Source: a virus. Taken from it: a DNA stretch of 64,000 bases. Position numbers and translations under genes: made by a program. Below are positions 1 through 64,000 of the stretch, in pieces (within the stretch, counting starts at the first letter, position 1; every line of letters begins with the position of its first letter). The stretch covers positions 51,996 to 115,995 of IMG/VR virus record IMGVR_UViG_3300025949_000001, one strand, 5' to 3'. Under the pieces are notes generated by a model. The model saw nothing but the letters and a program-made list of their open reading frames with translations. It was not told the origin of the DNA and searched no databases.

Positions 1-190
1 GCTGCCCGTCGCAGGCGTCGACGGCCCGCGGCAGCCGCCAGCGGGTGACGCCCCAGGGCGGCCAGTACTGCCAGCGGCGGGCGTACACGCGCCCCCAACC
101 GGCCCAGGAGTACGGGGCGCGGGTGTCGTCGAGGTTCTGGTTCGGGCGGCGCCACACGACCATGCGCGACGGAGGCTCGGGTCCGGTCAT
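1..190 (-). CDS. hypothetical protein, truncated by window edge
   Basis: ATG at 190 overlaps the upstream stop (ATGA); open frame MTGPEPPSRMVVWRR... runs off the window. Confidence 0.5.
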   Translation of the reverse strand, partial: MTGPEPPSRMVVWRRPNQNLDDTRAPYSWAGWGRVYARRWQYWPPWGVTRWRLPRAVDACDGQ

Positions 191-669
191 GGCCGCACCG
201 CCGCGGTACCCGCGCCCTCGACCCAGCCGGGCACGACCGTGACCGGGATTCCCTCGGACCGCCACAGCTCGACGATCGCCGGGTTGTCGTCGTACGCGTG
301 CACCGGCCGGTACTGCTGCCGGATCTTCGCCAGGATCTCGCGCTTGACCACATGGTCGGGCCGGTAGTCTCCGTTCGCCCGCATCCACATCGCATCCGAG
401 GGCACGCCGTGCAGGGCGAGCCAGAACGCAGTGGAGTTGCGGAGCCGCGCCTCGCGCGCGGTCACGACCAGCACGGCGCGGGCCGCTGCGTGTTCGGCGC
501 GGGCGGCGTCCACGACCCAGGCGTTCGGGGGGCAGTTGACGGCGTCGCGGTGGAACGCGTCGAAGTTCTTGCGGTAGCCGTTGGCGGGGCCGCCGAGTAC
601 GTGGTGCCGGATGGCGCGCACGTCGCACAGGGTGCCGTCCATGTCGAACAGGACCGCCTCGGGCAGCAT
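187..669 (-). CDS. HAD-family phosphatase, polynucleotide kinase/3'-phosphatase (PseT C-terminal)-like
   Basis: FDMDGTL motif I, VVTAR, MRANGDYRPD..K, AYDDNP; matches the T4 PNK phosphatase domain pattern. Confidence 0.85.
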   Translation of the reverse strand: MLPEAVLFDMDGTLCDVRAIRHHVLGGPANGYRKNFDAFHRDAVNCPPNAWVVDAARAEHAAARAVLVVTAREARLRNSTAFWLALHGVPSDAMWMRANGDYRPDHVVKREILAKIRQQYRPVHAYDDNPAIVELWRSEGIPVTVVPGWVEGAGTAAVRP

Positions 670-1589
670 CAGGGCGCCGCCTTCGCGACGGTGTAGTGCT
701 CGGCGCGCACGCGGTAGACGCCTCGGGCGACTCGGACCACGAACCCATCGTTGGCGGCGTCACTGAGGAGCTGGTACGCGGCGCCGAGCGTCTTTCCGGT
801 TCGTTCGGCTAGCGACGGGGCCGTGATTGGGCCGATCCACCCGGCGAGCAACGCCCGATACTGCTTCGGCTGCGGCGTCCTGGCGCGTCGTGGCTGGCGC
901 GGTTTCAGCGCCCTTCGCTTTCGCGACGTCTCACGTGCGCAGGCGCGGCAATAGCGTTGGCCGTCGTACCATCGCGTGTTTTCCTCGGTCCACTCATGGC
1001 CGCTGCCGCACGCTGTTGCCCGAGTCAGTGACTTCGTGGCCGCGACGGAAGCCGTGCGCTTCGCTATCCACTCGGGCGACTGCTTCCTGCCGCATAGGGA
1101 GTCGCTCCGCTTTCGCAGCGTCTTCGCGCTGGGTTTCTTTCCCATGTTCGCGGCGGACAACTTCGCGCGCGTCTCGGGCGACCTGGGTTTGCCAATCTTG
1201 GCTTGAGCACTCTTACGTACAGACTCGGATGCCATTCGCCATGTGCCCCCTGAGACGCCGCCCGTGGACAAGTTGAGCAACGGCGCACCCGCGAGTCGCA
1301 GGCGTTCGATGTGCCGCCTTTCGGCGGCGTCTAGGCCGGTAGCGGGTATTGGCCCCTCGATGAGGAGGATTCCCGGCACCGCGCCGGCCTCGGCGAGCTC
1401 GGCAATCCAGCGGCATACGGGCCGGCTCGGCGAGCGGCGGTCCGCCAAATGCCCTTTCAGCCTGCGCTTCAGTGCTTGACGCGTCTGGCCGACGTACCGG
1501 ATGGTCCCATCGATGTCGCGAAGCCCGTAAATGACGCCCATGCCAGGCGTCGGCTTCGCCCGTTCCGCGTCGCAGGAATCAGCTTGCAT
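669..1589 (-). CDS. GIY-YIG homing endonuclease with NUMOD3-like repeats
   Basis: GVIYGL..RYVGQT..R motif; KPRSPETRAKLS/KKPSAKTLRKRS repeats; CGSGH..CRAC; GATAAT 6 nt before ATG 1589 (leaderless-type). Confidence 0.85.
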   Translation of the reverse strand: MQADSCDAERAKPTPGMGVIYGLRDIDGTIRYVGQTRQALKRRLKGHLADRRSPSRPVCRWIAELAEAGAVPGILLIEGPIPATGLDAAERRHIERLRLAGAPLLNLSTGGVSGGTWRMASESVRKSAQAKIGKPRSPETRAKLSAANMGKKPSAKTLRKRSDSLCGRKQSPEWIAKRTASVAATKSLTRATACGSGHEWTEENTRWYDGQRYCRACARETSRKRRALKPRQPRRARTPQPKQYRALLAGWIGPITAPSLAERTGKTLGAAYQLLSDAANDGFVVRVARGVYRVRAEHYTVAKAAP

Positions 1590-1627
1590 ACATCTATTAT
1601 CGCAGGTAGCGCCGACATTCCGAAGGT

Positions 1628-2338
1628 TCATGCGGCAGCTCGCGGAGCGATATAGTGCTGCGCCCGGACCCTCTTCAACCACCCCTCAACGACACCGTAA
1701 CTCGGCTCATCGGGCAGCGCCGTCCTGGCTGCGTCGAAGGCTGCGACCGTCTCGGCAATCAGCTTCTCTGCGGCGGTCGGGTCCTTCGCGACCTGCTCGC
1801 CGAAGTCGAGGTACTGCTGCGGGTCCTCTAGGGCCACCGTCAACCTCCCCGAGGTGTAAAGCTCAAGACCTTGGCGGCTCAGGCGCAGTAGGTGGCGCGC
1901 ATGTTTGGCCGTGCGCTTGCGAGTGTCCGCGCTGAAAGACCCGTCGCCCCGGTTGAGCAGTTTCCGGCACTGGGCGACCGCGTATCCGCAGTAGGCGTCC
2001 CTCACCAGGCGGGCGCTCGGGAAGGCGCTGCGAATGCCGACCAGTTCATCGCCAAGCGCCGTCTTGATCTCGTAACTCTCAAGGAAGAGCAGTTCAAGGA
2101 CGGTCGGGTTGGACTTGAGCATCAGCCTCGCAGCTTTGGCCGCCTCGTGATACGTCACGTCGGGTTTGGTGGTGACGATGGAGTCGTTGGGCGCGGTCAG
2201 GCCCATGAACCGGGTGGTGGGCCAGGTGAACACGCCGAGCCGGTCGATGTCGGAGTCGGGTCCGGCCAGGCCGTACGCGGTGGAGCCGACGACGCCGGCC
2301 AGCAGAACGCGCATGTCGGACTCCTCGGCGGCCGTCAC
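1628..2338 (-). CDS. Pol-beta superfamily nucleotidyltransferase (phage Nuc-transf type)
   Basis: GSTAYGL..DSDID motif, KSNPTVLELL, KHARHLLRL; GTG overlaps upstream TGA. Confidence 0.85.
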   Translation of the reverse strand: MTAAEESDMRVLLAGVVGSTAYGLAGPDSDIDRLGVFTWPTTRFMGLTAPNDSIVTTKPDVTYHEAAKAARLMLKSNPTVLELLFLESYEIKTALGDELVGIRSAFPSARLVRDAYCGYAVAQCRKLLNRGDGSFSADTRKRTAKHARHLLRLSRQGLELYTSGRLTVALEDPQQYLDFGEQVAKDPTAAEKLIAETVAAFDAARTALPDEPSYGVVEGWLKRVRAQHYIAPRAAA

Positions 2339-2880
2339 AGTGTGGTCTCCAGTTCGCGGATGTTGGCCGCCCACCCGGCGACCCGGTCCACGTCCTGCTG
2401 CCGGATGCCGAGGCTGATGTGCAGCAGCAGCGTCGGGATGCCGTCCTCGGTGCGCGTTTTCGCCCACTCGAAGTCGCCGGGCTCGAAGTCGTCGTCCAGC
2501 CATGCGAACGCCCGCTCGCCGACGTACGCCTCGACGGCGTCGCGCTTCCAGATTTGGCCGAACGGGAACGGTCCACGCGAGGGGAACTCGATCACCGGCA
2601 GTTGCGGCAGGCCGACCACGGGCGCCACGAGCCGGTTCGCCGAGTGCTCCCAGGTGGTGGCCCAGGCCAGGTCTACCAGGTGGGTCAGGGCGAGCAGCAT
2701 GGGTCCGTGCGCAGGGTTGAGCCAGACACGGATGGAGCGTTTGCCGCTCTGTGCCCAATGCCAGCCGTCCGCGCCGGTGCGGACATGCCGGGTGGTGTAT
2801 CCGTCGGGCCGCTGGGTGGGTTTCGCGCCGTAGGGGTTAAGCGGTCCGTCTACGTCGAGCAGGAGCAGGGGTTTGGTCAC
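2335..2880 (-). CDS. HAD domain protein (HAD_SAK_2-like)
   Basis: LLDVDGPLN, WATTW, FAWLDD motifs; AGGAGG RBS. Confidence 0.8.
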   Translation of the reverse strand: MTKPLLLLDVDGPLNPYGAKPTQRPDGYTTRHVRTGADGWHWAQSGKRSIRVWLNPAHGPMLLALTHLVDLAWATTWEHSANRLVAPVVGLPQLPVIEFPSRGPFPFGQIWKRDAVEAYVGERAFAWLDDDFEPGDFEWAKTRTEDGIPTLLLHISLGIRQQDVDRVAGWAANIRELETTL

Positions 2881-3052
2881 GTGTCCTCCTGGGTTCGGTT
2901 GATGGTTGCGTGTTCGCGGGTGTCGCGCGATGTGTTTCGGGCCGGCCGCGTCGGCTGCGTCTCGATCCGGTCGCGGTCCGGTCGCGCCGGCCCGTGCCGT
3001 ACGCGCCGGGCGTAGCGTGGTGGCCTGTCAGGATTCGAACAGTGGGGGGATC

Positions 3053-3511
3053 ATGCGCCGTCGTTCCGGCACGTCCGTTGTGGGTCTGCTTGTGGGTCTG
3101 GCCGTAGGTGTGGCCGGCTGCTCATCCAGCGCCCCGGCCACGCCCGCTCAGGTGCACCTGAAGGGCACACTCACCCTGTCCAGCGGCTACCTGGACAACT
3201 CGACCACGAGTTACGTGCAGACCGACGGCGACCCTTGCGCCGGGGGCGAGGGTTACAGCGACATCAGTCAGGGCGTTGCCGTGACGGTCGGCAACCAGAC
3301 GGGCGCCACCATCGGTGTGGGCGCGTTGAGCGGCGGGGTGGTGCAGGGTGCGCGGACTACCGGCACGGTGACGACGGGTACATGCGTGTTCTCGTTCGAT
3401 GTGCCGGTGCCGGGCGGGCAGTCCGAGTACACGGTGACGATCTCGCATCGGGGGACGCAGACGTACACCCTGGACCAGGTTGCGGCGGGTATCGCGCTCA
3501 CGCTCGGCTGA
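3053..3511 (+). CDS. lipoprotein
   Basis: Basic N-terminus, hydrophobic stretch, VAGC lipobox; opposite orientation to neighbours. Confidence 0.75.
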   Translation: MRRRSGTSVVGLLVGLAVGVAGCSSSAPATPAQVHLKGTLTLSSGYLDNSTTSYVQTDGDPCAGGEGYSDISQGVAVTVGNQTGATIGVGALSGGVVQGARTTGTVTTGTCVFSFDVPVPGGQSEYTVTISHRGTQTYTLDQVAAGIALTLG

Positions 3512-3609
3512 TCGGGCGGCGGCGCCGGACATGCGCCCGCGCTGTTCCTGCCGGGCGACCCGTCGCAGTCCTGCACGATCAGCGCGGGGTCGGACGCTCC
3601 GTAGCCGGG

Positions 3610-4770
3610 TCACGAGATGCCTTCCAGGTAGACGGACTGGTCCACGGGGTTGCGGTAGGGCTGGTATCCACCGGCGGCAAGGATGCGCTTAGCTTCCTCA
3701 CCCGCGCGGTCCGCCTCGGCGAGCGCGCGGCCGGTGGCGGTGGGGCGGGATTCTCCTACTGCGCGGGGGTGACAGTTAGGGCAGCGCCCGGGATGACTGG
3801 AGTCCCAGTCGATCATTCGGGTGGACTGCTCACACTCACCGCACCATGGCGGCCGACTACTACCAGCGCCTTCGTCTCTGCGGCGCGGTGCACCGAGGTC
3901 CTTGGCGCGGTAGATGGCGGTTCGTACGCGGTCGTTGGCGCCGGTCCAGTCGCGGTCGAGGGTGGCGATCAGGTCGGGCACCGTCCATCCGGCCGCGAGG
4001 GCCGCGGTGATGGGGGCGAGGAGTTGGGCTCGTTCGCTGCGGCCTGGTTGGCGTTGCAGGTCGAGTTTGTCGATGACGGTGTCCGCGTCGGGGTTGGGTT
4101 CTTGTTCGGCGTAGCCATCCCCCGCCGCCGCCCTAGGGCTTGCGTGGATCGCGACCGCTGGTCCGCTGGAGGTAGGAGGAGGTCTGTCTGTCTGAAAAAC
4201 GTCTGTATAAGGAAGGGGAACGGCTGAGCCGTTTTCGGTGCGACCTGCGGAAACGGTCGTTTGTGCAGGTGGGACCGGGACCGCCTGGGCCGTTTCCGGT
4301 CCCACCTGCGCGTTCGCATCATCCTGCCTGCTCGCGCCGACACCGGCTGAGCCGTTATCGGTCTGACCTGGCGTAATGAGGGTTTCCGCAGGTGGTACCG
4401 GCGACGGCTGAGCCGGTGTCGGCCCCGCCTGGGCGTTTACCGATTCAGCGTAGATTGCGATGATTGTCGTCATCCGGCCGTCGGCCGACCTGACCTGAGT
4501 GCGCACCAGGTGTCCGGCTGCGGCGAGTTCCTTGGCCGCCTCGAGGTAGGCGTCTCGGCCGCCGCCGCGCTTTCCGCTGCCGTAGTACTCAGCCACACCT
4601 GCGATGGAACTGAACTTGTTCCCGTCGATGAGCAGACGTGCGAGTAGGCCAAGTGCGGCGAGGGACAAGTCCAGGTTGCGTGCGGCCTCGTTGGGGAAGC
4701 GCTCGAAGCCGCCGCGGTTCTTCGACAGGCGGGTCACCTCGATCACGCGGCGCACCCTGCTAGAGCCCAA
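3610..4770 (-). CDS. phage replication initiator / replisome organiser (HTH)
   Basis: NEAARNLDLSLAALGLL..ELAAAGHL N-terminal HTH; repeat-rich linker; C-terminal PPWCGEC..RCPNCHP; start may be GTG 4746. Confidence 0.7.
   Translation of the reverse strand: MGSSRVRRVIEVTRLSKNRGGFERFPNEAARNLDLSLAALGLLARLLIDGNKFSSIAGVAEYYGSGKRGGGRDAYLEAAKELAAAGHLVRTQVRSADGRMTTIIAIYAESVNAQAGPTPAQPSPVPPAETLITPGQTDNGSAGVGASRQDDANAQVGPETAQAVPVPPAQTTVSAGRTENGSAVPLPYTDVFQTDRPPPTSSGPAVAIHASPRAAAGDGYAEQEPNPDADTVIDKLDLQRQPGRSERAQLLAPITAALAAGWTVPDLIATLDRDWTGANDRVRTAIYRAKDLGAPRRRDEGAGSSRPPWCGECEQSTRMIDWDSSHPGRCPNCHPRAVGESRPTATGRALAEADRAGEEAKRILAAGGYQPYRNPVDQSVYLEGIS
4221..4431. repeat. four ~27-bp iteron-like direct repeats inside rep gene (putative origin)
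   Basis: CGGCTGAGCCGTTTTCGG..ACCTG-like units start at 4221, 4282, 4344, 4405 (61-62 bp period). Confidence 0.65.
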
Positions 4771-4856
4771 TGCTGCAGATGTAGTAGGGCAAGCACTACG
4801 GTGACATCTTTGAAGAGGTGGTCAACTTCTTGTGAGAAGTTCCCGAGGGGAGACGC

Positions 4857-5600
4857 ATGTCCGATGGATCGAAGCCGACCCGGCGAGAGAAGATCGCCAA
4901 CGACCTGAGGAGTCAGATCAGGGAAGGCAAACTGCCGCCTGGGGCCGCCGTTCCGGGCGAGAACGCCATCGCGAAGGAGTACGGCGTTTCGCAGCCAACC
5001 GCGCGGGCCGCGTTGGCGATCCTCCGAGGTGAGGGGCTGATTCGCGTCGAGCGCGGCAAGGGCGCGTACGTGCGCGACTTCAAGCCGATCCTGCGTGACG
5101 CGACGACGCGCCTGTCTGTCGAGCAGTGGGGGTCTGGGCATGCCATTTGGAGTGCGGACCTCCAGTTGCGCCCGCTGTCCATCGTTTCGGTGGATGTGAC
5201 CGCGGGTGCTGCATCGCCTGACGTGGCCGCGCTGCTGGGTACAGCGCGGGTCGTCGTGCGTGACCGCGTGTATGCGGTTGACGGTCGGATCGTTCAGGCG
5301 GCGGTGTCCTATCTGCCGGCCGACCTCGTGAAGGGTTCGCCGATCGAGAGGCCCGACACTGGTCCAGGAGGTACATACGCCCGCCTGCGCGAGTTGGGGT
5401 TCGAGCCTGCGAAGTTCGTCGAGCAGGTCAGGATTCGCATGCCGCAGCCGGAGGAGCGCAAGCGACTGAAGCTGGATGTCGGCCAGCCGATCGCTGCAAT
5501 CCGCCGCACGGCGGCGACTGAGACGGGGCGCGTTGTGGAGGTCAACGACATGGTCCTGGTGGGGGAGGCATACGTGCTGCAATGGTCATTCACCTCCTGA
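4857..5600 (+). CDS. GntR (HutC/KorSA-like) regulator with UTRA domain
   Basis: KIANDLRSQI..LPPG..VPGE..YGVSQPTARAAL..GKGAYV wHTH plus UTRA. Confidence 0.9.
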   Translation: MSDGSKPTRREKIANDLRSQIREGKLPPGAAVPGENAIAKEYGVSQPTARAALAILRGEGLIRVERGKGAYVRDFKPILRDATTRLSVEQWGSGHAIWSADLQLRPLSIVSVDVTAGAASPDVAALLGTARVVVRDRVYAVDGRIVQAAVSYLPADLVKGSPIERPDTGPGGTYARLRELGFEPAKFVEQVRIRMPQPEERKRLKLDVGQPIAAIRRTAATETGRVVEVNDMVLVGEAYVLQWSFTS

Positions 5601-5614
5601 TTCCCGAGTGATCG

Positions 5615-5648
5615 AGAGCCCCGGTGCCCGCCGGGGCTCTTTTGTTTT
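5615..5648 (+). terminator. intrinsic terminator
   Basis: AGAGCCCCGG-6 nt-CCGGGGCTCT followed by a T-rich tract. Confidence 0.85.
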
Positions 5649-5679
5649 CTATGTACTCCATGAACTAACTAGATCCTAC

Positions 5680-5708
5680 TTGACTTCTTAACAGATGTCA
5701 CCCATGCT
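5680..5708 (+). promoter_or_regulatory. sigma70/HrdB-type promoter for a leaderless transcript
   Basis: TTGACT-17 bp-CATGCT, with ATG 6 nt downstream. Confidence 0.7.
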
Positions 5709-5714
5709 GGGGTT

Positions 5715-5942
5715 ATGAAGCTCACTGAGAACACGGCAACTGGAGTAGCCGCTGAGGGCGACTGGCTCACCGTCGCCGAGTTCGCGGCGATCTTCCGCAT
5801 TTCAGACGGAGAGGCCTACGCGGCGATCCACCGCGGCGAGATCCCGGGCGTGATCCGGATCGGAACCCGGCGCGGCTACCGCATCCCCCGCGCCTCGGTC
5901 GCCCCGTACGCCGAAGCCCAGCGCGTCAACGCCGCCGTTTAG
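5715..5942 (+). CDS. excisionase-like HTH (HTH_17) protein
   Basis: WLTVAEFAAIFRIS..Y..IHRGEIPG.IRIG..YRIP. Confidence 0.85.
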   Translation: MKLTENTATGVAAEGDWLTVAEFAAIFRISDGEAYAAIHRGEIPGVIRIGTRRGYRIPRASVAPYAEAQRVNAAV

Positions 5943-6039
5943 CGACCCCCGATCGCCGCCCGTGCGCCGCGCCGACCCCCCGGCGCGCGTGCGACACACC
6001 ACCGAACCGACCGGAACCGCCCGAGGAGAGAAGGCACCG

Positions 6040-6303
6040 ATGCAGATCTGGATCCTCACCAAGACCACCGACATCGACCCGACCCAGATCCTCGGCGCCT
6101 ACGACCAGCAACCCGGCACCCGCCGCTTCGCCGAGGAGGCGACCCGCATGCTCGAAGCCGCCGCACGCTCCCTGTACGGCGAGGGCGGCGAGCCGATCCC
6201 GGATCCGCTAGCCGTCTGCGGCCGGGGCGAGGACGGGTCGCTGAACCTGACCGTGCGCGACGACCTGCTCGCGCTCGAACCTATCGAGTACGTCACGGCC
6301 TGA
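6040..6303 (+). CDS. hypothetical protein
   Basis: GAGGAG RBS, high GC3 codons. Confidence 0.6.
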   Translation: MQIWILTKTTDIDPTQILGAYDQQPGTRRFAEEATRMLEAAARSLYGEGGEPIPDPLAVCGRGEDGSLNLTVRDDLLALEPIEYVTA

Positions 6304-6361
6304 CCGGCCCCCGCGCGCCGCCCGCGCCGGAAACCCGAACCCGAATCGAAGGAGCATCCCC

Positions 6362-6544
6362 GTGTCCTGCACCGCGAGCAAGTTCGACCGCGACTGCGGC
6401 GGCTGCCGCCATTGCGCCGACTGCCCTCCCACCCCCGGCGAGCCCGGAATCCTGCACCTCGACCCGCAGGCAGTCGCCGACGCCAGGGTCTGGCGGCGCC
6501 ACCGGCTGCGCGAGCGGCTGATCGGCGACCGCGCCAACAACTGA
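6362..6544 (+). CDS. small Cys-rich hypothetical protein
   Basis: AAGGAG RBS; CGGCRHCADC. Confidence 0.55.
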   Translation: MSCTASKFDRDCGGCRHCADCPPTPGEPGILHLDPQAVADARVWRRHRLRERLIGDRANN

Positions 6545-6682
6545 CCGGCCAGGCCGAGCGGCACGCTCCACGGTTCGAGCCCGTGGCGGCCACGCAGCAC
6601 AGCACGACCGCCGAACAGCAAGCGGCCCGACCGCGTCGCAGGCAGCCGGGCCACACGATCCAAGCCTGGAGGGGCAAGAACC

Positions 6683-6889
6683 GTGGACACCACCGTAGCA
6701 AGCGGCACCGACAGGGCCACTGGCCGCGCCGCCAAGCGCGTGAGTCGCGCCCTGGTCGCCGTGCGCACCAGCGGTCGCAGCGAGGCTGACATCGCCGCCC
6801 TGCGCCAGGCCCTGCGCCGCAGCGGCCAGCGCGTCACCCGCCGCCAGCTCACCCACCTGCTCGACCTCGCCGCCGGGAGCGCCGCCTGA
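6683..6889 (+). CDS. small hypothetical protein
   Basis: GGAGG RBS, high GC3. Confidence 0.5.
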   Translation: MDTTVASGTDRATGRAAKRVSRALVAVRTSGRSEADIAALRQALRRSGQRVTRRQLTHLLDLAAGSAA

Positions 6890-6968
6890 TGACCGCCGCC
6901 GCGAGCGTCTTGGCCCCGAGTCCGCACCTCGGGCCGGACGCTCGCGGCGGTGTGCTTTGCGCGCGGGC

Positions 6969-7406
6969 TCAGTCGCCCAGCGCGTCGTCGAGGAACTGTT
7001 GGACGGGCCCGAAGAACCCGTGCGGCACCAGCTCGGCGAGTTGGTCGCGCGGTGCCCAGGTGACCGCGTCGATCTCCTCCGGGTCGCCTACCTTGACCTG
7101 TCCGCCGACGACCTCGCACGCGACGTACGACATCTGCCGCCCGGTCGCGGGGTGCACGCGCTCCCCCAGCAGCGCCTCGGCCTTGACGTCCAGGCCGGTT
7201 TCCTCGCGTGCCTCGCGCACCGCCGCCTCCTGCGCGCTCTCCCCGTCCTCGATCGCGCCGGCCGGGAACTGCCACGACAGGCTTCCTTCAGTGACCCTGC
7301 GGCGCACCATCAGCACGCGCCCGTCTTTGACGATCACGGCGGCGGCGATCGGCGGCCTCGGGTCGCTCGCGGGCGCGGTCGTCGGCTCAGTCTGCGGCTG
7401 GGTCAC
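6969..7406 (-). CDS. NUDIX hydrolase (MutT/Pif-like)
   Basis: Complete Nudix box GAIEDGESAQEAAVREAREETGL. Confidence 0.9.
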   Translation of the reverse strand: MTQPQTEPTTAPASDPRPPIAAAVIVKDGRVLMVRRRVTEGSLSWQFPAGAIEDGESAQEAAVREAREETGLDVKAEALLGERVHPATGRQMSYVACEVVGGQVKVGDPEEIDAVTWAPRDQLAELVPHGFFGPVQQFLDDALGD

Positions 7407-8082
7407 GCTCGGCCTCCAGTGCGTCGAGGATCGGCGGGTACACGGTATCGGGCGGTATGAACCGGCCCAGGCTGTCGATCGGCGCCCACGCGACATCCAG
7501 ATTCTCGAGGGTGTCGGCATTGCGGGCCTGGCCGGTCAGGTAGTCGCACAGCAGGTACTCGCACACCACGCCCGTGAGCGGGTGCACGCGGCGGCCCAGA
7601 TGCTCGCGGACGGCGGCGTGCACGCCGGTCTCGGCGAGGGTTTCGCTCACCGCGACCGCAGCCGGGTCGGCGCCGGGTTTGACCACGCCGGCCGGGAACT
7701 GCCAGCGCAGCGCGGCATTCTGCCCGGCGCGCCGGCACACCAGCAGCACGCTGCCTTCGCGGCGCACGACCGCGATGGCGACCGTGAGTGCCTGCGGGCC
7801 GGCGACGGCGTCGCCTTCGCGGGCTTCCAGCAGGTGGGTGAAGCGTTGCGTCGCGGCGGCCGGGGCTTGCTCCAGGGCGGTGTCCAGGATCTGCTGCACC
7901 TCGGCGCGCGGCACCAATGCGGGCTCGGCGTGCCAGGCGGCCACGGTGCGCACCGCGACCCCGAGGCTGTGCGCGAAGGACTCGTTGGTGTGGCGCAGTG
8001 CGGCTTGCAGCAGGCAGGCGCGTTCGCCGGTCCAGCGTTCGACCACGACCGCCACGGAACTCGCCCCTCGTCGGGACTGCAC
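7387..8082 (-). CDS. XRE-like HTH fused to NUDIX domain
   Basis: RHTNESFAHSLGVAVRTVAAW HTH; GVVKPGADPAAVAVSETLAETGV degenerate Nudix box. Confidence 0.8.
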   Translation of the reverse strand: MQSRRGASSVAVVVERWTGERACLLQAALRHTNESFAHSLGVAVRTVAAWHAEPALVPRAEVQQILDTALEQAPAAATQRFTHLLEAREGDAVAGPQALTVAIAVVRREGSVLLVCRRAGQNAALRWQFPAGVVKPGADPAAVAVSETLAETGVHAAVREHLGRRVHPLTGVVCEYLLCDYLTGQARNADTLENLDVAWAPIDSLGRFIPPDTVYPPILDALEAERDPAAD

Positions 8083-8193
8083 TGCCGCTGCACCGCCGCA
8101 TCCTCGATTGCGCGGCCCGCAACCAATGTACTCATTCGCGTGGAACGCAAGAATGGCCTGGGCGCGGCTGGCGATAACCTCCGAGACTCCCGG

Positions 8194-8685
8194 TCAGCTC
8201 GGCACGATCTGCGGAATGCCGCACGCCGCGTCGAACGGCCCCTGGTCCGCCACCATCCTGTCCAGGTCGCTCGTCAGCGCCGTCAGCGCCGCGTTCTGCT
8301 TATCGAGGTCGTGCGCCTGCTGGGCGCCCTGCAGCTGGATGTAGTCCGTCGAGAGGCGCTCCGCGTCCTGCGCGACGGCGACGCTGAGCGGGTCGGAGCC
8401 GCCGTTCTCGGAGAAGACCAGGGTCAGTTGCGTGTAGAACGCGCTGGCGTCCGCGGCCTGCTTGTCGTCGGGTCCGTTCGCGTCGGCGGCAAAGGTGGCC
8501 TGCATGCCGGCGACCAGTGTCCGTGCGGCGGCGCACAGGGCCGGGTTCGGGCCGGTTGGTGCGGCGGAACCGGGGGCCGGGCCGGTCGGGGAGCCGCCTG
8601 CGGATGGCCGGTTGACGCCGCTCGAGCAGCCCGCGAGCGCGATGAGCCCGGCCGTGATGGCTGCGGCTGCGGCGGTGTGGCGCAT
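8194..8685 (-). CDS. lipoprotein
   Basis: MRHTAAAAAITAGLIALAGC lipobox; GGAGAGG RBS. Confidence 0.75.
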   Translation of the reverse strand: MRHTAAAAAITAGLIALAGCSSGVNRPSAGGSPTGPAPGSAAPTGPNPALCAAARTLVAGMQATFAADANGPDDKQAADASAFYTQLTLVFSENGGSDPLSVAVAQDAERLSTDYIQLQGAQQAHDLDKQNAALTALTSDLDRMVADQGPFDAACGIPQIVPS

Positions 8686-8814
8686 GTCGGTGTCCTCTCC
8701 CCCGCGCGGCCTGGTGCCGCGCACGCGCGCAGACTACGAGGTCTGCGACGCCCGGCGCGGCGCGTTGGCCGGATCGTGACCATCGCCCCCCGGGGGCGGC
8801 GCGACCTCGGGCGA

Positions 8815-8924
8815 AAGAAGGCACGAAGTGTGGGGGGAACGCTCCTTTATGGCCAGCGTGACCCACGGGGGCAGTCCCATCTCTGGAGAGATGGATATAT
8901 AGACCCAACACTTCGTGCCTTCTT
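8815..8924. repeat. 17-bp perfect inverted repeat flanking an inner hairpin and short AT-rich core (ori-like)
   Basis: AAGAAGGCACGAAGTGT (8815-8831) / ACACTTCGTGCCTTCTT (8908-8924); inner CCATCTC-TGGA-GAGATGG. Confidence 0.7.
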
Positions 8925-8925
8925 C

Positions 8926-10221
8926 CTACCCTCCGGTAACCCGCAGGTTCCGCCGGTCGTCGCGGTTGGCTTTGCACACCTTGACGGCCAGGGCGCCGTA
9001 CTCGCCGGCGAGGCGCCACGGGCGCGGGACGCCGTGCTGCGGCTCGTCGAACTCGGACTCCTCCTCGACTGGGCACGCCGCCAGGCCGACCACCTGAAGG
9101 TCCTCGGCGGTGCGCCGCGCGACATGCTTGTGCAGTCCTGTGCGGCGGTGCAGCTCGGCCACCGTCAACTCCTCCCCCAGCGACAACTCGGCGAGCACCG
9201 CCATGCGCGGACGCGGAATCGTGTCCAGCGCGCACTGGCGGCAGATCGCAGTCGCGAACTCGTCCGGCTCCCCCAGCGCCTTCAGCGACTTGGCCAGTGC
9301 CTCCAACTGGTGAACCAGCCGAGGCGGCTCCTCGATGGTGGGCAGGCCCTCCACTTCGCGGCGTCCGTAGGGATTGCGCGGGACGTCCGCGCGGCCGTAG
9401 CACGTCACGATCGCCGCATCCTCGATGGCTTCGTACACCTCGTCCGAGAGGTCGATCGCGCGCACCAGGCCGCGAGCCTCGCGGACCAGCTCGGCGGCGT
9501 AGGCGGCGGCGTCCTTCTGCCGCTGCTTGAAGTCCACGCAGTTGCGGCGCTTGCGTGCGGCGGCGCGCTTGGACTCGCTGTCCGATTCCGGCAGGCGACA
9601 GTAGAGCCAGCGCGGGCCGAGCGCGTCGGTGTGGCTGGTGTAGTTGTCGATCGCCGGGGTGACGCCTGCGAGCAGCGTGAGTCGGCCGGTCCAGCGCAGC
9701 GGCTCCATGTTGCCCACATCGCGGCTGACGCTGCCGTCGTAGGCGCGGCGCAGCAGGGCGAACAACTGGTCTCGCCCGCCGCGATCGCTGGTCGCCAGCA
9801 CGGTGGAGAAGTCGCCGATGGTGACGAAGGAGCGCGACGCGTTGCGCGACAGGATTCCGGTCGGCCGCGGGTTCTTGCCTTTCGACCACGAGAGCAGCGC
9901 CGGACCGGTCAGGTCGTCCACGTGGTCTTGTACGACGTCGTTGAGCAGGTCGATGGCCTCGGTCTTGCCGCCGGAGGGCGCGCCGACGATCTGGCCCCAC
10001 AGCGGGTCGCCGTCCAGGGCGGAGGATACGGCGACCGCGACGGCGAATCGTATGTGGCCGTCGCCGTTACCGAGGTAGAGGTATTCGGCGGCGAGTTCGA
10101 GCAGTCGCGCGAGGTTGGGTCCGGGCGGCGGCGGGATGTGCTTGGCGATCTCCGTGTCATCCCAGCCCTGTTCGCGCAGCGCGGCGGCGTCGTCAGGGCC
10201 GGGCGCGAGGGCGTCGCTCAT
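8926..10221 (-). CDS. P-loop ATPase (helicase/replication-associated) with C-terminal wHTH
   Basis: Walker A GAPSGGKT, VTIGDFST, LLRRAYDG; C-terminal LTVAELHRRTGLHK HTH. Confidence 0.7.
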   Translation of the reverse strand: MSDALAPGPDDAAALREQGWDDTEIAKHIPPPPGPNLARLLELAAEYLYLGNGDGHIRFAVAVAVSSALDGDPLWGQIVGAPSGGKTEAIDLLNDVVQDHVDDLTGPALLSWSKGKNPRPTGILSRNASRSFVTIGDFSTVLATSDRGGRDQLFALLRRAYDGSVSRDVGNMEPLRWTGRLTLLAGVTPAIDNYTSHTDALGPRWLYCRLPESDSESKRAAARKRRNCVDFKQRQKDAAAYAAELVREARGLVRAIDLSDEVYEAIEDAAIVTCYGRADVPRNPYGRREVEGLPTIEEPPRLVHQLEALAKSLKALGEPDEFATAICRQCALDTIPRPRMAVLAELSLGEELTVAELHRRTGLHKHVARRTAEDLQVVGLAACPVEEESEFDEPQHGVPRPWRLAGEYGALAVKVCKANRDDRRNLRVTGG

Positions 10222-10574
10222 GCGGCACGCTCCGGCGCGTCGGCCTGCTCGGCGAAGTACTGCTCGGGCGTGAGTCGGCCGGTGAAGTCCCCTGGTCTGG
10301 GTTTGGCCCGCTCAAGTTCGCGCTCGCGCCGCCCGGCATGCGAAGGCCGGTTCGCTCCGGAGCGAACCGTAGTCGCCAGGTGCGCCCACCAGGCCGCCAT
10401 CTCCTCGTGCGCCGCAGCGTACCCGGCCTCGTACCCGTCGCCGTGTCCCGCGTCGTACGCCCACTGCTCGCGCCGCTGGACGTCGCGCAGTTCGGCGGCG
10501 AAGTTCGGCATCCACGGGCAGCGCGTCACTTCGCAGCCGCTGAGCCCAGCCGGACGTTCATCGAGGGCCGTCAC
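10218..10574 (-). CDS. hypothetical protein
   Basis: Translationally coupled to the ATPase (ATGA overlap). Confidence 0.6.
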   Translation of the reverse strand: MTALDERPAGLSGCEVTRCPWMPNFAAELRDVQRREQWAYDAGHGDGYEAGYAAAHEEMAAWWAHLATTVRSGANRPSHAGRRERELERAKPRPGDFTGRLTPEQYFAEQADAPERAA

Positions 10575-10596
10575 CGGACAGCCGCCGAACTGGCCG

Positions 10597-11367
10597 CTAG
10601 TCCACCGGGACGCGGTACCTGAACTCGAAGCGGTCGCCCGCGCAGGCGAACACGGTCACCTCTACCGGACGGTCGTCCTGCGTGTAGAGGGTCCGCACCA
10701 GATCCACGACGGGAGTGCCCGGGTGCAGCCGCAGCGCCGCCGCCTCGTCGGGCGTCGGCATCCGGGCCACCAGATCCTCCACCGCATAGGCCAGTGGCAG
10801 TCCCAGTTCGCGCTTGAGGTAGGCGTGCACGCCGCCCGGCACCTCTGCGGCGGTGCGCAGCACAGGGTCCTCGGCGAACTCCTGCGGGAAGTAGCTCAGC
10901 GCCACCTGCGCCGGTTCCCCGTCGAGCGTCAGCATCACCCGGCGCAGCAGCAGCGCATCGCCTTCGCCGACCCCCAGCAGCTCGGCGACCTTCGTCGGCG
11001 CGGGTTCGAGGCGCGCCGTGGTGACCTCCTGGCCTCGCTCGAAGTCCTGCTTTTTCGCCTCGGCCTTCATCGGCGGCGTCCCCTCGGGTCGGCGCTGCGA
11101 GAGGTGTCGTGTCGATCCCTCGCGGCGCATTCGGCGCGGGTGCCGTACGAAGGTGCCTTTGCCCTGCCGGGTGACGACCAGTCCTTCGGACTCCAACTGG
11201 CCGATGGCCTGCCGCACGGTACCCAGGGCGCTGCCGGACTCTTCGATCAACTCGCCGAGGGTCGGGAGTTTGTCGCCGTCGCGCAACTCCCCGCGCGTGA
11301 TTCGCCTGCGCAGGCCGTTCGCGATCTGCGCATAGGCCGGCGTCGGGTCGCCCGGATTGACGGTCAC
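10597..11367 (-). CDS. GntR (HutC/KorSA-like) regulator with UTRA domain
   Basis: PAYAQIANGLRRRI..KLPT..TVRQAI..L..EGLV..QGKGTFV plus UTRA. Confidence 0.9.
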   Translation of the reverse strand: MTVNPGDPTPAYAQIANGLRRRITRGELRDGDKLPTLGELIEESGSALGTVRQAIGQLESEGLVVTRQGKGTFVRHPRRMRREGSTRHLSQRRPEGTPPMKAEAKKQDFERGQEVTTARLEPAPTKVAELLGVGEGDALLLRRVMLTLDGEPAQVALSYFPQEFAEDPVLRTAAEVPGGVHAYLKRELGLPLAYAVEDLVARMPTPDEAAALRLHPGTPVVDLVRTLYTQDDRPVEVTVFACAGDRFEFRYRVPVD

Positions 11368-11455
11368 AACTCAACTCCCTGTCCTCGCCTTCTTTGAGTC
11401 TAGCGACAGAGTTGACAGAGCCACACTTATAGAAGACTATCAGAGGTAGCACACC

Positions 11456-11719
11456 GTGAGAATCGATGCAAACGCAGCAACGGCAGCGAGGGAGGCGTCA
11501 GTGAGTAGCCCCAAGGCCCCGGCCGGATTCAACGAGCCGAGCTTCTCGGTGGGGGAGTTCGCCGACGCCATCGGCGTGCACCGCGTCACGGTGCGCCGCT
11601 GGATCAACCGGGGCCTTCTGGCGCACTGGCTGACCCCGACCGGGCGTGTCCGCATCCCGCAGAGCGCAGTCGACTCGGGCGTCAAGGTCCGGGCTGCCAC
11701 CGAGACGCACGCCGCATGA
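11456..11719 (+). CDS. excisionase-like/MerR-type HTH protein
   Basis: FSVGEFADAIGVHRVTVRRWINRG..TPTGRVRIP; divergent from GntR; start uncertain. Confidence 0.8.
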   Translation: MRIDANAATAAREASVSSPKAPAGFNEPSFSVGEFADAIGVHRVTVRRWINRGLLAHWLTPTGRVRIPQSAVDSGVKVRAATETHAA

Positions 11720-11793
11720 ACACGAAAACGGCTCGGCTGGAGGGCGAACTCCAGCCGAGCCGACGATCCGCCACCTTGGAGGGAAACCGGATC

Positions 11794-12135
11794 ATGCAGA
11801 GCCTAACCGGAACCGACACCACCGCGCTCGCTCTGGCCGCGGCGGCCACCACCGCCTGCCAGGTGCTGCCCGGCTGCACCGTCGACCACGGCGACCCGGA
11901 GATCGGCGACGCCTTCCACTACACCCGCAACACCTGGACCGGCCCGATCGCCACCAACGTCGAGATCACCACCGACGGCGAGGTTGTCCTCGCGATCGGC
12001 AACGGCTCCGACCCCGAGCGCCTGGACGCCGACGAAACCGCCGCCCTGATCGCCGCCCTGATCGCGCACCGCGAGCGCATGAACAACCTGCGCGCCGAGA
12101 TGACCGCGACGATCACGAACCGGGGCGCGCGATGA
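11794..12135 (+). CDS. hypothetical protein (DUF6907-like)
   Basis: GGAGGG RBS; C...GC..DH...H pattern. Confidence 0.55.
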   Translation: MQSLTGTDTTALALAAAATTACQVLPGCTVDHGDPEIGDAFHYTRNTWTGPIATNVEITTDGEVVLAIGNGSDPERLDADETAALIAALIAHRERMNNLRAEMTATITNRGAR

Positions 12136-12293
12136 CCATCCACGCGGCGAACACCAACACCCACTCCTGGCGCTGCCCCGCATGCGGCACCTGCAAAGCC
12201 GGCTACCCCTCCCAGAGCGCCGCGCACCGCGCCGAAACCCGCCACGCCGACACCGCGCACCACAGCGCCGCAGCGAACGGCGGCGCGCGATGA
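12132..12293 (+). CDS. small C2H2-like zinc-finger protein
   Basis: CPACG..AETRH...H; ATGA overlaps at both ends. Confidence 0.55.
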   Translation: MTIHAANTNTHSWRCPACGTCKAGYPSQSAAHRAETRHADTAHHSAAANGGAR

Positions 12294-12610
12294 ACCCGAA
12301 CACGCACCCCGCTGCCACGCCTGCCATCGTTTCGCTGAACACCCTCGCCCGCTGGACCCCGGCCAACGCCGACGAACTGGCCCGCGTCCTGCAAGCCGTC
12401 CACAACCACAGCGAGCACACCATCATCAGCGCGCTGCTCGACGTCCTGGACAACCTCGCCACCGCGGCGTTCGGCATGCAGGGCGTCAACCCCGAGCAGG
12501 CCCGGCTGATCGCCGGACACCTCGAGCGCGCCGGCCAGGGCATCGCCGCAGCAGCGGCCGACTGGATCGACCGGGCGCGCGAAGCCACCGGAGCGGAGTG
12601 GACGCGATGA
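12290..12610 (+). CDS. hypothetical protein
   Basis: ATGA coupling, high GC3. Confidence 0.6.
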   Translation: MNPNTHPAATPAIVSLNTLARWTPANADELARVLQAVHNHSEHTIISALLDVLDNLATAAFGMQGVNPEQARLIAGHLERAGQGIAAAAADWIDRAREATGAEWTR

Positions 12611-12813
12611 GGCGCCCCCCGATCGCACTCGCCGCCGCGCGCCTCTACCTGCGCCTGTGGCCCCTCGCCGGCGTCTGCGGGCGCTGCGGACACCGCATCA
12701 GCGCCGACACGCACTCCGTCCTCGTGCTGCGCAACTACAAGACCCTGCGCCGCGTGCTGATCCACCAGGGGCCGTGCCCGCCGCAGCCCATGCAGAAGGA
12801 GTCCGCGCGATGA
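12607..12813 (+). CDS. small Zn-binding hypothetical protein
   Basis: CGRCG..H..C; coupled. Confidence 0.55.
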   Translation: MRRPPIALAAARLYLRLWPLAGVCGRCGHRISADTHSVLVLRNYKTLRRVLIHQGPCPPQPMQKESAR

Positions 12814-13211
12814 GGCGCCTGCTGCACGGCCTCGGCCGGTGGCGCGGCACCCACTGCGACACCTGCGGGCGGCGCATCGCCCCCAACCAGTCCGCCGTCG
12901 CCGGACCCGGCAACACCCGGCTCGTGCACTACAACCCCGACCACTGCGACAGCGCGACCCGCCGGCCGCGCGACCGCCGCCGCGCAGCCCGTGTCGCCAT
13001 GGCGGCCACCGCGATCCTCACCCTCGCCGCCATCGCCGTGCTGTTCCTCGACCACAACCGCGGCCACCACCGCCCCGAACTGGCCGCCATCGCCGCCACC
13101 GCGGTCGCGCTCAGTGCCGCGCAGATCATCGAACGGCGCCAGCACATCCGCCGCCTGGCCGACAACGACCCCGCCCTGCGCGAGATGACCCGCAAGGACA
13201 GTGAGCGATGA
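12810..13211 (+). CDS. Zn-ribbon plus two-TM membrane protein
   Basis: CDTCG..H...C then two hydrophobic helices. Confidence 0.6.
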   Translation: MRRLLHGLGRWRGTHCDTCGRRIAPNQSAVAGPGNTRLVHYNPDHCDSATRRPRDRRRAARVAMAATAILTLAAIAVLFLDHNRGHHRPELAAIAATAVALSAAQIIERRQHIRRLADNDPALREMTRKDSER

Positions 13212-13891
13212 GAACCTACAAGCGCCTGATCGCGCAGACCCACGACATCAACGCCGAGTCCCCCGCGCAGGCCGACGAGATCGCCCACATCCGCGCCCGC
13301 GCCGTCGACACCATGCTGCGCGGCCTGAACATGGGCACCGCCTGGGCGCCCACCATCGCCGACGGCGCGAGCGGCGCCGACGAACTGGTGGACATCCTCG
13401 AAGGCACGCACCTGGCCGACGAAGTCGACGACAATCCGGAGCGCAACCCGCGCCCCGGCTACGTCCCGATCGAGGACACGACGATCCCCGAGCGGCTGCT
13501 CGCCTGGCGCGACGCCGCGATCCAGCAGGCGCTGCGCGATGCGATCCCCGCCGCCACCCTCGACGACCTGCGCGCCATCCGCGAAGACGCCGCCGCGTCC
13601 ATCAACGACCCCGCCAGGCGCCTGGCCGCCCTGCACCGCATCGTCGCGACCGCGTCCCGGATCGCCGACGGGCTAGACCTAAGCGGCCTCGCCGGATGGC
13701 AAGACGGGATCACCTGGTCGTGCGCGCACCACGGCGAGGCGGGCGACGACACCGAGCACTGCCCCACCTGCATCGAGATGGGCATCATCAGCGCCCCCGC
13801 CCCGACGGCCAGCTCCAACGCCGCCGCCGCCGGATGGGGCGAGCCGCTGCCCGCGCACGCGTACAGCGACAGCGACGGGGAGGCGGACTGA
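13208..13891 (+). CDS. hypothetical protein
   Basis: AAGGA RBS, coupled, high GC3. Confidence 0.65.
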   Translation: MRTYKRLIAQTHDINAESPAQADEIAHIRARAVDTMLRGLNMGTAWAPTIADGASGADELVDILEGTHLADEVDDNPERNPRPGYVPIEDTTIPERLLAWRDAAIQQALRDAIPAATLDDLRAIREDAAASINDPARRLAALHRIVATASRIADGLDLSGLAGWQDGITWSCAHHGEAGDDTEHCPTCIEMGIISAPAPTASSNAAAAGWGEPLPAHAYSDSDGEAD

Positions 13892-13892
13892 G

Positions 13893-14759
13893 ATGACCAC
13901 CACGACCGCCACCCCGCCCGAACACGGCACCACCCGCCGCTACCGGCTCGGCTGCCACTGCCAGGAATGCCGCGCCGCCGCCGCCCGCCAAGCCAAAACC
14001 CGCGTCTACGCACACCACACCGGCACCTGGCGCGACCCCTACACCGACACCGCCCGCGCCTGCGAACACCTGCGCACCCTGACCGACGCCGGCCTCACCC
14101 TCAGCGAAATCGCCCGCCTGTCCGGCGTCAACCACGACACGCTGCGCACCATCACCGGCCGCCGCCGCGGCATCGAGCGCCGCCGCATCACCCGGGTCAA
14201 CGAGCAGCGCATCCTCGCCGTACGCCTCGACCTGGACCGCCTGCCCCCGCACGCCCTAATCCCCGCCACCGCGACCCGCCGGCGCCTGCAAGCCCTCGCC
14301 GTCACCGGCTGGAGCGCCGCCGTCCTGGCCGAGCGCGCCGGGGTGCAACAGCAGGCCCTGACCCTCCTGCGCTCCGGGCGCCAGCCGCTCGTGCGCGCCG
14401 GCACCGCCCGCGCGGTACGCGACCTGTTCGAGCGGCTGGCGTGCACGGACGCGCTGGGCCTGGTGCCGGACGCGGCGAAAGCGAAGCTCGTCAAGACCCT
14501 CGCACGCCGCCGCGGCTGGGCCCCGGCTGCCGCATGGGACGAGGACACCATCGACGACCCCGCGGCCGAACCCGACCTCGGCGCCCGAACGCGCCGCCAG
14601 GACGCGATCGCGGAAGACGCCGCGTGGATCGCGCGCACCGAGGTCGCGGACCGCGACCTGATCGCCGCGCGCCTGGGCATCAGCCGCGACTACCTGGACC
14701 AGGCGCTCACCCGCGCCGCCCGCGAACCGGTCCGCGAGTTGGCGGGAGCGGCCCGATGA
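13893..14759 (+). CDS. actinophage multi-HTH DNA-binding protein
   Basis: HGT..RY..GCHCQEC motif; two XRE-like HTHs; RRRLQALAVTGWS; WDEDTIDDP. Confidence 0.75.
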   Translation: MTTTTATPPEHGTTRRYRLGCHCQECRAAAARQAKTRVYAHHTGTWRDPYTDTARACEHLRTLTDAGLTLSEIARLSGVNHDTLRTITGRRRGIERRRITRVNEQRILAVRLDLDRLPPHALIPATATRRRLQALAVTGWSAAVLAERAGVQQQALTLLRSGRQPLVRAGTARAVRDLFERLACTDALGLVPDAAKAKLVKTLARRRGWAPAAAWDEDTIDDPAAEPDLGARTRRQDAIAEDAAWIARTEVADRDLIAARLGISRDYLDQALTRAAREPVRELAGAAR

Positions 14760-15109
14760 GCGGCATCGAAACCGGCCCGAGCCCCGCCGACATCGTCAAC
14801 CGCGCCGCCGACGCGCTCGAGGCCGCAGGCAAGCCGCTGCTCGCACAAGCCGTAAGACTGCTCGCCGAACGCGCCGAGGACCTGGCCGTGGACGCCGAGC
14901 AGCTGCACGCCGCGCTCGCTGACGCGACGGAAGCAGCAGAAACCTGGGCCGCCGTCCACGCGCAGACCGAAGAGACGGCGGAAACCCGGGCCCGCATGTA
15001 CCGGCTCGCCGCAGAGGACACCGCCCACTACCGCGAGACCCTCCAGCGCATCGCCAAGGCCACGAGTCTCGAGGACGCGCGGCGGATCGCGAACGGGGCG
15101 CTGTCATGA
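14756..15109 (+). CDS. coiled-coil hypothetical protein
   Basis: ATGA coupling. Confidence 0.6.
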   Translation: MSGIETGPSPADIVNRAADALEAAGKPLLAQAVRLLAERAEDLAVDAEQLHAALADATEAAETWAAVHAQTEETAETRARMYRLAAEDTAHYRETLQRIAKATSLEDARRIANGALS

Positions 15110-15309
15110 CCAGCCACCCGATCACCGCCGCACCGACCGTCACCAGCGGCTGCTGCGTGGCCTGTCAGGCAGGCCAAACGCGTGCCGCGTGCGACACCAG
15201 CCTGCCCGTCGTGCAGCGCGCCAGCATCACCGCGATCGCCCGACGCGCCCCGAACCCCGACATCCCCGGCTACCTGGCCGAGGCGGTCCCGGCATACCCG
15301 TCCATCTAA
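15106..15309 (+). CDS. small hypothetical protein
   Basis: Coupled; CCVAC motif. Confidence 0.5.
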   Translation: MTSHPITAAPTVTSGCCVACQAGQTRAACDTSLPVVQRASITAIARRAPNPDIPGYLAEAVPAYPSI

Positions 15310-15319
15310 GGAAACGATC

Positions 15320-15562
15320 ATGACCGCGTACACCGACCGCCTCCTTGACGAGAACGACGACCTGACCCCGGACCCCGCGCTCGTGCGGCGCGTCGCAGCA
15401 CGTGTCAAGGCGCACCTCGGCCACCGCCGCACCGGCAAGGTCATGTTCGACGACATCGTGGCCGCCATCCTCGCGGACCCCCAGCTCACGGCCGAGGTCG
15501 CCCGGCTCGACGACGGCGCGCGAGAACTGCTGCTTGACGACGTCCAGACCGAGATCGGCTGA
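15320..15562 (+). CDS. hypothetical protein
   Basis: AAGGA RBS. Confidence 0.6.
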   Translation: MTAYTDRLLDENDDLTPDPALVRRVAARVKAHLGHRRTGKVMFDDIVAAILADPQLTAEVARLDDGARELLLDDVQTEIG

Positions 15563-15567
15563 GCGTG

Positions 15568-15771
15568 ATGAACCGCAGGCAAACTCGGCCGCTGTGGCGC
15601 CGCTACCTCAACAGCCTCATCGACACTCGGCGCCGCCACGCCAACTCTGCCCAGAGCGCGCACGCCGGCCCGCAGGAGTGCCTCGACGACCACCGGTCCT
15701 TGCCGCTGTGGCGCCGCGTCCTAGTCGGGCTGCTCGGCGTCCGACTCGAGCGCGAACACCGCCGGTCCTGA
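15568..15771 (+). CDS. small basic hypothetical protein
   Basis: Fills operon gap, high GC3. Confidence 0.45.
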   Translation: MNRRQTRPLWRRYLNSLIDTRRRHANSAQSAHAGPQECLDDHRSLPLWRRVLVGLLGVRLEREHRRS

Positions 15772-15816
15772 CCGTCCACCGTGGCCGACCCGAACCCGAC
15801 ACCAAAGGAGCCATCC

Positions 15817-15954
15817 ATGCCCGACCAGGAAGTCACCGTCATCACCGGCAACGGCGCCCAGACCAGCGGCCCCATGCCCCAGCGCGACGCCGAGATCGTC
15901 AAGGCACTCGCCGAGATCAGCGGCAACATCGGGAACAGCAAACCCGCCAAGTAG
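15817..15954 (+). CDS. 45-aa protein (not in ORF track)
   Basis: AAAGGAG RBS; MPDQEVTVITG...SKPAK. Confidence 0.6.
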   Translation: MPDQEVTVITGNGAQTSGPMPQRDAEIVKALAEISGNIGNSKPAK

Positions 15955-16009
15955 CCGACCAGCCAGCCGCAGGCGACCAGCCCGGACCAGCAACCCCGAA
16001 AGGAACACG

Positions 16010-16180
16010 ATGCCCCGCAACACCAGCCGCCGCACCACCACCCCGGCCGACGCCCCGAACCCCACCCCCGAGAACGACCTCTACGACGACACCGACACCG
16101 ACGAAACCCAGGCCGCCACCGCGCGCGGCGGCCGGACCGTCATCAGCGCCGCCGCCCTCTTCGGGCGCAAGACCAAGTAG
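16010..16180 (+). CDS. 56-aa protein (not in ORF track)
   Basis: GAAAGGA RBS; MPRNTSRR...LFGRKTK. Confidence 0.6.
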   Translation: MPRNTSRRTTTPADAPNPTPENDLYDDTDTDETQAATARGGRTVISAAALFGRKTK

Positions 16181-16253
16181 CCCACCAGGCGCCCGGCCGA
16201 CCACCACCGGCCGGGCCGACCATCCAACGACACCGCCGAAGGAGGCGAGACCG

Positions 16254-16544
16254 ATGCTCGCGATCACGCTCACACTGCTGGTTCTGGGCGCGCTGCTCGC
16301 CGCCTTCGGCACCGCCGGGTTCGCATTGAACTGGACGGCACCCGACCACGACAGCCTCCGGTACACCCAGGGCATCGCCAAGGCCGGGCGCCGGCTGTCC
16401 GCCGCCGGCCTGACGCTGTACGCCCTGCATTACGGCGCGAGCGGCCCGGCGCTGATTGCGCTGCTACTGGCCGCCGCGCTCGCACTCGCGACCTACCTCA
16501 CTCGAACAACGAGCACCTTATTGGCGGACGGTGGTGGCCGGTGA
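16254..16544 (+). CDS. three-TM membrane protein; target gene of the TnpB cassette (recoded C-terminus)
   Basis: AAGGAGG RBS; hydrophobic helices; last 16 codons include rare codons and parallel 17741-17791. Confidence 0.7.
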   Translation: MLAITLTLLVLGALLAAFGTAGFALNWTAPDHDSLRYTQGIAKAGRRLSAAGLTLYALHYGASGPALIALLLAAALALATYLTRTTSTLLADGGGR

Positions 16545-17791
16545 AGCAAGCAAAGAGGTTCCGGCTCTACCCGACGCCCACGCAGGAGCAGACCCTGCTC
16601 ACGCACTGCGCGCACGCCCGGTATGTGTGGAACCTGGCGATCGAGCAGCACTCCTGGTGGACGCCTCGGCGCGGACCTGCGCCGACGTTTGCGGCGCAGT
16701 GCCGCCAACTGACCGAGGCCCGCGCCGAGTTCGAATGGCTGCGCGAAGGCTCAGTAAACGTCCAGCAGCAGGCGCTGCGCGACTTCGACCAGGCTATGCG
16801 GCACTTTTTCAACCGTACCCACGGACGCCCCAGCTTCCGGAGTAAGCACCGCAACGAGGGGTTCCGCATCACCGACAGATGTGACGTGCAGAAACTCAAC
16901 AGGCGCTGGGCGCAGGTGAGGATTCCCAAGATCGGATGGGTGCGCTTCCGGCTGTCCACGGCGCTCCTGCCGGACGCGAAGTCCTACCGGGTGACCTGCC
17001 GCAACGGTCGGTGGCACGTGGCGTTCGCGGTCATTCCCGACCCGATCGAGCCGCCCGGTACCGGAGAACTGGTCGGGATCGACCGGGGCGTAACGATAAC
17101 CGCCGCACTCTCGGACGGGCGCACCTTGAACTGCCCTCAGTCGAGCGTCAAAGAACAAGCCCGCGTTCGCAAGCATCAGCGTCGCGCAGCCCGCGCGCCG
17201 AAGGGCAGCGACGAGAAGGGCGCCGAGTACGCGCAAGTCGCCAAACTGAAGGCGCGCGAGGCGGACCGGCGCAAGGACTGGGTGGAGAAGACCAGCACGG
17301 ATCTTGCGCGGCGTTTTGACCTGATCCGGTTCGAGAAGCTGAACATTCGGAACATGACCGCCTCGGCACGGGGAACCATCGAAGCGCCCGGCCGCAACGT
17401 CAGGCAGAAGTCCGGCCTGAACCGGGCGATCCTCGCCCAGGGCTGGGGGCAGCTTCGACTGCGCACCGGGCAAAAGGCGCCCGGCCGGGTTGAGGATGTC
17501 CCGGCGCCGTACACCTCGCTGCGATGCAGCGCCTGCGGGTGGATCGAGAAGGACTCGCGCAAGAGCCAAGCCGAGTTCGTCTGCGTGTCCTGCGGGTTCG
17601 CGTGCAACGCAGATGTGAATGCAGCAGTGAACGTCGCGGCGGGGCACGCCGCAGGGATGACGCCGTGCCAGCGGCCGAGCATCCGTGGACCTCGGCCCGT
17701 ACGGGCCGGAATCCTGCCTAGAGCGCAGGAGGGTGCCAACTACCTGACCGCCACCACCAACACCATCGTCCCGAGCGGAGCCACGCCGTGA
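16541..17791 (+). CDS. tnpB: TnpB RNA-guided endonuclease (IS200/IS605 type), no transposase
   Basis: KRFRLYPT..HARYVWN; RuvC D (GIDRG), E (FEKL), D (NADVNAA); CSAC/CVSC zinc finger. Confidence 0.93.
   Translation: MKQAKRFRLYPTPTQEQTLLTHCAHARYVWNLAIEQHSWWTPRRGPAPTFAAQCRQLTEARAEFEWLREGSVNVQQQALRDFDQAMRHFFNRTHGRPSFRSKHRNEGFRITDRCDVQKLNRRWAQVRIPKIGWVRFRLSTALLPDAKSYRVTCRNGRWHVAFAVIPDPIEPPGTGELVGIDRGVTITAALSDGRTLNCPQSSVKEQARVRKHQRRAARAPKGSDEKGAEYAQVAKLKAREADRRKDWVEKTSTDLARRFDLIRFEKLNIRNMTASARGTIEAPGRNVRQKSGLNRAILAQGWGQLRLRTGQKAPGRVEDVPAPYTSLRCSACGWIEKDSRKSQAEFVCVSCGFACNADVNAAVNVAAGHAAGMTPCQRPSIRGPRPVRAGILPRAQEGANYLTATTNTIVPSGATP
17640..17760 (+). ncRNA. putative TnpB omegaRNA 3' part and guide (guide from about 17741)
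   Basis: CGGCCCGTACGGGCCG hairpin, then GGAATCCTGC..GCAGGAGGGTGCCAAC resembling the IS605 right end; 5' boundary unknown. Confidence 0.6.
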
Positions 17792-18414
17792 ACCTCATCC
17801 CCAACCGCTGGCGCCGCGACCCGCGCCGGGCAGCCAAGAACATCTACTTCGCCATCGAAGAAAACCCCCGCACCGAGGCCGCCCGCGACACCCTGCGCCA
17901 CAGCAGCGACCCCGCGCAGCGCTACCACGCCCTCGACTTCCTCGCCGAGCGCGAACTGAGCCTCTACCGCACCCACGACGGCGCGTTCGGCCACCAGCCC
18001 TGGGCTGACGACATCGCCGGGGACGCCGCGACCGGTCTCGCCTACGGCGTGATGGCCCTGCGGCTGCTGCGCGCCCTCGAATGGGGCCGCACGGCCCAGC
18101 GGTCCTGGCGCTCCCACTGGCAGCCGATCGCCTGGGGCCGCGTCGACCTCACCGCTGCCGAGCAGGCGCTCGCCGACGCGTGCGGCCCGCTGCTCGACCT
18201 GCTGTCCAACGAGGACCCGACCGAGATCGCGGTGCTGTACACGCGCCTGTGGATCGCCGCCTACCCGATCATCGGCGGCCAAGCGGCCGAATGGATCGCG
18301 GTGCTCGGCAACGACTGGCAGTGCCGCGCCGCCGGGGTGCAGGACGGCCCCGACACCATCCTCACGATCCCGGACGCCCGCTACAGCCCGGACGCCACCC
18401 CCAACCCCGCATAG
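17788..18414 (+). CDS. hypothetical protein
   Basis: GTGA overlap, high GC3. Confidence 0.65.
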   Translation: MNLIPNRWRRDPRRAAKNIYFAIEENPRTEAARDTLRHSSDPAQRYHALDFLAERELSLYRTHDGAFGHQPWADDIAGDAATGLAYGVMALRLLRALEWGRTAQRSWRSHWQPIAWGRVDLTAAEQALADACGPLLDLLSNEDPTEIAVLYTRLWIAAYPIIGGQAAEWIAVLGNDWQCRAAGVQDGPDTILTIPDARYSPDATPNPA

Positions 18415-18424
18415 GAGTCCAGCC

Positions 18425-18613
18425 ATGGCCAAGCCCAAGTACGTGATCACCGCGACCGACAAGGACGGCAAGTCCCTCAGCGCCGTCGACCGCGCGCTCG
18501 GCGTCGTCGGAGGCGCCACCGTCTACAGCGACGACGACCTCGCCAAGCGCCTCGCCGACCTGCCGACCCACCCCGACGTCACCGTCACGATCCGCAACGC
18601 CAACGACTGCTGA
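18425..18613 (+). CDS. small hypothetical protein
   Basis: AGGAG RBS. Confidence 0.65.
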   Translation: MAKPKYVITATDKDGKSLSAVDRALGVVGGATVYSDDDLAKRLADLPTHPDVTVTIRNANDC

Positions 18614-18682
18614 CCCGAAGACTCCCCGCGCGCGTCCAGGCGCGGCGCGGGAAACCTGCCACCGCGCTAACGGCGGCAGAGC

Positions 18683-18729
18683 GCCCGGCCCCGAATCGTG
18701 AACCCCTCCACATCGATTCGGGGCCGGGC
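18683..18729. terminator. 16-bp perfect inverted repeat (terminator-like)
   Basis: GCCCGGCCCCGAATCG / CGATTCGGGGCCGGGC. Confidence 0.6.
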
Positions 18730-18898
18730 AACCACCACATTCAGAAACAACACCAGAAACAAACCGAACCCTGATTCACCGCCACGGAAAACGTCCGGAG
18801 AGGAGCGTACTGTGGATATCAACAATGCAGCGTCGGACCAGTGCGCTAACACCGATCCGACGCCGACTAACACGAGCCGCTATCCAGGAGCGACCAGC

Positions 18899-19828
18899 GT
18901 GCCTACGGCAGAGAATAACCGCGCGCCCAAGGGCAAGCGAACCCGCCACGACGACGCGCCCACCCCCGACGCGCCCGGCGACGTCATGGCCGTCCTACGG
19001 CACGGCGGAACCGCCGCCCTCGCCTGCGCCGCAGCCAGCTCCGCCGTCTCCCTGTACTGGCTCGCGATCCTCGTCGGCTGGCCCGCCGCCCTCGCCTGGC
19101 TGCTGCCGGCGAGCCTCGACGTGTACGCCGGCACCAGCCTCTACGTCGGGTACCGCCTACCGGTGCGCCACCCGGCCGCAAGGACTGCGCGGCGCAACGC
19201 CCGCTTCGCGCTGTCCCTCTCAGTCGCCTGCAACGCGATCTATCACGCGCTCGTCCTGTTCGGCACTGCGTGGCCGACCTGGGTCCACGACTCGCTCCTC
19301 GTCGCGGTTTCAGCGCTCCCGCCGATCGTGGTGGAACGCCTGCTGCACCTGCGTTCCAAGGTCGACACTGGAACCCCCGCAGCGGGTTTCGGGACCGTTC
19401 CAGCGCCGCGCGCTGAAATCCCGCAGCAGGTTCCACGCGAACGTCCCGCAACTGCGGCCCTCCGTCCCACTGGAACCCCCGCAGCGGTACCGCCGCCAGT
19501 TGCGCGACCCCAGGTTCCGGTTCCAGCCGCGCCGGCGGCACAGGTCCCGCAACCCGCGACCGCGGGTGTGGACGGAACCGAACTACCGGCTCTCGGGGAG
19601 CGCCGCGACCTGGTCGCCGCACAGCTGGAGACCGTGAAGGAACTCGTGCGCGAGCACGGCCCGGAGGTCACCCTCTCCACGATCATGGCGCGCACCGGGT
19701 GCAGCAAGTCCACCGCAAGCCGCCGCCGGGCCGACGCCATCGACGCGTTGAAAACCGAGGCGCGAGCGCACCGGGAGCCCGGCGCAGAACCGGCCGACGA
19801 ACCCGAACGAGACGGCGAGGTCGCCTGA
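18899..19828 (+). CDS. DUF2637 / SpdA-like membrane protein with C-terminal HTH
   Basis: LYWLA..GW..LAWLLPASLD, SVACNAIYH, VSALPP; C-terminal IMARTGCSKSTASR; precedes TraB. Confidence 0.75.
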   Translation: MPTAENNRAPKGKRTRHDDAPTPDAPGDVMAVLRHGGTAALACAAASSAVSLYWLAILVGWPAALAWLLPASLDVYAGTSLYVGYRLPVRHPAARTARRNARFALSLSVACNAIYHALVLFGTAWPTWVHDSLLVAVSALPPIVVERLLHLRSKVDTGTPAAGFGTVPAPRAEIPQQVPRERPATAALRPTGTPAAVPPPVARPQVPVPAAPAAQVPQPATAGVDGTELPALGERRDLVAAQLETVKELVREHGPEVTLSTIMARTGCSKSTASRRRADAIDALKTEARAHREPGAEPADEPERDGEVA

Positions 19829-22152
19829 TGCGCGCCAAGCGACGCCACGCCACGAACGAGGAAAACGAGACGCAATCGGCATTCTCCGCCGAACCCGGCA
19901 CCGCTCTCGCGCTGCGTGGCGTGGCGCAGCCCGCGCTCGCCGCACACGCACCGCAGGTCAACCCGTACGCGCCGATCTACGGCACCGGGAACCTCGCCAC
20001 GAACGGCGGCTACCCGTCCGTGGCGTACAACCCCTACCCCGGCCTGCCCGAGCACGTCGCCGACCAGCTCACCCCGGGCCTCGCGGACCGCACCGGATGG
20101 GCCCTGTTCCAGTGGATGCAGGACCGCCACCTGCTGCCCGGAATCGGCGTGCTGGCCGGCGTCGCCTGCGGCTGGGGGGCTGCGGCGACCGAACCGATGC
20201 ACCCCTGGTTCGGGTCCGTCGCCCTCGGCATGGGCGCCCTGGGCGGCGTCACCTACGCCGGGATCCACGTCATCCGCTCGATCAACGGAGACGACGACGC
20301 GGAGCCCGTCCCGGTAGGAGTGCACATCATCGGTCTCGGCGGGATAGCGCTGACCGCGTTCGGCGTCGCCTGCATCACGGGACTGTCGTTCCTCTCCGCC
20401 GGTGTCACGCTGGTTCCACTGGCGGCCGGGTACTACGCCTGGTTCCAGAACCGCAACAGCCGCCTGGAAGGGCAGCGGCGTTTCATCGTGGACTACACCG
20501 CCGCGTCCACCCCGGCGCTGGTACCCATGCCTGGAACCGCGATGGCACCCCCCGCCGCGATCCCTGGAACCGTGGTGTCCCACGAAGAGGCGATGGTGCG
20601 CCGCGCCTTCGAAGGCATGAACATCGCGCTGCAGGACGTGTACGGGTTCGAGCGCATCGACGCCGACTCGTTCGCCCTCACCGTCGTGTTCGCCCCGGCC
20701 TCCAACGTCTCGCCCGAGTCGGTGATCGCCCGCAAGGACGTCCTGGCCAGTTCGCTCGGCGCCCGGCAGCTGATCGCGCTGACGACGCAGCGCGGGCACG
20801 AACTGCGCCTGACGATCCGCTACGGGGAGATCGACCCGCTGGCCGAGACCGTGCCCTTCCCCGGCCCGGTCGCCACCTCGATCACCGAGCCGATCCCGAT
20901 CGGGGTGTCCGCTGACGGATCGGCCTCCGAGATCACCCTGCTCGGCGTGCACACCCTCGTGGGCGGTGCGACGGGCGGCGGGAAATCCGTCATCGTCAAA
21001 ATTCTGATCACCTCGATCGCGGCGATGAGCGACGCGGTGCTGTGGCTTATCGATTTGAAGCCCGGCCGTATCGAGCTCGGTATTTTCGAACCCGTCGCCG
21101 ATCGTTCCGCACGTTCTTTGGCAGACGCCGCGATGATGTTCGAGGCGCTTATCGCCGCGGCGAAAGCCCGCGGGGAGTATCTCGCGTCGCTGCGCGATGA
21201 GACCGGGCAGCCGGTGGAGAAGTGGGACCCCACCGTCCACGGCCCGGTGATCGTCGTGGTCGTGGACGAGCTGGCGGAGTTGGTGCGCCAGGGCAAGAAG
21301 GTGCGCAAGGGCGAGTACGGCGACCGCATCATGGAAGCGATCAAGTGGGTGGTGTCGAACTTCGAGACCGCCGCGCAGGTCTACCGGGCGCTCGGCATCC
21401 AACTGGTGATCGCGACCCAGTCCCCGTCCTCGGCGATCACCTCGGGAGACGGCAAGGACGCGATCGACCAGTTCCAGAACCTGCTGTGCGTGCGCACCGC
21501 GAAGGTGTCGCAGACCAACATCGTGCTCGGGCAGGGCGCGCACGGCGACGGGTTCCGCGCCAACACCGACCTGTACGTCTCGGGCATGTACTACATGAAG
21601 ACCCCGCAGCTGTCGGTGCCGATCAAGCACAAGGCGTACTGGAGCGAGAACGAGGAGATCGTCGGCTACATCAACCAGTACGCCGACACCCGGCCGCCGC
21701 TGGACGAGCGCACCGGCGAGGCGGTGGCCGCGGTGCTCGGCACGATCGGCGCGACCCCCCGCACCGGGCCGGGCGGCGGGGGTAGCCGGACGGTGCCGAT
21801 CCGGGACGCGGCCGAGGCGGCGGCGCGCCCGAACCTGCGCAGCGTGCCGAGCGGCGACCGCGACGGCTACGACGGGCCGCGCTACCCGGACCGCCGGCCG
21901 GTCGAGCCCAAGAAGCAGCCGCTATGGAATCTGCTGGACTCGCCGCAATTCCGCGCTAGCGGCGCGACGGTCGGCGAACTTGCGGCGGCTGCCGCGCGGG
22001 CGGGCCACGACGCGTCGTCGCTGGCGTGGGTGCGCGACCGCTGCAAGGAGTGGCGCGAGGCCGACTATGTCGTGTTCGAGAAAGAAGGCCAGGACTACCG
22101 GTACTGGCGCGACGACTACACGCTGGCGGCTCAATTCAAGCGGGAGGCATGA
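19828..22152 (+). CDS. traB: TraB/TraSA-like FtsK-SpoIIIE DNA translocase
   Basis: N-terminal TM helices; Walker A GATGGGKS; IDLK; Walker B VVVVDELAEL; LVIATQ; C-terminal wHTH-like domain. Confidence 0.85.
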   Translation: MRAKRRHATNEENETQSAFSAEPGTALALRGVAQPALAAHAPQVNPYAPIYGTGNLATNGGYPSVAYNPYPGLPEHVADQLTPGLADRTGWALFQWMQDRHLLPGIGVLAGVACGWGAAATEPMHPWFGSVALGMGALGGVTYAGIHVIRSINGDDDAEPVPVGVHIIGLGGIALTAFGVACITGLSFLSAGVTLVPLAAGYYAWFQNRNSRLEGQRRFIVDYTAASTPALVPMPGTAMAPPAAIPGTVVSHEEAMVRRAFEGMNIALQDVYGFERIDADSFALTVVFAPASNVSPESVIARKDVLASSLGARQLIALTTQRGHELRLTIRYGEIDPLAETVPFPGPVATSITEPIPIGVSADGSASEITLLGVHTLVGGATGGGKSVIVKILITSIAAMSDAVLWLIDLKPGRIELGIFEPVADRSARSLADAAMMFEALIAAAKARGEYLASLRDETGQPVEKWDPTVHGPVIVVVVDELAELVRQGKKVRKGEYGDRIMEAIKWVVSNFETAAQVYRALGIQLVIATQSPSSAITSGDGKDAIDQFQNLLCVRTAKVSQTNIVLGQGAHGDGFRANTDLYVSGMYYMKTPQLSVPIKHKAYWSENEEIVGYINQYADTRPPLDERTGEAVAAVLGTIGATPRTGPGGGGSRTVPIRDAAEAAARPNLRSVPSGDRDGYDGPRYPDRRPVEPKKQPLWNLLDSPQFRASGATVGELAAAAARAGHDASSLAWVRDRCKEWREADYVVFEKEGQDYRYWRDDYTLAAQFKREA

Positions 22153-22153
22153 G

Positions 22154-22357
22154 ATGGAACCCGGGACGTTCGTCGTCGGCTGCACGGCTGAGGGCGAGCC
22201 GGTGACGGCCGAGACGTATCGCCTTCCCGATCGGGTGATCGGCGTCTGGATCGATGAACTGGCCGAGTCGGCCCGGACGCCGAGGCTGGACGCGCCGTCG
22301 GCCGCGGCGCTGTGGGCGGCGATGCGCGCGAGCGGGCCGACCGCCCGGGGCGCGTGA
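22154..22357 (+). CDS. small hypothetical protein
   Basis: GGGAGG RBS; coupled to next gene. Confidence 0.55.
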   Translation: MEPGTFVVGCTAEGEPVTAETYRLPDRVIGVWIDELAESARTPRLDAPSAAALWAAMRASGPTARGA

Positions 22358-23580
22358 TGGCCCGCCGCCAACGCCGCAGGGCCCGGCTGCGCGGCTGGAT
22401 GCCGAACCGGGTCGCCGCCCGATTCATCTCCGGCGGCAAGCACCAGACGTTCACCTCGATCGCGAAATCGCCGTTCCGCGTAAAGACGATCACGAACAAG
22501 AACAACCGGCGCCAGCAGTACCAGGCCGCGCGCCGACGCGAAGCCCGCGCCCTCGCAGCCGCCAAGCGCAAGGCAGTCCGGGATGCCGCCGCGCAGAAGA
22601 AGGCCTACGCGCGCCGCGCCGCCGAACTGAAGAAACTCGCGCCGAAGCCGCCGCGCAAGCCGCGCCCGAAGTCCCCGCCGATCGCCGTCGACCCGCGCAC
22701 CGGCCAGCCGATCACCTGGCCGCAGGCGCAGAAAGCGCTGCGGGAAGCACAGGAGCGCGCCGAACGCCTCGCCGCAGGGCTGCCCGGCGATGCGCCCGTC
22801 AAGGCGCCGCGCAAGACGGCGGCGAAGAAGACCGCTGCGGCGCGCCCTGCAAACCGCTCCCCGGCCGCGCGCCGCAGCGGGACCGCCCGGCCCAGGAAGC
22901 CCTCGAAGCCCCGCAAGGCGACCGCCATCCCGGCGCCGCCCACTTCGCCCGGCAAGACGCTCACCGGCGTGTACTGGGCGCTGACCTGCGCATGCCAAGG
23001 CACCGGCCGCATCGTCCAATACGCCGACGACGGCACCCCGAACGGCTCGATCTCCTGCCCCACGCACGGACGCAAAGCGCGCGGCGGACGCAAACTCACC
23101 TCCCGGCGCGCGATCAAAGAAGCCGGGCTGCCTGGCCTCGGCTCCTGGCTCGAGGGCAAGACGCGCCGCGGGCGGGGCAACCTCGACAAGAAACAGGAGC
23201 GCGCCCGCGACCGGGCCAAGGCGATACAGAGGCACGCCGGCCCGACCACGCAATGCGGCGCCTGCGACGAGGGCATCGTCAACCGCGGGTTGACCGACCA
23301 GCTGCGCGATGCGTACATCGGCGACCTGATCGCGAAACTCGAAGCGCAGGAAAAGCGGATCCCCCCGAGTCGGACACTGAACGCGGCGGCGCGCAAGGCG
23401 TACCCGTACGACCACTGCCGCCGGTGTGCAGGGCTCGGCCGCGCCCCGAAGGCGGCCGACGGCGACTGGTACGAGAGCGCGGGCCTGAAGGAGAAGCACC
23501 GGTTGACACCGCGCGAGAAAGCCGCCGGGCAGATCGACCCGGCGCTGCGTATCCGCAACTCCCGCACCCGGCGCGGCTGA
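22357..23580 (+). CDS. very basic K/R/A/P-rich protein with CxxC motifs
   Basis: KAPRKTAAKK-type repeats; CACQGTG, CPTH, CGAC, CRRCAGLG. Confidence 0.65.
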   Translation: MARRQRRRARLRGWMPNRVAARFISGGKHQTFTSIAKSPFRVKTITNKNNRRQQYQAARRREARALAAAKRKAVRDAAAQKKAYARRAAELKKLAPKPPRKPRPKSPPIAVDPRTGQPITWPQAQKALREAQERAERLAAGLPGDAPVKAPRKTAAKKTAAARPANRSPAARRSGTARPRKPSKPRKATAIPAPPTSPGKTLTGVYWALTCACQGTGRIVQYADDGTPNGSISCPTHGRKARGGRKLTSRRAIKEAGLPGLGSWLEGKTRRGRGNLDKKQERARDRAKAIQRHAGPTTQCGACDEGIVNRGLTDQLRDAYIGDLIAKLEAQEKRIPPSRTLNAAARKAYPYDHCRRCAGLGRAPKAADGDWYESAGLKEKHRLTPREKAAGQIDPALRIRNSRTRRG

Positions 23581-23660
23581 GCGCTCGGCGCTGCGGCACT
23601 GCTCGCGTTCGGGCGCTGACTGCGATACTGGCCGCAGCCACCCCGCGACCGAGGAGAACC

Positions 23661-23816
23661 GTGGACACGACCACCGCCGAGACCGCCACGCGCACCGAAC
23701 TGGTCGGCAACGTGCGCGACCTGCGACACGTCCCGCTGCGGCAGATCGCCGCGCAAGCCGCCGCGAGGGCAGGCAACACAGCCGGGCGCGCCGGGGAGTT
23801 CAACTCGTCAATCTGA
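23661..23816 (+). CDS. FxSxx-COOH-type RiPP precursor peptide (orphan)
   Basis: GAGGAG RBS; 51 aa; DLRHVPLRQI leader-like motif; C-terminus FNSSI. Confidence 0.7.
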   Translation: MDTTTAETATRTELVGNVRDLRHVPLRQIAAQAAARAGNTAGRAGEFNSSI

Positions 23817-24042
23817 CGGCGCGACGGGCAGCACCCGCGCGACCAAGCCCCGTTCATCCGGCGGGGCTCCCGCTTATGTGTGGCAGGCGTGCCTCACGAC
23901 CCCGTGTCCGGCCGCGTCCGATCCGTGTTGCGCGGCAGATTCCCACCCGCCACACTCGGCGCAGAAACAATCACGCCCGCCCCAATGACCAGTGAGGACG
24001 GGCTGCGCGTCCGTTCGAATGCTTGGCGGCTACGCTCACCAT

Positions 24043-24483
24043 ATGGACTTTCGCATCAGGGACTTCATTGCTGCGCGGCTGGACGAGCGGGAGACGGCGG
24101 CGAAGCGCGCCATCGAAGCGTCCGGCGGCGAGATCTGGCGCGCATCGGACGGCGGACTGTACCCCGAAGACAATCCCTCGCAGCACCCGGGGGCGTTCCT
24201 GGCGGACTACTACGGCTTCACCGACCCCGACTACGGCGATCACATCGCGCTTCATGATCCCACGTGGACGCTGCGGGACATCACGGCGAAGCGGCAGATC
24301 CTCGGCGCATACGATCGCGCTACCGCCCGCTTTGACGAAGCCCTCAGCAGTCCGCCCGACATCGACGCCGACGCTAGCGCCTTCAGCGCGCGGTCTCACA
24401 TGGATCTGGTGTTGCGGCTGCTGGCCGCGATCGATGCGGATCACTCGGACTTCAACCCGACATGGAAGCTGGACGTGTCATGA
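24043..24483 (+). CDS. DUF6221-like protein
   Basis: FIAARLDERE..HIALHDP..LRDITAKRQIL..LRLLA..DHSDFNPTW; TACGCT 6 nt upstream. Confidence 0.75.
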   Translation: MDFRIRDFIAARLDERETAAKRAIEASGGEIWRASDGGLYPEDNPSQHPGAFLADYYGFTDPDYGDHIALHDPTWTLRDITAKRQILGAYDRATARFDEALSSPPDIDADASAFSARSHMDLVLRLLAAIDADHSDFNPTWKLDVS

Positions 24484-24851
24484 CAGGCGAGCTCGGACCG
24501 CTGGTGGTCCGCAAGTTCTCGATCCCGCTGAGCGTTTCCGCTGCCGACCTGGCCGACGCGCAGGAGATGCGCGAGCACGAACGCCGCTTGGCCGGCATGT
24601 CGCCCGAGGAGCGTGCCGAGCGTCAGGCGCGACAGGACGCCGAACGGGCGGTCGCGCTCGCCTCCGCAGTCGCCGACTGGCGGGTTGTGCGCGATCGGCT
24701 TGCCGGGAACGGGCCGGCGCTCGCCGCGTTGAAGATCCATCGCCCGGCCGATAGCGGTTCTTTCGCAGGCGTCGTGTGTGCGCAGCGCGAGCGCAGCGAT
24801 GATCCAGACGAGTGGCCGTGCGAGACGTTCACCGCGATCAAGGAGGCGTGA
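24480..24851 (+). CDS. hypothetical protein
   Basis: Coupled; C-terminal H...C...WPCET motif common in actinophages. Confidence 0.6.
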   Translation: MTGELGPLVVRKFSIPLSVSAADLADAQEMREHERRLAGMSPEERAERQARQDAERAVALASAVADWRVVRDRLAGNGPALAALKIHRPADSGSFAGVVCAQRERSDDPDEWPCETFTAIKEA

Positions 24852-25084
24852 CCGTGGAGCTGCCGAAGGAGATCCGCGTCGAGTCCGACCGGACCGGTGC
24901 CCCGCGCGTCACGATCGACGGGCAACCGCTGCTCTGGTACACGGCGGGGATCGTCGTGCCGCCGCCTTCGCGCGACCAGATGCCGACGGTCGTGCTCACG
25001 ATCCCGGCGGAGAAGGTCGTCATGGTCAACGAGATGCAGCCGCCCGCGACCGGCTTGCCTGAGGGGAGTTCACAAAGCGCATGA
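24848..25084 (+). CDS. small hypothetical protein
   Basis: AAGGAGG RBS. Confidence 0.6.
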   Translation: MTVELPKEIRVESDRTGAPRVTIDGQPLLWYTAGIVVPPPSRDQMPTVVLTIPAEKVVMVNEMQPPATGLPEGSSQSA

Positions 25085-25413
25085 TGGGCGGCGGAAATCG
25101 GTCTCGGCCGCCCCGTGTTCGGGCGAGTGCACCTATCGCATTACGGCTTGTGGGCCCAGTGTTGCTCGCTTTTATGTTGCTCGCGGTGCTGCGCTTCGGG
25201 CGATAAGCGGGATGCAGTCTGCATCCCGGATTTCATGCGACGGCGAATAGGTCAAGCCCCGGCTAGTCCGGGTACTGCGTCGCTTCCCATGGCTGCGGCT
25301 TCGGCCGGAACGAGATCACATCCTGGCCGTCGCCCGTGTGGGTCCATTCGGAGCGGGCACCTGCCCCGCTGAATCTCAGTAAGTCTCAGTCCTTCTAGGC
25401 GTATACTGGGCGA

Positions 25414-25983
25414 GTGAAGCTTTCGGAGTGGGCGCGCCGCGAAGGCGTGCACTACCAGACCGCGTGGGAGTGGGCGAAGAACGGGCGCATGCCCGTGCCC
25501 GCCTACCAGACCCCGTCCGGGACATGGATGGTGCGCACCGAACCCGACGCGCCCACCGGGCGCGTCGTCGCCTACGCCCGCGTCTCCAGCGCCGACCAGA
25601 AGCCCGATCTCGAGCGCCAGGCCGGGCGCGTGGTGACGGGCGCGACCGCCCGAGGTCTCGCCGTCGCCGAAGTCGTCACCGAGATCGGTTCCGGACTGAA
25701 CGGCGAGCGCCGCAAACTGCACCGGATCCTCGCCGACCCCACCGCCGCAGTGATCGTGGTCGAGCACCGCGACCGGCTCGCGCGCTTCGGTGTCGAGCAT
25801 CTCGATGCCGCCCTGCAAGCGAACGGCCGCCGCATCGTCGTCCTCGAACACGACGAGACCAGCGACGACCTCGTACGGGACGTGGCCGAGGTACTCACCT
25901 CGATGTGCGCCCGGCTGTACGGGCGCCGCTCCGCCAGGAACCGGGCCGCGCGCGGCATCGCCGCCGCGACGGGCGAGCGCTGA
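25414..25983 (+). CDS. tnpA: IS607 serine-recombinase transposase
   Basis: MKLSEWARREGVHYQTAW HTH; YARVSS..QKPDLERQ; EHRDRLARFG; TATACT 6 nt before start. Confidence 0.95.
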   Translation: MKLSEWARREGVHYQTAWEWAKNGRMPVPAYQTPSGTWMVRTEPDAPTGRVVAYARVSSADQKPDLERQAGRVVTGATARGLAVAEVVTEIGSGLNGERRKLHRILADPTAAVIVVEHRDRLARFGVEHLDAALQANGRRIVVLEHDETSDDLVRDVAEVLTSMCARLYGRRSARNRAARGIAAATGER

Positions 25984-25986
25984 TCC

Positions 25987-27366
25987 ATGGCCGTGCAGGC
26001 CTACCGGTTCGCCCTCGACCCGACGCCGGCCCAGGCGCGCAACCTCGCGCGGCATGCCGGCGCGGCGCGGGTCGCGTTCAACTGGGGACTCTCGGCGGTC
26101 AGGGCGAACTTGTCCCAGCGTGAGGCCGAACGCTTCTACGGCATCGACGGCGACGACCTTACCCCGGCGCTTGGCTGGTCGATGTATGCGCTGCGCAAGG
26201 CCTGGAACCAAGCCAAGGGCGACATAGCTCCATGGTGGTCGGAATGCTCGAAAGAGGCGTACGCCAGCGGGCTGGAGCAACTCGCCCGCGCGTTGAAGAA
26301 CTGGTCCGACTCCAAACGCGGCAAGCGCGCCGGCCGACCGGTCGGGTTCCCGCGGTTCAAGGCGAAGCGTCGCGCTGCGCCGTCGGTGAGATTCACTACC
26401 GGGACAATCCGCGTCGAAGCCGACCGCATGCACGTGACGCTGCCGGTGCTGGGCCGGATCAAGACGCACGAGTCCACGCGCAAATTGGAGCGCAGGGTCG
26501 CGAACGGCACCGCGCGGATCCTGTCCGCGACCGTGCGCCTTGAGGCGGCCCGCTGGTTCGTCGCGTTCACCGTCGAAATCCGGCGACCCGAGAAGTCCCC
26601 GCGCCGACCGGACGCGGTAGTCGGCGTCGACCTGGGAATCAAGACGCTGGCCGTCCTGTCCGAGGGCGAGCCGGTCGGGAACTCGCGGTACTACGATGCG
26701 GCGCGCCGGAAGTTGGCCCGCACCTCGCGCACCGTTTCGCGCCGCCAAGGACCGGACCGGCGCACCGGGCAGGCCCCTTCTAGCCGGTGGGTGCGGGCGA
26801 ACGCCGCGCGCAACAGAGTCCACCGCCGGGTTGGAAACCTGCGCCGCGACGGGATCCACAAACTCACCACCGCGCTGGCCCGCGAGTACGGCACGGTCGT
26901 GGTCGAGGACCTGAACGTCGCCGGGATGGTCCGCAACCGGCGGCTCGCACGCGCGATCTCCGACGCCGGGTTCGGCGAGATTCGCCGCCAGTTGGCGTAT
27001 AAGGCGGCGTGGAACGGCGGCCGGCTCGCCGTGGCGGACCGCTGGTTTCCCAGTTCCAAGACGTGCTCGGGCTGCGGGGCAGTGAAACCCAAACTGTCCC
27101 TGGCCGAGCGCACCTACACCTGCATCGAATGCGGACTGGTCTTGGATCGGGACCTGAACGCGGCGCTCAACCTCAAGCAGTTGGTTGAGCGCACCGTCGC
27201 CGGGAGTGGCCCGGAGACGTTAAACGGACGTGGAGCCGACCGTAAGACCAGCGTGCTGGCAGGTGGCCGTGAAGCGTCTACCCCGCACCCGGCTCTCGCC
27301 GGGGTAAGACGGGGACTCTTGCCGGGCAACCGGCAAGTCCTAGGCAGGCATTCGCTGAAACTCTAG
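25987..27366 (+). CDS. tnpB: IS607 TnpB RNA-guided endonuclease
   Basis: QAYRFALDPT; GVDLG, VEDL, DRDLNAA; CSGC/CIEC. Confidence 0.95.
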   Translation: MAVQAYRFALDPTPAQARNLARHAGAARVAFNWGLSAVRANLSQREAERFYGIDGDDLTPALGWSMYALRKAWNQAKGDIAPWWSECSKEAYASGLEQLARALKNWSDSKRGKRAGRPVGFPRFKAKRRAAPSVRFTTGTIRVEADRMHVTLPVLGRIKTHESTRKLERRVANGTARILSATVRLEAARWFVAFTVEIRRPEKSPRRPDAVVGVDLGIKTLAVLSEGEPVGNSRYYDAARRKLARTSRTVSRRQGPDRRTGQAPSSRWVRANAARNRVHRRVGNLRRDGIHKLTTALAREYGTVVVEDLNVAGMVRNRRLARAISDAGFGEIRRQLAYKAAWNGGRLAVADRWFPSSKTCSGCGAVKPKLSLAERTYTCIECGLVLDRDLNAALNLKQLVERTVAGSGPETLNGRGADRKTSVLAGGREASTPHPALAGVRRGLLPGNRQVLGRHSLKL

Positions 27367-27753
27367 GAACGGTCGCGCTCCCAGTCCTCGCCGAACACCA
27401 GCTCGTGGCTCGGCACGCCAAGCTGGCTCACTAGGAACAGCACCTGCGTCGGGGCCTCACGCGGCGTCTCGTCGGGCTCGACCTTGAACAGCGCGTCGAT
27501 CGGCCCTTCCGGGAAGGCCACCGAGCAGCGTGCGGGCGGCATGGTCGCCCCGTCGCGCAACCTGATGTCTACGGATCGCGAGAGGTTGGCGTCGGTCTGC
27601 TGCGCGAGCAAGCCGAGGGCTGTTTCCAGTGGCGAGCGCAGCACCATCTCGACGCGCGTGCTGTCGATCAACGCGGTGGGGGCCGGGCCAGGCGACCGTC
27701 AGGAGCATCTCGCGGGACGGGGTGAGGGGCATGGCTCAAGTGTCTCGCACGAC

Positions 27754-27919
27754 TGGTAGGCCGAGGGACTCGAACCCTCATCTCCCGAACGCGGACCAGG
27801 CCGCTCAGCCCCGGGCTCTAGAAACCCATCGCGCCCACGCGTCCGCGGGGAAACGCTGCGGCGTCGGAATCGCCGCTCGCCGCGACTGTCGGGTGTTCTG
27901 CCCGCTGAACTATCGGCCC
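27754..27919 (-). ncRNA. tRNA-like RNA with a 100-nt insertion in place of the anticodon loop
   Basis: GGGCCGA-TA-GTTC AGCGGGCA GAAC-A-CCCGA...TCGGG AGAT GAGGG TTCGAGT CCCTC GGCCT ACCA. Confidence 0.7.
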
Positions 27920-28085
27920 ATGACCGGCGTCGCACCTACTACGAGGATAGCCCGGCAAAGCGAAACGCCCCCAGCTCGAAAGCCGAGGGCGTTCGCCGGG
28001 TCTGCCGTCGTCCGCTTCACTGCTGCGGCACCGGACAGGACCCTCGCGGGCGGGGGCAGATCGCCCCCTCAATCGGTAGTCTCGC

Positions 28086-28201
28086 GGCGCGCCCGTCGGA
28101 GTCGAACCGACCCCTGACCCTTACCCCTGGGCCGTAGCCCTCAGGATTCCGGCTTGCGGGCCGGTCGAGTCAGATGCCACCCGTACACTTCCAGGCGCGC
28201 C
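28086..28201 (-). ncRNA. second tRNA-like RNA with a 50-nt two-hairpin insertion in the anticodon arm
   Basis: GGCGCGCCT/GGGCGCGCC acceptor; CTGAC/GTCAG stem; GTCGG TTCGACT CCGAC T-arm. Confidence 0.65.
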
Positions 28202-28211
28202 TACGGCCAGG

Positions 28212-28403
28212 TTACTCTTCCCATCCCGCCTGACATAGGCAAACGAGTTTGATCTCGTACCGTTCACGGCTGGTGGTCACGGTGTCGTTGTAGACCTCGA
28301 CATCGCAGGCACCCCAGCTGTGTTCTTCGCGTTCGTGGTCGCAGATGCACGTGCCCTGGAAGGTGGGGAACTCCTCCCAGCCGTCTTCGTCGTCCGCGCT
28401 CAC
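28212..28403 (-). CDS. small Cys/His-rich protein
   Basis: CICDH..EH...C...CLC; GTGA coupling. Confidence 0.55.
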   Translation of the reverse strand: MSADDEDGWEEFPTFQGTCICDHEREEHSWGACDVEVYNDTVTTSRERYEIKLVCLCQAGWEE

Positions 28404-28789
28404 AGCGTCTTCGGCTTCAGGTCCGCGACGTCCTCCACGTACGTGCCGCCGCCGTTTCCCGTGGCCGCCTTGCCATCGGGCAGGTAGTTCAGGAAATAGT
28501 CCAACCGGCCGCCGACCACCACCAGGTCGTAGCGCTGCAGCTTGCCCGTGAACCCCTCGCGGGCGCAGCCCCAGGCGCGCAGCAGCATGAACCGGTCGAT
28601 AGGCGCGGTGAACTGCGCGGTCTGGCCGCACCGCGAGCAGGTGGCGTCGGTGAGAGTGAACTCCGGCGCGGCAGGATGGGGGTGGGCGCCGGTAGTCTGC
28701 CAGTCGTGGCGCTCGCGGTCGTTTTTGATCCGCGTCGGGGTGGCCGGTTTGGCGTCCCGTGGTTCGGCTGCTCGCCGTCGCCAGTTCAT
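28400..28789 (-). CDS. hypothetical protein
   Basis: Operon position; CSRCG. Confidence 0.55.
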   Translation of the reverse strand: MNWRRRAAEPRDAKPATPTRIKNDRERHDWQTTGAHPHPAAPEFTLTDATCSRCGQTAQFTAPIDRFMLLRAWGCAREGFTGKLQRYDLVVVGGRLDYFLNYLPDGKAATGNGGGTYVEDVADLKPKTL

Positions 28790-28790
28790 A

Positions 28791-29174
28791 TCAAGCCTCG
28801 ATCTGTCGTCGGACGACTTCGCCGGGAACCGGTTCGCGAGACTTCGCTCCACGCACGAGCCAGACCCGCTCGCGCGGCTCGGCGCCTGGTCGACGGAAGT
28901 CGCCGCCCTCCCACGCGGAGACGATATCGATGTCGTGCTCCAGAATCCCCGAGAGCGCTTCGGCGACGCGCGGCATGTCCAACTCATCGCTGATGCCGTC
29001 GAGGTCTTTGCTAAACAGAGCGACCGCCCGCACCTGATCGTCGGGCGTGCGCCGCAACGGCATGACGACCGAGAAGAAATCGCCGTCCACCCGCCGCGCG
29101 GCGTCGATGAATGCCTCGACGCGGTCGGGATCGTCGTAGAGGAATGACGTGACGTGCACGTGCCGGTAGCTCAC
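28791..29174 (-). CDS. hypothetical protein
   Basis: GGAGG RBS, operon position. Confidence 0.55.
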   Translation of the reverse strand: MSYRHVHVTSFLYDDPDRVEAFIDAARRVDGDFFSVVMPLRRTPDDQVRAVALFSKDLDGISDELDMPRVAEALSGILEHDIDIVSAWEGGDFRRPGAEPRERVWLVRGAKSREPVPGEVVRRQIEA

Positions 29175-29175
29175 G

Positions 29176-29406
29176 TCAGCCTCCGATCGCGTGCTGGTCG
29201 CGCACAACCTCGCCATCTATCACGGTGGGCTTGGGTGTCGCCTTGATCCGATAGGCGAGGGATGGCGTGTCCTGCCAAATCATCATCTCGGTGCCCTCGA
29301 AATCCGTGATCTCCTCGGCTGTGATCATCACTTCGCCGCCGAGACGCGAGACGAGTATCCCGATCAGCCAGTTGCGCAGTTCGACGGCATCCGTTGGTCC
29401 GCTCAT
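29176..29406 (-). CDS. small hypothetical protein
   Basis: GGGGAG RBS. Confidence 0.55.
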   Translation of the reverse strand: MSGPTDAVELRNWLIGILVSRLGGEVMITAEEITDFEGTEMMIWQDTPSLAYRIKATPKPTVIDGEVVRDQHAIGG

Positions 29407-29621
29407 TGGCTCCCCGTTCCCGGGCGCTGGATCGTGAAATGCGTAGGCACCGTGAACGATTCGCCGGCGCCGCATCGGGAGCAAGTCCCAGCGAAGGTGA
29501 TGAAGTCGGGCTCGCGGGACACTCCCGGCGTGAACAGCGTCGGCCCGATGGAGTGGTGACGCCAGGAATGGCCGATAACGCAGCAGACCAGCCGCCGCCA
29601 GCGGGTACTTTTCCGATTCAA
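29403..29621 (-). CDS. DUF1660-like small phage protein
   Basis: RLVCCVIGHSW...CSRCG. Confidence 0.55.
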   Translation of the reverse strand: MNRKSTRWRRLVCCVIGHSWRHHSIGPTLFTPGVSREPDFITFAGTCSRCGAGESFTVPTHFTIQRPGTGSQ

Positions 29622-30025
29622 GGCGCCCCCGCCTCAGTCATCTGCTCCTCGACCGGTCCGGCTGGCGCTGGCCCGTTGTCCTCGGTGAGCATCTTCAGGA
29701 CCGTGGCCCGCGAGTAGACCGGGGCGGCGGTTCGGGCGATCTCGTTGCGCCCGACACCGTCCCGATCGGCGGCGGCGAGCGCGGCACGCAGCACGTCACG
29801 AGATGCAACGAATCGCTCGACGGCATCGTGCAGTGTGACCGACTCCAGGTCGATGTCGGCGGCGAGCACGAGGATCGGGTGGTCCGGGAACTGGGTGCCC
29901 ATCTGTTCGCCGATGCGCTCGATCTCGCCGTAATCCATGTCGGGCGGCACGCGCAGCAGGATCGTGTCGCCGGGATCGAGTGCGAGCCGGGACGCCTCGG
30001 CGAAACGGACCTCGACCTCAGCCAC
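29618..30025 (-). CDS. hypothetical protein with C-terminal HTH-like segment
   Basis: GVGRNEIARTAAPVYSRATVLKML. Confidence 0.55.
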   Translation of the reverse strand: MAEVEVRFAEASRLALDPGDTILLRVPPDMDYGEIERIGEQMGTQFPDHPILVLAADIDLESVTLHDAVERFVASRDVLRAALAAADRDGVGRNEIARTAAPVYSRATVLKMLTEDNGPAPAGPVEEQMTEAGAP

Positions 30026-30848
30026 GGTGTGTGACGCCTTCCCCGGCCGGCGGCAACCCGAGAGACGCGAGTAGTTGATCCCGCACGCGCCGCACGCCAT
30101 CCGGGCCCGTGTGAGCCTGGCACAGCGCCCGCAGCGGCCCTGCGCGGAAGTACTCGACCCACTCGGTCTGCCACCCGCAACGCCGACACTTGCCGTAGAG
30201 GCGCTCGTTGAACTCGTCCTCGGCGATCCCGCCATAGCAGTCCGGCCGGCCGCCGCTGCCCGCGGCCACGAGCCGGATCGGCTGCTTGAAGCGTTCCCGC
30301 CGCGCGTCCTGCCCGAGCGCATGCCGGTAGGCGGCGCGCACCAGCCAGGAACGCCGGTCCAATGCGACGCGTTCGGTTCGCCACCCGCAGGCGCAGACCG
30401 CTTCGAGGTCGGCGACACAGGAGGCGTACGGGTCGGTGACGGTGATCGCGCAGTCCTTGGTCGCGTCGCCGTATTCGAGAAGTGAGACCCTCGCCATGCG
30501 GTCGAGGGCTGTGTGCGGGACGTATTCCCAGGGGATGACGCCTTGTTCGGCGAGCCCGGTCGGGACGTGCTCGAGCAGGTTCCGCTCGCCCCGGTGCGCG
30601 CTCTCGCTCCAGCCGATCCGGACGGGCCGCAGCAGGCCTAGCTGATCCGTGTAGGTGATGGTGCGCAGCTGGTAGTACACGACATCATCGGTGACCGTGA
30701 CTGCCTTCTCTGGGTCGAACGCGGCGATGCTGAACGGCTGGGGTATGACGATCGCGTAGGAGTACTTGCACTCTTGCGGGATCGCGCGGGAGTGCCCAGC
30801 CATGGGGCCGTCGATCAGGATCGTGTCGCTGTTGACCGGCTCAGTCAT
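30018..30848 (-). CDS. hypothetical protein with two CxCGW Zn-finger-like repeats
   Basis: CACGWRTE..H and CRRCGWQTE..H. Confidence 0.6.
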   Translation of the reverse strand: MTEPVNSDTILIDGPMAGHSRAIPQECKYSYAIVIPQPFSIAAFDPEKAVTVTDDVVYYQLRTITYTDQLGLLRPVRIGWSESAHRGERNLLEHVPTGLAEQGVIPWEYVPHTALDRMARVSLLEYGDATKDCAITVTDPYASCVADLEAVCACGWRTERVALDRRSWLVRAAYRHALGQDARRERFKQPIRLVAAGSGGRPDCYGGIAEDEFNERLYGKCRRCGWQTEWVEYFRAGPLRALCQAHTGPDGVRRVRDQLLASLGLPPAGEGVTHRG

Positions 30849-31200
30849 CGGTGAGACACTCCCATCCCGCCGCGCGCAGCAGTTCGGCCGGATTGCCCCG
30901 CGCGGAGTTCCATGGCAGCCACATCAGCCGCCCGTCATCGCCCACCGGATCGGCGCGGGTGGCTGAGTCGAAGATCATCTGGACAACCTCGACCGCGACC
31001 GCGCCGTCCGGGCGCCACCAGCGACGTTTCACCGGCACGAGCGGGCCGTCATGTTCACCCCACAGTTGCACGTCGTCGCCGACGCCTGGTAGGTGCGCGG
31101 TGTCGATGGCGCGCTGCCACCAGGTGTCGTTGAGCGGCGCACCACCGACGCGTACGCCGGAGTGGTCGAGAACGCGCAGGCGCAGGATGACCTCAGCCAC
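30841..31200 (-). CDS. hypothetical protein
   Basis: GGAGGA RBS; overlaps neighbours. Confidence 0.55.
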   Translation of the reverse strand: MAEVILRLRVLDHSGVRVGGAPLNDTWWQRAIDTAHLPGVGDDVQLWGEHDGPLVPVKRRWWRPDGAVAVEVVQMIFDSATRADPVGDDGRLMWLPWNSARGNPAELLRAAGWECLTDD

Positions 31201-31546
31201 GGTACGTGATCCTCCCACCGTCGATGGTCGCGTCACCGATGGCCCCGAACTCGCGGGCGCACCAGGGCTGCTCGCGTCGGCGCGCCGCAGCCTCGTCGAG
31301 CAGCCGCTCCATTGCCTGCACCGAGGTGAGCCACGGGCCGCGCTGTTCGTGGCGCTGCTCACACCCGTCGCCGTGTTCGTGGATCTCGTAGCGGCCCGCT
31401 GCGGCCGTGGAACACGGGTGGCAGCAGTAGGCGACGCCGGTTTTCACCTGCCGGAAGCAGTCGGGCTTGTCGCACTTGTGCAGGCCGCTGTACGCGCCGT
31501 CTTCGGTGAGCATGGCCACGTACCTATCTGACTGGGTACCGTTCAT
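31193..31546 (-). CDS. Cys/His-rich hypothetical protein
   Basis: CDKPDC..YCCHPC..HEH..C. Confidence 0.55.
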   Translation of the reverse strand: MNGTQSDRYVAMLTEDGAYSGLHKCDKPDCFRQVKTGVAYCCHPCSTAAAGRYEIHEHGDGCEQRHEQRGPWLTSVQAMERLLDEAAARRREQPWCAREFGAIGDATIDGGRITYRG

Positions 31547-32058
31547 AGCCGCTTGACCCACTGGCGGCCATTGGCCTCCCAGGCTGCAGTGAACTGGTGC
31601 ACGTCCGGGGGTGCGTCGCCGCGGCGTTGCGCCGCCTGACAGAACTCCATGAACGCAACCGCGAGACGCGTCTCGTCATCGACTTCAACTGGCTCTTGCG
31701 TCCGGCTGCGGAACCTGGGATCGGCCGGTGCAGCGAACACGATGCGGGTCGCTCCGCCGTGCCCGTTGATCGCGGCCACGTCCTCGATGCTGTTCCAATT
31801 CACCGTCGAGGGCCGCTGCCCGCGCCAGCGGACCGTGACGGTGCCGTCCGGCCACAGCACGCCGTCGGCGACTCGGCCTGTGCCGGAAATCCCGGACACA
31901 TCAGTGTCGCGTTCGAGGGCGAACAGTCGCGGCGCGGGGATTTCGGGCCACGCGCTGTAGAGCAGGTCGTACGCCTCGAACCCGTCCTTGGCTTTGCCTG
32001 CGGCGTCCCAGCGTTCCTGTGGGGTGGGCTGCGTCATGTCGTCCATCGTGACACTCAT
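31543..32058 (-). CDS. conserved actinophage hypothetical protein
   Basis: RLFALERDTDVSGISGTGRVADGV.WPDG..RW...GHGGAT. Confidence 0.65.
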   Translation of the reverse strand: MSVTMDDMTQPTPQERWDAAGKAKDGFEAYDLLYSAWPEIPAPRLFALERDTDVSGISGTGRVADGVLWPDGTVTVRWRGQRPSTVNWNSIEDVAAINGHGGATRIVFAAPADPRFRSRTQEPVEVDDETRLAVAFMEFCQAAQRRGDAPPDVHQFTAAWEANGRQWVKRL

Positions 32059-32116
32059 TCGCCCCGCCCACCGCGCGGTACCGTGATCCCATCAACCGCC
32101 CAGCCCGGGAGCAGTC

Positions 32117-32710
32117 ATGCCGCGCGCCGCCGACACGAAAACCGACCCCGCTGCGGCGAAGACCGCCCAGGCCAAGTGCGACATGGCCGCCGTCACCCAC
32201 GCCGAGGCCGTCCTGCGCCTACCCGGAACTCCGTACGTCGTGCTCTCCTTCGACGGCCCCGTCGAGCCCGAGCGACTCGCCCAAGCCGCCGACCGGCTCG
32301 CGCGCCGCGACAAGGTGCCCGTCATCCTCGGCGGCGACGGCCTCAGGGTCAGCGAAATGATCGAGGAAGACGCGCTCGAGACCGTCGAGAAGACCCAAGA
32401 GCGGCAAGCGCAATGGGGTGAAGCCTTCGGCGCCGCACTCCAGGCGGTCGACACCTTCACCGCCGATGAACAGGCCGAACGCGCCGACGAGGACGGGGGC
32501 GTTGACGAAGACGAACCCGAACCGCAGCCCGCCGAGATCATCCTCGCGTACCTGCGCGAACACGGACCCGGCTCACCACAGGACATCGCCGCCGCCACCG
32601 GCCTGCCGCGGCGCACCACCACCGTGGAACTGGTGCGCATGACCAACGCGGGCACCGTGCACAAAAACGGACTGGCCTACGCCGTCAGTGCAGCCTCAGC
32701 AGAAGCGTGA
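32117..32710 (+). CDS. protein with C-terminal winged HTH
   Basis: ILAYLREHGPGSPQDIAAATGLPRRT..L.RM..G.V. Confidence 0.65.
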   Translation: MPRAADTKTDPAAAKTAQAKCDMAAVTHAEAVLRLPGTPYVVLSFDGPVEPERLAQAADRLARRDKVPVILGGDGLRVSEMIEEDALETVEKTQERQAQWGEAFGAALQAVDTFTADEQAERADEDGGVDEDEPEPQPAEIILAYLREHGPGSPQDIAAATGLPRRTTTVELVRMTNAGTVHKNGLAYAVSAASAEA

Positions 32711-33179
32711 CGATCACACCCAGCGTCGCGACCGCGCCCACCAGAATCACCCACCCCGCGTTCAACCCGCTGCTACGCCCCTGGCTCGTATCCATCCGGG
32801 TCGTCAGCGCCGCGAGCTGAGTCGCGACCACCTCCACCCGATCCGACACCGCCTTGATCTGCAGCAGGCCTTCGACCTTCGTCATAAACGTCAGAACCTG
32901 ATCGTTCAACTGCCCCCGGAACTCGTTCACCGCCGCGAACCTCTCGCCCGACGCGACCTCCGCCTTCGCCACGGCCTTCTCCTGCGCCGCCAACGCCGCG
33001 GCGATCGCCTCCTTCTGCGCGGCGAACGCGGCGCTCACCGCGATCTGCTGGTCCGCGAAACGCTGCCCCGTCAGTTTCTCCGCCGCCGCCAGGGAGATCG
33101 CGGCGACGTTCGCGGCGTGCTGGATCGCGGCGTCGGTGTAGACGCGCAGGATGTCGATCTCGCGCTGCGGCTGAGGCAT
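32685..33179 (-). CDS. coiled-coil protein with C-terminal TM (lysis-region)
   Basis: GGGAG RBS; ERFAAVNEFRGQL; C-terminal hydrophobic helix. Confidence 0.7.
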   Translation of the reverse strand: MPQPQREIDILRVYTDAAIQHAANVAAISLAAAEKLTGQRFADQQIAVSAAFAAQKEAIAAALAAQEKAVAKAEVASGERFAAVNEFRGQLNDQVLTFMTKVEGLLQIKAVSDRVEVVATQLAALTTRMDTSQGRSSGLNAGWVILVGAVATLGVIVTLLLRLH

Positions 33180-33193
33180 GGCGCTCCCTGCGT

Positions 33194-33360
33194 CTAGGGC
33201 GTGCGGCGCGGCAGCGGCACGAGCTGCAGCGGCCACAGTGCGGAGCGCGGCGCGGGGGCGGGGGATGGTGCGCTGGGGCGGTTGTAGCCGTGGGCGTCGA
33301 GACGGCGGGCGGATTCACGAGTCCCCGCATGGCGGTGAGCGTGACGGGGGTGACGGAGCT
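33194..33360 (-). pseudogene. displaced original 3' end of the collagen-like gene
   Basis: ...PAPAPRSALWPLQLVPLPRRTP* aligns in register with ...PKPTPKRWVDLLFGVPFYRRGM*. Confidence 0.55.
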
Positions 33361-33441
33361 TACCTGTCTTGAGCAGCACGAACGGCACCTCGGCACGCGC
33401 CAACCGGATAGAATGGAGCCTACTGGACTGAAGGGGTCTGA

Positions 33442-33936
33442 ATGGCTGCTATAGGGGGCGCTTACACGCCCATCAGCACCGAACGGCGCTTCGCCCTCAA
33501 GGTGGACAAGACGGGCGAAGGTGGCTGTTGGAACTGGACAGGGAAGATCAATGAGGGCGGATACGGGATCTTCACGATCAAGCACCACACCTTGCGCGCC
33601 CATCGAATCGCCTGGGAGTGGCATCATGCACTGCCGATTCCCGAGGGGCAGATCATCCGCCACATGTGCGATAACAGGCGCTGCGTGAACCCGTCCCACC
33701 TGGTTGCCGGGACGTATTCCGACAACAACGCCGACGCCGTGCGTCGGCAGCGCGCCGCGACGCTGGTTGGCGAGAAGGTGCCGTCGGCCAAACTGACCGT
33801 AGACAAAGTGCAGTGGGCTCGCCAGCAGTTCGATTCTGGGACGATGAGCAAGACGGCAATCGCCCGTGAACTCGATGTCGCACCAACGACGATCGATGCC
33901 GTCGTGTTGCGCAAGAGTTGGAAGCACGTCAAATAA
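33442..33936 (+). CDS. HNH homing endonuclease
   Basis: [33 protein letters not shown]; C-terminal HTH; TAGAAT upstream. Confidence 0.92.
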
Positions 33937-33940
33937 CACG

Positions 33941-34798
33941 TCACATGCCTCGCCGATAGAACGGCACCCCGAACAGCAAGTCAACCCATCGTTTAGGAGT
34001 GGGCTTCGGGGTGCCGTTCTTCACCATTGGAGCCGACGCTGTCGCCGAGGATGCCGCAGGAACGCTCGGGGCAAGCGGGGAAGTCCCGGCCGATGGTATC
34101 GCTGATGACGTTAGTGTCTGCGATGGGGAAGCGGAGGCTGACGCAGATGCCGTGGATGTCGGCGGGCAGGTGTAATGAGGCGCCGGCGTCCCGTTGTCGG
34201 GTACGCACTCATACGTCACACCATTAACCTCGAAGGCCCAGCCCGCGGGGGGGCTGCCGGGGGCGCCATCTACACCTGGATTCCCCTGTTTTCCGTCTTG
34301 TCCATTTTCTCCCGGGCTACCGGGTGGACCGCTGGGCGCGGGGTGCGCGGCCATGTACGCGGCCACCGAAGCGTCGATCTGCGCCGCCGTCGCATCTCTG
34401 CCCGGCGCGGGCGGGTGCGCCGACAGATAACTCGCGACATCGGCCTCGACCTGCGCGGCGGAAACCCTCCCGGTTGGCGGGTTCGCGGCCAGGTACCCGT
34501 CGACCGCGAGCTGCACCTGCGCGTCCGACGGCCCCGGACCCCGAACACCCTGAGGGCCCGCGACACCCGAGACCACGGCTGCCGGCGGCGGCACGTTCGG
34601 CGTGGCGCCCAGCGAGATGATCTGCGCCCTGGCGGAAGCAACCGCCGCGGCGAGACCCTCCACCGCCGCGCCCTGCGCGTCGATCTTGCGGCCGTCCGCT
34701 TTCTGCCCCAGCAGCAGGAACACCACCAGGCCGAGGCCCAGCACGCCGCACAGCAGCCACGCGACGGGCCACCAGCGCGGCGAGAACCGGCCCTGCAT
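33941..34798 (-). CDS. membrane-anchored collagen-like protein (lysis cassette)
   Basis: N-terminal TM; GPPGSPGENGQDGKQGNPGVDGAPG; GVTYEC..YTC. Confidence 0.75.
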   Translation of the reverse strand: MQGRFSPRWWPVAWLLCGVLGLGLVVFLLLGQKADGRKIDAQGAAVEGLAAAVASARAQIISLGATPNVPPPAAVVSGVAGPQGVRGPGPSDAQVQLAVDGYLAANPPTGRVSAAQVEADVASYLSAHPPAPGRDATAAQIDASVAAYMAAHPAPSGPPGSPGENGQDGKQGNPGVDGAPGSPPAGWAFEVNGVTYECVPDNGTPAPHYTCPPTSTASASASASPSQTLTSSAIPSAGTSPLAPSVPAASSATASAPMVKNGTPKPTPKRWVDLLFGVPFYRRGM

Positions 34799-34800
34799 CG

Positions 34801-35139
34801 TCAATGACCTCCCTGATGGACGGCGGTGTACCAGGCGGCGGCGAGCACCGCCAGGATGCTCGCGATCCCCAGCACCCGCTGCCAGGTGATCTCGGAGCGC
34901 TGGCTGACGGACTTCTTCACGTCCGCGAGCGCCGCCATGACGATCTGGTGGCGTTCCTCGCAGTGCGCGTCCACCTCCGCGATGTCTTTCGCCAGGTGGC
35001 TGTTCTCCCGCGTCCACGAGTCGACGGACACGGTGGACTGGGCGAGGGTGTTCACGCGGGTGTCGATCGCGGACTGGTCTCTGCGCACGTCCTCGAATTT
35101 GCCGAGGATCTCGCGGTTGGTAAGGGGTTCGTCGGCCAT
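34801..35139 (-). CDS. coiled-coil plus C-terminal TM protein (holin-associated)
   Basis: GAAGGG RBS; single C-terminal TM. Confidence 0.65.
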   Translation of the reverse strand: MADEPLTNREILGKFEDVRRDQSAIDTRVNTLAQSTVSVDSWTRENSHLAKDIAEVDAHCEERHQIVMAALADVKKSVSQRSEITWQRVLGIASILAVLAAAWYTAVHQGGH

Positions 35140-35189
35140 GGTGCGGCCCTTCTGGTCGACCGGGGTCTGGGGCCGACGTGCGCGGGGTG

Positions 35190-35486
35190 TTACGTGTCGG
35201 TGCGGGCGGGCGCGGCGAGCGCGTCCTCGTGCTCGTTCACGACGCGCCGCACGACGGGCACGGGCATCGTCTTTTGCAACTGCCGGTACGCGGATTCGGT
35301 GACGCCGGCCAGCAGCGACCACAGGCCGGACCAGCCGGTGATGTGCCCGCCGGTGGCCAGCAGCTGCGCGCCGAGGGTGTACGCGAACACGCGCCCCAGG
35401 CGCCAGGCCTGCGCGGGCCAGTGGTGGTGCGCGGCTTCGAGCGCCAGGTCCGCGCGCAGCGAACGGAACACCGAGCCGACCGTCAC
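35190..35486 (-). CDS. putative holin
   Basis: Two hydrophobic segments; directly follows endolysin. Confidence 0.55.
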   Translation of the reverse strand: MTVGSVFRSLRADLALEAAHHHWPAQAWRLGRVFAYTLGAQLLATGGHITGWSGLWSLLAGVTESAYRQLQKTMPVPVVRRVVNEHEDALAAPARTDT

Positions 35487-36298
35487 GCCAGCACGTCCGC
35501 CCCGACGATCCCGGAGCCGGACTCCAGCAGCAGGGAGACCTTGTTGATCTGCGGCGGCAGCGGGATCTTCAAGGCTCCGGCGACGCGGCCCGCCGGGTGC
35601 GTGGCGACTGCCCATCCGGTTTTGATGTCGAACAGCGCGACACGCACCACGGCGTCGGCGAAGTCGCTGGCGAGCAGCAGTGTTGCGGTCTGCATGGTGA
35701 CCGCGCCGGGGTTGGTGAACACCACGGGCTTGTTGGGCTGCAGGTCGACGTGCATGTCGTTCTCCCGGTGGGCTGTGGCGGTGTGGGTCGGGGTGGATTT
35801 GGCTGCGACGATCTGGGTCGCGCGGTTCACGATCGCCTGGCGCTGGGTCAGGATCGGCGCCCCGGGGCAGTCGTAGTGGCCGCCGCCCGCCGCGCCCAGC
35901 AGTCCGTGCCCGATGACGCCCTCGCCGCGCGGGTCGTCGGTGACTTGCAGCTTGGTGCCGTGCACGCCATGGACCCAGGCGAGGATCTGCGCGGCGTTCT
36001 CTATCTGTGAGGCGGTCAGGCTGTCGCCTGAGTGGCCTTCGTTCTCGATCGAGATGCCCACCCCGTTGTAGGCGGCTTCGGCCCACGCCACTTGGCTGGT
36101 GTCGACCCACTGGTCGGGTTTGCCGGTTTTGGGGTTGCCGAAGTGCGCTGAGACCTGCGCGGCGGGGTTGTGGATCCAGGCGTCGCTGCCCGCCTCGCTG
36201 CCGTCCTGGATGTGGATGACGAAGAGGCGGTACTCGGTCATGGCGCCGCCCACGTTGGGTACGGGTCCGCGCCAAGTGGCGCCGGGGTATCTGCTCAT
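35483..36298 (-). CDS. N-acetylmuramoyl-L-alanine amidase endolysin
   Basis: VIH, SAHF, ISIENEG, VIGH..HYDCPG Zn ligands. Confidence 0.88.
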   Translation of the reverse strand: MSRYPGATWRGPVPNVGGAMTEYRLFVIHIQDGSEAGSDAWIHNPAAQVSAHFGNPKTGKPDQWVDTSQVAWAEAAYNGVGISIENEGHSGDSLTASQIENAAQILAWVHGVHGTKLQVTDDPRGEGVIGHGLLGAAGGGHYDCPGAPILTQRQAIVNRATQIVAAKSTPTHTATAHRENDMHVDLQPNKPVVFTNPGAVTMQTATLLLASDFADAVVRVALFDIKTGWAVATHPAGRVAGALKIPLPPQINKVSLLLESGSGIVGADVLA

Positions 36299-36368
36299 GC
36301 GGGTCGGCCTGCTTTCTACGCGAAGGGCCACCACCGGATGTCGGCAGTGGCCCGTTTGCGCTCGGTCG

Positions 36369-36599
36369 TTAGCCGCGCGCTTGGCTGGTCGTGGTTGGCG
36401 TTCCCCGCGTGATGTGGTGGATTACCCCGGACTGCACCTTGAGCCCCCAGCCGCCAGATACGTCCCAGAAGTAGGTCCAGCCGTCGATTTCCTCCGTGCC
36501 GGTCGCTGTGACCACTTCGGGGGTCTTGTCGGTAGTGAATGTGACCTCGTACCGGAATTCCTCGGCACGACCGCCTTTGACGTTCAGGCTGTCACGCAT
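36369..36599 (-). CDS. small hypothetical protein
   Basis: TAAGG upstream; beta-rich composition. Confidence 0.5.
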   Translation of the reverse strand: MRDSLNVKGGRAEEFRYEVTFTTDKTPEVVTATGTEEIDGWTYFWDVSGGWGLKVQSGVIHHITRGTPTTTSQARG

Positions 36600-36609
36600 G
36601 CTGGCCGCC

Positions 36610-36780
36610 TTACGTAATCGCGACATGGGAGACACTGAGCGCGAACGCCAGGGCGAACGCGGTGAGGCCGGCCGCGACGAACACGGCCCAGTACGTCTGG
36701 TGCGCTCGGGGCGTCTGGAGCGCTGCGGCCACGAACGCGACGGCGAACAACACGACGGCGGCCCACGCGGCGATCTTCAT
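36610..36780 (-). CDS. 56-aa two-TM membrane protein (not in ORF track)
   Basis: MKIAAWAAVVLFAVAFVAAALQ...AIT*. Confidence 0.55.
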   Translation of the reverse strand: MKIAAWAAVVLFAVAFVAAALQTPRAHQTYWAVFVAAGLTAFALAFALSVSHVAIT

Positions 36781-36781
36781 G

Positions 36782-37264
36782 TCAGGCGGCGGGCGTGTTC
36801 GGGGCCGCGGAGTCGCTCAGTGCGACCGACGCCGGGGTGTTGTCCACGATCGTGACCGTGTCCTCGGCCGCGATGCCGTTGCTGGTGGTCACCGTCACGG
36901 TCACGTCCCCGGCCGGCGCGTTCTCCAGGGTCGCCCACAGCGGGTTGGACGGGTCGGCGGTGACGGTGCCTGCGCTCGCGGACCACGTCACCTCGTCGGT
37001 GATCTGTACCTGCTCGGCGTTCTCGACGACGGCGGCGAAGTAGACGGGGACGCTGAGTGGGTAGCTGCTCATGGGCGGGCCTTCCGGGTATGTGCTGGCG
37101 GTCAGGGTGATGTGCGTCGGTTCGCTGCCGCACCGGTGCTCGCAGCAGCGGTCCCGGATCTTGTGTTCGAGGCGCTCGAAGTGGCGGCGCAGTTCGGTTT
37201 GCACATCCCCGGCCAGGTCGAGCAATGCGCGGATCTTGGCGAGCTCCCGCCGGACCGCGCTCAC
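36782..37264 (-). CDS. Ig-like domain protein
   Basis: VTWSASAGTVT..GDVTVTVT; possible internal start at MSSYP after GAAGG. Confidence 0.55.
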   Translation of the reverse strand: MSAVRRELAKIRALLDLAGDVQTELRRHFERLEHKIRDRCCEHRCGSEPTHITLTASTYPEGPPMSSYPLSVPVYFAAVVENAEQVQITDEVTWSASAGTVTADPSNPLWATLENAPAGDVTVTVTTSNGIAAEDTVTIVDNTPASVALSDSAAPNTPAA

Positions 37265-37521
37265 TTCGCGGGCGCTGCCGGGGCGCTGCCGGTGGCGCCG
37301 GAGACGATCGCGCCCGCATCGCGCCCGGCTTCGGTCAGCAGCGCCTTGCCGTCGGCGACCGCCTCGGAGCCCAGCTTCTCGGCGTCGGCGATGGCCTGTG
37401 TCTTGATCTGGTCCAGTTTGCCCGCGACGGTTTGGGCCTGCGCCGTGACGTTGGGATCGGTGTGCGTGAGCAGCTTCTCGATCTCGGCGATGGCCTCGTC
37501 CACGAGGGTCTTGAGCGACAT
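37261..37521 (-). CDS. small helical hypothetical protein
   Basis: GGGAG RBS. Confidence 0.6.
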   Translation of the reverse strand: MSLKTLVDEAIAEIEKLLTHTDPNVTAQAQTVAGKLDQIKTQAIADAEKLGSEAVADGKALLTEAGRDAGAIVSGATGSAPAAPAK

Positions 37522-37598
37522 GCGCACTCCCGATTAGTGAGGCGTTGTGACTATGTACGGATGGTACCTTAAGCGGTGGTCACGGCAGAGGGGTACGC

Positions 37599-38072
37599 AT
37601 GATCATCATTGCCTGGACGGGCACACCCGCCGAAGCGCCCGACCTGCGCCACATCCAAGGCGAGATCATGCGCGCCTGCCTCTCCCGGCCCGACCTCACC
37701 CTCTACGCGCCCGGGTTCCCCGTGAACGCCTCCGACCCTCTGTGGCGCCTCGGCGACCGGCTCGTGACCGATACCGCGCCCCGCCGCATCGACGTGCACC
37801 TCTTCCCCCTCGCCGCCGACGTGCGCGACGAACAGCCGCTGATCGACCGGACACTCGCCGCGATGGCCGCGCGCCAGGCGATCATCGCCACCGACCGCGA
37901 CCCGCTGCGCAGGCTGCTGTGGCCCAACCGCAACGGAATCCTGATCCCCGGCGAGCGGCTGCACGACTGGAACCGGGCAATCCTGCGCCTAGCCCGCGAA
38001 GCCGACGAGCGTGCGCGCATGGGCCGCAACGCCGGCAACACGGCCCGCGCGATCGAGAAGGCCGACGCCTAA
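37599..38072 (+). CDS. hypothetical protein
   Basis: GAGGGG RBS; first gene of inverted cassette. Confidence 0.6.
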   Translation: MIIIAWTGTPAEAPDLRHIQGEIMRACLSRPDLTLYAPGFPVNASDPLWRLGDRLVTDTAPRRIDVHLFPLAADVRDEQPLIDRTLAAMAARQAIIATDRDPLRRLLWPNRNGILIPGERLHDWNRAILRLAREADERARMGRNAGNTARAIEKADA

Positions 38073-38434
38073 TGGCGGGCGAGGCGCCGGTGCAGGCGGA
38101 CGCGCGGCGCGTGATCGACTGGTACCGCGAGCGGCTGGCGGCTGAACAACACAATCTGGCTTTTGCAACCTGCGCGCTCGCAGCCGAACAGGAACAGGTA
38201 GCCGGGCTGCGCGGAGACCTGGCTGAGATGCGCGTCGCACTCAACGAGCTACAGGACGCCGTGAGCAGGGCGTCCAGCGAGGCGCACTGGCTGCGGCCGG
38301 AGCACCCAGACTTCCCCGCGTGGGTGTCGCAGCATTGGGACGAGATCCAGGACGCGCGCCTGGCGCACATGGTCGAGCAGGCACATCCGGTAGCGGCGGT
38401 CGCGGCGCGCCCCGTGGTCCGGGAGCAGCCGTGA
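38072..38434 (+). CDS. coiled-coil hypothetical protein
   Basis: TAATG coupling. Confidence 0.55.
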   Translation: MAGEAPVQADARRVIDWYRERLAAEQHNLAFATCALAAEQEQVAGLRGDLAEMRVALNELQDAVSRASSEAHWLRPEHPDFPAWVSQHWDEIQDARLAHMVEQAHPVAAVAARPVVREQP

Positions 38435-38751
38435 GCACGCCCGGCCGCGCCGAGCCGCCGAACACCTGGCCGGGCAACGAGACCGTGTTCGCCATCGGCT
38501 CCGACGAGTACGCCGACTGGGAGACCGAGCGCGGCACCGGCCGACGCATCGGCCTGCACACCTGGCACTGGGACTCGCAGCGCGGGCAGTGGTGCGGCGG
38601 CTGGCTCGGGTTCACCAACGTCGAAGGTCATCTGCCGCGCAGCAAGCACGAGCTGGTCAGCGAGGATCCGCTGACGATTTCGCCGTCGCTGCTGTGCCCG
38701 ACCTGCCAGCATCACGGATTCATTCGAGAGGGACGATGGGTGGCGGTATGA
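38431..38751 (+). CDS. DUF6527-like protein
   Basis: PLTISPSLLCPTCQHHGFIREGRW C-terminus. Confidence 0.6.
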   Translation: MSTPGRAEPPNTWPGNETVFAIGSDEYADWETERGTGRRIGLHTWHWDSQRGQWCGGWLGFTNVEGHLPRSKHELVSEDPLTISPSLLCPTCQHHGFIREGRWVAV

Positions 38752-39200
38752 GCGAGGCCGAGGCCGTGCAGCACGAGCCGCCGCCGATGAGCCAGCAGGC
38801 ACCGTTCCCCCGCATCCTCGCGAGTCTCGTCGAGCGCCTGACGTACCGCAAAGGCTGGCTGTTCAGGCTGGCCGACATCGACCGGGGCCAGGGCAGCACC
38901 GGGCTGACGCTGATCATCACGACGCTGGGCGTGAACAGCTACCACCCGGAGCAGACCGGCTACCGCGTCAACCACTACATGATCGTCCCGGCCGCCGCGT
39001 ACGACGAACGCTCGTGGCGCCGCTGGCTGCTCGAGCAGGTGTCCCTGGTGGAACTACACGAAACGATGGAGTTCTTCCAGATCGACGACGACAAGCCCTT
39101 TGCCCCGTCCCACGGTTTCGGCCAGAACCCCTACCTCGCGCGGGAGCTGGGCACCGAGCAGGACCGGCGCATGTCCTTCCGTAACGAGGTCAACGAGTGA
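38748..39200 (+). CDS. hypothetical protein
   Basis: Coupled; VELHETMEFF...PFAPSH. Confidence 0.6.
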   Translation: MSEAEAVQHEPPPMSQQAPFPRILASLVERLTYRKGWLFRLADIDRGQGSTGLTLIITTLGVNSYHPEQTGYRVNHYMIVPAAAYDERSWRRWLLEQVSLVELHETMEFFQIDDDKPFAPSHGFGQNPYLARELGTEQDRRMSFRNEVNE

Positions 39201-39505
39201 GCCGACAACCGGCCGAGAGACCCACGCGCAGGCAACTGCTTGACCTTCCGCACGGCGAATCGATCAGGTGCGGCGAGATGAGCGCCTACCGTGCGCCGGT
39301 CGACCCGGGCGTCCGCAGGAAGCAGATCGACCCGCGCGAGGTGCACTTCTCCAAGCACTACCTCGAAGGCAAGCTCACCTGCACCATGGCGGACGAAATG
39401 ATCGAAGACGTGCTCCCCGATCCGTGGGCGCTCATCGAGCAGCGCCTGGACGCCGCCGCGCGCGACCGGAACGCCCACTACCGCGACGGGAGCCGCGTGC
39501 GATGA
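39197..39505 (+). CDS. hypothetical protein
   Basis: Coupled at both ends. Confidence 0.55.
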   Translation: MSRQPAERPTRRQLLDLPHGESIRCGEMSAYRAPVDPGVRRKQIDPREVHFSKHYLEGKLTCTMADEMIEDVLPDPWALIEQRLDAAARDRNAHYRDGSRVR

Positions 39506-40155
39506 CCACAGCCCGCGACCGCAACAACCACTACGTGCCCGACGGGCTGTCGCACGGCGGCAGGAACATCACGACGCTCGGCACGGGAGACGAACCCCTC
39601 CCACTGCGCCTCGGCCTCGCCGACGAACTGAATCGTGAACGCAACTGGTGGTGGGCGGATACCAGCGGAGACGGCGCGCACTGGTCCCGCTTCGACGGCC
39701 ATCATCACCAGGTGGACATCGGGTACCGGACCTGGAACCGGCGCGAGGTCAATGAGTGGAAGGGCCGCGACGAGATCCGCAAGGACGGCCGGTGGACGAT
39801 CGCGATCAACCGGGAGCAGGTGTGGGAGGGCTTCTGCCACGACGTGCTCGAAGATCTGCTGACGATCCGGCGCACCGTGCAGCGACTGCTCGATCATGAC
39901 GCGATCAACTGGAACGACGGACAGCGCGCCGCCGAACAACTACTCGGGCGCAAGGTCTGGTATGAGCGCACGGCGGCCGTCGTGTCGAGCGTTTCCGTGC
40001 TGGATCAGGGCTGCGTGATGCTCAAACCGGAGGGCGTCGAGGCCTTCCCGTGCCTGCAGTCGCAACTCAACGACGCCGACCCGGACCTTGACGAGAACGA
40101 CGAGCTCAAGGTGGAGTTGTTGAGCCGCAGCGTCTGGTGGTGGCGCGAGCGGTGA
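39502..40155 (+). CDS. hypothetical protein
   Basis: Coupled; Trp-rich. Confidence 0.6.
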   Translation: MTTARDRNNHYVPDGLSHGGRNITTLGTGDEPLPLRLGLADELNRERNWWWADTSGDGAHWSRFDGHHHQVDIGYRTWNRREVNEWKGRDEIRKDGRWTIAINREQVWEGFCHDVLEDLLTIRRTVQRLLDHDAINWNDGQRAAEQLLGRKVWYERTAAVVSSVSVLDQGCVMLKPEGVEAFPCLQSQLNDADPDLDENDELKVELLSRSVWWWRER

Positions 40156-40457
40156 GCGAGAACACCGATCAGCCGGTCGAACGCGTCGGGCCCTGGGCAT
40201 TGACGCCCGAGCAGGCGCTCCCAGTGCCGCCGCTCACGGGCTATCCGCTGCCGGACGAGGCGTACACCGACGATCCGTCGCACATCGCGTGCCTGCTGCC
40301 CCCGGTCACATCGCATGCGGGCGCGCCGCTGCGACTGCTGCCGCTCGGTACGCGCTGGCGGTGCGGGGACTGCGGCACGGTACACGTGGTCGTCATGACG
40401 AGCCGTGGCCGCGACTGGAAGATCGAGTGCGCGCCGGGCGTCCGAGTAGGCCGCTGA
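40152..40457 (+). CDS. hypothetical Zn-ribbon protein
   Basis: HIAC..GTRWRCGDCG. Confidence 0.55.
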   Translation: MSENTDQPVERVGPWALTPEQALPVPPLTGYPLPDEAYTDDPSHIACLLPPVTSHAGAPLRLLPLGTRWRCGDCGTVHVVVMTSRGRDWKIECAPGVRVGR

Positions 40458-40459
40458 CG

Positions 40460-40702
40460 GTGGACAATTTAGCCGTGCTCGACCTTCCCGCGCCCACGGC
40501 GCACGCCTGCGGCTACCGTCCGCCGCGCCTGGGGGACCTGCTGCATGTGAGTCTCGACGACGGGGATGTGCACTCGGCGATGGTGCAATCCGTGTCCGAC
40601 GACGGCGATTCGCTGATCGTGCGCGGCCCGGCCGAACCGCTGCGACGCAAGGATCTGATTATGGTCATCCGGCGTGTCGGCGGCACAACAACCGAGGAAT
40701 AG
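40460..40702 (+). CDS. small hypothetical protein
   Basis: Operon position. Confidence 0.45.
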   Translation: MDNLAVLDLPAPTAHACGYRPPRLGDLLHVSLDDGDVHSAMVQSVSDDGDSLIVRGPAEPLRRKDLIMVIRRVGGTTTEE

Positions 40703-41170
40703 ATGCCCATGACCGCCTACGTCATCACCGATCTGCGCCGCGAACTGGAGAAAACCCGCATCGCCCTCGTGGCCGCGCGAACCCACCTCGCCGCGCACGC
40801 CGAAGCCAACGCCGCACTGCACATGGCCGCAACCGTCATGTACTCGCCGCTGCACGCCCACGTCACCGCCGCCATCGCGGGCGCCGAACAGGCACTGGAA
40901 CGCACCGCGCAGGCGCCGGAGCAGGCGCAGCGCGACGCCGCTCTGGTCGCGGTGCTCGCCGATCTGGACCGGTGCGCGCACGGGCGCCACGAGGGCGACG
41001 TATGCGCGGACTGCGGCGGCCCGTCGAGGGGCAACGACCACCTGCGGCCCGGAACGGTGATCGGCTACGACATCGGCGGCAGGCCGGTCGTGATGCCGGA
41101 CCGCGAGCACAAGCACGACCCGCAGGCGTGGCGCGCGGACGAGCGGGCGAAGCGTGCTGATCCTCAGTAG
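40703..41170 (+). CDS. hypothetical protein
   Basis: GAGGA RBS; DLDRCAHGRHEGDVCADC. Confidence 0.6.
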   Translation: MPMTAYVITDLRRELEKTRIALVAARTHLAAHAEANAALHMAATVMYSPLHAHVTAAIAGAEQALERTAQAPEQAQRDAALVAVLADLDRCAHGRHEGDVCADCGGPSRGNDHLRPGTVIGYDIGGRPVVMPDREHKHDPQAWRADERAKRADPQ

Positions 41171-41639
41171 CTCTCTGGTTGGCGAGATGATCGCGCATGC
41201 CCGCGAGCAGCACCCGGTCGAGGCCTGCGGCATCATCGCCGGACCGGCGGGCGGCGACCGACCGACGCGGCTGCTGCGCATGCGCAACGCCCTGGAGTCG
41301 GCCACCGCGTTCCAGTTCGACCCCACCGAGCAGATGGCCGCCTACCGGCAGATGGACGCGCGCGGCGAAGACCCGATCGTCATCTACCACTCGCACACCG
41401 CCAGCCCGCCGTACCCGTCCGGCACCGACACCCGCCTCGCGGCGGACCGCGACGCCTACTACGCGATCATCTCCACCGCCGACCCCGAACGGACCGAAGT
41501 GACCTTCTGGCGCCTAACCGGCCCGAACGCGTTCCCGTGGAGCCAAGACGATGTCATGGTCGATGATCCGCTACAGCACTGGCAGTGGCCAAGCGTCTCG
41601 GCGTACCTGGCATCCAGCCAGGCCCCGAGCGGCGCGTAG
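41154..41639 (+). CDS. JAB/MPN+ (M67) metallopeptidase
   Basis: EACG..IYHSHTASPPYPSGTD (E..HSH-x7-S-xx-D JAMM motif). Confidence 0.9.
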   Translation: MLILSSSLVGEMIAHAREQHPVEACGIIAGPAGGDRPTRLLRMRNALESATAFQFDPTEQMAAYRQMDARGEDPIVIYHSHTASPPYPSGTDTRLAADRDAYYAIISTADPERTEVTFWRLTGPNAFPWSQDDVMVDDPLQHWQWPSVSAYLASSQAPSGA

Positions 41640-41648
41640 CGGCTCCGG

Positions 41649-42476
41649 CTAGCCGAACACGAGGAACCAGCCGGCCACCGCGCTGCTCGCATACGCCGCG
41701 CCCCCGTTGTCCCAGTACGTGCTGAACCCGGCCGACGACAGCGACGACGCCGACTTGCACACCACCCCCGCCGGGCCCGTGCCCCCGTTGCGGCACACCA
41801 GCACCCCCGACGGGGTGAACCCCAGCGCCAGGCCGGACACCGCGAGATTGCCCGACCCGTCCGTCGTGCCCGAGAACGCGCCCATCCGCACGAACTTCGC
41901 CGCCGAACCCGACGCCGGGACCACGTCGTTCTGCAGCGCCGAACCCGTCACCAGCGCACCCCCGGACACCGCCGACCCGGACGCGGGCTGCTGCGCCGTC
42001 ACCCCCCACTGATCCCACACCAGGTTCGTCAGCGCCGCCGTCCCCACGTTCTGCGCCCAGCCCAGCGACCCGCGGGCCGCATTCGCCCCCGTTCCCCCGC
42101 CGTCCAGCAGCACCGACGCCGCCGACAGCTGCGCATCCGCCGACGAACGCGGCCCGGCCAGCACCATCTCCTCGAACGGCTGATTCGCCCCCGCAGTCAC
42201 CTCGCGGCTGTAGAGCTGCGGCGCGGACGCGCTCGACCCCTGCCCGTCGCTGAAAATCATCGCGGGGCTCGACGTGCCCGGGGAGGGCAGCGACGGATTC
42301 GGCGCGAGCGCGAGCGTGCCGTTCGCGCCCGTGACCGTCACCGACGGGAACGCCGCAGCGCCGCCGCTGCCCGTCCCGAGCGTGTTGGTGCGCTGCTCGA
42401 GCACCGTGATGCGCTCGCGCAGGTCCCGGATCGTCTTGGCCAGCTGCTGCTCCAGCGGCGTCGGATACCGGGTCAC
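41649..42476 (-). CDS. minor tail protein
   Basis: N-terminal coiled coil DLRERITVLEQR; last gene of tail operon. Confidence 0.7.
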   Translation of the reverse strand: MTRYPTPLEQQLAKTIRDLRERITVLEQRTNTLGTGSGGAAAFPSVTVTGANGTLALAPNPSLPSPGTSSPAMIFSDGQGSSASAPQLYSREVTAGANQPFEEMVLAGPRSSADAQLSAASVLLDGGGTGANAARGSLGWAQNVGTAALTNLVWDQWGVTAQQPASGSAVSGGALVTGSALQNDVVPASGSAAKFVRMGAFSGTTDGSGNLAVSGLALGFTPSGVLVCRNGGTGPAGVVCKSASSLSSAGFSTYWDNGGAAYASSAVAGWFLVFG

Positions 42477-43606
42477 GCCGCCACATCCCCCACCGTCAGC
42501 GTGATCTTCCCGTCCTGGCCCTGGTCCGGGGGCGTGACCTGCCAGCCGATGATCCGCACCAGCGCCTGCAAGCCCGGGGAGCCGTCCGCCCTGGCCGGGT
42601 GCCGCTCGCTGGTCGCCGCCAGCGCCGCCTGATCCCCCAAACCCAGCGCCTTGATCGCCGGGGCGGAGGGCGCGGAGGCGTCGATCACGATCGGCGGCAC
42701 GCACGGGCTGTGCCCCGTCACCCCCAGATGTCCGTCCGCGTAGGCGTCGATCTGCGCCTGCGACATGATCGCCGCCCCGTTGTACTGCACCGCGCTCTCC
42801 AACAGCGGATATCCCGCCGCCAGGTCCGCCTCGTCCACGCCGTGGCCCGCGCCATACCCGGAGGTCCATGTCCCCGCGCCGGACGTCGGCGCGGTGGCGA
42901 TCACGAAGTTCGCGCCTTGGCTCCCCATCCGCGGCCAGCCGTAGTCCACCAGATTCCCCGGGTACTGCAGGCGCAGCCCCGTGTTCTGGTACGGCTGCCC
43001 CAGGCTCGCCCCCACGCGCGCGACGATCGCCAGGCCCCCGGATCCGTCGAGCACCGGTTCGAACGTCGCCTCGAAATCCCCCGCGGTCTCCAAGTCGCTC
43101 AATGCGCCCGCCACGTCCTTCAAATCCCCGGCAGCATAGGAGGTGGTCAGCGTCGCACCGATCTGGGTGTCCTGCGGCGAGAGGCCGGCGACCGCCGCCT
43201 GCGGGCCCTTGAGCACCGGGTCGGTGGCGTAGCGAAGCAGCGCGCGCCACACGTCGCAGTAGTCCAGGTTCCGGTACGAGAGGTTGTCGCGGATGCGGCG
43301 GCGCGCGAACAGCGATTCGAGGGTCTTGGCCTGGATCTGGTACTGCTTGGGCAGGATCGAGGCGGTCGGCTCGTCCCACAGCACCCCCACCCACACCGGG
43401 TAGCCGTCCTCAAGCACCCACAGCAGCGTGCGCCGCGTCTCCAACGCCGGCAGCAGCCTCGCGGTGGCCGCAGTCAGGTCCATATACCCGGCCAGCGGCG
43501 TCTCCTGCCCGATCTGCCGCGCGAAGCCCTGCACGTGCAGCGGCAGTTCGTCCGCGAGCAGCCGCCCGGTGACCACGTCGGTGCTGACATACCGGTATTC
43601 GGTCAC
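42473..43606 (-). CDS. minor tail (Tal/hub-like) protein
   Basis: YRY..DVVTGRLLADELP..PVWVG.LW; position after Dit. Confidence 0.75.
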   Translation of the reverse strand: MTEYRYVSTDVVTGRLLADELPLHVQGFARQIGQETPLAGYMDLTAATARLLPALETRRTLLWVLEDGYPVWVGVLWDEPTASILPKQYQIQAKTLESLFARRRIRDNLSYRNLDYCDVWRALLRYATDPVLKGPQAAVAGLSPQDTQIGATLTTSYAAGDLKDVAGALSDLETAGDFEATFEPVLDGSGGLAIVARVGASLGQPYQNTGLRLQYPGNLVDYGWPRMGSQGANFVIATAPTSGAGTWTSGYGAGHGVDEADLAAGYPLLESAVQYNGAAIMSQAQIDAYADGHLGVTGHSPCVPPIVIDASAPSAPAIKALGLGDQAALAATSERHPARADGSPGLQALVRIIGWQVTPPDQGQDGKITLTVGDVAA

Positions 43607-43613
43607 GTTCGGC

Positions 43614-44684
43614 TCACAGCGGCGCCGGCTCGGCGATCAGGTCGATCGGCTGGCCGGAGTCGGCGTACATCTCGAAAGATTTGGCGGCGGAGAAGTTCAG
43701 CATGTACAGCGCGTAGGTGTGCGTGCCCGCCGGGGGTGTCTCCACGGCCTCGATCGCGTGCCCGTCCATGTTCACGTTCGCGCTCTGCGCCCGGAACTGC
43801 AGCAGCGACTTGATCTGCGTGGAGTCGCGCCACAGCAGCATCATCACCTCGTCGCCCACGCTCGCGCTCAGCGCGGCGATGTACGGCCACGACGCGTTCA
43901 CCTTCACCTGCGTCGCGCCGTCGACGGTCACGGTCACGCTCGCCACCAGTTGCTTGACCGTGTTCGACGTGCACGTGACCGGGCTGGTGACTTTCGCGGA
44001 CACCGCGGCGAACGGGGCGACCTGCGGCGGCACGGTGCCGCCGGAGCCGTTCAGGCGCCGCAGCCGGTGCGTTGAGTCGTCGTGCAGGTACTGGCTCTCG
44101 GGCCCGGAGCCCGGGTATTGCGCGGGGGATGCGCAGCGCAGGATCCCGCCGAGGGCGGCGGTGAACAGCCGCTGGTCGGTGATGTTGCCGCCGGTGATGG
44201 ATGTGGCCCCGGCGTTGACCTGGATCGTGGCCAGCAGCAGCGAGTTGCCCGGCAGCGCCGGCGCGGCAGGGCTCGAGGCGGGGGTGCCGGCCTGGATCTG
44301 CACAACGAACGTGGAGGTGTTGTTGCCGTTGTCCACGACCGTGAGGCACACGTTGTCGATGCGGGGGCTGGACGGGTCGGCCGCGGTGACGGTCAGGGTG
44401 GTGACGGTGTCCAGGACCAGCGCCCACAGCCCGGAGTCCAGCGCCGCGCTGCCCTGCACGAACGCGACACCGTTGTTGACGGTGATGTTCATGCCGCTGG
44501 AGGCCGAAACCAGCAGCGGTGAGCCGACGCCCGGCCGCACGCCGGGGCGTGCGGCGATGCCGGTGGTGCCGGAGGAACCGGCCGACGCCAGCAGCCCGCC
44601 GACGGTGGCGAGGCGGGCGTCCTGGCTGGCGAAGGTGACGCCGTCGAGCCACGGCGGCTGGCGCAGGGTCGCGGACGTGGCCAT
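43614..44684 (-). CDS. minor tail protein
   Basis: LTVTAADPSSPRID..GTPASSP.APALP..LATI.V..NITDQR. Confidence 0.75.
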   Translation of the reverse strand: MATSATLRQPPWLDGVTFASQDARLATVGGLLASAGSSGTTGIAARPGVRPGVGSPLLVSASSGMNITVNNGVAFVQGSAALDSGLWALVLDTVTTLTVTAADPSSPRIDNVCLTVVDNGNNTSTFVVQIQAGTPASSPAAPALPGNSLLLATIQVNAGATSITGGNITDQRLFTAALGGILRCASPAQYPGSGPESQYLHDDSTHRLRRLNGSGGTVPPQVAPFAAVSAKVTSPVTCTSNTVKQLVASVTVTVDGATQVKVNASWPYIAALSASVGDEVMMLLWRDSTQIKSLLQFRAQSANVNMDGHAIEAVETPPAGTHTYALYMLNFSAAKSFEMYADSGQPIDLIAEPAPL

Positions 44685-44715
44685 CAGTACTCTCCGGTGA
44701 TCGGGTAAGTGGTCA

Positions 44716-45969
44716 TCAGATGTAGGCGTCCCTCCATTGCACGGTCATGCCGGAGCCGGAGGACGCGATGCCGCCGAGGCGGACCGTGAAGGCGCCGGGG
44801 GGCAGCACCCACCAGGCGGAGGAGATGTCGGCGGGTTGCAGCGCCCCGTTGAGAGTGGCCTGGCGCTGGTCGAAGTCGACGATCAGCTGCTGCCCTGCGG
44901 CGAGGGCCACACCGGTGAACGAGACAACTTGGCCGGTGTCGAGCAGGGTGAGCGAGGGGTTCTGGATGGGGCCGTTGATCTGCACGACGGGGCGGGTTTC
45001 GAAGTTGCCGCCGTTGGTGGCGCCGACTACGGCGGGCAGCCCGTTGGCGGGCATCGCGACGGGCGGGGTCAGCGGCGGGGTGACGCCATTGAGGGTGACG
45101 GCGGCCTGCACGGTGGCCGATTGCAGGGCGGCGGCGTAGCGGCGCGGGTCGGGGGCGACCAGGCCGATGGTGAAGACGACCTCCCCGAGGTTGGGGTAGG
45201 TCTCGGCGATCGGCCCGGAGCGGCGCACCAGGGATTGTTTGGGCACGGGTTCGTCGAAGACGTAGGTGGCCATGTCTCCGGCCGCGCCGCCGACGACGAC
45301 GGCGCGCTGCAGTTTCGCCCGCGCCGCGTCGCGCAAAGCCTGGGTGGGTGCGGTGGCGTGGCAGGTCAGGGTGTAGAGGGCGGGAGCGTAGAACTGGGGG
45401 ACGGCGTAGCCGCCGTGGTCACTGGAGCGCTGCACGACCTGCCCGGAGGTGCCCGCGCCGCCCACCCCGGCCAGCGAGTCGCGCACCCATGCGACCCCGG
45501 CGGTGCCCGGGTCGGTGTCGATCGCGCCGAACTGGATCACGGTGCCGTCCGGGGCGGTGATGGAGTCACGCCAGGGCCCGACGTCCACGGGCGCCGCCGC
45601 GGCGCGGCCGAGCCCGTAGGCGCCGGTGACATCGAAGTTCTCGGTGGCGCCGATCAGGTCGCCGCCAAAAGTGATCGCCCAGTTGGCGACGTACACCCCG
45701 GAGTCGATGGCGTAGGGCACGGGCCAGTCGAGCTGGTAGATCCCGGTGGTGACCCGCCACACCTGCCCCGCAGTGGCGGCGGGGGCGCCCTGGTAGGTGA
45801 ACGGCCCGCCGCCGGCCACGTCGTGGCTGGAGTCCCCGGGCGCGGATGTGGCGGAGCCGTAGGTGATGTCGGCCTGGACGGCGGCCGGGTCGGTCAGGAT
45901 CCCGGTGTCGTCGTTGTAGAACCACAGTTGCAGGCTGGCGGTGGCTCCGGCGCGGTAGGCGTTGGTCAT
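44716..45969 (-). CDS. distal tail (Dit) protein with N-terminal Ig-like extension
   Basis: LVAPDPRRY..NGGNFETRPVVQINGP..WWVLPPG..WRDAY; follows tape measure. Confidence 0.8.
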   Translation of the reverse strand: MTNAYRAGATASLQLWFYNDDTGILTDPAAVQADITYGSATSAPGDSSHDVAGGGPFTYQGAPAATAGQVWRVTTGIYQLDWPVPYAIDSGVYVANWAITFGGDLIGATENFDVTGAYGLGRAAAAPVDVGPWRDSITAPDGTVIQFGAIDTDPGTAGVAWVRDSLAGVGGAGTSGQVVQRSSDHGGYAVPQFYAPALYTLTCHATAPTQALRDAARAKLQRAVVVGGAAGDMATYVFDEPVPKQSLVRRSGPIAETYPNLGEVVFTIGLVAPDPRRYAAALQSATVQAAVTLNGVTPPLTPPVAMPANGLPAVVGATNGGNFETRPVVQINGPIQNPSLTLLDTGQVVSFTGVALAAGQQLIVDFDQRQATLNGALQPADISSAWWVLPPGAFTVRLGGIASSGSGMTVQWRDAYI

Positions 45970-48950
45970 GACAGGGCCGCCGCGAGTTGCCGCATCATCT
46001 GCGCCTGCTGTTCGGGTCCGGGGGCTTGCGGGCCGTAGTAGTTGAACGCGACCTGCGGCCCGGCTGCGGCGGCCTGCGGCCGCGATTGCATGGCGGTGGT
46101 CTGGCCGTGGGTCAGGACATAGCCGTCCTGGCCGGACAGGAATGTCTCTTCGCCGTGTTCTCCGACCGGCGTCAAAGTGCCCGCCGTGACCGGTCCGCCG
46201 CCCGCGCGCCCGGCGCCGAGCGCCTTGCCGCCGCCGGTCAGATCGACGCCCCCGCCCGGCATGTTGTGCGTGACCGCGTAAACCTGGACCGTGCCGTACG
46301 AGCTGTTGATGTCGTTGAGCAGATGCTTGACCGCCTGCTGCGCGGAACCGGTGTTGGCGTTGACGTTGATCGGGATGTTCTTGGGCAGCTGATACAACTC
46401 GTCTGCGAGTTCGCGCACTTTTTTCTTGTTCAGCCCGGCCTTGTCGGCCGCGTCGATGAACGCGTTCTTCTCCGCGAGCAGCTTCCCGTTCGCGTCGCTG
46501 TACGCGGCGGAGGCGCCCTTCGTGGACACCTCGCTCTGGTACAGCGCGATCGCGGCCTTCTGCGCGGAGGACGCGATACCCGCGAACACCTGGACATTGC
46601 GCGCGCCCTTGACGTTCGTGTCATCGAGGCTCGCGCCGTTGGCGTTGACGGCGGCGCTGACGCCGTCCAGCGCGATGGTGAACGATGCCTGGGAGGTGAG
46701 CAGGCTGCTCTCGGTGTCGTTCATCGCCTGCAATACCGACCCGTACGCCGAACCGCCGGACGCGGCCAGTTGGTAGGAGGCGACGGACGCGGCGAGCTGC
46801 TGGTTCAGTTGGCTCTGGCCGTCGCCCAGGTTCAGCGCCGCGACCGTGTTGTCGCCGGTGCTCTGCGCTTTCTCCGTGAGCTTCTGATACTCGGCGTCCA
46901 GCGTGGCGTTGAAAATGCTCGTAGTGTTGTTCAGCGCCGCCGTCGCGGCGTCCAAAGCGGTCTGCTTGTTGATCGCGTCCGCGACCTGCTGCGTTTGCGC
47001 CTTGACCGAGTTGAGCAGCTGCTGCGTCGAGTCCGTCAGGGTGTTCGACGCTTCGGCGCCCTGCGCGAGGCGCACGCTGCCGGTCGACATCGCCTGGTTC
47101 AGCTGGTTCTGGCCCCCGACCATCTGCACGCTGGAGCCGTACAGGGTGTTGACGGCCACCGCGGTCTGCTGATTCGCCTGGCCCAGTTGCGTCTGCCCGG
47201 TCAGCGACGCCAAGGTTGCCACCTGCTGCTGGCGTGAGACCTCGTTGGACTGGCTGGTGATCGCGGCCAGTTGCGACATGGCGGACTTGTTGCCGGTGGC
47301 GGCCTCGGTGAGCAGCGAGAGCGAAACCCCGGCGTTCTTGGCCTCGTCGGCGAGACCGGACGTCTGCGCCTGCTGCGCGACGAACGCGGAGGTGGACTGC
47401 CCGATCTTTCCGGCGTCCTGCGCGACAGCGGCGGCCAGATCGCCCTGGCTCAGCGTGATGGCCTTGGTGGCGTCGTCCGCGTTGAACAATGCGGCGGCCA
47501 GCCCGGAGGCCAGGCCGATACCGGCGCCGATGGCGATGCCCCACGGGCCGCCGACCACGCCGGCCATTTTCGCGAGCGTCCCGGACGCCCCGGACGCAGC
47601 ACCCTGCATCTTGCCCAGCAGTCCGCCGGACTCCTCCGCCTTGTCCGCCAGTTTCGAAAGGCCTTCGGCTCCCGACAGGAGTCCGCTTTGGATTTTCGGG
47701 TCCAATTTCAACGCGCTGACTGCGCCGAGGACTCCGCCGACGACCGCAGGCGAAGAAACGCCCCGCATGGCGTCGTCCAGCCCGTTGATCACATGGGTGA
47801 GGCCGATCAGCGGCACGGAGGTGGCCGTGCCCGCTGCCCCGATCACCGACCCGACTGTGTGGATCGTGTTGCCCACGGCGTTGAGAGTCGCCTCAAGCGC
47901 GCTTCCCTGAGCGTTGGCGTTGTTCACGACCCCGGTGAAGAATCCGCCGACGTCCGCGCCGAGCACGGGCAGCGACTTGGAGAAGTCGGTGACGATCACT
48001 TGGCTGGTGGAGAGCGCCTTGGACATCCCGGGCAGCAGGCCGCCGACGAATCCGGTTAGGCCCGTGGTGACGGTGGCGATGTCGGGTTCGGCGGCAGAGA
48101 ACAGTTCCTTGAAGTCGGGCCTTAGTTCCCGCACCTGCTTGTCGACTGCGAGCAGATCGGCATGCAACTCAGCCGTCGCCGGCGCAGCGGCCTGTTCGAT
48201 CGAGGTGGCGGCATCGTGGCCGACCTGCGCCATGTCGGCGGCGATGACCTTGTTCTGCTTGAGGACTAGTGCGGTCACGCCGACCATGGCGGTGCCCAGG
48301 CCGGCGGCCAGCAGCGAGCCGCCGATTGCGCCCGCTCCGGCGAGTGCGGCGATGATCAGCGGGGACATGCCCTGACCGGCGTCTTTGGCCGCCTTCTCGC
48401 CCTTGCCCTTGATCTCCTCATCGAGATCGTCCAGGCCTGGGGCGACTCCCTTGCCGATCTCGTCGCCAATGCCCTTGCCGATCTCGTCGCCGACGGTCTG
48501 GCCGGCGGAGATGAACCGGCCGCGCGAGTCGCGCAGGCGCGTGGTGACGGCGGTGGCGGCCTCGTCGGCGACTTTGCTGCCGCTTTCGCGCACGGCCGGG
48601 ATCGCGCCCTGGATGCCCGCGTCGATCCCCTTGCCGGCCTCGGTGCCGACCTTGCCGCCGAGGCCTTTGCCGATGCGTTCAGCCTCGTCCATGATCGGCG
48701 CCTCGGCGTCGGCGACCCCGCGGACGATCCCGTCCCCGACGCTTTTGCCGATGTCGGCCGCGTCGCGCTCCAATACCGGCTTGGCGTCCAGCAGCCCCTT
48801 GGACAGGCCCGAGGCCATCCGGGGGGAGGATCCCGCGCTCGCGCCCTCGACCGCTGCGGCGATCTTCGCCTTCCAGTCGGCCTCGTCGATGTTCGCTTTG
48901 ACGTCCATCCACGCCGAACCGGCTTTGAACCCTTCAGGCACCCCTGTCAC
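45966..48950 (-). CDS. tape measure protein
   Basis: 994 aa, A/G-rich helical; C-terminal RAGGGPV..VGEHGEE. Confidence 0.88.
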   Translation of the reverse strand: MTGVPEGFKAGSAWMDVKANIDEADWKAKIAAAVEGASAGSSPRMASGLSKGLLDAKPVLERDAADIGKSVGDGIVRGVADAEAPIMDEAERIGKGLGGKVGTEAGKGIDAGIQGAIPAVRESGSKVADEAATAVTTRLRDSRGRFISAGQTVGDEIGKGIGDEIGKGVAPGLDDLDEEIKGKGEKAAKDAGQGMSPLIIAALAGAGAIGGSLLAAGLGTAMVGVTALVLKQNKVIAADMAQVGHDAATSIEQAAAPATAELHADLLAVDKQVRELRPDFKELFSAAEPDIATVTTGLTGFVGGLLPGMSKALSTSQVIVTDFSKSLPVLGADVGGFFTGVVNNANAQGSALEATLNAVGNTIHTVGSVIGAAGTATSVPLIGLTHVINGLDDAMRGVSSPAVVGGVLGAVSALKLDPKIQSGLLSGAEGLSKLADKAEESGGLLGKMQGAASGASGTLAKMAGVVGGPWGIAIGAGIGLASGLAAALFNADDATKAITLSQGDLAAAVAQDAGKIGQSTSAFVAQQAQTSGLADEAKNAGVSLSLLTEAATGNKSAMSQLAAITSQSNEVSRQQQVATLASLTGQTQLGQANQQTAVAVNTLYGSSVQMVGGQNQLNQAMSTGSVRLAQGAEASNTLTDSTQQLLNSVKAQTQQVADAINKQTALDAATAALNNTTSIFNATLDAEYQKLTEKAQSTGDNTVAALNLGDGQSQLNQQLAASVASYQLAASGGSAYGSVLQAMNDTESSLLTSQASFTIALDGVSAAVNANGASLDDTNVKGARNVQVFAGIASSAQKAAIALYQSEVSTKGASAAYSDANGKLLAEKNAFIDAADKAGLNKKKVRELADELYQLPKNIPINVNANTGSAQQAVKHLLNDINSSYGTVQVYAVTHNMPGGGVDLTGGGKALGAGRAGGGPVTAGTLTPVGEHGEETFLSGQDGYVLTHGQTTAMQSRPQAAAAGPQVAFNYYGPQAPGPEQQAQMMRQLAAALS

Positions 48951-49586
48951 CTCCTCCCATCCTGGTCGCGGCCTGGATCACCAGGGCCGGGTTGGCGCCC
49001 ACCCAGTCGTCGAAACTCATCTCCGCAGCCGCCTGTCCGCGTCCCTGCGCCGCCGGGCCGTCCTGCTGCGCGCGTGCCCGCGCGGCCGCGAGGGCGACCG
49101 CGCCGCCGTACACCTCCAGCCGGTAGGCCAGCGCGAAGAACTCCGGGCCCGACAGGTCGCTGCCCTCGATCGGGCGCACCCGGTGGAAGCGGCTGAAGTC
49201 GCTGGCCACATCCCGCCAGTAGGCCAGGACCCAGGCGACTTGCGCGGCGCGCTGCTCGATCAGGCTTTTGGGTCCTCCGGTCCGCCCAGCAGGGCGTCGC
49301 GCAGTGCGGCGCCGATGTCGGGCATGTGGTCGCGGGTGAGCGCCGGGTCCTCCTCGAGCCGCGTGTACTGCTCGCTTCCGAGCAGCTTCATCAGCGCCCA
49401 CGTCAGGGCGTGGTCGGAGCTGGAGGCGTAGAGCAGCCGCAGGTAGGTCAGCCCCCAGCCGACGGGGATGTGCGCGGGGAAGGTGTAGATCGTGTCGGCG
49501 ACCTTGAACCCCGGCACCCGGTCTTCGGCCGGGCCGCCCGCCTCGTCGCCCGTCGCGGGCGCGGCGTTCGCTTTCGTAGTGGTCAT
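48934..49586 (-). CDS. tail assembly chaperone pair (gpG 49260-49586; gpGT via -1 frameshift)
   Basis: CCCAAAA slippery site (49266-49272) just before the gpG stop; -1 frame continues PKSLIEQ.. to 48934. Confidence 0.8.
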
Positions 49587-49591
49587 GGGCG

Positions 49592-50167
49592 TCACGCGGT
49601 CTGGTCGATGTTGGCCCACGCGGGGATCGAGTCGGACACCTCGTAGAGGGTCCACGTCGCCGCGAGCGTGGAGATCTTCCCGTCCTGCACGAACGCCTTC
49701 TGCACCTTCGGCTTCGACAAGGCCTTACGGCCGATCAGGCGGCGGCGGAACCCGCCCGGCGCCCAGCCGTCCAGCAGCACCGCCCCGTACTGCGGCACCG
49801 GGGGCAGGCCGCCGACCTGCGCCTCCTGCTTCGCCCACCCGGTGCCGGATGTCGAGGTGACCAGGTTGTTCATGATGATCGCGTAGTTCGCGAGCGTGGC
49901 CTCGGCCATCGCGACGGTGATCGTGGTCATCGCGGTGCCCGCGACATACCGCGCGCCGATCGGGCGCAGCCGCTGATCGACGATCAGATCGGTGGACGGC
50001 AGGTCGTCCTCCCACACGAACCCGCCGCTGGTGTCGCCGACGTCCGTCCACACGGCAGGGTCGGGCGCGGTGTAGGGGGACATGGATGAGTCGGCGGGTT
50101 CGAGCGCGCCGAACGCGCCGTAGTAGAACTTGCCGACGCCGGACACGACGTTATTCGGGTTGCCCAT
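49592..50167 (-). CDS. major tail protein
   Basis: NVVSGVGKFYYGAFG..WTDVGDTSGG..MAEATLAN; position before chaperones. Confidence 0.8.
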   Translation of the reverse strand: MGNPNNVVSGVGKFYYGAFGALEPADSSMSPYTAPDPAVWTDVGDTSGGFVWEDDLPSTDLIVDQRLRPIGARYVAGTAMTTITVAMAEATLANYAIIMNNLVTSTSGTGWAKQEAQVGGLPPVPQYGAVLLDGWAPGGFRRRLIGRKALSKPKVQKAFVQDGKISTLAATWTLYEVSDSIPAWANIDQTA

Positions 50168-50233
50168 GGCGGTGTTGCTCCGTTTCGTTCCCGTCTACCG
50201 GGGACTCGTGGGTGGTGCGGGGTGTTGCTGCGG

Positions 50234-50432
50234 CTAGCGCTTCCTGGCGCCTTTACGGACCGGGAGGGCGCGGTAGCCGGTCTTCTTGCCTCGGGTGGCG
50301 ACGATCTGCTCAGCCCATTTTTTGGCGAAGGGCTTCTTTGTTGCATATAGAAAGCGGTTGTCGCCACTGTGCCTTGGAATGCATCGGTCCAGGGGACTTG
50401 CGCTTCCCGCTGGACTTCTTTGTGGAGGCCAT
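50234..50432 (-). pseudogene. small basic virion-operon protein with a 7-nt frameshifting insertion
   Basis: Deleting 50357-50363 gives 63 aa ..HSKAQWRFLYATKKPFAKKWAEQ.. Confidence 0.55.
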
Positions 50433-50437
50433 CGTGG

Positions 50438-51040
50438 TTAGATCACCTCCTCGAGATAGGTTTTCGCGGAATCCCACCAGTCGGGGCGTTCCACATAATG
50501 CAAGACCATGTTGCAGACGCGGCATAATGCTCCCCGCACCTGACCGGTTTTGTGATCGTGATCAACGCAGGTCGCTTTTTGCGTCCGACAGATCCAGCAG
50601 AGGCCGTCATGCCGGGCGGCCAGCCCGTCCCATTCCTTCTCGGACAAGCCGTATCGACGCAACCTGGCCCGCGCTGACTTGCTGGGCGTGCATTCGAAAC
50701 AGATCCTCTGTCTACTGCTCGTCGGTTCGTAGGCCTGACCGCACTTTGAGCAAGTCGCAGTCGAAGGTCGTCCACCCGAGGGGTTCTTCACCAGGGCGCG
50801 CACCTGGACCATGTCGCGGACCGACACGGCACATTTTTTCGAGCACCGAGATTGTGTACGCCAGTTACGCGTGCGGAAAGAAGAACCACAGCCAGGGCAT
50901 ACCATCGCTGGATGGCGGCATTCAAATGAGCAGAATTTTTGGCGGTTGCTCGACGGCTGGAAAAGGTCGCCACACGTGATGCACGGGCGCTTCTCGCTAC
51001 TAACATTCATAACTTCAGGGATATCTTCTTCTGCTATCAC
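50438..51040 (-). CDS. endonuclease VII-type (HNH) free-standing endonuclease
   Basis: RRYGLS..CWIC..VDHDHKTGQVRGALCRVCN; N-terminal CxxC repeats; lower GC. Confidence 0.88.
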   Translation of the reverse strand: MIAEEDIPEVMNVSSEKRPCITCGDLFQPSSNRQKFCSFECRHPAMVCPGCGSSFRTRNWRTQSRCSKKCAVSVRDMVQVRALVKNPSGGRPSTATCSKCGQAYEPTSSRQRICFECTPSKSARARLRRYGLSEKEWDGLAARHDGLCWICRTQKATCVDHDHKTGQVRGALCRVCNMVLHYVERPDWWDSAKTYLEEVI

Positions 51041-51086
51041 TGCAGTGCCTCCTCTCGCGATATCGAATTCACGAAGATATAGCCGC

Positions 51087-51440
51087 CTACGACACCCCCG
51101 GCATGCGAAACAGGGCGACCGAGACGCCCGTGTTCGCCGAGAAATCCAACTCGACCGTGTTCGAACTCGGCTGGTTGTAGTCCGAGGGGTAAGGCCCGAA
51201 CTTCACCGGCGCGGGCGTGGTAGCCACGACGACCGTCGTCGGTGAAGTCACGGACTGCCCTTGGACGAGGCGCCCGATCTTCTCGGTGACCGTGGTCGTG
51301 GTGCCGGTGGTGACGACCTCGATCCACTCGCGGCCGGTGTTCTGGAACGTCAGGCCGCTGTTGCTGCCGAGCGAGGTGTAGGTGGGCACGAGTCCCGCCG
51401 GGGTGGGGACCTGCGCGGCGAGGTTGGTGAGCAGGGTCAT
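51087..51440 (-). CDS. virion structural protein
   Basis: TFQNTGRE..FGPYP..YNQ; in head-tail block. Confidence 0.6.
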   Translation of the reverse strand: MTLLTNLAAQVPTPAGLVPTYTSLGSNSGLTFQNTGREWIEVVTTGTTTTVTEKIGRLVQGQSVTSPTTVVVATTPAPVKFGPYPSDYNQPSSNTVELDFSANTGVSVALFRMPGVS

Positions 51441-51649
51441 TACTTGCTGCCTTTCTTGGCCCACTTGCGGGCGTTTTGGGCGAACACGGCGCGGCGGCGC
51501 GTGGCCGGGTTTTTGGACTTGGCCAGGGCGGCGAGCTTCGCGGCGGGGATCGGCCGGCCCTTCTTCGCCCCGGCGGCGGCGCGCAGCTTGCCCGCATTCG
51601 AGGCCTTGATCTTGATGGGCGACTTGCCGCCGCCCGACTTCATCGCCAC
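51440..51649 (-). CDS. small Lys/Ala-rich basic phage protein
   Basis: IKIKASNAGKL..RRRAVFAQNARKW. Confidence 0.6.
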   Translation of the reverse strand: MAMKSGGGKSPIKIKASNAGKLRAAAGAKKGRPIPAAKLAALAKSKNPATRRRAVFAQNARKWAKKGSK

Positions 51650-51662
51650 GCGCGCCTCCCGC

Positions 51663-52133
51663 TCATGAATAGGTCGCCTCGATTTCGGTCCACAGCAGTT
51701 GCAGGTCGAAACCCACGTGCGCCCAGTCCGCCGGGTCCCCGTACATGCGCCGCGGCTCCGTCACCAGCCGCGCCGAGGCGACCCGCGCCGGGAAGTAGGT
51801 CACCGGCCCCGCAGTGATCTCCAGGTCGCGTACGGCGCGGTCGCGCTGGAACGTCTCGGCGCGGATGTGCTCGGCCAGGCGGTGTGCGACCCCCCACGGC
51901 GGCTTGTTCGAGTTGGCCACGGTCGCGTAGCAGTCGATCTGCACCACGGGCGCCTTCGCCGGGACGTCGAGCATCGTGCCGCCCACACCGCCGGTGACCA
52001 CCACGAACCCATCCGCCGACCACGCGGACGGGTCGGGCAGCGCGGTGGCGCACATGTCGGCGGACAGCCCGGGGATCGACGCGAGCCACGCGAGGACCAC
52101 CAAGTCGGTGTTGGGGCGGTTCGGCAGGCTCAT
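51663..52133 (-). CDS. tail terminator
   Basis: DLVVLAWL..PVVQIDCYA..KPPWG; position. Confidence 0.7.
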   Translation of the reverse strand: MSLPNRPNTDLVVLAWLASIPGLSADMCATALPDPSAWSADGFVVVTGGVGGTMLDVPAKAPVVQIDCYATVANSNKPPWGVAHRLAEHIRAETFQRDRAVRDLEITAGPVTYFPARVASARLVTEPRRMYGDPADWAHVGFDLQLLWTEIEATYS

Positions 52134-52465
52134 CCGGAGCGCTCCTGGTAGACCGCTGGGCGCATGAACGGCTGCGCTGGCACCCACGTCTGGTGCGCCG
52201 GATGCCCGTTGATCTCAGCAGGGGTCCAGTGCCCGAACTCGACCCAGCGGGGATAGTCCGCCGAGTTCTCGATGATCAGGTCGTGGCCGCCCTCGCCGCC
52301 CAGGCGCGGTGGCTCACAGTGCTCCAGCAGGTTCCCCGTATCCACCGGGCAGTAGCGCCGCTCGTCCTCAACGATCGCCGGGCCAAGCTTCCCCAGGAAC
52401 ACCCGGTCGGTGCCCGCGTACACGCCCTCGCGCCAGTCCGGTTCCATCTCGATGCGCACGCTCAT
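52130..52465 (-). CDS. HK97 gp10-like tail completion protein
   Basis: CPVDTGNL..Y..WVEFG..AQPFMRPA. Confidence 0.8.
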   Translation of the reverse strand: MSVRIEMEPDWREGVYAGTDRVFLGKLGPAIVEDERRYCPVDTGNLLEHCEPPRLGGEGGHDLIIENSADYPRWVEFGHWTPAEINGHPAHQTWVPAQPFMRPAVYQERSG

Positions 52466-52803
52466 TTGGTCACGCTCGTCACACGCTGCAGGACTGCCGT
52501 CAGGTCCGGGGTCAGACCGGGCGCGTTGGGCTGTGTCAGCTGCGTGACCGAGTACACGTAGCCGGTTTCCTCGTCGAGGATCTGGTCGCTGGAGAGCAGG
52601 TCCGTGGTCGAGGGCAGCGTCAGGTCGATGCGGCGCACGGTGCGCCGCTGCTGGGTCGCGGCGTCCCACGTCGTCGCGTTCGACTCGACCAGCGCCGCGA
52701 TGATCCCCGTCTTGTACGGGGTCTGCGTGTCGATCAGGTCGCCGGCGTCGTTGTAGTCGGTGCCGCGCAGGATCGTGACTTTCGTCGTCGCCAGTGCGTA
52801 CAC
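52462..52803 (-). CDS. head-tail stopper
   Basis: Beta-rich 113 aa; position. Confidence 0.65.
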   Translation of the reverse strand: MYALATTKVTILRGTDYNDAGDLIDTQTPYKTGIIAALVESNATTWDAATQQRRTVRRIDLTLPSTTDLLSSDQILDEETGYVYSVTQLTQPNAPGLTPDLTAVLQRVTSVTK

Positions 52804-52804
52804 G

Positions 52805-53566
52805 TCAGCCCCCGTACGTTCCGACGGGGAACCACGGGAACGCCAGGTCGTTCGCGGACGAGTCCGCGTTCGGGTTGAGCAGGCCGCCGAAGGAGTCCTG
52901 GAACGGGGACTGCACGTGCAAGCTGCGCCCGCGCATCCACGAGACCTTCGACAGCGCCTTCGCGGCCAGCGGCGCGATGCGCAGCGAGTCGTCCTTCAGC
53001 GCCACCGCCCGGCTGCCCATCGTGATCGCCGCCAGGTCGATGCGCTGGAACAGGTCCGGCTGCGCCGTCAGCCACGCCGCCTGGAACGCCACTGTGAGCT
53101 TGAGCCAATACTGGTCGCGGGTGCCGGTCCTGGGCTGCGCGTCGTAGGTGCGGCCGGCGAAGATGTCCACGAGCGCCTGCGCCTGCATCAGCTGCGCCGT
53201 CGTGACCGTCAGCCCCGTGTAGGTAGCGACGTCGTCGAGGGTGGCCCACGAGCCGAGCGGGGAGACGTTGGGGTTCGCGGCCAGGACTTCGAAGTCCTCG
53301 TCGCTGAACGCCGGAGAGCCGTCCACGTCGGTGCCGGTCCAGATCGCGGCGTAGTCCCCGGGGCTCTGATCGGAAGGCGCCTGCCAGGTGTAGGTGTACA
53401 CGCCCGTACCCGGGTGGCCCACGCCGGTGGGGGTGGGGGACAGCACGATGTGGCCGCCGGAGTCCACCAGCCCGAACGCGATCGAGGCGAGGTCGGTGAG
53501 CATGGTGCCGGTCTCGTCGTACCAGAGCGACGAGAACACGCCCGGCCGGCCCTGTGTCACGTCCAT
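52805..53566 (-). CDS. head-tail adaptor with N-terminal Ig-like domain
   Basis: WATLDDVATYTG..LKLTVAFQAAW..IAPLAAKAL. Confidence 0.7.
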   Translation of the reverse strand: MDVTQGRPGVFSSLWYDETGTMLTDLASIAFGLVDSGGHIVLSPTPTGVGHPGTGVYTYTWQAPSDQSPGDYAAIWTGTDVDGSPAFSDEDFEVLAANPNVSPLGSWATLDDVATYTGLTVTTAQLMQAQALVDIFAGRTYDAQPRTGTRDQYWLKLTVAFQAAWLTAQPDLFQRIDLAAITMGSRAVALKDDSLRIAPLAAKALSKVSWMRGRSLHVQSPFQDSFGGLLNPNADSSANDLAFPWFPVGTYGG

Positions 53567-53567
53567 G

Positions 53568-55322
53568 TCACGCCGCCTTCGCGACGGCGCCGCCGAGCAG
53601 CGAGATCGTGTTGCTCGCAGACGCCGTGCCCCACGTGAACCCGACCGCGAGCGCGCTGCTGGCGCTGGTGGTGACGGCTGTAGGCGCGGTCGGGGTGCCT
53701 GCGTACGGGCTGGCCGCTCCCGTGGAGGTGTTGGTGACCAGCAGCAGATCCAGTTCGGCGGTGACCGAGGTCGAGGACCGGAACGTGATCCTGGCTCGGT
53801 ATTTGAACGTGGCATTGGTGACACCGGACGGGGCGGTGATCGCGGGGATGGAGGCGATGAGGGTTCCGGCGGTGCCGCCCCAGTACACGGCGAACGTCAT
53901 CGCCGGCGTTCCGCTGGTCGAGTACACGCCGTAGCCTTCAACCTCGTACACGCTGCCGACCTGCGGGTCGCTCGCGGGCACGGTGCCGGTTTGCAGCGTC
54001 GACAGCGCGGCCGTGTTGGCGATCGTCGTGGTCGAGGTGACCGCGGCGGCGGGCCGCAGGCTCGGGATGTTGTTCAAGCCAGGCAGCGTGCCGCCGAACT
54101 GGGTGCCGGTGCTGGCCGGGCAGTTCTTCACCGAGTAGCGGCCCGTCGCGGACGCGTCGAACGTCACGTGCGCCGTGGTCGGCGCGGTGCCGTACACGCC
54201 GACGATGTCTTCGAGCACGATCGTGGAGCCGCCGACTGCGTGTGCGAGCACCCCGCTGACGACGTTCGCCGAGCCGCCGTTGCCGATCGCCACGTCCCGC
54301 AGGCTGTGGTTGCCGCCGAACAGGGAGATCAACGTCTGCGGGGTGGAGAACCCGGCGGCGAAACCGCCGGCGTACACGTACAGGTGCTCGCCGAAGAAGT
54401 TCTTCGTGGTGTTGTCGGTGCTGATGTACGGGCCGCCGGCCATCGTGTCGCCCTCGAACTTGCAGTCCGTGACGTACAGCCCGTTGCCGTTCGCGGAGTT
54501 GCCCGGGCCTTGGCTGAACCAGAGCGCGCCGGTGCCGAACGCCTCGAACCGGCAGTTGCGGAAGTGGATCTGGTTGCTGGTGCCCGCGGAGTTGCCGAAC
54601 CCGCTGGCGGCGGCGCTGTTGCGGATCCACACGTTCGGCTGCGTCGTGGACCCGGCGGTGCCGGTGCAGGAGACGATCGCGCAGTCCTCGAAGCGGGAGT
54701 CCCAGAACTCCGCCGAGTCGAGGACCAGGTCCGCGTTGCTGATGATCACAACGTCGCGGAACAGCAGGTTGTCCGCGTAGTAGCACTGGAAAACCAGGCC
54801 GGTTTTCCCGTTCCCGTTGATCCCGAGCGCTTCGATCGCGGAGAAACGGCAGTGCGTGGCCCCGCTCAGGTCGGTGGACGGGCCCGACATCGAGATCAGG
54901 GTGCCGTTGGCTGCTTTCTTCAGGATCGTGGCGTTGCGTCCGGCGCCGCGCATGCGCACGTTCGAGGGCATGCTCAGCGCGACTGCGGGGCTGCCGGTGG
55001 GGGTGAGCACGCACGTTCCTGCAGGGATTTCCACGGTGCCGCCGCCGAATGTGCTCAGCGCGTTGAGCGCGGCCTGCACGGCGGACGTGTCGTCGGTGAC
55101 GCCGTCGACCTTCGCGCCGTATGCCGAGTTCTTCACGTTTAGTGTCGCCGCGCCGGTGTAGTCCCATTTCCCGTTGCCGGATGCGTCGCTGGACCAGACT
55201 TTCCCTGTAGCGGCGTCCGCGGCCACGGTCATCGCGGGGGTGCCGGTGAGGGTGAGGGTGCCGGTGAGGGTGCCGCCGGCGAGCGGGAGTTTGTCGGCCG
55301 AGCCGTATGCGGTGGCTGCCAT
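53568..55322 (-). CDS. fibre/spike protein with pectate-lyase-like beta-helix
   Basis: LNVK..YGAKVDGVTDDTSAVQAAL..GGGTVEIPAGT; KLPLAGGTLTG fibre motif. Confidence 0.75.
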   Translation of the reverse strand: MAATAYGSADKLPLAGGTLTGTLTLTGTPAMTVAADAATGKVWSSDASGNGKWDYTGAATLNVKNSAYGAKVDGVTDDTSAVQAALNALSTFGGGTVEIPAGTCVLTPTGSPAVALSMPSNVRMRGAGRNATILKKAANGTLISMSGPSTDLSGATHCRFSAIEALGINGNGKTGLVFQCYYADNLLFRDVVIISNADLVLDSAEFWDSRFEDCAIVSCTGTAGSTTQPNVWIRNSAAASGFGNSAGTSNQIHFRNCRFEAFGTGALWFSQGPGNSANGNGLYVTDCKFEGDTMAGGPYISTDNTTKNFFGEHLYVYAGGFAAGFSTPQTLISLFGGNHSLRDVAIGNGGSANVVSGVLAHAVGGSTIVLEDIVGVYGTAPTTAHVTFDASATGRYSVKNCPASTGTQFGGTLPGLNNIPSLRPAAAVTSTTTIANTAALSTLQTGTVPASDPQVGSVYEVEGYGVYSTSGTPAMTFAVYWGGTAGTLIASIPAITAPSGVTNATFKYRARITFRSSTSVTAELDLLLVTNTSTGAASPYAGTPTAPTAVTTSASSALAVGFTWGTASASNTISLLGGAVAKAA

Positions 55323-55326
55323 CGGG

Positions 55327-56595
55327 TCACCGCCCGTACATGATGAAGTAGCCGCTGTTGGGCGTGTACGACGACGGCGTGAAACTAGGGGGCACAGACA
55401 ACTGGCTGCCTTTGAAGAGGGCGGTGTAGTGGCCGTTGACCACCGGGAAGTTCGCGGTCCCGGTGGTGCCGGTGGCGGCGAAGTGGGGCGAGGTGCCGGA
55501 GAAGTGCGTCAGGAAGCCGAGGTAGTAGCCCGTGCCCGCCGTGACCGTGTGCGAGCCGCCCATGGCTCCCTCCGCCATCCCCGCGGAGGAGAACGCGGCC
55601 GTCATATCGCCGGTCTGGTCGATCAGAACCCCGGCCTCGGTGTACAGCAGGAGAGCGTTCACCCCGGAGCCGACCGCGCCCGCCGCCGTGACCCAGATAC
55701 CCAGGGTGGAGATCGACCTAGTTTTCGGCGGCGTGCACAGGCACAGGACCAGGTCCCCCGCCGTCTGCTGGTAGGTGACCCCGCTCTCGGTGAACCTCGC
55801 GGTGAGCAGCGCGACGCCGAGCATGTCGCACCAGTCGGACGCGACAGCGCCGGTGATCCGCGAGTCGTCGCCGGCCGCAACGGTCCCGGCGGTGGCGCCG
55901 ACGGAGAGGAACGCCGCGCCGCCGAGGGAACTGGTGGCGGCGGCGCCGATCGCCGCCGGCGACAGCGGGTCGGTGCCGCCCGTGGCGTGCGTGGACGCGT
56001 GCGCGGTGGGCGTACGAGCGTTCGTGGTCGTCGCATCGGTGGATGACAGCGCGACGCCCGCGCCGGCTCCGACCGCGCCCACCGTGGGCACTTGGCCGAG
56101 TGCGGCGCCGTCGGTCGGCGCGGTGCCGTCGGCGACGCCCGTGAGCTTGTGGTTGCCCAGTGCGAGCGCCCCGGTCAGCGTGCCGCCGGCCAGTGGCAGG
56201 TAGGTGCTGGCGGCGTTCGCCCCGGCGGCGCTGATGGCCGCTGCCTGGGCTGCCGCTGCCGCGCCCGCCGCGTCGAACGCGGACGTGTTGGCGGTAGCCG
56301 CCGTACCCAGGCCGAGTTGCGTGCGTGCGCCGGGCGCGTCGGCGGCGTTCGTGCCGCCCTGGGCGAGCGGCAACGGCGCGGCCAGGTGGGTGCTGATGAC
56401 GATCGGCGCGCTGTTAGTGCCCCCGAGGTCGGCGGCGATCTGCACGCCCCCGCCGCCGCCCGCGTGCGCGAGCACGAACTGCCGGGTGGCCGCCTCAAGG
56501 TCGAGCAGCGGGTCGCGTTCGAGGATCAGCGGGCCCGTCAGCGTGCCGCCGGACTTGTCCAACTTGCCGGACGCGCTCAGGGAGATGGACACCAC
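55327..56595 (-). CDS. fibre protein
   Basis: LDKSGGTLTG, ARTQLGLG, HASTHATGGTD, TVAAGDDSRI fibre motifs. Confidence 0.7.
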   Translation of the reverse strand: MVSISLSASGKLDKSGGTLTGPLILERDPLLDLEAATRQFVLAHAGGGGGVQIAADLGGTNSAPIVISTHLAAPLPLAQGGTNAADAPGARTQLGLGTAATANTSAFDAAGAAAAAQAAAISAAGANAASTYLPLAGGTLTGALALGNHKLTGVADGTAPTDGAALGQVPTVGAVGAGAGVALSSTDATTTNARTPTAHASTHATGGTDPLSPAAIGAAATSSLGGAAFLSVGATAGTVAAGDDSRITGAVASDWCDMLGVALLTARFTESGVTYQQTAGDLVLCLCTPPKTRSISTLGIWVTAAGAVGSGVNALLLYTEAGVLIDQTGDMTAAFSSAGMAEGAMGGSHTVTAGTGYYLGFLTHFSGTSPHFAATGTTGTANFPVVNGHYTALFKGSQLSVPPSFTPSSYTPNSGYFIMYGR

Positions 56596-56637
56596 GGGCC
56601 GTTCACCTCCTCGCGCCGGGCCGGATGAATGGGTGGG

Positions 56638-57087
56638 TCAGTCGCCGTTTCGGTCCGTCGACTGCTCAGGGGCGGCGGGGGTCGAGGCGCGCGGTTCGAC
56701 GGGCACGGCGAAGCTGAGCGCGGATTTGTCGCCGTCCGCCGCGCCGTACACGAACCGCGCTGGGCCGGTCGGGGCGTAGCCCTGTTCGCGTGCCGCGCGT
56801 GCGACGGCGTCGGGCAACGCCGCGGTCTGCGAATGCTCGGCCAGTTCGTCGGCGCTAAGCAGGTGCAGGTCGGAGAGCCCGAGGTTGAACTGCTTGACGA
56901 ACACGTTTCGTTCGGCGTCGTAGCCCTCTGCGGGCGCGTCCTCGTCCGTCGCCTCGGCGTTCGCCTCCGGCTCGTCCGTCTCCGGCTCTTGCTCCGGCCC
57001 GCCCTGCTTGAGGTCGGCCAGGCGCGCCGACAACGCCGCCACCGGGTTCGGCTCCTGCCGGGCGTCCTGCTCGTCCTGCTCGCTCAC
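56638..57087 (-). CDS. hypothetical head-region protein
   Basis: GAAGGG RBS; acidic. Confidence 0.55.
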   Translation of the reverse strand: MSEQDEQDARQEPNPVAALSARLADLKQGGPEQEPETDEPEANAEATDEDAPAEGYDAERNVFVKQFNLGLSDLHLLSADELAEHSQTAALPDAVARAAREQGYAPTGPARFVYGAADGDKSALSFAVPVEPRASTPAAPEQSTDRNGD

Positions 57088-57156
57088 CGCGCGCTTCCCT
57101 TCATGCCGCGAAACCCGGGCGGCCGTCCCCTTGAACCGCCCGGGTGATCAGGTGCC

Positions 57157-57612
57157 TTACGCAGGCTTAACCAGGTGGTTCCAGTTCGTGCCGTCCGAGT
57201 ACCAGGCGCTGGAGGAGTGCGCGGTGGTGGTCGTGGCCGCGACGGGAGTGCCCTGCGCAGTGCCGTCGATGGTGCCGCCGCCCGTCGGGGTGACGATCGA
57301 GAGCAGGTTGCCGGTGGTCGAGGAGCCGTTCTCGTCCGCGACGAGGATGACCGTGCCCGCCGGGACGCTGTTCGCGGCGGGGATCGTGACCACGACGCCG
57401 CCGGAGCGGATCGCCGCGTTGCTGAAGATCACGCTGGTGTTCGCTGGCGCGGTCGCCGTAGCCGCCGCGGCGACGCCGAAGCGCCCGCCCGCGCCGCCGA
57501 TCGCGAGCCCGTACTGGGCGACGAACTGCCCGGTGGCGGCGACGTAGTCGTCGACGTTGCCGAACTGGTCCTTGATCTCGCTGCGGTCGCCCGCGCCGCC
57601 TGCTGTAGGCAT
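57157..57612 (-). CDS. putative head decoration protein
   Basis: Follows capsid; TIDG..YSDGTNW. Confidence 0.55.
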   Translation of the reverse strand: MPTAGGAGDRSEIKDQFGNVDDYVAATGQFVAQYGLAIGGAGGRFGVAAAATATAPANTSVIFSNAAIRSGGVVVTIPAANSVPAGTVILVADENGSSTTGNLLSIVTPTGGGTIDGTAQGTPVAATTTTAHSSSAWYSDGTNWNHLVKPA

Positions 57613-57648
57613 GGCCGTTGTCCTTTCGGTGCTCTGCCGGGTGCCGGA

Positions 57649-58674
57649 TCAGCGGCTGGTGTCGACGAGGATGGAGAACGCCTGCTCGACGGCCGGCGCG
57701 AACGCACGCCGGGCGCGGCCCTTGAGCACGGCCTCGTCGGTCAGGGAGATGTTCGGGGGGATGACCTGGAACTCGGGCGTACCCGCCGGGTTCGTCGGAT
57801 TTGTCGTCCTCTTGCCGAGCAACATGTACAGCGGGTTGCAGAACACCATCAGCGGGTGGCCGGTCGGCTTCGCCGTCGGTGTCGCGTTCAGCCGCGCACC
57901 GAGCGACCAGCGCACCGGGTAGCCGAAGATCATCGCCGGGGTGCGGCCCTGCCCTCCGCCCGGGAAACCGCCGCTGGACTCCTGGAAGATCGGCCGCTGC
58001 TGGCCGTCGAGCACTCCGCGCAGCGACTGCTTGAAGTCCGGGTGCGCGATGGCGATCGTCTCGCCCTCGTCGAAGTAGTCTCCGGCCTCGTACAGGCCCA
58101 GCGACGTGTTGTACTCCGCGTAGGACGGGGCTGCGGCCGAGGTGGTGATGTTCGCGTTCGCCGTGTAGCTGGTGTTCGTGTCGTTCTGCGTCAGCAGGTA
58201 GTACAGGCTGTCGAACGCCATGCCCGTGGTGGCCCTGGCCGCGGTCACCCCGAAGCAGGAGTTGTCCAGCTTCTTCGCGTACGCAGTGCCCCAGGCGTTC
58301 TGCTTGCTGTTGATGATGTTCGCCAGCGAGTCGTTCAAGTCCTCTTCCGCGAGGCGGTAGGCCCTCGTGAACTTCTGCGCGGTCAAGGTCACCTGGTCGT
58401 TGGCGTTGGTGTCCTCGTTGTACGAACCGCCCTTGGCCGTGTGGTCGATGTCCGACCCGGTGTCGCGCGGTGTGCTGCGGCTGTTGGTGCTCATCAGCAC
58501 CTCTTGCGCGTACGCCTCGACGACCGAGGTCTGCTTGACCTTCTGGATCACGTCGGCGGCGTACTCGACCGGGACCCACGCGTCGAAGTTGTCCGTCGCG
58601 CCGCCCATGATCAACGTGATGGGCTGGCCGTTGCTGCGGTAGCCCAGCACTGCGCCGGGCGTGGGGATGCGCAT
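57649..58674 (-). CDS. major capsid protein (HK97 fold)
   Basis: WVPVEYAADVIQ..LTAQKF..EEDLNDS..AKKLDN..DGQQRPIF..IFGYPV. Confidence 0.88.
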   Translation of the reverse strand: MRIPTPGAVLGYRSNGQPITLIMGGATDNFDAWVPVEYAADVIQKVKQTSVVEAYAQEVLMSTNSRSTPRDTGSDIDHTAKGGSYNEDTNANDQVTLTAQKFTRAYRLAEEDLNDSLANIINSKQNAWGTAYAKKLDNSCFGVTAARATTGMAFDSLYYLLTQNDTNTSYTANANITTSAAAPSYAEYNTSLGLYEAGDYFDEGETIAIAHPDFKQSLRGVLDGQQRPIFQESSGGFPGGGQGRTPAMIFGYPVRWSLGARLNATPTAKPTGHPLMVFCNPLYMLLGKRTTNPTNPAGTPEFQVIPPNISLTDEAVLKGRARRAFAPAVEQAFSILVDTSR

Positions 58675-58950
58675 CAGGGATCGCTTTCCGCGGTGCCCCG
58701 ATGTGGTCAGGGGCGTGGGCCGCTACAGGAATACCGGCGCGCAGCGAGTGAAGGCGCGGGAGTGTCCCGGCCTGCTGGCCTTGCGTCTGGGTTTGCTGTG
58801 CGGCGCTGCCGCGAAACGTGCGATGCCCACTGGGCTGAAACGTGCTACGTGCTTGCCGGGAACCGGCGCGGAGCGACCGCGCGATTCCAGCGCTGGCACC
58901 AGTTTGCGCCTCGCAGCCTGCGCGTGGCAAGCCGCGAGGCGCATATCAAC

Positions 58951-59805
58951 TCACTCCTCGCTCTTGCCGAGCAGCCGATTCGCCAGGATCTCGGCCGTAG
59001 TCGGAGCCTTCGGTGCTTCACCGCCGCGCCCCGCCGCGCCCCTTCCCGCTACCGCCGGGGCCGCGCGCAGCACCCGCGCACCCGCCGCAGTCCCGTTGGG
59101 CGGTGCGACGGCAGGCGCTACCGCGGCGGCCGGCTGGGCGAACAGTTGCGGCACGGTCTCCTTCAGTTCGGCGATCTGCTCGTCCAGTCCGGCGATCTCC
59201 CCCGCGCCGCGCCGCTCCAGCGCGTCCAAGTCGATCAGCCGCACGGCTTTGGCGACTGCGCTCTTCGGGACGCCCGCCTCGGCCAGCGCCGCGCGGGCGC
59301 CGAGCAGTAGCCCGTCCCTGCGGGTCTCCTCCAACTGGGCCGACAGTTCGGCGAGGCGCGTGTCGGCTTCGGACGGCTCGGCCGCCTCGACGGCCTTCTT
59401 CGCCGCCGGCTTGGGACCTGGCTTTCCAGTGGAGCTGTCGCTGAGCGCTTCGAGCAGCTTGCGGGATTTGACGCGCTCTGCCGCGGCTTCCCGTGAATGA
59501 CGCTGCACCTTCTCGCGCCACTCCTCCCGTTCGGCCTCGATCGCCGCGTCCCGTTCGGCGCGCTCCTTCTGGGCCGCGTTGTACTTCTCGATGACATCCT
59601 TGAAGTTCTTCTCCGAGAACTCGAGCTCATCGTCACTGTCGGCCGGATCCGGCTCGCCAGCGCCTGTACCGCCGGGCGCAGGATCTGCGGGCGCCGCCGC
59701 AGGATCGGCCGCGGGCGCCGGGTCTTCCGCACCGCCGCCGATCAGGAGCACCGGGCGCCCGTCCGCCCGGTAGCCCAGCGCGGCCCTGTCCAGCACATCA
59801 ATCAT
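58951..59805 (-). CDS. capsid scaffolding protein
   Basis: Acidic/Pro N-terminus, coiled coils, LKETVPQLF; upstream of capsid. Confidence 0.8.
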   Translation of the reverse strand: MIDVLDRAALGYRADGRPVLLIGGGAEDPAPAADPAAAPADPAPGGTGAGEPDPADSDDELEFSEKNFKDVIEKYNAAQKERAERDAAIEAEREEWREKVQRHSREAAAERVKSRKLLEALSDSSTGKPGPKPAAKKAVEAAEPSEADTRLAELSAQLEETRRDGLLLGARAALAEAGVPKSAVAKAVRLIDLDALERRGAGEIAGLDEQIAELKETVPQLFAQPAAAVAPAVAPPNGTAAGARVLRAAPAVAGRGAAGRGGEAPKAPTTAEILANRLLGKSEE

Positions 59806-59818
59806 GGGGGACTTCTCT

Positions 59819-60859
59819 CTATCTCGAACCGGTTGTGATCGTTGTGTGCGTGCGGAATTGCCCTGCCGCGATCCGCCGCCGGGCCCGCTGCTCGACGCTC
59901 TTCGGCAAACCCGCGCCGCCGCGACGGGCGAGCAGGGCTTGCGCCGCGCGCTGCCGTGCGGCCTGCGACTCGGACGGCAGCGCGATCCCGAGCACGACCG
60001 AACGGCGCGCCTCGCGCTGCAGCACGTTCGTCAGCGAATCGAGACCGAGGCCGGACACGCGCGGATCGCTGCGGCGCACCAGGCGCCCGCGACACCGGCA
60101 GTGGTTGTGGACCAGCAGCGTGACGCCCTCGCGGTCACCGGGCGCCAGCCACGGGCCGAGGATCAGCGGCTTGAACACGAAATCCGGCGGATCCGCGATC
60201 GCGCCCTGCAGGGACGTGCATCTAAGGCACGCCGAGCGTTCGCCTTGCAGGATCTGCGACCATCCGTCGGCGAGGGCCACCTGGTTCATGCCGGAGCGGG
60301 CCGCGTCGTGCACGAGCCCGGACGCGGCCTGGTCGGTGTGCGTCACGGCGCGGCTGGCGAGTGCGAACGCTTTGACCACATCGCCTCGGTCGCGCGCCAC
60401 CGAGATCAGCGCGTTCGCGTCGGCCAGGAAACCCTGCTGCCTGCTGCGCGCCGCGGCCAGTTGCCCGAGCATCCGGGCGTCGAGGATCAACTCGCCGCGA
60501 CCCAGAGGGGCGGCCCCGGACTCGATCACGGCCTGGTGTGCGCCGAGCCGCAGCGCGTCCTCCAGCTGCGGCACGATCCGCCCAGGGTCCGGCAGCGACG
60601 CGCCCACCCGGTCGATCTCGGCCGCGAACCATTCCCGGAACTCCACCAGCGCCCGGATCGACCCGGTCGCGGCCTTGGCGGTGAACCGGGCCAGGGCGAG
60701 CGCGAGCAACGCTTTCAACAACTCGTGCGCGCGGCCGGTCAGCGCCGCCGCAGCAGTGCCGGCGAGCGCCGCGACCTGGTCGGCGTGCTCCCAGGACTGC
60801 TGCGTCTGCGCCGAGAGCGGCTGCTGCTGCGCCGGGGTGTCGAGAGCGGCTGCGGTCAC
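59819..60859 (-). CDS. MuF-like minor head protein
   Basis: ACLRC..HNHCRC; between portal and scaffold. Confidence 0.7.
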   Translation of the reverse strand: MTAAALDTPAQQQPLSAQTQQSWEHADQVAALAGTAAAALTGRAHELLKALLALALARFTAKAATGSIRALVEFREWFAAEIDRVGASLPDPGRIVPQLEDALRLGAHQAVIESGAAPLGRGELILDARMLGQLAAARSRQQGFLADANALISVARDRGDVVKAFALASRAVTHTDQAASGLVHDAARSGMNQVALADGWSQILQGERSACLRCTSLQGAIADPPDFVFKPLILGPWLAPGDREGVTLLVHNHCRCRGRLVRRSDPRVSGLGLDSLTNVLQREARRSVVLGIALPSESQAARQRAAQALLARRGGAGLPKSVEQRARRRIAAGQFRTHTTITTGSR

Positions 60860-62490
60860 GGCTCGCCGCCGTCGCCCGCGGTCTCCACGCCGTCATCGCT
60901 GGCGATCGAGCCCTCATCGCCATCCGGTTCGATCGCGGAACGGTCGCGCTTACCGAATGACGCGGGCCCGGCCGGTGCGAACTCCAGCATCTGCGCAAGC
61001 AGCGCCTGCACATCCGCCTTGTCGAACACCCCGAGTTCCATCGCGACAGCCCAACCCTGCGCCGCCTGCCCGATCGCGTTGAGGGTCTCGATCTGCTGCG
61101 CGAGGGTCTGCGCGCCCTCCTCCAGCCACTCGTCGACCTGCTCCTCGCTGTAGCCCGCTTCGAGCAGCAGTTGTTTCGCGGGGACGCCGAGCTTGTTCTT
61201 GATGTCGGCGGTCTGCCAGGTCTGCATGTCCGAGACGGACGAGCAGGGGTTCCAGTGCACGGAGATCTGCGGGTCGCCGATGTTCATCGCCACGTAGATC
61301 GCGAAGTCGATAGCGTCGCGCCACGCCCCGCCGAACAGCAACTGGCGGGTTTCGCACTTCTCCACGAACGGCGCCTCCATCGTCCTCAACGACTCGCCCG
61401 AGGGGGTCTGGCCGATCGTGTCGAAATAGTGCGCGGGCGTGGTGGTGATCTGCGCCATGGCCTTGACGTAAAACGTCATCGGCGCGATGAACACGCTCGG
61501 GTCCGAGGGCGCGAACTCGCCCAAACCCTTGATGCCGGACAGCAGCCACAGCGACCCGGCCTCGCTGCGCAGTTGCGCGCGACCGTCGTCGGCGTTCGTC
61601 GTAGCGCCGGTGTCGATCGAGTACGCGGTCTCGTCCTCGTCGCCGACCGCGAAATCGTTGCTGGTGGTGCCCTCTTCGAGTAGCGCATAGCGCTGCGGCA
61701 GGGCGTGGTAGTCGATCCCGGCGGCGTGGCCCATCGCCAGCTTGTGCACCAGGTTCTGCGGGCCGTAGGCGTTGAGGTGCTCCGGCTGCCCGTACTGGAA
61801 GTCCGTGCGCAAATGGAAGACCGGGACCTGCCCGAACGGGTTCTCCAGCGGCCACTGCCCGTCGTCGGCCGAGTCGTGGAACCGTTGCCAGTCGCCGCGC
61901 AGCGAGCCTTTCTTGCCGGGCGTCGTGGCGTACTTCTCGATCCGGTCCGCGTAGTACAGGATCGCCTTCTTCACCGGGCCGTCGGTCCAGCGTTTGATCG
62001 CGTACCGCTTCTCGATCTCGTTCTCGGCGTCGTATATCAGCCGCATCACGCGCGGGTTGTTCAGGTACACCCGCACCCCGGACGGCAGCGTCTCATCCGG
62101 CCACACCAGCAGATAGCTGTCCCCGAATTCGCAGGCCCGCCGGAAAGACAGGATCTCGAACAGGTCGAGTTGGTTGTCCTTCCAGATCTGCGCGATCCGC
62201 TCCTGCACGCCCTCGACGGGCGAGGTGATCGCGTTGATGCGCAGCCTGCTGACGACTGCGTCCACGGGGGTCTTGGCGAAGTTCAACCGGAAGTCCACAC
62301 CGGTCCTGGCCAGTGCGGCGCGCAAGCGGGGGGAGGCGAACACTTCCGGGAACGAGCCCTCGTAGTAGACCTGCGCCTTCCTGTAGGCGCGGTCCGCTTT
62401 GTCCATGGCCCGCAGACCCTCGTCGAGGTCGTCGACGGTCTGGTCCGGGTCGGCGCTGCCCAGCGCTGGGGGCCATCCCGTGACCGTCAT
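60856..62490 (-). CDS. portal protein (SPP1 gp6-like)
   Basis: YYEG..NFAKTPVD..NPFGQVPVFH..PSGESL; GGAG RBS before ATG 62490. Confidence 0.9.
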   Translation of the reverse strand: MTVTGWPPALGSADPDQTVDDLDEGLRAMDKADRAYRKAQVYYEGSFPEVFASPRLRAALARTGVDFRLNFAKTPVDAVVSRLRINAITSPVEGVQERIAQIWKDNQLDLFEILSFRRACEFGDSYLLVWPDETLPSGVRVYLNNPRVMRLIYDAENEIEKRYAIKRWTDGPVKKAILYYADRIEKYATTPGKKGSLRGDWQRFHDSADDGQWPLENPFGQVPVFHLRTDFQYGQPEHLNAYGPQNLVHKLAMGHAAGIDYHALPQRYALLEEGTTSNDFAVGDEDETAYSIDTGATTNADDGRAQLRSEAGSLWLLSGIKGLGEFAPSDPSVFIAPMTFYVKAMAQITTTPAHYFDTIGQTPSGESLRTMEAPFVEKCETRQLLFGGAWRDAIDFAIYVAMNIGDPQISVHWNPCSSVSDMQTWQTADIKNKLGVPAKQLLLEAGYSEEQVDEWLEEGAQTLAQQIETLNAIGQAAQGWAVAMELGVFDKADVQALLAQMLEFAPAGPASFGKRDRSAIEPDGDEGSIASDDGVETAGDGGEP

Positions 62491-62765
62491 TGGATCTCCA
62501 ACCGCTGGGCCGTCGCCTGGGCATCGCGGGACGCCAACTGCTGAGGCCTCCTCACTATCCAGTGATGATAGTAAGGGTTTGCCTGCCCCAGGCGTAGCTG
62601 CGTTGACTACGCCGACCAGCGGAAACGCGACAGGGACGCCGTCAATGGCGTCACATGTGTCCACGAGGTGCCATACGGACACTTGCCCATGGCGCGCCAT
62701 CCGGCCGGAACGTGGCCCTCCGTGCGCTTTGACGCCGCATGACGTCTCGCGGGAACCTCGCGACC

Positions 62766-62966
62766 ATGGACCGTGAGGATGTCGCCCCCGAAACCCCCGA
62801 GCTGCTCACGGCCAAGGAGTTCGGGCGTAGGGCGCGCGTCAGCAAGCGCACCGTGATCCGCTGGCGCAACGCCGGCGTCGGGCCCACACCGATCAGGATC
62901 GGCCCGCGCGCGATCCGCTACCGGGCGAGCGAGGTGGCCGAGTTCCTCGGCCTGCGCGCCGATTAA
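62766..62966 (+). CDS. AlpA/excisionase-like HTH protein
   Basis: LLTAKEF..VSKRTVIRWR..GPTPIRIG..IRYR..V. Confidence 0.8.
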   Translation: MDREDVAPETPELLTAKEFGRRARVSKRTVIRWRNAGVGPTPIRIGPRAIRYRASEVAEFLGLRAD

Positions 62967-62996
62967 TCGCTCGCTGGCGGCCTGCGCGCCACGCGA

Positions 62997-64000
62997 TCAG
63001 GCGTAGCCGACCGACGTGCCGCCCCCGCGCTTGCGCTGCGCCGGACGGTCCAGGAACCACTCCACCCCCGTGCCCACCGTGTCCACCAGGTCGTCGTGCG
63101 CGCCGCGCGGGAACACCACCATGTTCTGCTCCAACGCGCGCAGCGGGCGCTCATGGAAGCACCGGCCGCCGCGCTGATACTTGTCCAGCAGCCTGGCCGC
63201 CCTCACTTCCTTGTGCTCGGAATGCCACACCGTCTCGATCGGCAGCCCCAGGTCCCCCAGCAGCGCCAGCCACACCTCGCCGCCCTGATTACTCTCGATC
63301 ACCAGGCCGCGGATCTGCGGATACTGCGCCACCACACGCACCACGAGTTGACGCAGCGCCTGCCCCGGCTGCACCCGCACCGCCCATGCGTCGCGCACCG
63401 CGCACCGCCGCGTCACCGCCGAGAACCCGATCACCGCGAGCGCGGTGAAGTCGGAAGTCTTCTTCGTGGTGACCGCCGGGTCGATCGCGAGCAACTGGTG
63501 GGTGATGGACGCGATTGTCTGCGCCTGCAACTCGGCGCTGACCCGGTTCGTGCCGAAATCCTCCGGCGTCCAATACGTACCCGCCGCGCCCAAGGGGTCG
63601 TTGGCGAAGTTCTTCAGGTAGTCCCGCGTGTTCTCGATCTCTTCGAGGAACGCGAGCGGCCACTTCGCTGGCCAGATCGAGCGGCGACCGGTATCGCCCG
63701 AGTGTTCGTCGAACCATTCGACGATCGGCGCGTAGTAGTGCACGCGGACCGCCTGCTCCCGGATCCACGCCGAATCCGGGGTTTCCTCCGCGTCCGGATA
63801 GCGTTCCGACTCCACGAGTTGGTGGATGATCGAGCCGGGCATCACGACCGTGCCGACCAGCACCACGCGCGCCCGCAGGTTCAGCGGCAGGATCGCGTCG
63901 ATGATCGAACGCAGCCGCTTGCCCACCTGCTCGGTGGAGTAGTTCGACTCGTCCGGCTCCACATCGTCAAGTAAGAGCATCGTCGGCCTTTGATCTTTCA
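62997..64000 (-). CDS. terL: terminase large subunit (C-terminal part)
   Basis: LLLDDVE Walker B; VGT; AIDPA..SDFTA; ESNQGG; FPRGAHDDLVD. Confidence 0.9.
   Translation of the reverse strand, partial: KDQRPTMLLLDDVEPDESNYSTEQVGKRLRSIIDAILPLNLRARVVLVGTVVMPGSIIHQLVESERYPDAEETPDSAWIREQAVRVHYYAPIVEWFDEHSGDTGRRSIWPAKWPLAFLEEIENTRDYLKNFANDPLGAAGTYWTPEDFGTNRVSAELQAQTIASITHQLLAIDPAVTTKKTSDFTALAVIGFSAVTRRCAVRDAWAVRVQPGQALRQLVVRVVAQYPQIRGLVIESNQGGEVWLALLGDLGLPIETVWHSEHKEVRAARLLDKYQRGGRCFHERPLRALEQNMVVFPRGAHDDLVDTVGTGVEWFLDRPAQRKRGGGTSVGYA

Follow-up and report, generated by a model that had tools for sequence, protein, structure and literature searches.

Paired gene tails around GIY-YIG, TnpB, and HNH nuclease genes of a soil phage: probable homing cassettes of the gene-hybrid type

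Introduction

In fungal mitochondria, mobile endonuclease ORFs (mORFs) produce "gene hybrids", which are described for atp6 of Allomyces macrogynus and for atp6, atp9, cox2, and nad3 of Glomus sp. (PMC3630166). The order at these loci is the gene core, an inserted divergent C-terminus in frame, an endonuclease ORF (GIY-YIG or LAGLIDADG), and the native C*-terminus. Of the two C-terminal copies, the inserted one is divergent and foreign, and the native one is nearly identical to its counterpart in a close relative (PMC3630166). In T-even phages, the free-standing endonucleases Seg and Mob carry out intronless homing (reviewed in PMC13565253). TnpB proteins of the IS200/IS605 and IS607 families, with an omega RNA (reRNA) at the right end of the element, are associated with "transposon homing" (PMC10055086, PMC10690162, PMC13565253), and TnpB homing into coinfecting phages appears in the 2026 OMEGA review as a theoretical possibility only (PMC13565253).

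The DNA analyzed here is a 64,000-nt stretch (the window) from a soil Streptomyces-type phage. Its initial annotation described one insertion order shared by unrelated nucleases, and considered this duplication-plus-recoding pattern an undescribed kind of system. The architecture is in fact the same as that of the fungal mitochondrial mORF hybrids (PMC3630166). No description of such a layout for phages or for TnpB was found in the literature.

Results

Phage, relatives, and samples

A megablast search with 20 kb of the window found no close cultured relative. G001 is a syntenic relative (70–100% amino acid identity) without any of the four nucleases described below, and all four nuclease sites are boundaries of divergence between the window and G001. 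The contigs of run X1, the likely source of the window, contained filled forms only, and they are unable to show absence. In the independent soil run X2, contigs join 16405 to 17735 and 25339 to 27371; as contigs of a relative, they give a weak indication of the empty forms. No clear joint across the HNH site was found in the X2 contigs. Searches against Pfam and PHROG verified the four annotated nucleases, which are GIY-YIG with NUMOD3, TnpB, HNH_3, and Endonuclease_7.

Site 1: RlaP gene and GIY-YIG endonuclease

1628–2338, minus strand: RlaP-family nucleotidyltransferase, the host gene (Pfam RlaP; PHROG nucleotidyltransferase)
1628–1672, minus strand: replacement tail, the last 15 codons of the RlaP gene, ending in RVRAQHYIAPRAAA
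669–1589 (core 714–1589), minus strand: GIY-YIG/NUMOD3 homing-type endonuclease (PF01541, PF07460)
669–713, minus strand: displaced native RlaP tail, RVRAEHYTVAKAAP, in frame with the GIY-YIG ORF

The GIY-YIG ORF stays open to 1682, and the stop codon of the displaced tail overlaps the ATG of a PNKP-type phosphatase gene (187–669). The replacement and displaced tails are identical at 8 of the last 15 residues. Both are of one allele type, the comparison with relatives at this site being by amino acid type, and the closest natural match to the displaced tail is in G002. Nucleotide homology between the window and G001 at the RlaP gene ends at 1665. The GIY-YIG gene is absent in G001, G002, and G004, where the RlaP gene directly adjoins the phosphatase gene. 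Only distant relatives of the endonuclease were found in viral contigs, and among them the cassette is known from the present genome only.

Site 2: membrane-protein gene and solo TnpB

16254–16544, plus strand: gene of a 96-aa membrane protein, the hybrid host gene, ending in YLTRTTSTLLADGGGR
16493–16544, plus strand: replacement tail, with rare codons including a TTA
16541–17791, plus strand: ORF of the solo TnpB, the TnpB part being 16541–17680 (Pfam, PHROG; RuvC D/E/D and zinc finger)
17623–17739, plus strand: omega/reRNA scaffold, the right end of TnpB (covariance-model match of 37.2 bits, E 6e-9)
17740–17791, plus strand: displaced native tail and predicted guide template; the TnpB ORF ends in YLTATTNTIVPSGATP

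The membrane protein is G001-like in residues 1–57 and resembles another natural allele in residues 58–86. Its last 10 residues, encoded by the replacement tail, had no match among 28 natural homologs, and a plain import of a natural allele would not account for them. At the nucleotide level, the natural tails hardly vary, and the replacement tail differs at almost every codon. The single tail of G001 is matched at 50 of 52 nt by the displaced tail versus 28 of 52 nt by the replacement tail.

The GTG start of TnpB overlaps the stop codon of the replacement tail, and the displaced tail overlaps the GTG of the next gene (17788–18414), for which no relatives were found in viral contigs or in G001–G005. 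The catalytic motifs GIDRG, FEKLN, and NADVNAA are intact in an alignment to TnpB chains of the PDB. There is no Y1 transposase gene (Y1_Tnp) in the genome and no tnpA beside the solo TnpB. Of the two resolvase-domain genes in the genome, neither is located at the solo TnpB, one being part of the IS607 element described below. The left-end consensus and hairpin of its relatives were not found at the left end. The gene body is separated from the TnpB start by 49 nt only, which code for the replacement tail, with a CGAC resembling a target-adjacent motif (TAM) before them.

A covariance model based on the right ends of 31 actinomycete TnpBs, with the window left out, detected the scaffold, and a search of Rfam gave no match to an omega-RNA family. 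The right end, ..GGATGTCAA, is kept in about 70 of 75 relatives examined, and the flanks diverge beyond it. Because the scaffold ends at 17739, the displaced tail is the predicted guide template. The first 22 nt of this guide region are identical in G001, and the replacement tail agrees at only 13 of 20. The left flanks of genomic relatives point to (T/C)CAC as the TAM. G001 has CGAC at this position, so that its cutting by TnpB is uncertain. In the viral contigs searched, the TnpB cassette is known from the present genome only; no tail duplication was found at the other viral TnpB loci (L034–L036 and L039), none of which adjoins the membrane-protein gene.

Site 3: collagen-like gene and antisense HNH endonuclease

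33941–34798, minus strand: collagen-like membrane protein, the hybrid host gene, ending in KRWVDLLFGVPFYRRGM
33941–34310, minus strand: imported 3′ part including the replacement tail, with the homology break against G001 at 34311
33442–33936, plus strand, antisense to the host gene: HNH_3 homing-type endonuclease (PF13392)
33194–33258, minus strand: displaced native tail, RSALWPLQLVPLPRRTP plus stop

The displaced tail lies upstream of the next gene (32685–33179), at 15 nt from its ATG. It matches the G001 tail at 59 of 65 nt, versus 36 of 65 nt for the replacement tail, and its last 17 residues are identical to G001 in protein. In residues 30–155, the host protein shares 68% identity with P0005 and 50% with P0002. 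Its identity to P0002 is 80–88% over residues 156–215 and 261–285; the latter segment is at 80%, versus 32–39% to P0005/G001. The change from a P0005/G001-like to a P0002-like gene is thus near residue 155, and the gene end falls into two allele families (..GVPFYRRG. for the replacement tail versus ..VPLPRR.P for the native tail). GC3 is 0.63 over the 122 imported codons, compared with 0.87. By these comparisons, the replacement tail is an imported natural foreign allele, about 122 codons having apparently been co-converted.

The HNH gene is absent from G001 at this site, and a search of viral contigs for close relatives found only distant ones. Two metagenomic phages (L132 and L133) have an HNH of 70–75% identity in the same three-part layout: the tail of the host gene is of the foreign type, the HNH is antisense, and the displaced tail is of the native type. 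The downstream contexts are different. An extra HNH_3 match is present in G000 at 28567–28743, beyond the window.

Site 4: EndoVII

50438–51040, minus strand: Endonuclease_7/EndoVII (PF02945), with three N-terminal CxxC zinc ribbons
50336–50437, minus strand: replacement 5′ part, atypically coded and frameshifted, of the small gene that follows EndoVII

The atypically coded 5′ end adjoining EndoVII, first recorded in the initial annotation, is genuine. Homology to G001 resumes at 50335. In G001, the small gene is intact (about 62 codons), and EndoVII is absent. No clear displaced copy of the replaced 5′ end is kept at the EndoVII site. Since the small gene is frameshifted, not every cassette spares its neighbor.

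IS607 element as an internal contrast

25352–27370, plus strand: complete IS607-type element, with a serine recombinase (25414–25983) and TnpB (25987–27366)

The insertion is precise and shortens the gene at 27363–27671 (minus strand) by 29 codons. The displaced end of the target is found at 25263–25351, there is no replacement tail, and the empty site is contiguous in G001. The TnpB of this element is the second one in the window and was missing from the initial annotation. It truncates its target, has no rescue tail, and departs from the tail pattern. A G001-specific insertion of HNH with a LuxR-type gene likewise gave no convincing tail duplication.

Tail pairs across the sites

The proposed common order of a gene body, a low-GC3 replacement tail, a nuclease, and a displaced native tail holds for GIY-YIG, TnpB, and HNH (three of the four sites) and spans protein-guided and RNA-guided nucleases. 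It does not hold for EndoVII, where a 5′ end was replaced and no copy was kept. The GC3 values of the replacement tails at sites 1–3 are 0.67, 0.60, and 0.80 versus 1.00, 0.93, and 0.93 for the displaced tails, with a host mean of 0.89. Compared with 3321 gene-tail pairs from the window as the control, the tail pairs are more similar than expected (P about 3e-4, 3e-4, and 4.5e-3 at sites 1–3). The nuclease-free G001 holds one tail per site, and this tail is of the displaced type. Chance similarity and ORF artifacts were rejected based on the tail-pair statistics and the nucleotide comparison with G001.

The host ORFs with the inserted divergent C-terminus in frame are intact at sites 1–3. A foreign origin of the inserted tail is seen at site 3 and partly at site 2, and the two tails of site 1 are of one allele type. 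The term "duplication plus recoding" is imprecise: the tail at the HNH site is imported, and the tails share only 30–57% of their residues, so they are no synonymous rewrites.

Discussion

Sites 1–3 resemble the fungal mORFs in their shared order, with the nuclease ORF within the 3′ part of a gene, and in the retained native tail, which is nearer to the relatives than the inserted tail (by nucleotides at sites 2 and 3). They differ from the mORFs in their location in a bacteriophage genome, in their nucleases, which include an opposite-strand HNH and an RNA-guided TnpB, and in the retained native tail, which carries the start region of an overlapping next gene. Like Seg and Mob, the GIY-YIG and HNH genes are free-standing and have DNA-binding modules: GIY-YIG is accompanied by NUMOD3 and a PHROG homing-endonuclease C-terminal region, and HNH_3 by a C-terminal HTH-like region; the three zinc ribbons of EndoVII are a further such module. 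The proposed cutting of a coinfecting relative and the co-conversion of flanks are also shared with them. However, the T-even genes are intergenic and distinguish self from non-self by a few substitutions, whereas the phage cassettes at sites 1–3 interrupt gene ends, bring a whole substitute tail, and keep the native one. The solo TnpB has the RuvC triad, the zinc finger, and the conserved right-end scaffold of IS200/IS605 and IS607 TnpBs, a predicted guide from the DNA just past the right end, and a matching target in the empty site. Unlike them, it lacks a transposase, a left-end hairpin, and an Arc gene. A 52-nt homolog of the target takes the place of the left end and makes the host gene complete, and the translation of TnpB is coupled to this gene. 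The ordinary TnpB form is represented by the IS607 copy of the window.

Here, we propose that sites 1–3 are selfish homing cassettes, each probably composed of a nuclease gene and a second, heterologous end for the gene that it interrupts. From the sequence comparisons, we assign this reading a probability of roughly 0.7. The loci are best read as probable footprints of nuclease-driven homing that makes gene hybrids, with no single shared system. In a mixed infection, a relative without the cassette would be cut by the nuclease at its intact gene end. This site would be recognized through protein contacts by GIY-YIG and HNH, and by TnpB through an omega RNA that takes its guide from the displaced native tail. 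Repair from the cassette-bearing genome would then involve one crossover in the gene body, yielding the hybrid host gene, and a second in the native tail and downstream gene. The carrier may be spared because its target is split and the replacement tail is too divergent for recognition; its native tail would lack the upstream half and, for TnpB, the TAM. The replacement tail would keep the host protein at full length. The native tail would preserve the ribosome-binding region of the next gene and the stop/start overlap (sites 1 and 2), and it may also serve as a homology arm and, for TnpB, as the guide. EndoVII may be a mirror case in which the 5′ end was co-converted and no copy was retained. 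Break repair together with selection against harming the host phage may have made the three nuclease classes alike, in which case a common machinery would be unneeded; their likeness fits such a convergent outcome.

Alternatively, the sites may be scars of one-off illegitimate recombination, in which a nuclease and a foreign homolog piece arrived once. The tails would then be passive leftovers, and the nucleases would no longer home at these sites and may be inactive or otherwise useful to the phage. The restriction of the known GIY-YIG and TnpB cassettes to one genome is consistent with this, as is the gene downstream of the TnpB site without a counterpart in G001, and the location of the four sites at window/G001 divergence boundaries is typical of mosaic joints. 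We nevertheless consider such an origin unlikely, since the HNH cassette recurs, identically arranged, in two divergent phages whose downstream contexts differ, TnpB retains its catalytic motifs and a well-scoring scaffold, and the guide begins at exactly the first base of the native tail.

The tail and the approximately 122 upstream codons at site 3, which match the foreign P0002 and not the native lineage, also speak against a duplication in place, in which the recipient's own gene end was copied with no foreign donor and the upstream copy diverged under selection against self-cutting and deletion by repeat recombination. The match of site 2 residues 58–86 to another natural allele and the divergence of the tails beyond synonymous change point the same way. 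An in-place origin would agree with the same allele type of the site 1 tails and with the last 10 codons at site 2, which include rare codons and resemble no natural allele, and leaving G/C-ending codons would itself lower GC3. On balance, we regard it as improbable, somewhat more so than the recombination scars. A dedicated phage- or host-encoded machinery that duplicates tails for any nuclease gene would account for the same order with three nuclease classes in one genome, but it is highly improbable, given that the sites share no common sequence, repeat, or gene, that their junctions differ (two nucleases are same-strand, in-frame fusions and one is antisense), that EndoVII and the IS607 TnpB of the same genome break the pattern, that the G001-specific HNH insertion shows no convincing duplication, and that fungal mitochondria show the layout without such machinery.

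Within the homing-cassette reading, the substitute tails may be an evolved, heritable part of the units, which would cut a competing allele and bring along a spare that resists cutting. This would have arisen convergently in protein-guided nucleases and in a transposase-free TnpB, which would be a pure RNA-guided homing endonuclease between coinfecting phages, guided by the displaced gene end. We offer this extension tentatively, rating it slightly below even odds. In synthetic cleave-and-rescue or home-and-rescue drives, a nuclease is linked to an uncuttable copy of the targeted gene. The phage cassettes are similar in that a nuclease is combined with a putative spare copy, and they differ in being natural elements that carry a gene tail only.

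For annotation, the nuclease ORFs of sites 1 and 2 end in codons that come from the displaced host tail and do not belong to the enzyme, and short "orphan" gene ends behind nuclease genes are usable as markers of past homing. Three nuclease classes occur in a single genome, for which a relative empty at each of their sites is available, and the same genome has both a solo TnpB accompanied by a rescue tail and an IS607 TnpB of the ordinary kind lacking one. If the cassettes are active, this genome would be a compact system for studying how selfish nucleases enter phage coding sequence without killing the phage and how they give rise to hybrid genes and mosaic boundaries. An active TnpB cassette would represent natural, transposase-independent RNA-guided homing between viruses.

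Genome setting and the empty-site relative

The viral record is 116 kb long, has direct terminal repeats and a G+C content of ~70%, and ends with the 64 kb of the window. The window genes, called by codon statistics, are similar to genes of BRock, Alone3, and other large Streptomyces phages. Searches against Pfam and PHROGs bore out the four nuclease identities of the initial annotation:

669-1589, minus strand, GIY-YIG with NUMOD3
16541-17791, plus strand, TnpB
33442-33936, plus strand, HNH_3
50438-51040, minus strand, Endonuclease VII (EndoVII) with three CxxC zinc ribbons

All four are absent from G001, a close syntenic relative (109.5 kb, direct terminal repeats; 70–100% identity for most window proteins), which therefore serves as the empty-site comparison. 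In turn, G001 carries an HNH insertion of its own, with a LuxR-type regulator, which separates a WhiB-like gene from the gene that follows (G001:50084-51823); no convincing tail duplication was found at this insertion, and the window genome is empty at the same place. A further HNH_3 domain match lies ahead of the window, in the first half of the whole record (28567-28743), in a region unlike G001.

Three nucleases between a replacement tail and a displaced tail

At sites 1 (GIY-YIG), 2 (TnpB), and 3 (HNH), the interrupted host gene has a substitute end (replacement tail) before the nuclease, and its original end (displaced tail) lies behind it.

1628-2338, minus strand, site 1 host gene (RlaP-type nucleotidyltransferase), C-terminal end RVRAQHYIAPRAAA with rare codons
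669-713, minus strand, site 1 displaced tail RVRAEHYTVAKAAP, into which the nuclease ORF continues in frame
16254-16544, plus strand, site 2 host gene (96-aa membrane protein), end YLTRTTSTLLADGGGR, stop overlapping the TnpB GTG
17740-17791, plus strand, site 2 displaced tail YLTATTNTIVPSGATP, terminating the TnpB ORF and overlapping the GTG of the next gene
33941-34798, minus strand, site 3 host gene, end KRWVDLLFGVPFYRRGM
33194-33258, minus strand, site 3 displaced tail RSALWPLQLVPLPRRTP and stop, behind the antisense HNH

Against all gene-tail pairs in the window, the similarity of the tail pairs gave P values of about 3e-4, 3e-4, and 4.5e-3 at sites 1, 2, and 3, respectively. The corresponding GC3 values were 0.67, 0.60, and 0.80 for the replacement tails versus 1.00, 0.93, and 0.93 for the displaced tails (host mean, 0.89). 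The initial annotation had taken the segment behind the nuclease as the original 3' end, and the empty-site relative agrees: the single G001 tail at site 2 is of the displaced type (50/52 nt, versus 28/52 nt for the replacement copy), and the G001 tail at site 3 is identical to the displaced tail in protein sequence (59/65 nt).

At site 1, a PNKP-type phosphatase gene begins with an ATG that overlaps the stop of RVRAEHYTVAKAAP; in the relatives G001/G004 and G002, this gene directly follows the transferase gene, with one tail. Because both tails in the window belong to one allele type, nearest to that of G002, the replacement tail could have been either imported or locally duplicated. The nucleotidyltransferase and polynucleotide kinase/phosphatase (187-2338, minus strand) form an RNA-repair-like pair found also in cultured Streptomyces phages; in Alone3, an Endonuclease VII gene is located immediately upstream of this pair.

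The site 3 host gene is a composite. Two tail families are seen among its database homologues, and the gene switches between them near residue 155: the native-family part is 68% identical to the homologue P0005, and the part after the switch is 88% (residues 156–215) and 80% (residues 261–285) identical to the homologue P0002. The switch coincides with the homology break at 34311 and with a decrease in GC3, which is 0.87 before it and 0.63 after. Two metagenomic loci (L132 and L133), with HNH proteins 70–75% identical, have the same three-part layout; in one of them, a terminator occupies the place of the downstream gene. The combination of foreign tail and HNH is therefore found at the same position in more than one phage.

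The TnpB site

The host gene of TnpB is also a hybrid, G001-like in residues 1–57 and like another natural allele in residues 58–86, whereas its last 10 residues had no match among 28 homologues. The natural tails of this gene are nearly invariant at the nucleotide level. The replacement tail contains a TTA leucine codon (16517-16519), a codon that Streptomyces-type genomes use very rarely.

TnpB has both the RuvC triad and the zinc finger. A right end ending in GGATGTCAA is common to ~70 actinomycete TnpB relatives, and the flanks diverge beyond it. A covariance model trained on 31 of these relatives, with the window sequence left out, matched a guide-RNA scaffold at 17623-17739 (37.2 bits). 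With the conserved right end and this match ending at 17739, the guide is predicted to be templated from 17740 on, where the native tail starts. G001 shares the initial 22 nt of this guide region without a mismatch, and the replacement tail agrees at 13 of the first 20 nt. The left flanks of genomic TnpB relatives suggest (T/C)CAC as a candidate target-adjacent motif; the matching place in natural alleles reads CCAC (G006, another relative) or CGAC (G001). No Y1 transposase was found in the genome, and no left-end hairpin was found at this TnpB.

Among other viral loci, the TnpB of L037, likewise solo and in the same clade, lies between exact 16-nt direct repeats (L037:2445-2460 and L037:3745-3760), each a small hairpin by itself. 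The right copy is in the guide position, and the left copy is ~47 nt ahead of the TnpB start, a spacing as in the window. Four loci (L034, L035, L036, and L039) have a divergent ribbon-helix-helix (Arc-like) gene about 150–250 nt upstream of TnpB and a TAGAAT-type promoter ahead of a probably leaderless TnpB. Both features are missing at the site 2 TnpB, which is translationally coupled to its host gene.

An IS607-type element and the EndoVII site

The window also contains an element not noticed in the initial annotation:

25352-27370, complete IS607-type element with a serine recombinase and the second TnpB in the window

Compared with G001, it is a clean, precise insertion at ..TTCGG|GG... 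It removes 29 codons of a 130-codon gene (27363-27671, minus strand), the orphaned end of which lies on the far side (25263-25351), and its right flank, where the guide would lie, consists of the remaining body of that gene. The element contributes only two codons and a stop to this gene; the only transposase-bearing element in the window thus comes with no rescue tail, unlike the three transposase-less cassettes. Contigs from an independent soil run provide weak evidence for empty forms of both TnpB sites.

At site 4, the atypically coded 5' part (~100 nt) of the following small gene belongs to the EndoVII cassette, and G001 homology returns at 50335.

50168-50437, minus strand, frameshifted gene after EndoVII, encoding a small basic protein (about 62 codons and intact in G001)

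No clear copy of a displaced head of the small gene was found at this site, a replacement without a retained copy. The gene is split over two frames, apparently by a 7-nt insertion after ..AQW; this could reflect pseudogene formation, a misassembly, or a site of frameshifting.

Putative homing cassettes and their likeness

We read sites 1–3 as putative homing cassettes. Gene hybrids that mobile endonuclease ORFs generate in fungal mitochondria (PMC3630166) have the same layout and are the closest known system. Our literature searches found no account of the tail-replacement layout for phages or for TnpB, and TnpB homing into coinfecting phages was treated as theoretical in a 2026 review (PMC13565253). 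The likeness of the three sites is read as the outcome of break repair and selection and not of a single shared system.

Follow-up and report, generated by a model that had tools for sequence, protein, structure and literature searches.

In the 64,000-nucleotide stretch of phage DNA analysed here (the window), a TnpB gene sits inside the 3′ end of a small membrane-protein gene, which has received a substitute ending, and the native ending of that gene has been displaced to the far side of the TnpB cassette, where its first nucleotides are the presumed guide template of the nuclease. We lean towards the reading that this tnpB-only cassette does not transpose and that it cuts the uninterrupted allele of a co-infecting relative, upon which either the cassette would be copied in (homing) or the rival would be lost.

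TnpB is intact and translationally coupled to its neighbours

The tnpB ORF (16541-17791, plus strand, as are all features given below) encodes 416 aa including a read-through, with a conserved TnpB core that extends to about 17650. The protein matched three Pfam domains above their curated cut-offs, namely HTH_OrfB_IS605 (1.3e-10), OrfB_IS605 with the RuvC fold (5.9e-15), and the Cas12f1-like zinc-ribbon TNB (1.4e-13). The RuvC D/E/D residues are found in GIDRG, FEKLN, and NADVNAAVN, which align with the motifs of solved TnpB chains, and the zinc-finger CxxC...CxxC is present as CSACG...CVSCG. By domain order and motifs, the protein is an RNA-guided nuclease of the IS200/IS605 family; its nearest relative (P0031) is 86% identical, and other close ones are P0032, P0033, and P0035. 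Since all three RuvC catalytic motifs are kept, a nuclease-dead repressor of the TldR type was ruled out. Cas12 descends from TnpB, whose known role is to prevent the loss of its own transposon.

The interrupted membrane-protein ORF, consisting of the gene body and the substitute tail, spans 16254-16544 (ORF call, 96 aa) and closes with a stop that overlaps the GTG with which tnpB starts (GTGA, 16541-16544). As the first-pass annotation had claimed, the tnpB frame stays open across the right end and continues into the second tail. There its TGA stop overlaps the GTG start of the downstream gene at 17788, so that both tails do end in the GTGA-coupled stops ascribed to them. The downstream ORF (17788-18414) encodes a 208-aa product without assigned function, and the context of its start after the tail is the same in two relatives (L091 and L093). 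Since the tnpB frame continues past the right end as far as the native stop and both overlaps are kept, the operon stays translationally coupled.

The right end, the omegaRNA, and the presumed guide

The omegaRNA scaffold and the right end were placed at 17600-17739, with an approximate 5′ limit and a 3′ limit taken from multi-copy comparisons. When the window was aligned with 27 relatives, 8 of the 12 predicted pairs showed compensatory changes. The two terminal hairpins were supported by covariation, and the window keeps both of them through compensatory changes. This structure is visible only by alignment: the single-sequence fold was no better than those of shuffles (z = -1.5), and no Rfam family matched the omegaRNA.

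The right-end terminus is ...GGAGGATGTCAA in 70 relatives and ...GGAGGGTGCCAA in the window, where the terminal TCAA is altered to CCAA (GCCAA for GTCAA), a change that could equally be explained as decay. Because the 70 relatives end at this terminus, the right end of the window element is set at 17739, and the C at 17740 is the first base of both flank and guide; the start at 17741 given in the first-pass annotation is one base late. The presumed 16-nt guide template, CTACCTGACCGCCACC (17740-17755), adjoins the right end. The guide length of about 16 nt was taken from ISDra2, with which the predicted position of the guide after the right end is also consistent (PMC8612924).

The transposition parts are missing

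Between the insertion point and the tnpB start there are just 47 nt. The sequence ahead of tnpB gave no convincing alignment with the left ends of the relatives, and no other copy of the right-end hairpin was found within the window, which upholds the claim that a recognisable left end is missing. A Y1 TnpA (PF01797) had no match in the complete 115,995-bp phage genome, while the control genomes matched. The reported lack of tnpA therefore stands for the Y1 type and does not extend to an IS607-type tnpA, which is present in the window in a separate element; this element, at 25414-27366, comprises the IS607-type serine recombinase and a second TnpB and is distinct from the cassette. With neither a left end nor a transposase in the phage, the cassette cannot transpose on its own. 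Judged from its sequence, the cassette (16541-17739) is an IS605-family, tnpB-only TnpB/omegaRNA element without a left end.

The native ending of the membrane gene lies behind the right end

The membrane gene had no family match in Pfam or PHROG, and 28 homologues were collected (93-125 aa, 53-76% identity). Close relatives among the viral contigs were supplied by alignment-based scans only; single-protein scans of these contigs with the membrane gene or the downstream gene returned none. The insertion point lies between 16492 and 16493, 16 codons ahead of the native end of the gene. A generic flank-duplication test, in which translated flanks were locally aligned, gave a score of 45 for the window, below the 99th percentile of the null (50.7). 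Since a tail of 16 codons is too short for this test, a family-specific position matrix was used instead. It was built from the 28 homologues and applied to every one of the 127,900 six-frame windows of 16 aa.

The tail behind the right end, YLTATTNTIVPSGATP with its stop (17741-17791), ranked first of the 127,900 windows with 49.7 bits, and the 16 codons directly after the right end are identified by this match as the native tail of the membrane gene. The native-type ending was found in nearly all 28 homologues. The prediction that homologues without tnpB would end like the right tail was borne out, their ending being YLT[RA]T[ST]NTI[IV]PTGATP, unlike the current tail of the gene. The displaced tail also carries a GGAG ribosome site (17777-17780) along with the GTGA overlap for the next gene. 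Its GC3 was 0.94, compared with 0.90 in the gene body and 0.63 in the left tail, in agreement with the statement that it is written mostly in host-like codons.

A syntenic phage without the element (L002) carries the uninterrupted site, in which GCGAC is directly followed by CTACCTGACC..., with 22 nt identical to the right flank. The alignment with this phage runs up to the insertion point, and homology resumes exactly at 17740, the right tail being 94.5% identical over 55 nt. The flanks of L002 are 78-92% identical to the window, and its downstream gene is unrelated.

The cassette was present in one of the 29 known membrane-gene alleles. No second genome with the junction of right end and flank was found; the viral-contig search for it gave 7 chance matches in unrelated phages, none with TnpB. 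A DNA search of a phage collection with 15000-19500 of the window gave a single short match, within the TnpB gene of Saccharomonospora phage PIS 136. In the contigs of the sequencing runs checked, none joined 16492 to 17740 as an empty site would. Because contigs drop rare variants, this absence is uninformative on polymorphism. The probable source run covered the locus without differences, and two other runs gave only short identical pieces. The runs listed for the locus included no RNA run.

The substitute tail is family-like in its first half

The left tail (16494-16544) reads YLTRTTSTLLADGGGR followed by a stop. It matches the right tail at 29 of 51 nt, and direct comparison reproduced the 8 differences reported for the first 20 nt. 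In the matrix scan it ranked second of the 127,900 windows, behind the right tail only, a rank that its first 8 codons attain with 20.9 bits. This first half, YLTRTTST (16494-16517), is homologous to the family tail, with 58-75% identity to natural alleles and 67% to the displaced tail of the phage itself, and 13 of its first 14 nt equal those of two natural alleles (L094 and L095). The second half, LLADGGGR with the stop (16518-16544), overlaps the tnpB start and is not family-like, its 8 codons ranking 26,631 of 127,900, which is background. The description of the left tail as a homologous tail of the same length thus holds for the first 8 codons and fails for the last 8, and to call it a recoded copy is an overstatement, half of it being unrelated to the family.

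The codon usage of the left tail fell within the lowest 2% of the 16-codon windows in the window's own high-GC3 ORFs. The first-pass annotation was right in finding it unusual, and the rare codons TTA, TTG, GGT, and GGT are located in the second half. The CGA that it also listed occurs in natural alleles: both CGA and CTC are found in L094 and L095 (TAC CTC ACC CGA ACC), and these codons alone are therefore no proof of deliberate recoding. The family-like half looks as much like the tail of a diverged allele as like a re-spelled version of the phage's own tail. Since the substitute keeps half of a strongly conserved tail, the rescue of the gene may be incomplete.

Guide matches and the TAM position

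The presumed guide matched the element-free allele of L002 at 16 of 16 positions, that of L101 at 15 of 16, and the left copy of the phage itself at 10 of 16. The place of the would-be TAM, 5′ of the insertion point, is occupied by CGAC (16489-16492). This position reads CCAC in 8 of the 9 element-free alleles examined and CGAC in L002 and in the window copy. L101 combines CCAC with its 15/16 match, and the alleles with CCAC carry 1-4 guide mismatches. In the 26 canonical relatives, TCAC, TCAT, CCAC, or CCAT (YCAY) stands about 19-22 nt before the left-end hairpin. CGAC was found at the TAM position in none of these 26, yet it precedes the sole perfect guide match.

The immunity proposed for the phage's own gene may hold for the upstream copy, which departs from the guide at 6 of 16 positions. 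The displaced tail would not owe its immunity to recoding; it would be protected by the replacement of the TAM by the right end, which is ordinary IS605 logic, and it is for the upstream copy alone that the mismatches are of consequence.

A second phage carries the same layout

The same layout was met a second time and independently in another phage (L006), in a different gene and with a TnpB of a different lineage, which lies on the opposite side of the TnpB tree (a quick maximum-likelihood tree) from that of the window. A viral-contig scan with the upstream gene of L006 matched only its own contig, and the family of this gene was obtained via a representative search. Flank duplication was absent at two other phage TnpB loci, those of PIS 136 and Mycobacterium phage Crumble. 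The PIS 136 locus is a complete IS605 with TnpA.

These two cases may belong to a recurrent class of phage home-and-rescue elements, which would have given up transposition, inserted at the 3′ end of a gene, supplied a guide-resistant spare gene end, and used the displaced native end as guide template, and which would cleave the alleles of relatives in the same cell and convert them, having arisen independently in the window and in L006. We put this generalisation forward tentatively, as somewhat short of an even chance.

Proposed mechanism and alternative explanations

Homing of the cassette is plausible from the arrangement described above. In a co-infection with a relative bearing the uninterrupted allele, the TnpB-omegaRNA complex would cut next to the motif 5′ of the guide-matching site. 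The break would then be repaired from the cassette-bearing genome, and the substitute tail would be copied in together with the cassette; otherwise the rival genome would be lost (exclusion). The working copy of the phage itself would be spared by its guide mismatches, and the displaced copy by the right end standing in place of the TAM. We infer that the cassette spreads by break repair. This scheme presumes that the cassette is expressed, that the guide has the 3′ end assumed here, that the TAM is compatible, that the target is cleaved, and that repair copies the cassette. For plasmids, spread driven by TnpB in the absence of TnpA has been demonstrated (PMC11870625), and a review has put forward homing from phage to phage as a route of spread (PMC13565253). 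The cassette likely arose in two steps: an ordinary TAM-directed insertion between CCAC and CTACCT, and one illegitimate recombination that would have swapped the left end for the gene end of a relative. The insertion point being a CCAC site in most element-free alleles, which fits the YCAY of the canonical relatives, was counted in favour of the best explanation. Counted against it were the CGAC before the sole perfect guide match, the single cassette-bearing allele among 29, the half-kept tail, and the altered right end.

The layout may instead be a passive relic. An IS605-type element, served by a host TnpA in trans, would have inserted at a YCAC-like site in the gene tail; illegitimate recombination or deletion would later have removed the left end and fused a substitute ending, which was selected as gene repair, and TnpB and its guide would be leftovers no longer moving between phages. 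Canonical relatives that possess left ends and occur in multiple copies are frequent among actinomycete genomes, and this explanation also agrees with the single cassette-bearing allele, the altered right end, the resemblance of the second half of the substitute tail to non-coding filler, and the non-canonical motif at the perfectly guide-matching allele. However, the nuclease motifs are intact, the changes in the omegaRNA hairpins are compensatory rather than disruptive, and the layout has at least two origins, which differ in TnpB lineage and in gene. Recurrence together with an intact nuclease is not expected of a mere accident, and we regard the relic explanation as unlikely, while giving it real weight.

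It is improbable that the cassette serves purely as a weapon, whereby TnpB-omegaRNA destroys co-infecting relatives with the uninterrupted allele and the cassette is not copied. The anatomy expected is the same as under homing, such nucleases can kill competitors when the flanks are too diverged for conversion (PMC13565253), and the flank divergence and unrelated downstream gene of L002 are in keeping with this. Nevertheless, the TAM, expression, and cleavage are as hypothetical here as under homing, and the substitute tail in two phages would be left unexplained, unless it is a mere repair of insertion damage.

We give hardly any credence to a chance resemblance, in which the 51 nt preceding tnpB would represent a decayed left end after TCAC (TACC-TCAC followed by TCG...) and the family-like YLTRTTST is an accident: TCAC then TCG in the left tail does recur at the left ends of the Streptomyces relatives, with CTCACTCG common to L014, and TTGGCGG near the start codon matches the tnpB leaders of relatives (a weak hint), but the matrix rank of the first 8 codons and their near-identity to natural alleles at the nucleotide level speak against it, as do the poor whole-length alignment to the relatives' left ends and the flank after the right end, which begins 9 nt too early for a post-TCAC insertion. 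A decayed left end, its support amounting to two short matches, was set aside.

Implications

If such cassettes do home between phages, RNA-guided nucleases would have evolved the lifestyle of freestanding homing endonucleases with a built-in rescue of the interrupted gene, the same design as that of synthetic cleave-and-rescue drives. The displaced gene end being the target, natural triplets of guide, target, and TAM could then be read by a sequence-only rule, and homing would be an additional driver of mosaicism at phage gene boundaries.

Comparison with known systems

The cassette resembles the ISDra2-like, tnpB-only (IS1341-type) IS200/IS605 elements (PMC8612924) in its protein family, domain order, and RuvC and zinc-ribbon motifs. 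In both, the 3′ end of the gene and the omegaRNA scaffold overlap, and the right end closes with ...CAA. As in those elements, the flank would serve as template for the guide, and the right end, standing in place of the TAM, would protect the self copy. Unlike these elements, the cassette has no left end, no TnpA in the genome, and an ORF running through the right end; it supplies a substitute ending for the interrupted gene, and its presumed TAM is CGAC instead of the YCAY of the family.

The mechanism proposed is that of TnpB homing and plasmid gene drive (PMC11870625; PMC13565253, 'transposon non-restorative homing'), in which the insertion site is written into the guide, copies without the element are cut, and copies with it gain. 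Those cases concern complete insertion sequences located on chromosomes or plasmids, where the interrupted gene is left uncompensated, whereas the cassette in the window would act in a phage-against-phage setting and carries a spare gene end.

The free-standing homing endonucleases of T-even phages (SegF, SegB, and Mob; intronless homing) share the setting proposed here, in which related phages co-infect, the rival allele is cleaved, and flanking markers are co-converted. These enzymes are sited between genes and recognise sequence differences via protein contacts; in contrast, the cassette lies within a gene, and its discrimination would depend on the TAM and on mismatches to the guide.

The spare ending has its counterpart in the mobile ORFs (mORFs) of fungal mitochondria (PMC3630166; Allomyces atp6), LAGLIDADG or GIY-YIG genes near the 3′ end of atp6, atp9, cox2, or nad3 that come with an inserted C-terminal and leave over the native C*-terminal. 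The order is the same, from an in-phase substitute C-terminal through the nuclease gene to the displaced native C-terminal, and in both the inserted C-terminal has diverged from the native copy. The window has this layout, with homology limited to the first half of the substitute tail (8 of its 16 codons). The mORF nuclease is a protein-only LAGLIDADG or GIY-YIG enzyme and that of the window an RNA-guided TnpB; the displaced tail has no role in the mitochondrial case and is the presumed guide template in the window. We regard the case described here as a variant on known kinds, namely TnpB homing, which is plausible for it, and the mitochondrial mobile ORFs with a spare C-terminus.

Gene organization around the TnpB cassette

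The window spans bases 51996-115995 of a viral source record that is complete (115,995 bp, direct terminal repeats), and the genes around the TnpB/omegaRNA cassette (16541-17739) were small genes of unknown function, genes for helix-turn-helix proteins and an FtsK/SpoIIIE-like gene. The interrupted gene (16254-16544, plus strand) encodes a 96-aa membrane protein with three hydrophobic stretches. Its TGA stop overlaps the GTG start of tnpB (16541-17791, plus strand; 416 aa), which ends at a TGA overlapping the GTG start of the next gene (17788-18414, plus strand). All three Pfam domains of TnpB were present in the 416-aa ORF, as were the RuvC D/E/D and zinc-ribbon motifs of solved TnpB structures. 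The 16 codons ahead of each stop encode YLTRTTSTLLADGGGR (upstream tail, 16494-16544) and YLTATTNTIVPSGATP (downstream tail, 17741-17791). The two tails were identical at 29 of 51 nt, with 8 differences in the first 20 nt.

A 17-nt inverted repeat (arms 16197-16213 and 16525-16541, 15/17 complementary) flanks the membrane gene, one arm being the GGT-GGT-GGC part of the upstream tail and the other lying within a hairpin 5' of the gene; it may be due to chance, similar pairs being common in this GC-rich region. Short contigs identical to window positions 16699-16930, 17179-17422 and 17958-18102 came from one drinking-water and one soil metagenome of other studies. Therefore, the same or a very close phage is not confined to the source sample.

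The displaced native tail and the empty site

Of the 28 homologues of the membrane protein in public data, nearly all end in ...ATYLT[RA]T[ST]NTI[IV]PTGATP. A position matrix from the 28 tails was run over the six-frame translation, all 127,900 windows of 16 residues. It placed the downstream tail first (49.7 bits) and the whole upstream tail second (8.3 bits). The signal of the upstream tail came solely from codons 1-8 (20.9 bits, rank 2), and its last 8 codons were at background (rank 26,631 of 127,900).

L002, a syntenic phage (109.5 kb) without the cassette at this site, aligned with the window in blocks on either side of the locus (78-92% identity). The alignment of its membrane gene ran up to the insertion region and restarted exactly at 17740 (94.5% over 55 nt). 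The uninterrupted site reads GCGAC/CTACCTGACCGCCACCACCAAC (slash, insertion point), the first 22 nt being identical to the window flank. The first-pass annotation had predicted that tnpB-less homologues would end like the downstream tail, and the homologue tails, the matrix and the L002 site agreed with it. The downstream tail is the displaced native tail of the membrane gene, and relative to the empty site an insertion of approximately 1.25 kb (16493-17739) is present in the window. The cassette was present in 1 of 29 known alleles; the source-run contigs contained the cassette-bearing form only.

The genes after the membrane gene (window 17788-18414 and L002:4291-4851) were unrelated and homology restarted beyond them, which therefore places a mosaic boundary between the two phages exactly at the GTGA overlap.

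Right end and guide-RNA scaffold

About 70 relatives, drawn from actinomycete genomes and viral contigs and including within-genome copy pairs, were compared in their 3' regions. Their right ends all closed in ...GGAGGATGTCAA and diverged beyond that point. The window right end reads ...GGAGGGTGCCAA with 17739 as the last base, so the flank begins at 17740. The first-pass annotation had placed the flank start one base later, at 17741.

The last 140 nt of the cassette could be aligned to the relatives, with covariation in two terminal hairpins and compensatory changes in 8 of the 12 predicted pairs. Because changes on both strands have preserved the two hairpins in the window, the scaffold looks maintained rather than decayed. 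An Rfam search returned no model for it.

At 17735-17739 the window has GCCAA, the family form being GTCAA. Most target alleles have GCCAC at the matching position, so that right end and target-side motif differ in the last base only; canonical elements show the same last-base contrast (GTCAA at the right end vs GTCAC at the target side). The match of the window right end with the target alleles could reflect coincidence or conversion. In L022 (Streptomyces sp. NWU339, 4270-4325), the terminal ~18 nt of the right end (GGAGGGGGAGGATGTCAA) form two tandem copies 2-3 nt apart, apparently a scar or a duplication of the right end.

Transposition machinery

A profile search of the complete genome detected no Y1 transposase. 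Only 47 nt separate the insertion point from the tnpB start in the window, compared to 80-260 nt in the relatives, whose upstream region carries a hairpin like the right-end hairpin and often a divergent Arc-like gene. The right-end hairpin had no further copy in the window, and the alignment of the region upstream of tnpB with the relatives' left ends was unconvincing. The lack of tnpA and of a left-end hairpin, first noticed from the sequence alone, was borne out. An IS607-type element at 25414-27366, a serine recombinase (Resolvase domain, 189 aa) followed directly by a second TnpB (459 aa), is separate from and mechanistically unrelated to the IS605-type cassette; its recombinase uses different ends.

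The start of the small divergent ribbon-helix-helix (Arc-like) gene abuts the tnpB promoter region in many relatives (L006, L007, L010, L011, L019, L023, L026, L033 and L039; minus strand, about 30-180 nt upstream of tnpB); the gene is absent from the window cassette. An Arc repressor has reportedly been described recently for IS605 elements, and the relatives' gene matches it.

Guide, target motif and proposed homing

By analogy with ISDra2 (PMC8612924), the guide would be roughly the 16 nt directly 3' of the right end. Mismatches to this 16-nt guide numbered none in L002, one in L101, two each in L092 and L096, three each in L091 and L093, four each in L004, L094 and L095 (all element-free alleles), and six (positions 7, 10-13 and 16) in the window's own working copy. 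The motif 5' of the site was CGAC in the window's own copy and L002 and CCAC in the others. The 26 canonical relatives had TCAC, TCAT, CCAC or CCAT at the expected distance ahead of the left-end hairpin, and alignments of their within-genome copies started at that motif. Of the 9 element-free alleles examined, 8 have a plausible motif site (CCAC) at the insertion point, which argues that a motif-directed event created the junction. The sole perfect guide match (L002) is preceded by CGAC, a motif absent among the canonical copies. RNA-guided homing of the cassette between phages, as first proposed, is plausible; a serious rival is a passive relic, in which an insertion was followed by rescue of the interrupted gene.

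Read-through into the displaced tail

Of 71 relatives, 60 have the tnpB stop 17-68 nt short of the right end (250 nt in L030), and in 11 the frame runs past it. Read-through was found both in the window TnpB and in its closest relative, the protein P0031 (86% identity). Like the window TnpB, P0031 (414 aa) has an altered N-terminus (MATARFR), and its frame takes in 14 flank codons past its own right end; it may represent a sister cassette of this type. The window tnpB frame is that of the displaced native tail; therefore, tnpB translation would end at the native stop, beside the native ribosome site and the next gene start. The read-through is consistent with preserved translational coupling, but the chance odds of the frame match are only roughly 1 in 20.

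Origin of the upstream tail

The upstream tail had been regarded as a recoded copy. Its codon usage is indeed atypical, falling within the lowest 2% for comparable windows (GC3 0.63), and its first 8 codons are homologous. However, the last 8 are background, and the rare codons (TTA, TTG, GGT, GGT) are concentrated in this non-family-like half. The CTC and CGA of the family-like half also occur in natural alleles (TAC CTC ACC CGA ACC in L094/L095 vs TAC CTC ACT CGA ACA in the window), and identity over this half was 58-75% with natural alleles and 67% with the displaced tail of the phage itself. The upstream tail is therefore as likely to have come from a diverged allele as to be a re-spelled copy.

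We favour an origin in which the element would have inserted in the ordinary manner, and a single illegitimate recombination would then have linked the tnpB leader to a gene end from a relative, with the join after about 8 codons, eliminating the left end in the same event. The TnpB N-terminus (MKQAKRFR in the window vs MSRFR in relatives) fits a recombination junction at that place.

A second locus with the same layout

Translated upstream regions were compared with translated flanks 3' of the right end at 72 loci. In this simple survey the viral contig L006 (IMGVR_UViG_3300035704_000009; layout at 1186-4375) came out on top with 81, against a null that averaged 32.5 and did not exceed 59; there, a duplicated gene end surrounds a cassette of Arc-like gene, tnpB and omegaRNA scaffold. 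The interrupted 545-aa gene ends in ...AMDAPQRAAMRSVILPPPGFEWTTADRLAVAAL, and the flank immediately 3' of the right end encodes AMGERRPQVRATTLPPPGYSWARGDRLAVAS and a stop, so that the last ~30 codons occur twice, closing the gene and right after the right end. Homologues of this gene end in ...QRAAVRA[ST]TLPPPGF.W..GDRL.., and both copies are therefore genuine tails. The cassette has no left end and no room for one; the own copy differs from its own guide at 6 of 16 positions (counted by hand from both sequences). In a quick tree, the deepest split separated the window TnpB from that of L006, with canonical elements around them; the layout of substitute tail, cassette and displaced tail therefore arose at least twice. 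The same layout was absent from both of two other phage TnpB loci.

Comparison with known systems

The first-pass annotation was largely confirmed, with corrections to the flank start and the recoded tail. By its protein and RNA the cassette falls in the IS200/IS605 TnpB family; the unit, however, is no autonomous transposon. The action proposed for it would be the same as in TnpB homing and plasmid gene drive (PMC11870625), and matches the 'non-restorative homing' considered possible for phages in a recent review (PMC13565253). No description of an RNA-guided version of the mitochondrial mobile-ORF layout was found in the literature searched. In these fungal mobile ORFs, a LAGLIDADG or GIY-YIG gene supplies an inserted C-terminal and the native one is left behind (PMC3630166), a three-part layout that is the same as that of the window locus.

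What the first reader, a model, noticed from the sequence alone, without database searches (positions are those of the whole stretch)
23661..23816. Orphan FxSxx-COOH RiPP-type precursor on a phage
A 51-aa peptide with a good RBS, a DLxxVPLxxI leader-like motif and terminal FNSSI, matching actinobacterial FxSxx-COOH (cyclophane/triceptide) precursors. These normally sit beside the FxsB radical SAM enzyme and TIR/TPR-NTPase genes, none of which is in this window. Inference: the phage borrows the host maturase, or supplies a mimic/decoy that modulates a host Fxs conflict or signalling system.
Basis: partly seen in the sequence, partly recalled or inferred. Interest (0 to 1): 0.72.

Follow-up and report, generated by a model that had tools for sequence, protein, structure and literature searches.

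The report
Maturase-less FxsA-like peptide gene on phages
A soil actinophage carries a small, self-contained gene for a peptide that resembles the FxSxx-COOH (FxsA) cyclophane-peptide precursors of actinobacteria but has no modifying enzyme of its own, so it probably works through, or against, the host's Fxs system.

Summary
Window 23661-23816 (+) is a 51-codon ORF with a GTG start, a GAGGAG ribosome-binding site and coding-type GC3. It has a DLRHVPLRQI motif and ends in FNSSI.

The window lies in a complete 116-kb tailed-phage genome. That genome has no radical SAM gene, no HExxH hydroxylase and no FxsT.

The curated FxsA models (TIGR04268, NF040585) do not match the peptide. That does not settle membership:
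- The peptide belongs to a family of 12 peptides ending FNS[SA][IV].
- The family profile aligns with genuine FxsA peptides: hhalign score 37.3, against 8.4 +/- 2.0 for column shuffles.
- Across 401 actinomycete genomes, the profile's two best hits are FxsA peptides directly beside FxsB. One of them was checked further and is followed by FxsC and FxsT.

Three complete phage genomes from two unrelated lineages carry a member, and none has a maturase. A 476-bp cassette holding the gene is 96% identical in an otherwise unrelated element. The same allele appears in contigs from two metatranscriptome runs.

So the peptide is a divergent, phage-borne, orphan FxsA-type precursor. Its action on the host Fxs system, as surrogate or decoy, is inferred and not shown. 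The host is unknown.

The parts
23534..24009 (+). Mobile cassette: the last ~47 nt of the upstream gene, the conserved upstream region, the peptide ORF, the hairpins, and ~140 nt downstream.
   Evidence: This is the only part of the 5.7-kb metagenome contig L094 that matches the window well (96% over 477 nt). L094's flanks are unrelated: its FtsK-like gene is 33% aa identical over 147 aa. RNA-library contigs lie on 23534-23993, within this stretch.
23583..23660 (+). Conserved upstream non-coding region, promoter-like, with a GATACT hexamer at 23624-23629. The promoter is inferred.
   Evidence: It stays about 90% identical to phage G407 from 23583 onward, while the gene upstream of it is unalignable. 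The sigma-70 consensus scan found nothing here.
23651..23656 (+). Ribosome-binding site GAGGAG, 5 nt before the GTG start.
   Evidence: Read directly from the sequence. It is identical in L094 and G407.
23661..23816 (+). FxsA-like precursor peptide gene, 51 aa plus stop.
   Evidence: The family has 12 members. hhalign against FxsA.
23697..23747 (+). Leader-type motif ELVGNVRDLRHVPLRQI (residues 13-29).
   Evidence: This is the block that aligns with the FxsA leader consensus (..lpDl....L..l) at 94.6% probability. BLASTP gives 9 of 14 identical residues to the FxsB-adjacent peptide of L112.
23799..23813 (+). Core-type C-terminus FNSSI (F-x-S-x-x-COOH), the expected site of a Phe-to-Ser C-beta cyclophane.
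   Evidence: F, N and S are invariant in all 12 family members. G407 keeps FNSAV with the other serine codon family, AGC instead of TCG. The global profile alignment places it on the FxsA C-terminus.
23818..23868 (+). Two GC-rich hairpins after the stop codon, a terminator candidate. The second is a 9-bp stem at 23846-23868.
   Evidence: RNA fold -36.6 kcal/mol, z -1.9. G407 has a hairpin at the same place with a different loop and a longer stem. There is no T-run, so the terminator scan did not call it.
22312..23580 (+). Upstream neighbour: a basic 422-aa protein with no family match. Not part of the cassette except for its last codons.
23992..24483 (+). Downstream neighbour: a DUF6221 protein.
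   Evidence: Pfam PF19730, 71.5 bits. The arrangement is syntenic in G407.

Best explanation
SHOWN. The ORF encodes a divergent member of the FxsA (FxSxx-COOH, triceptide-type) precursor superfamily. The subfamily was found on tailed actinophages wherever its context could be read. It keeps the two parts that matter in a RiPP precursor: a leader-type block (ELV..V.DLR.VPL.E[LI]) and the F-N-S-x-aliphatic C-terminus. It lacks about 10 residues of the central helix. The gene lies in a small cassette that recombines between unrelated phages. No phage that carries it encodes a radical SAM maturase.

The cassette appears to have its own upstream control region, ribosome-binding site and terminator-like hairpins. 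The promoter and terminator functions are inferred.

INFERRED. The only known partners for these two motifs are the host's FxsB cyclophane synthase and the downstream Fxs components: a TIR-like FxsC and a KGGVGR-ATPase/TPR protein, FxsT. The peptide therefore most likely works through the host Fxs system. My preferred mechanism is that the phage supplies its own copy of the peptide ligand. This surrogate or decoy is accepted by FxsB and/or the FxsT TPR sensor. It would keep the predicted NTPase-TIR conflict module from firing during infection or prophage induction, in the way phage-made antitoxin mimics work.

My odds: homology to FxsA about 0.85; a real expressed gene about 0.85; acts through host Fxs about 0.55; decoy or antidote specifically about 0.35.
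For: Family and conservation:
- The full HMMER search gives nine further short peptides of 42-56 aa (the tenth listed hit is a 600-aa repeat protein); with this peptide and P0003 they make the 11-row alignment, with D20/L21, L26 and G-x-FNSS invariant or nearly so and the middle variable.

Link to FxsA:
- hhalign of the family against 23 FxsA gives probability 94.6% and score 37.3. The null from 150 column shuffles is 8.4 +/- 2.0 with a maximum of 14.9; the reversed alignment scores 7.6.
- The global alignment places FNSSI on the FxsA C-terminus.
- Over 401 actinomycete genomes, the two best hits of the family profile (26.1 and 23.3 bits) are 57-aa peptides ending AAFNSSI. One lies immediately upstream of FxsB (TIGR04269, 580 bits), then FxsC and FxsSxx_TPR. 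The other lies beside an 86% identical FxsB.
- The protein atlas places three FxSxx-COOH clusters first.

Orphan status:
- No radical SAM gene and no FxsB in three complete phage genomes, G000, G406 and G407.
- In contrast, all seven FxsA copies found in four of the five bacterial genomes checked lie within about 6 kb of their own FxsB; the fifth genome (G085) has a second FxsB whose peptide was not sought.

Spread:
- G406 shares only about 5 proteins with G000 and has a different portal type, yet carries a member.
- L094 shares only the 476-bp cassette, at 96%.
- The syntenic G407 copy has a diverged middle and end but still ends FNSAV, with a serine codon-family switch.

Expression hint:
- Contigs of 659 and 2,103 nt from two rhizosphere metatranscriptome runs cover 23534-23993 with the L094 allele.

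Conflict-system context for Fxs: PMC7159879. Triceptide chemistry: PMC11499958.
Against: - The curated models TIGR04268 and NF040585 give no hit at E<=10 for any of the 11 aligned members (the G407 copy was not scanned).
- My own FxsA HMMs score the peptide only 8.6-14.7 bits. One clearly spurious ORF reached 16.3 bits in the same search.
- The phage peptides lack the central L..LRR.L helix of FxsA and have an extra residue before the Phe (G-E-F).
- Whole-ORF dN/dS is not low: 0.83 for G000/G407 and 0.40 for G000/G406.
- The host is unknown, so it is not known whether it has an fxs locus. Only about 6-10% of the sampled actinomycete genomes have one.
- A defence role for Fxs is a prediction; PADLOC does not list it.
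- RNA-library contigs can contain DNA and show neither strand nor transcript ends.
- Some viral contigs do carry their own FxsB-like maturase, so orphan status is not a rule for phages in general.
Confidence: 0.5

Rival explanations
1. Borrowed maturase for a product. The phage peptide is a true substrate of host FxsB. The matured cyclophane peptide serves the phage or lysogen directly, for example as a signal, a superinfection-exclusion factor or an antibiotic-like lysogenic-conversion product, and not as a decoy for FxsC/FxsT.
For: Both the leader and the core motif are retained, as expected for a substrate. G000 has a tyrosine recombinase, so it may be temperate. The gene has a moron-like cassette layout. 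Some viral contigs carry a whole precursor plus FxsB-like pair, which shows that phages can make such products.
Against: The peptide has no signal peptide or export gene beside it. No protease or transporter lies in the cassette. No bioactivity is known for FxsA products. This reading needs an fxs+ host just as much as the best explanation does.
Confidence: 0.2
2. Descended from FxsA but now independent of Fxs. It would be a small intracellular phage protein, for example a regulator or a binder of another host target, that keeps ancestral motifs for a different reason.
For: It has lost the central helix and fails the curated HMMs. In the G000 lineage (P0002-P0007 and G407) the N-terminal block DTT.AET..RTELVGN, upstream of the FxsA-like leader, is largely kept, which FxsA peptides do not show. 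The rest of the family, including G406, does not keep that block, though it keeps the ELV part. Most actinomycetes sampled have no fxs locus.
Against: The positions kept invariant are the ones conserved in FxsA: DL, L, F, S and the free C-terminus five residues after the Phe. The serine is kept across a codon-family switch.
Confidence: 0.2
3. Chance or convergent resemblance. The family is unrelated to FxsA, and the FxSxx ending and DL..VPL motif are coincidental.
For: There is no curated HMM hit. Single-HMM scores are marginal, and a spurious ORF scores as high. The peptides are short and low in complexity. The atlas score of 0.82 is lead level only.
Against: The hhalign score is about 14 sd above column shuffles. 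In about 2 Gb of actinomycete genomes, the two best hits of the family profile are FxsB-adjacent FxsA peptides. Two separate motifs match in the right order, with the second at the true C-terminus.
Confidence: 0.1

Closest known systems
FxsA / SjiA, the FxSxx-COOH cyclophane-containing RiPP precursors of actinobacteria (NCBIfam TIGR04268, NF040585; triceptide class, aromatic-to-C-beta crosslink on an aromatic-X-X motif, PMC11499958)
   Same: Similar size (42-56 aa against about 50-65). Leader block of the type L(V/P)DL..(V/L).L.EL. A C-terminus of F-(N/Q)-S-x-aliphatic-COOH. No signal peptide. High-GC actinomycete setting. Significant profile-profile alignment. The closest chromosomal relatives are the FxsB-adjacent peptides of L112 and L113.
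   Different: Scores below every curated cut-off, with no hit at E<=10. Lacks about 10 residues of the central amphipathic helix. Has G-(E/A/S)-F where FxsA has (A/G/T)-F. In the G000 lineage a further N-terminal block is conserved. Never lies next to FxsB/FxsC/FxsT. Lies on phage genomes in all four contexts that could be read.
Peptide-processing modules of VMAP-ternary / TIR-AP-ATPase-TPR conflict systems (Kaur, Burroughs, Iyer, Aravind 2020, PMC7159879)
   Same: This is the system in which FxSxx peptides, their radical SAM/SPASM enzyme and a TIR-NTPase-TPR effector are predicted to act together. It gives a rationale for a virus carrying the peptide.
   Different: Only the peptide is present here. 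The conflict role is itself a prediction, and PADLOC has no Fxs model.
Phage morons and phage-made mimics of labile host immunity components, for example antitoxin mimics (general knowledge, not tested here)
   Same: A small gene with its own control region and hairpin terminator candidate, inserted between unrelated genes and exchanged as a unit between divergent phages.
   Different: No known moron or anti-defence gene is a RiPP precursor look-alike. Promoter and terminator activity are inferred.
Viral contigs with a complete FxsB-like pair (IMGVR_UViG_3300036820_000003 and IMGVR_UViG_3300027795_000039)
   Same: These are viral records with FxsB-family-like radical SAM/SPASM genes (318 and 337 bits to TIGR04269). 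In the first, a 57-aa ORF just upstream ends FNSDI.
   Different: They carry the enzyme. That precursor has three F-x-x-x-I motifs and no similarity to the present leader. Their viral nature was not checked.

Membership tests
FxSxx-COOH precursor (TIGR04268 / NF040585 SjiA family) | Scores at or above the curated HMM cut-off (28 bits for TIGR04268, 75 bits for NF040585). | tested here: not met
   No hit at E<=10 for the peptide or any of the 11 aligned family members. A peptide adjacent to FxsB (L112) also misses both cut-offs, at 25.6 and 27.8 bits.
FxSxx-COOH precursor (TIGR04268 / NF040585 SjiA family) | The C-terminus is F-x-S-x-x followed by the stop codon. | tested here: met
   FNSSI here. 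FNSS[IV] in 11 members and FNSAV in G407.
FxSxx-COOH precursor (TIGR04268 / NF040585 SjiA family) | Leader region homologous to FxsA leaders. | tested here: met
   hhalign probability 94.6%, score 37.3, against a shuffle maximum of 14.9. The family profile's top two hits in 401 genomes are FxsB-adjacent FxsA peptides. BLASTP E 2e-5 against the L112 peptide.
FxSxx-COOH precursor (TIGR04268 / NF040585 SjiA family) | Encoded next to an FxsB radical SAM/SPASM maturase. | tested here: not met
   No FxsB and no radical SAM gene anywhere in G000, G406 or G407. The seven bacterial copies checked all lie near an FxsB.
FxSxx-COOH precursor (TIGR04268 / NF040585 SjiA family) | Locus also holds FxsC (TIR-like) and FxsT (ATPase/TPR). 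| tested here: not met
   No FxSxx_TPR and no aKG-HExxH in G000. The FxsC models were not searched separately in the phage.
FxSxx-COOH precursor (TIGR04268 / NF040585 SjiA family) | The peptide receives a Phe-to-Ser C-beta cyclophane crosslink. | not testable with these tools
   Needs co-expression with FxsB and mass spectrometry.
FxSxx-COOH precursor (TIGR04268 / NF040585 SjiA family) | Actinobacterial setting. | tested here: inconclusive
   70% GC. Portal relatives are all in actinophages. A DUF6221 gene is present. IS607 TnpB relatives are mostly in filamentous actinomycetes. The host itself is not identified.
Phage moron (autonomous accessory cassette) | Inserted as a unit with its own control signals, and present or absent, or exchanged, independently of its flanks. 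| tested here: met
   A 476-bp block is 96% identical in L094 with unrelated flanks. The gene is also present in an unrelated phage, G406.
Phage moron (autonomous accessory cassette) | Own promoter and terminator. | tested here: inconclusive
   A conserved upstream region and a conserved hairpin are present, but the consensus scans found neither a promoter nor a terminator. RNA contigs cannot show transcript ends.

The most novel reading that the evidence does not exclude
Actinophages carry a look-alike of a host RiPP precursor. The host's own radical SAM maturase processes it, or is jammed by it. In this way the phage silences the Fxs TIR-NTPase-TPR conflict system. That would be the first viral counter-defence based on mimicry of a RiPP precursor. 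It would also be the first functional handle on what FxsA peptides do in their hosts.
Probability: 0.3. Interest if true: 0.9.

Novelty: new variant of a known kind. Interest (0 to 1): 0.68.

Why it matters
Fxs loci are widespread in large actinomycete genomes, and their chemistry (three-residue cyclophanes) is being worked out. Their biological role is unknown, and the link to TIR/STAND-type conflict modules is only a prediction.

A virus-borne, maturase-less and horizontally mobile copy of the precursor is the kind of natural experiment that points to a host-virus conflict role. It also makes that role testable with simple genetics: an fxs+ or fxs- host, and phage with or without the peptide.

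For RiPP biology, it is an example of a precursor family that lives apart from its enzyme, in a different genome.

No FxsA-like peptide was found by tblastn in 50,697 GenBank phage records. Nothing on this was found in the paper library.

Tried and rejected
- Curated HMMs (NCBIfam, Pfam, PADLOC) on the peptide and its family gave nothing. PF27839 is not in the local Pfam copy.
- megablast of the neighbourhood against phages and plasmids gave nothing useful, only a 40-nt IS607 hit.
- The search for related loci with the 3-sequence alignment found nothing in viral or genome contigs. With the 11-sequence alignment it found nothing in viral contigs. A degenerate DNA pattern for GEFNSSI-stop gave 0 hits. 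P0009 and P0008 were not found in viral contigs.
The contexts of 8 of the 12 family members (contigs of 0.8-23 kb) could not be read.
- My own FxsA HMM without the L112-type sequences scored the peptide 8.6 bits, and it was not the top hit among 2,114 phage ORFs. With the L112 type added it scored 14.7 bits, E 0.016 in 12,870 ORF tails, but a spurious frame reached 16.3 bits. I treat single-HMM evidence as marginal.
- The sigma-70 promoter and intrinsic-terminator consensus scans found nothing.
- The IS607 TnpB search gave at most 71% identity, spread over Micromonosporaceae, Nocardiopsis, Nonomuraea, Lentzea and others, so it does not assign a host.
- The best portal relative among 401 genomes (37% identity) is in G210, which has an fxs locus. 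This is a single case and an anecdote only.
- Parts of the laid stretch without RNA-contig cover, and the small-share runs X2 and X5, are not interpreted.
- I rejected a read-through or frameshift extension of the upstream gene. The frame differs, the ORF has its own ribosome-binding site, and the upstream gene is replaced in G407 and L094 while the ORF stays.
- I rejected the opposite-strand ORFs (22605-23756 and 23279-23857) because of their GC-frame pattern.
- G047 and G040, flagged as unpublished, appeared only as weak hits.

Full report
THE OBSERVATION

Window 23661-23816 on the + strand is an ORF with a GTG start, 51 sense codons and a TGA stop. A GAGGAG ribosome-binding site sits 5 nt upstream. 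GC by codon position is 0.69/0.59/0.88, the coding signature of this 70% GC genome. The overlapping frames and the opposite strand do not show that pattern. The product contains DLRHVPLRQI and ends in FNSSI.

The window is bases 51996-115995 of a 115,995-bp IMG/VR virus record with 127-bp terminal repeats, rated complete. The record has an SPP1-type portal, a weak capsid match below the Pfam cut-off, a Dit tail protein and a 993-aa gene beside Dit that has no family match. It also has a tyrosine recombinase outside the window. It is therefore a tailed, possibly temperate, actinophage. Its portal is at most 38% identical to those of cultured Streptomyces phages.

The neighbours of the ORF are:
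- an FtsK/TraB-like gene (19699-22152);
- a basic 422-aa protein with no family match (22312-23580);
- a DUF6221 gene (23992-24483);
- an IS607 element (about 25352-27370).

IS IT AN FxsA?

The curated models say no. Neither TIGR04268, NF040585 nor Pfam gives a hit at E<=10 for this peptide or for any of the 11 aligned family members.

First, the family. A full HMMER search of 1.84 billion representative proteins listed ten hits, nine of them short peptides (42-56 aa) and one a 600-aa repeat protein that I count as a false positive. All the peptides are metagenomic. IMG/VR added a twelfth member in phage G407. Together with this peptide they make a family of 12. The consensus is ..ELV(S/G).V.DL(R/Q).(V/A)(P/T)L.E(L/I).. 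followed by a variable linker and then (A/S)G(E/A/S)FNSS(I/V)-COOH.

Second, genuine FxsA peptides for comparison. I collected 23 from 401 sampled actinomycete genomes using TIGR04268. Profile-profile alignment of the two sets gives probability 94.6% and score 37.3. In 150 column shuffles of the phage family the mean was 8.4, the sd 2.0 and the maximum 14.9. The reversed alignment scored 7.6. In global mode the leader blocks and the F-x-S-x-x ends align together, with a gap of about 10 residues where FxsA has its L..LRR.L helix.

Third, the reverse search. The phage-family profile was run over the same 401 genomes, roughly 2 Gb in six frames. Its two best hits (26.1 and 23.3 bits) are 57-aa ORFs that contain SDVRDLRDVPL and end AAFNSSI.
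- One lies immediately upstream of FxsB (TIGR04269, 580 bits, with a fused aKG-HExxH domain), followed by TIR-like FxsC and a KGGVGR-ATPase/FxSxx_TPR protein.
- The other lies beside an 86% identical FxsB.
- The first of these peptides scores only 25.6 bits on TIGR04268, against a cut-off of 28. The curated threshold therefore misses members that sit in a genuine fxs locus.

Fourth, supporting leads. BLASTP of the phage peptide against that peptide gives 9 of 14 identical residues over the leader, E 2e-5. The protein-atlas feature search puts three FxSxx-COOH clusters first, at 0.80-0.82, which is lead level.

Single-HMM evidence is weak, and I do not lean on it. The peptide scores 8.6-14.7 bits, and one spurious ORF reached 16.3 bits in the same search.

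Taken together, I regard homology with FxsA as well supported, at about 0.85. Formal membership in the curated family is not met.

ORPHAN STATUS AND MOBILITY

G000 has no radical SAM gene of any kind, no FxsB, no aKG-HExxH and no FxSxx_TPR. Two further complete IMG/VR phage genomes carry family members, and they also lack radical SAM and FxsB:
- G407 (109.5 kb) is a syntenic relative of G000.
- G406 (111.2 kb) has a different portal type and shares only about five proteins with G000. Its copy sits just upstream of a five-tRNA array.

In contrast, all seven FxsA copies found in four of the five bacterial genomes checked lie within about 6 kb of their own FxsB. The fifth genome (G085) has a second FxsB whose peptide I did not look for.

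The gene behaves as a cassette.
- The 5.7-kb metagenome contig L094 matches the window well only at 23534-24009, at 96% over 477 nt. Its FtsK-like gene is 33% identical over 147 aa, and the rest of L094 is unrelated apart from one 70% stretch.
- Between G000 and G407 the upstream gene is unalignable. From 23583 onward, the upstream non-coding region, the ribosome-binding site and the first roughly 21 codons are about 90% identical in DNA. The linker and the end have diverged.
- Even so, the G407 peptide ends FNSAV, with serine encoded by AGC instead of TCG.
- A GC-rich hairpin follows the stop codon in both phages, with different loops.

Whole-ORF dN/dS is unremarkable, at 0.83 and 0.40. Constraint is concentrated on the two motifs and is not spread over the whole ORF.

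EXPRESSION

Three rhizosphere metatranscriptome runs hold part of the region. In two of them, contigs of 659 and 2,103 nt cover 23534-23993. They carry the substitutions that distinguish L094 from the window. This is consistent with transcription of the cassette in a related element. Contigs cannot exclude contaminating DNA and give no strand or transcript ends.

MECHANISM

Shown:
- a conserved small gene related to FxsA;
- phage-borne in all four contexts that could be read;
- mobile as a cassette;
- no maturase in any of the three complete phage genomes.

Established from the literature:
- FxsB-type enzymes form three-residue cyclophanes on aromatic-X-X motifs (PMC11499958; PMC9055067).
- FxSxx peptides, their radical SAM enzyme and TIR-AP-ATPase-TPR proteins are predicted to form a peptide-regulated conflict module (PMC7159879).

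Inferred: the phage keeps exactly the leader-type and core-type motifs, so its peptide is most likely recognised by the host's FxsB and/or by the TPR sensor. I favour a surrogate or decoy role that keeps the NTPase-TIR effector silent.

The rivals are:
- a borrowed-maturase product that serves the phage or lysogen directly;
- a function that is now independent of Fxs;
- mere convergence.

The host is not identified. Only 26 of 401 sampled actinomycete genomes (41 at the looser E<=0.001 threshold) have a TIGR04268 hit, so any Fxs-dependent role would hold only in a subset of hosts. The single genome with a fair portal relative, G210, does have an fxs locus, but that is one case.

COMPARISON AND NOVELTY

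The closest known family is FxsA/SjiA. The phage peptides share its size, leader logic and C-terminus. They differ in four ways:
- they lose the central helix;
- they have an extra residue before the Phe;
- the G000 lineage has an added conserved N-terminal block;
- above all, they are separated from FxsB/C/T and reside on phages.

No FxsA-like ORF was found by tblastn in 50,697 GenBank phage records. The paper library holds nothing on phage-borne FxsA.

Two roughly 130-kb IMG/VR contigs do encode FxsB-like maturases. One has an upstream 57-aa ORF ending FNSDI. Phages therefore touch this chemistry in more than one way.

I class the finding as a new variant of a known kind. It is interesting mainly because it makes the unknown biology of Fxs systems testable.

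LIMITS

Noticed in passing
window 25352-27370: The IS607 element (serine-recombinase tnpA at 25414-25983 and tnpB at 25987-27366) is a clean insertion. In the syntenic phage G407, sequence matching window 25351 is directly followed by sequence matching 27371 (L121 13593/13594).
   Followed up: partly
L133:4832-6104 (IMGVR_UViG_3300036820_000003) and L132:1388-2509 (IMGVR_UViG_3300027795_000039): Two roughly 130-kb viral contigs encode radical SAM/SPASM proteins whose best model is FxsB (318 and 337 bits, under the 370 cut-off; YhhB is next). In L133, a 57-aa ORF just upstream carries FNNAI, FQSKI and a terminal FNSDI. This looks like a phage-borne triceptide-type precursor and maturase pair. 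The viral nature of the contigs was not checked.
   Followed up: partly
L114:4020-4907 (phage G406): An array of five tRNA genes (Met, Val, Gln, Ile, Arg) starts about 90 nt after the G406 copy of the peptide gene.
   Followed up: no
L115:13418-17836 (phage G406): A 1,472-aa ORF combines a phage portal domain with a C-terminal 2'-5' RNA ligase-superfamily domain.
   Followed up: no
window 19699-22152 against L121:6848-8758: The FtsK/TraB-like gene of G000 is only about 30% identical to the one at the same place in the otherwise 60-92% identical phage G407. That suggests the module was replaced. GntR/UTRA regulator genes of the AICE type lie nearby (10597-11367).
   Followed up: partly
G258, G266, G311, G085: Large actinomycete genomes often hold two or three separate FxsB genes, most with an FxsA found beside them. 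The FxsB genes fall into two score classes (about 580 bits against about 430-485 bits), consistent with diversifying paralogous systems.
   Followed up: no
G000 33040-34851 (outside the window): A 603-aa ORF has a tyrosine-recombinase (Phage_integrase) domain at 87.6 bits. The phage may be temperate, or may use the enzyme to resolve plasmid-prophage dimers.
   Followed up: no
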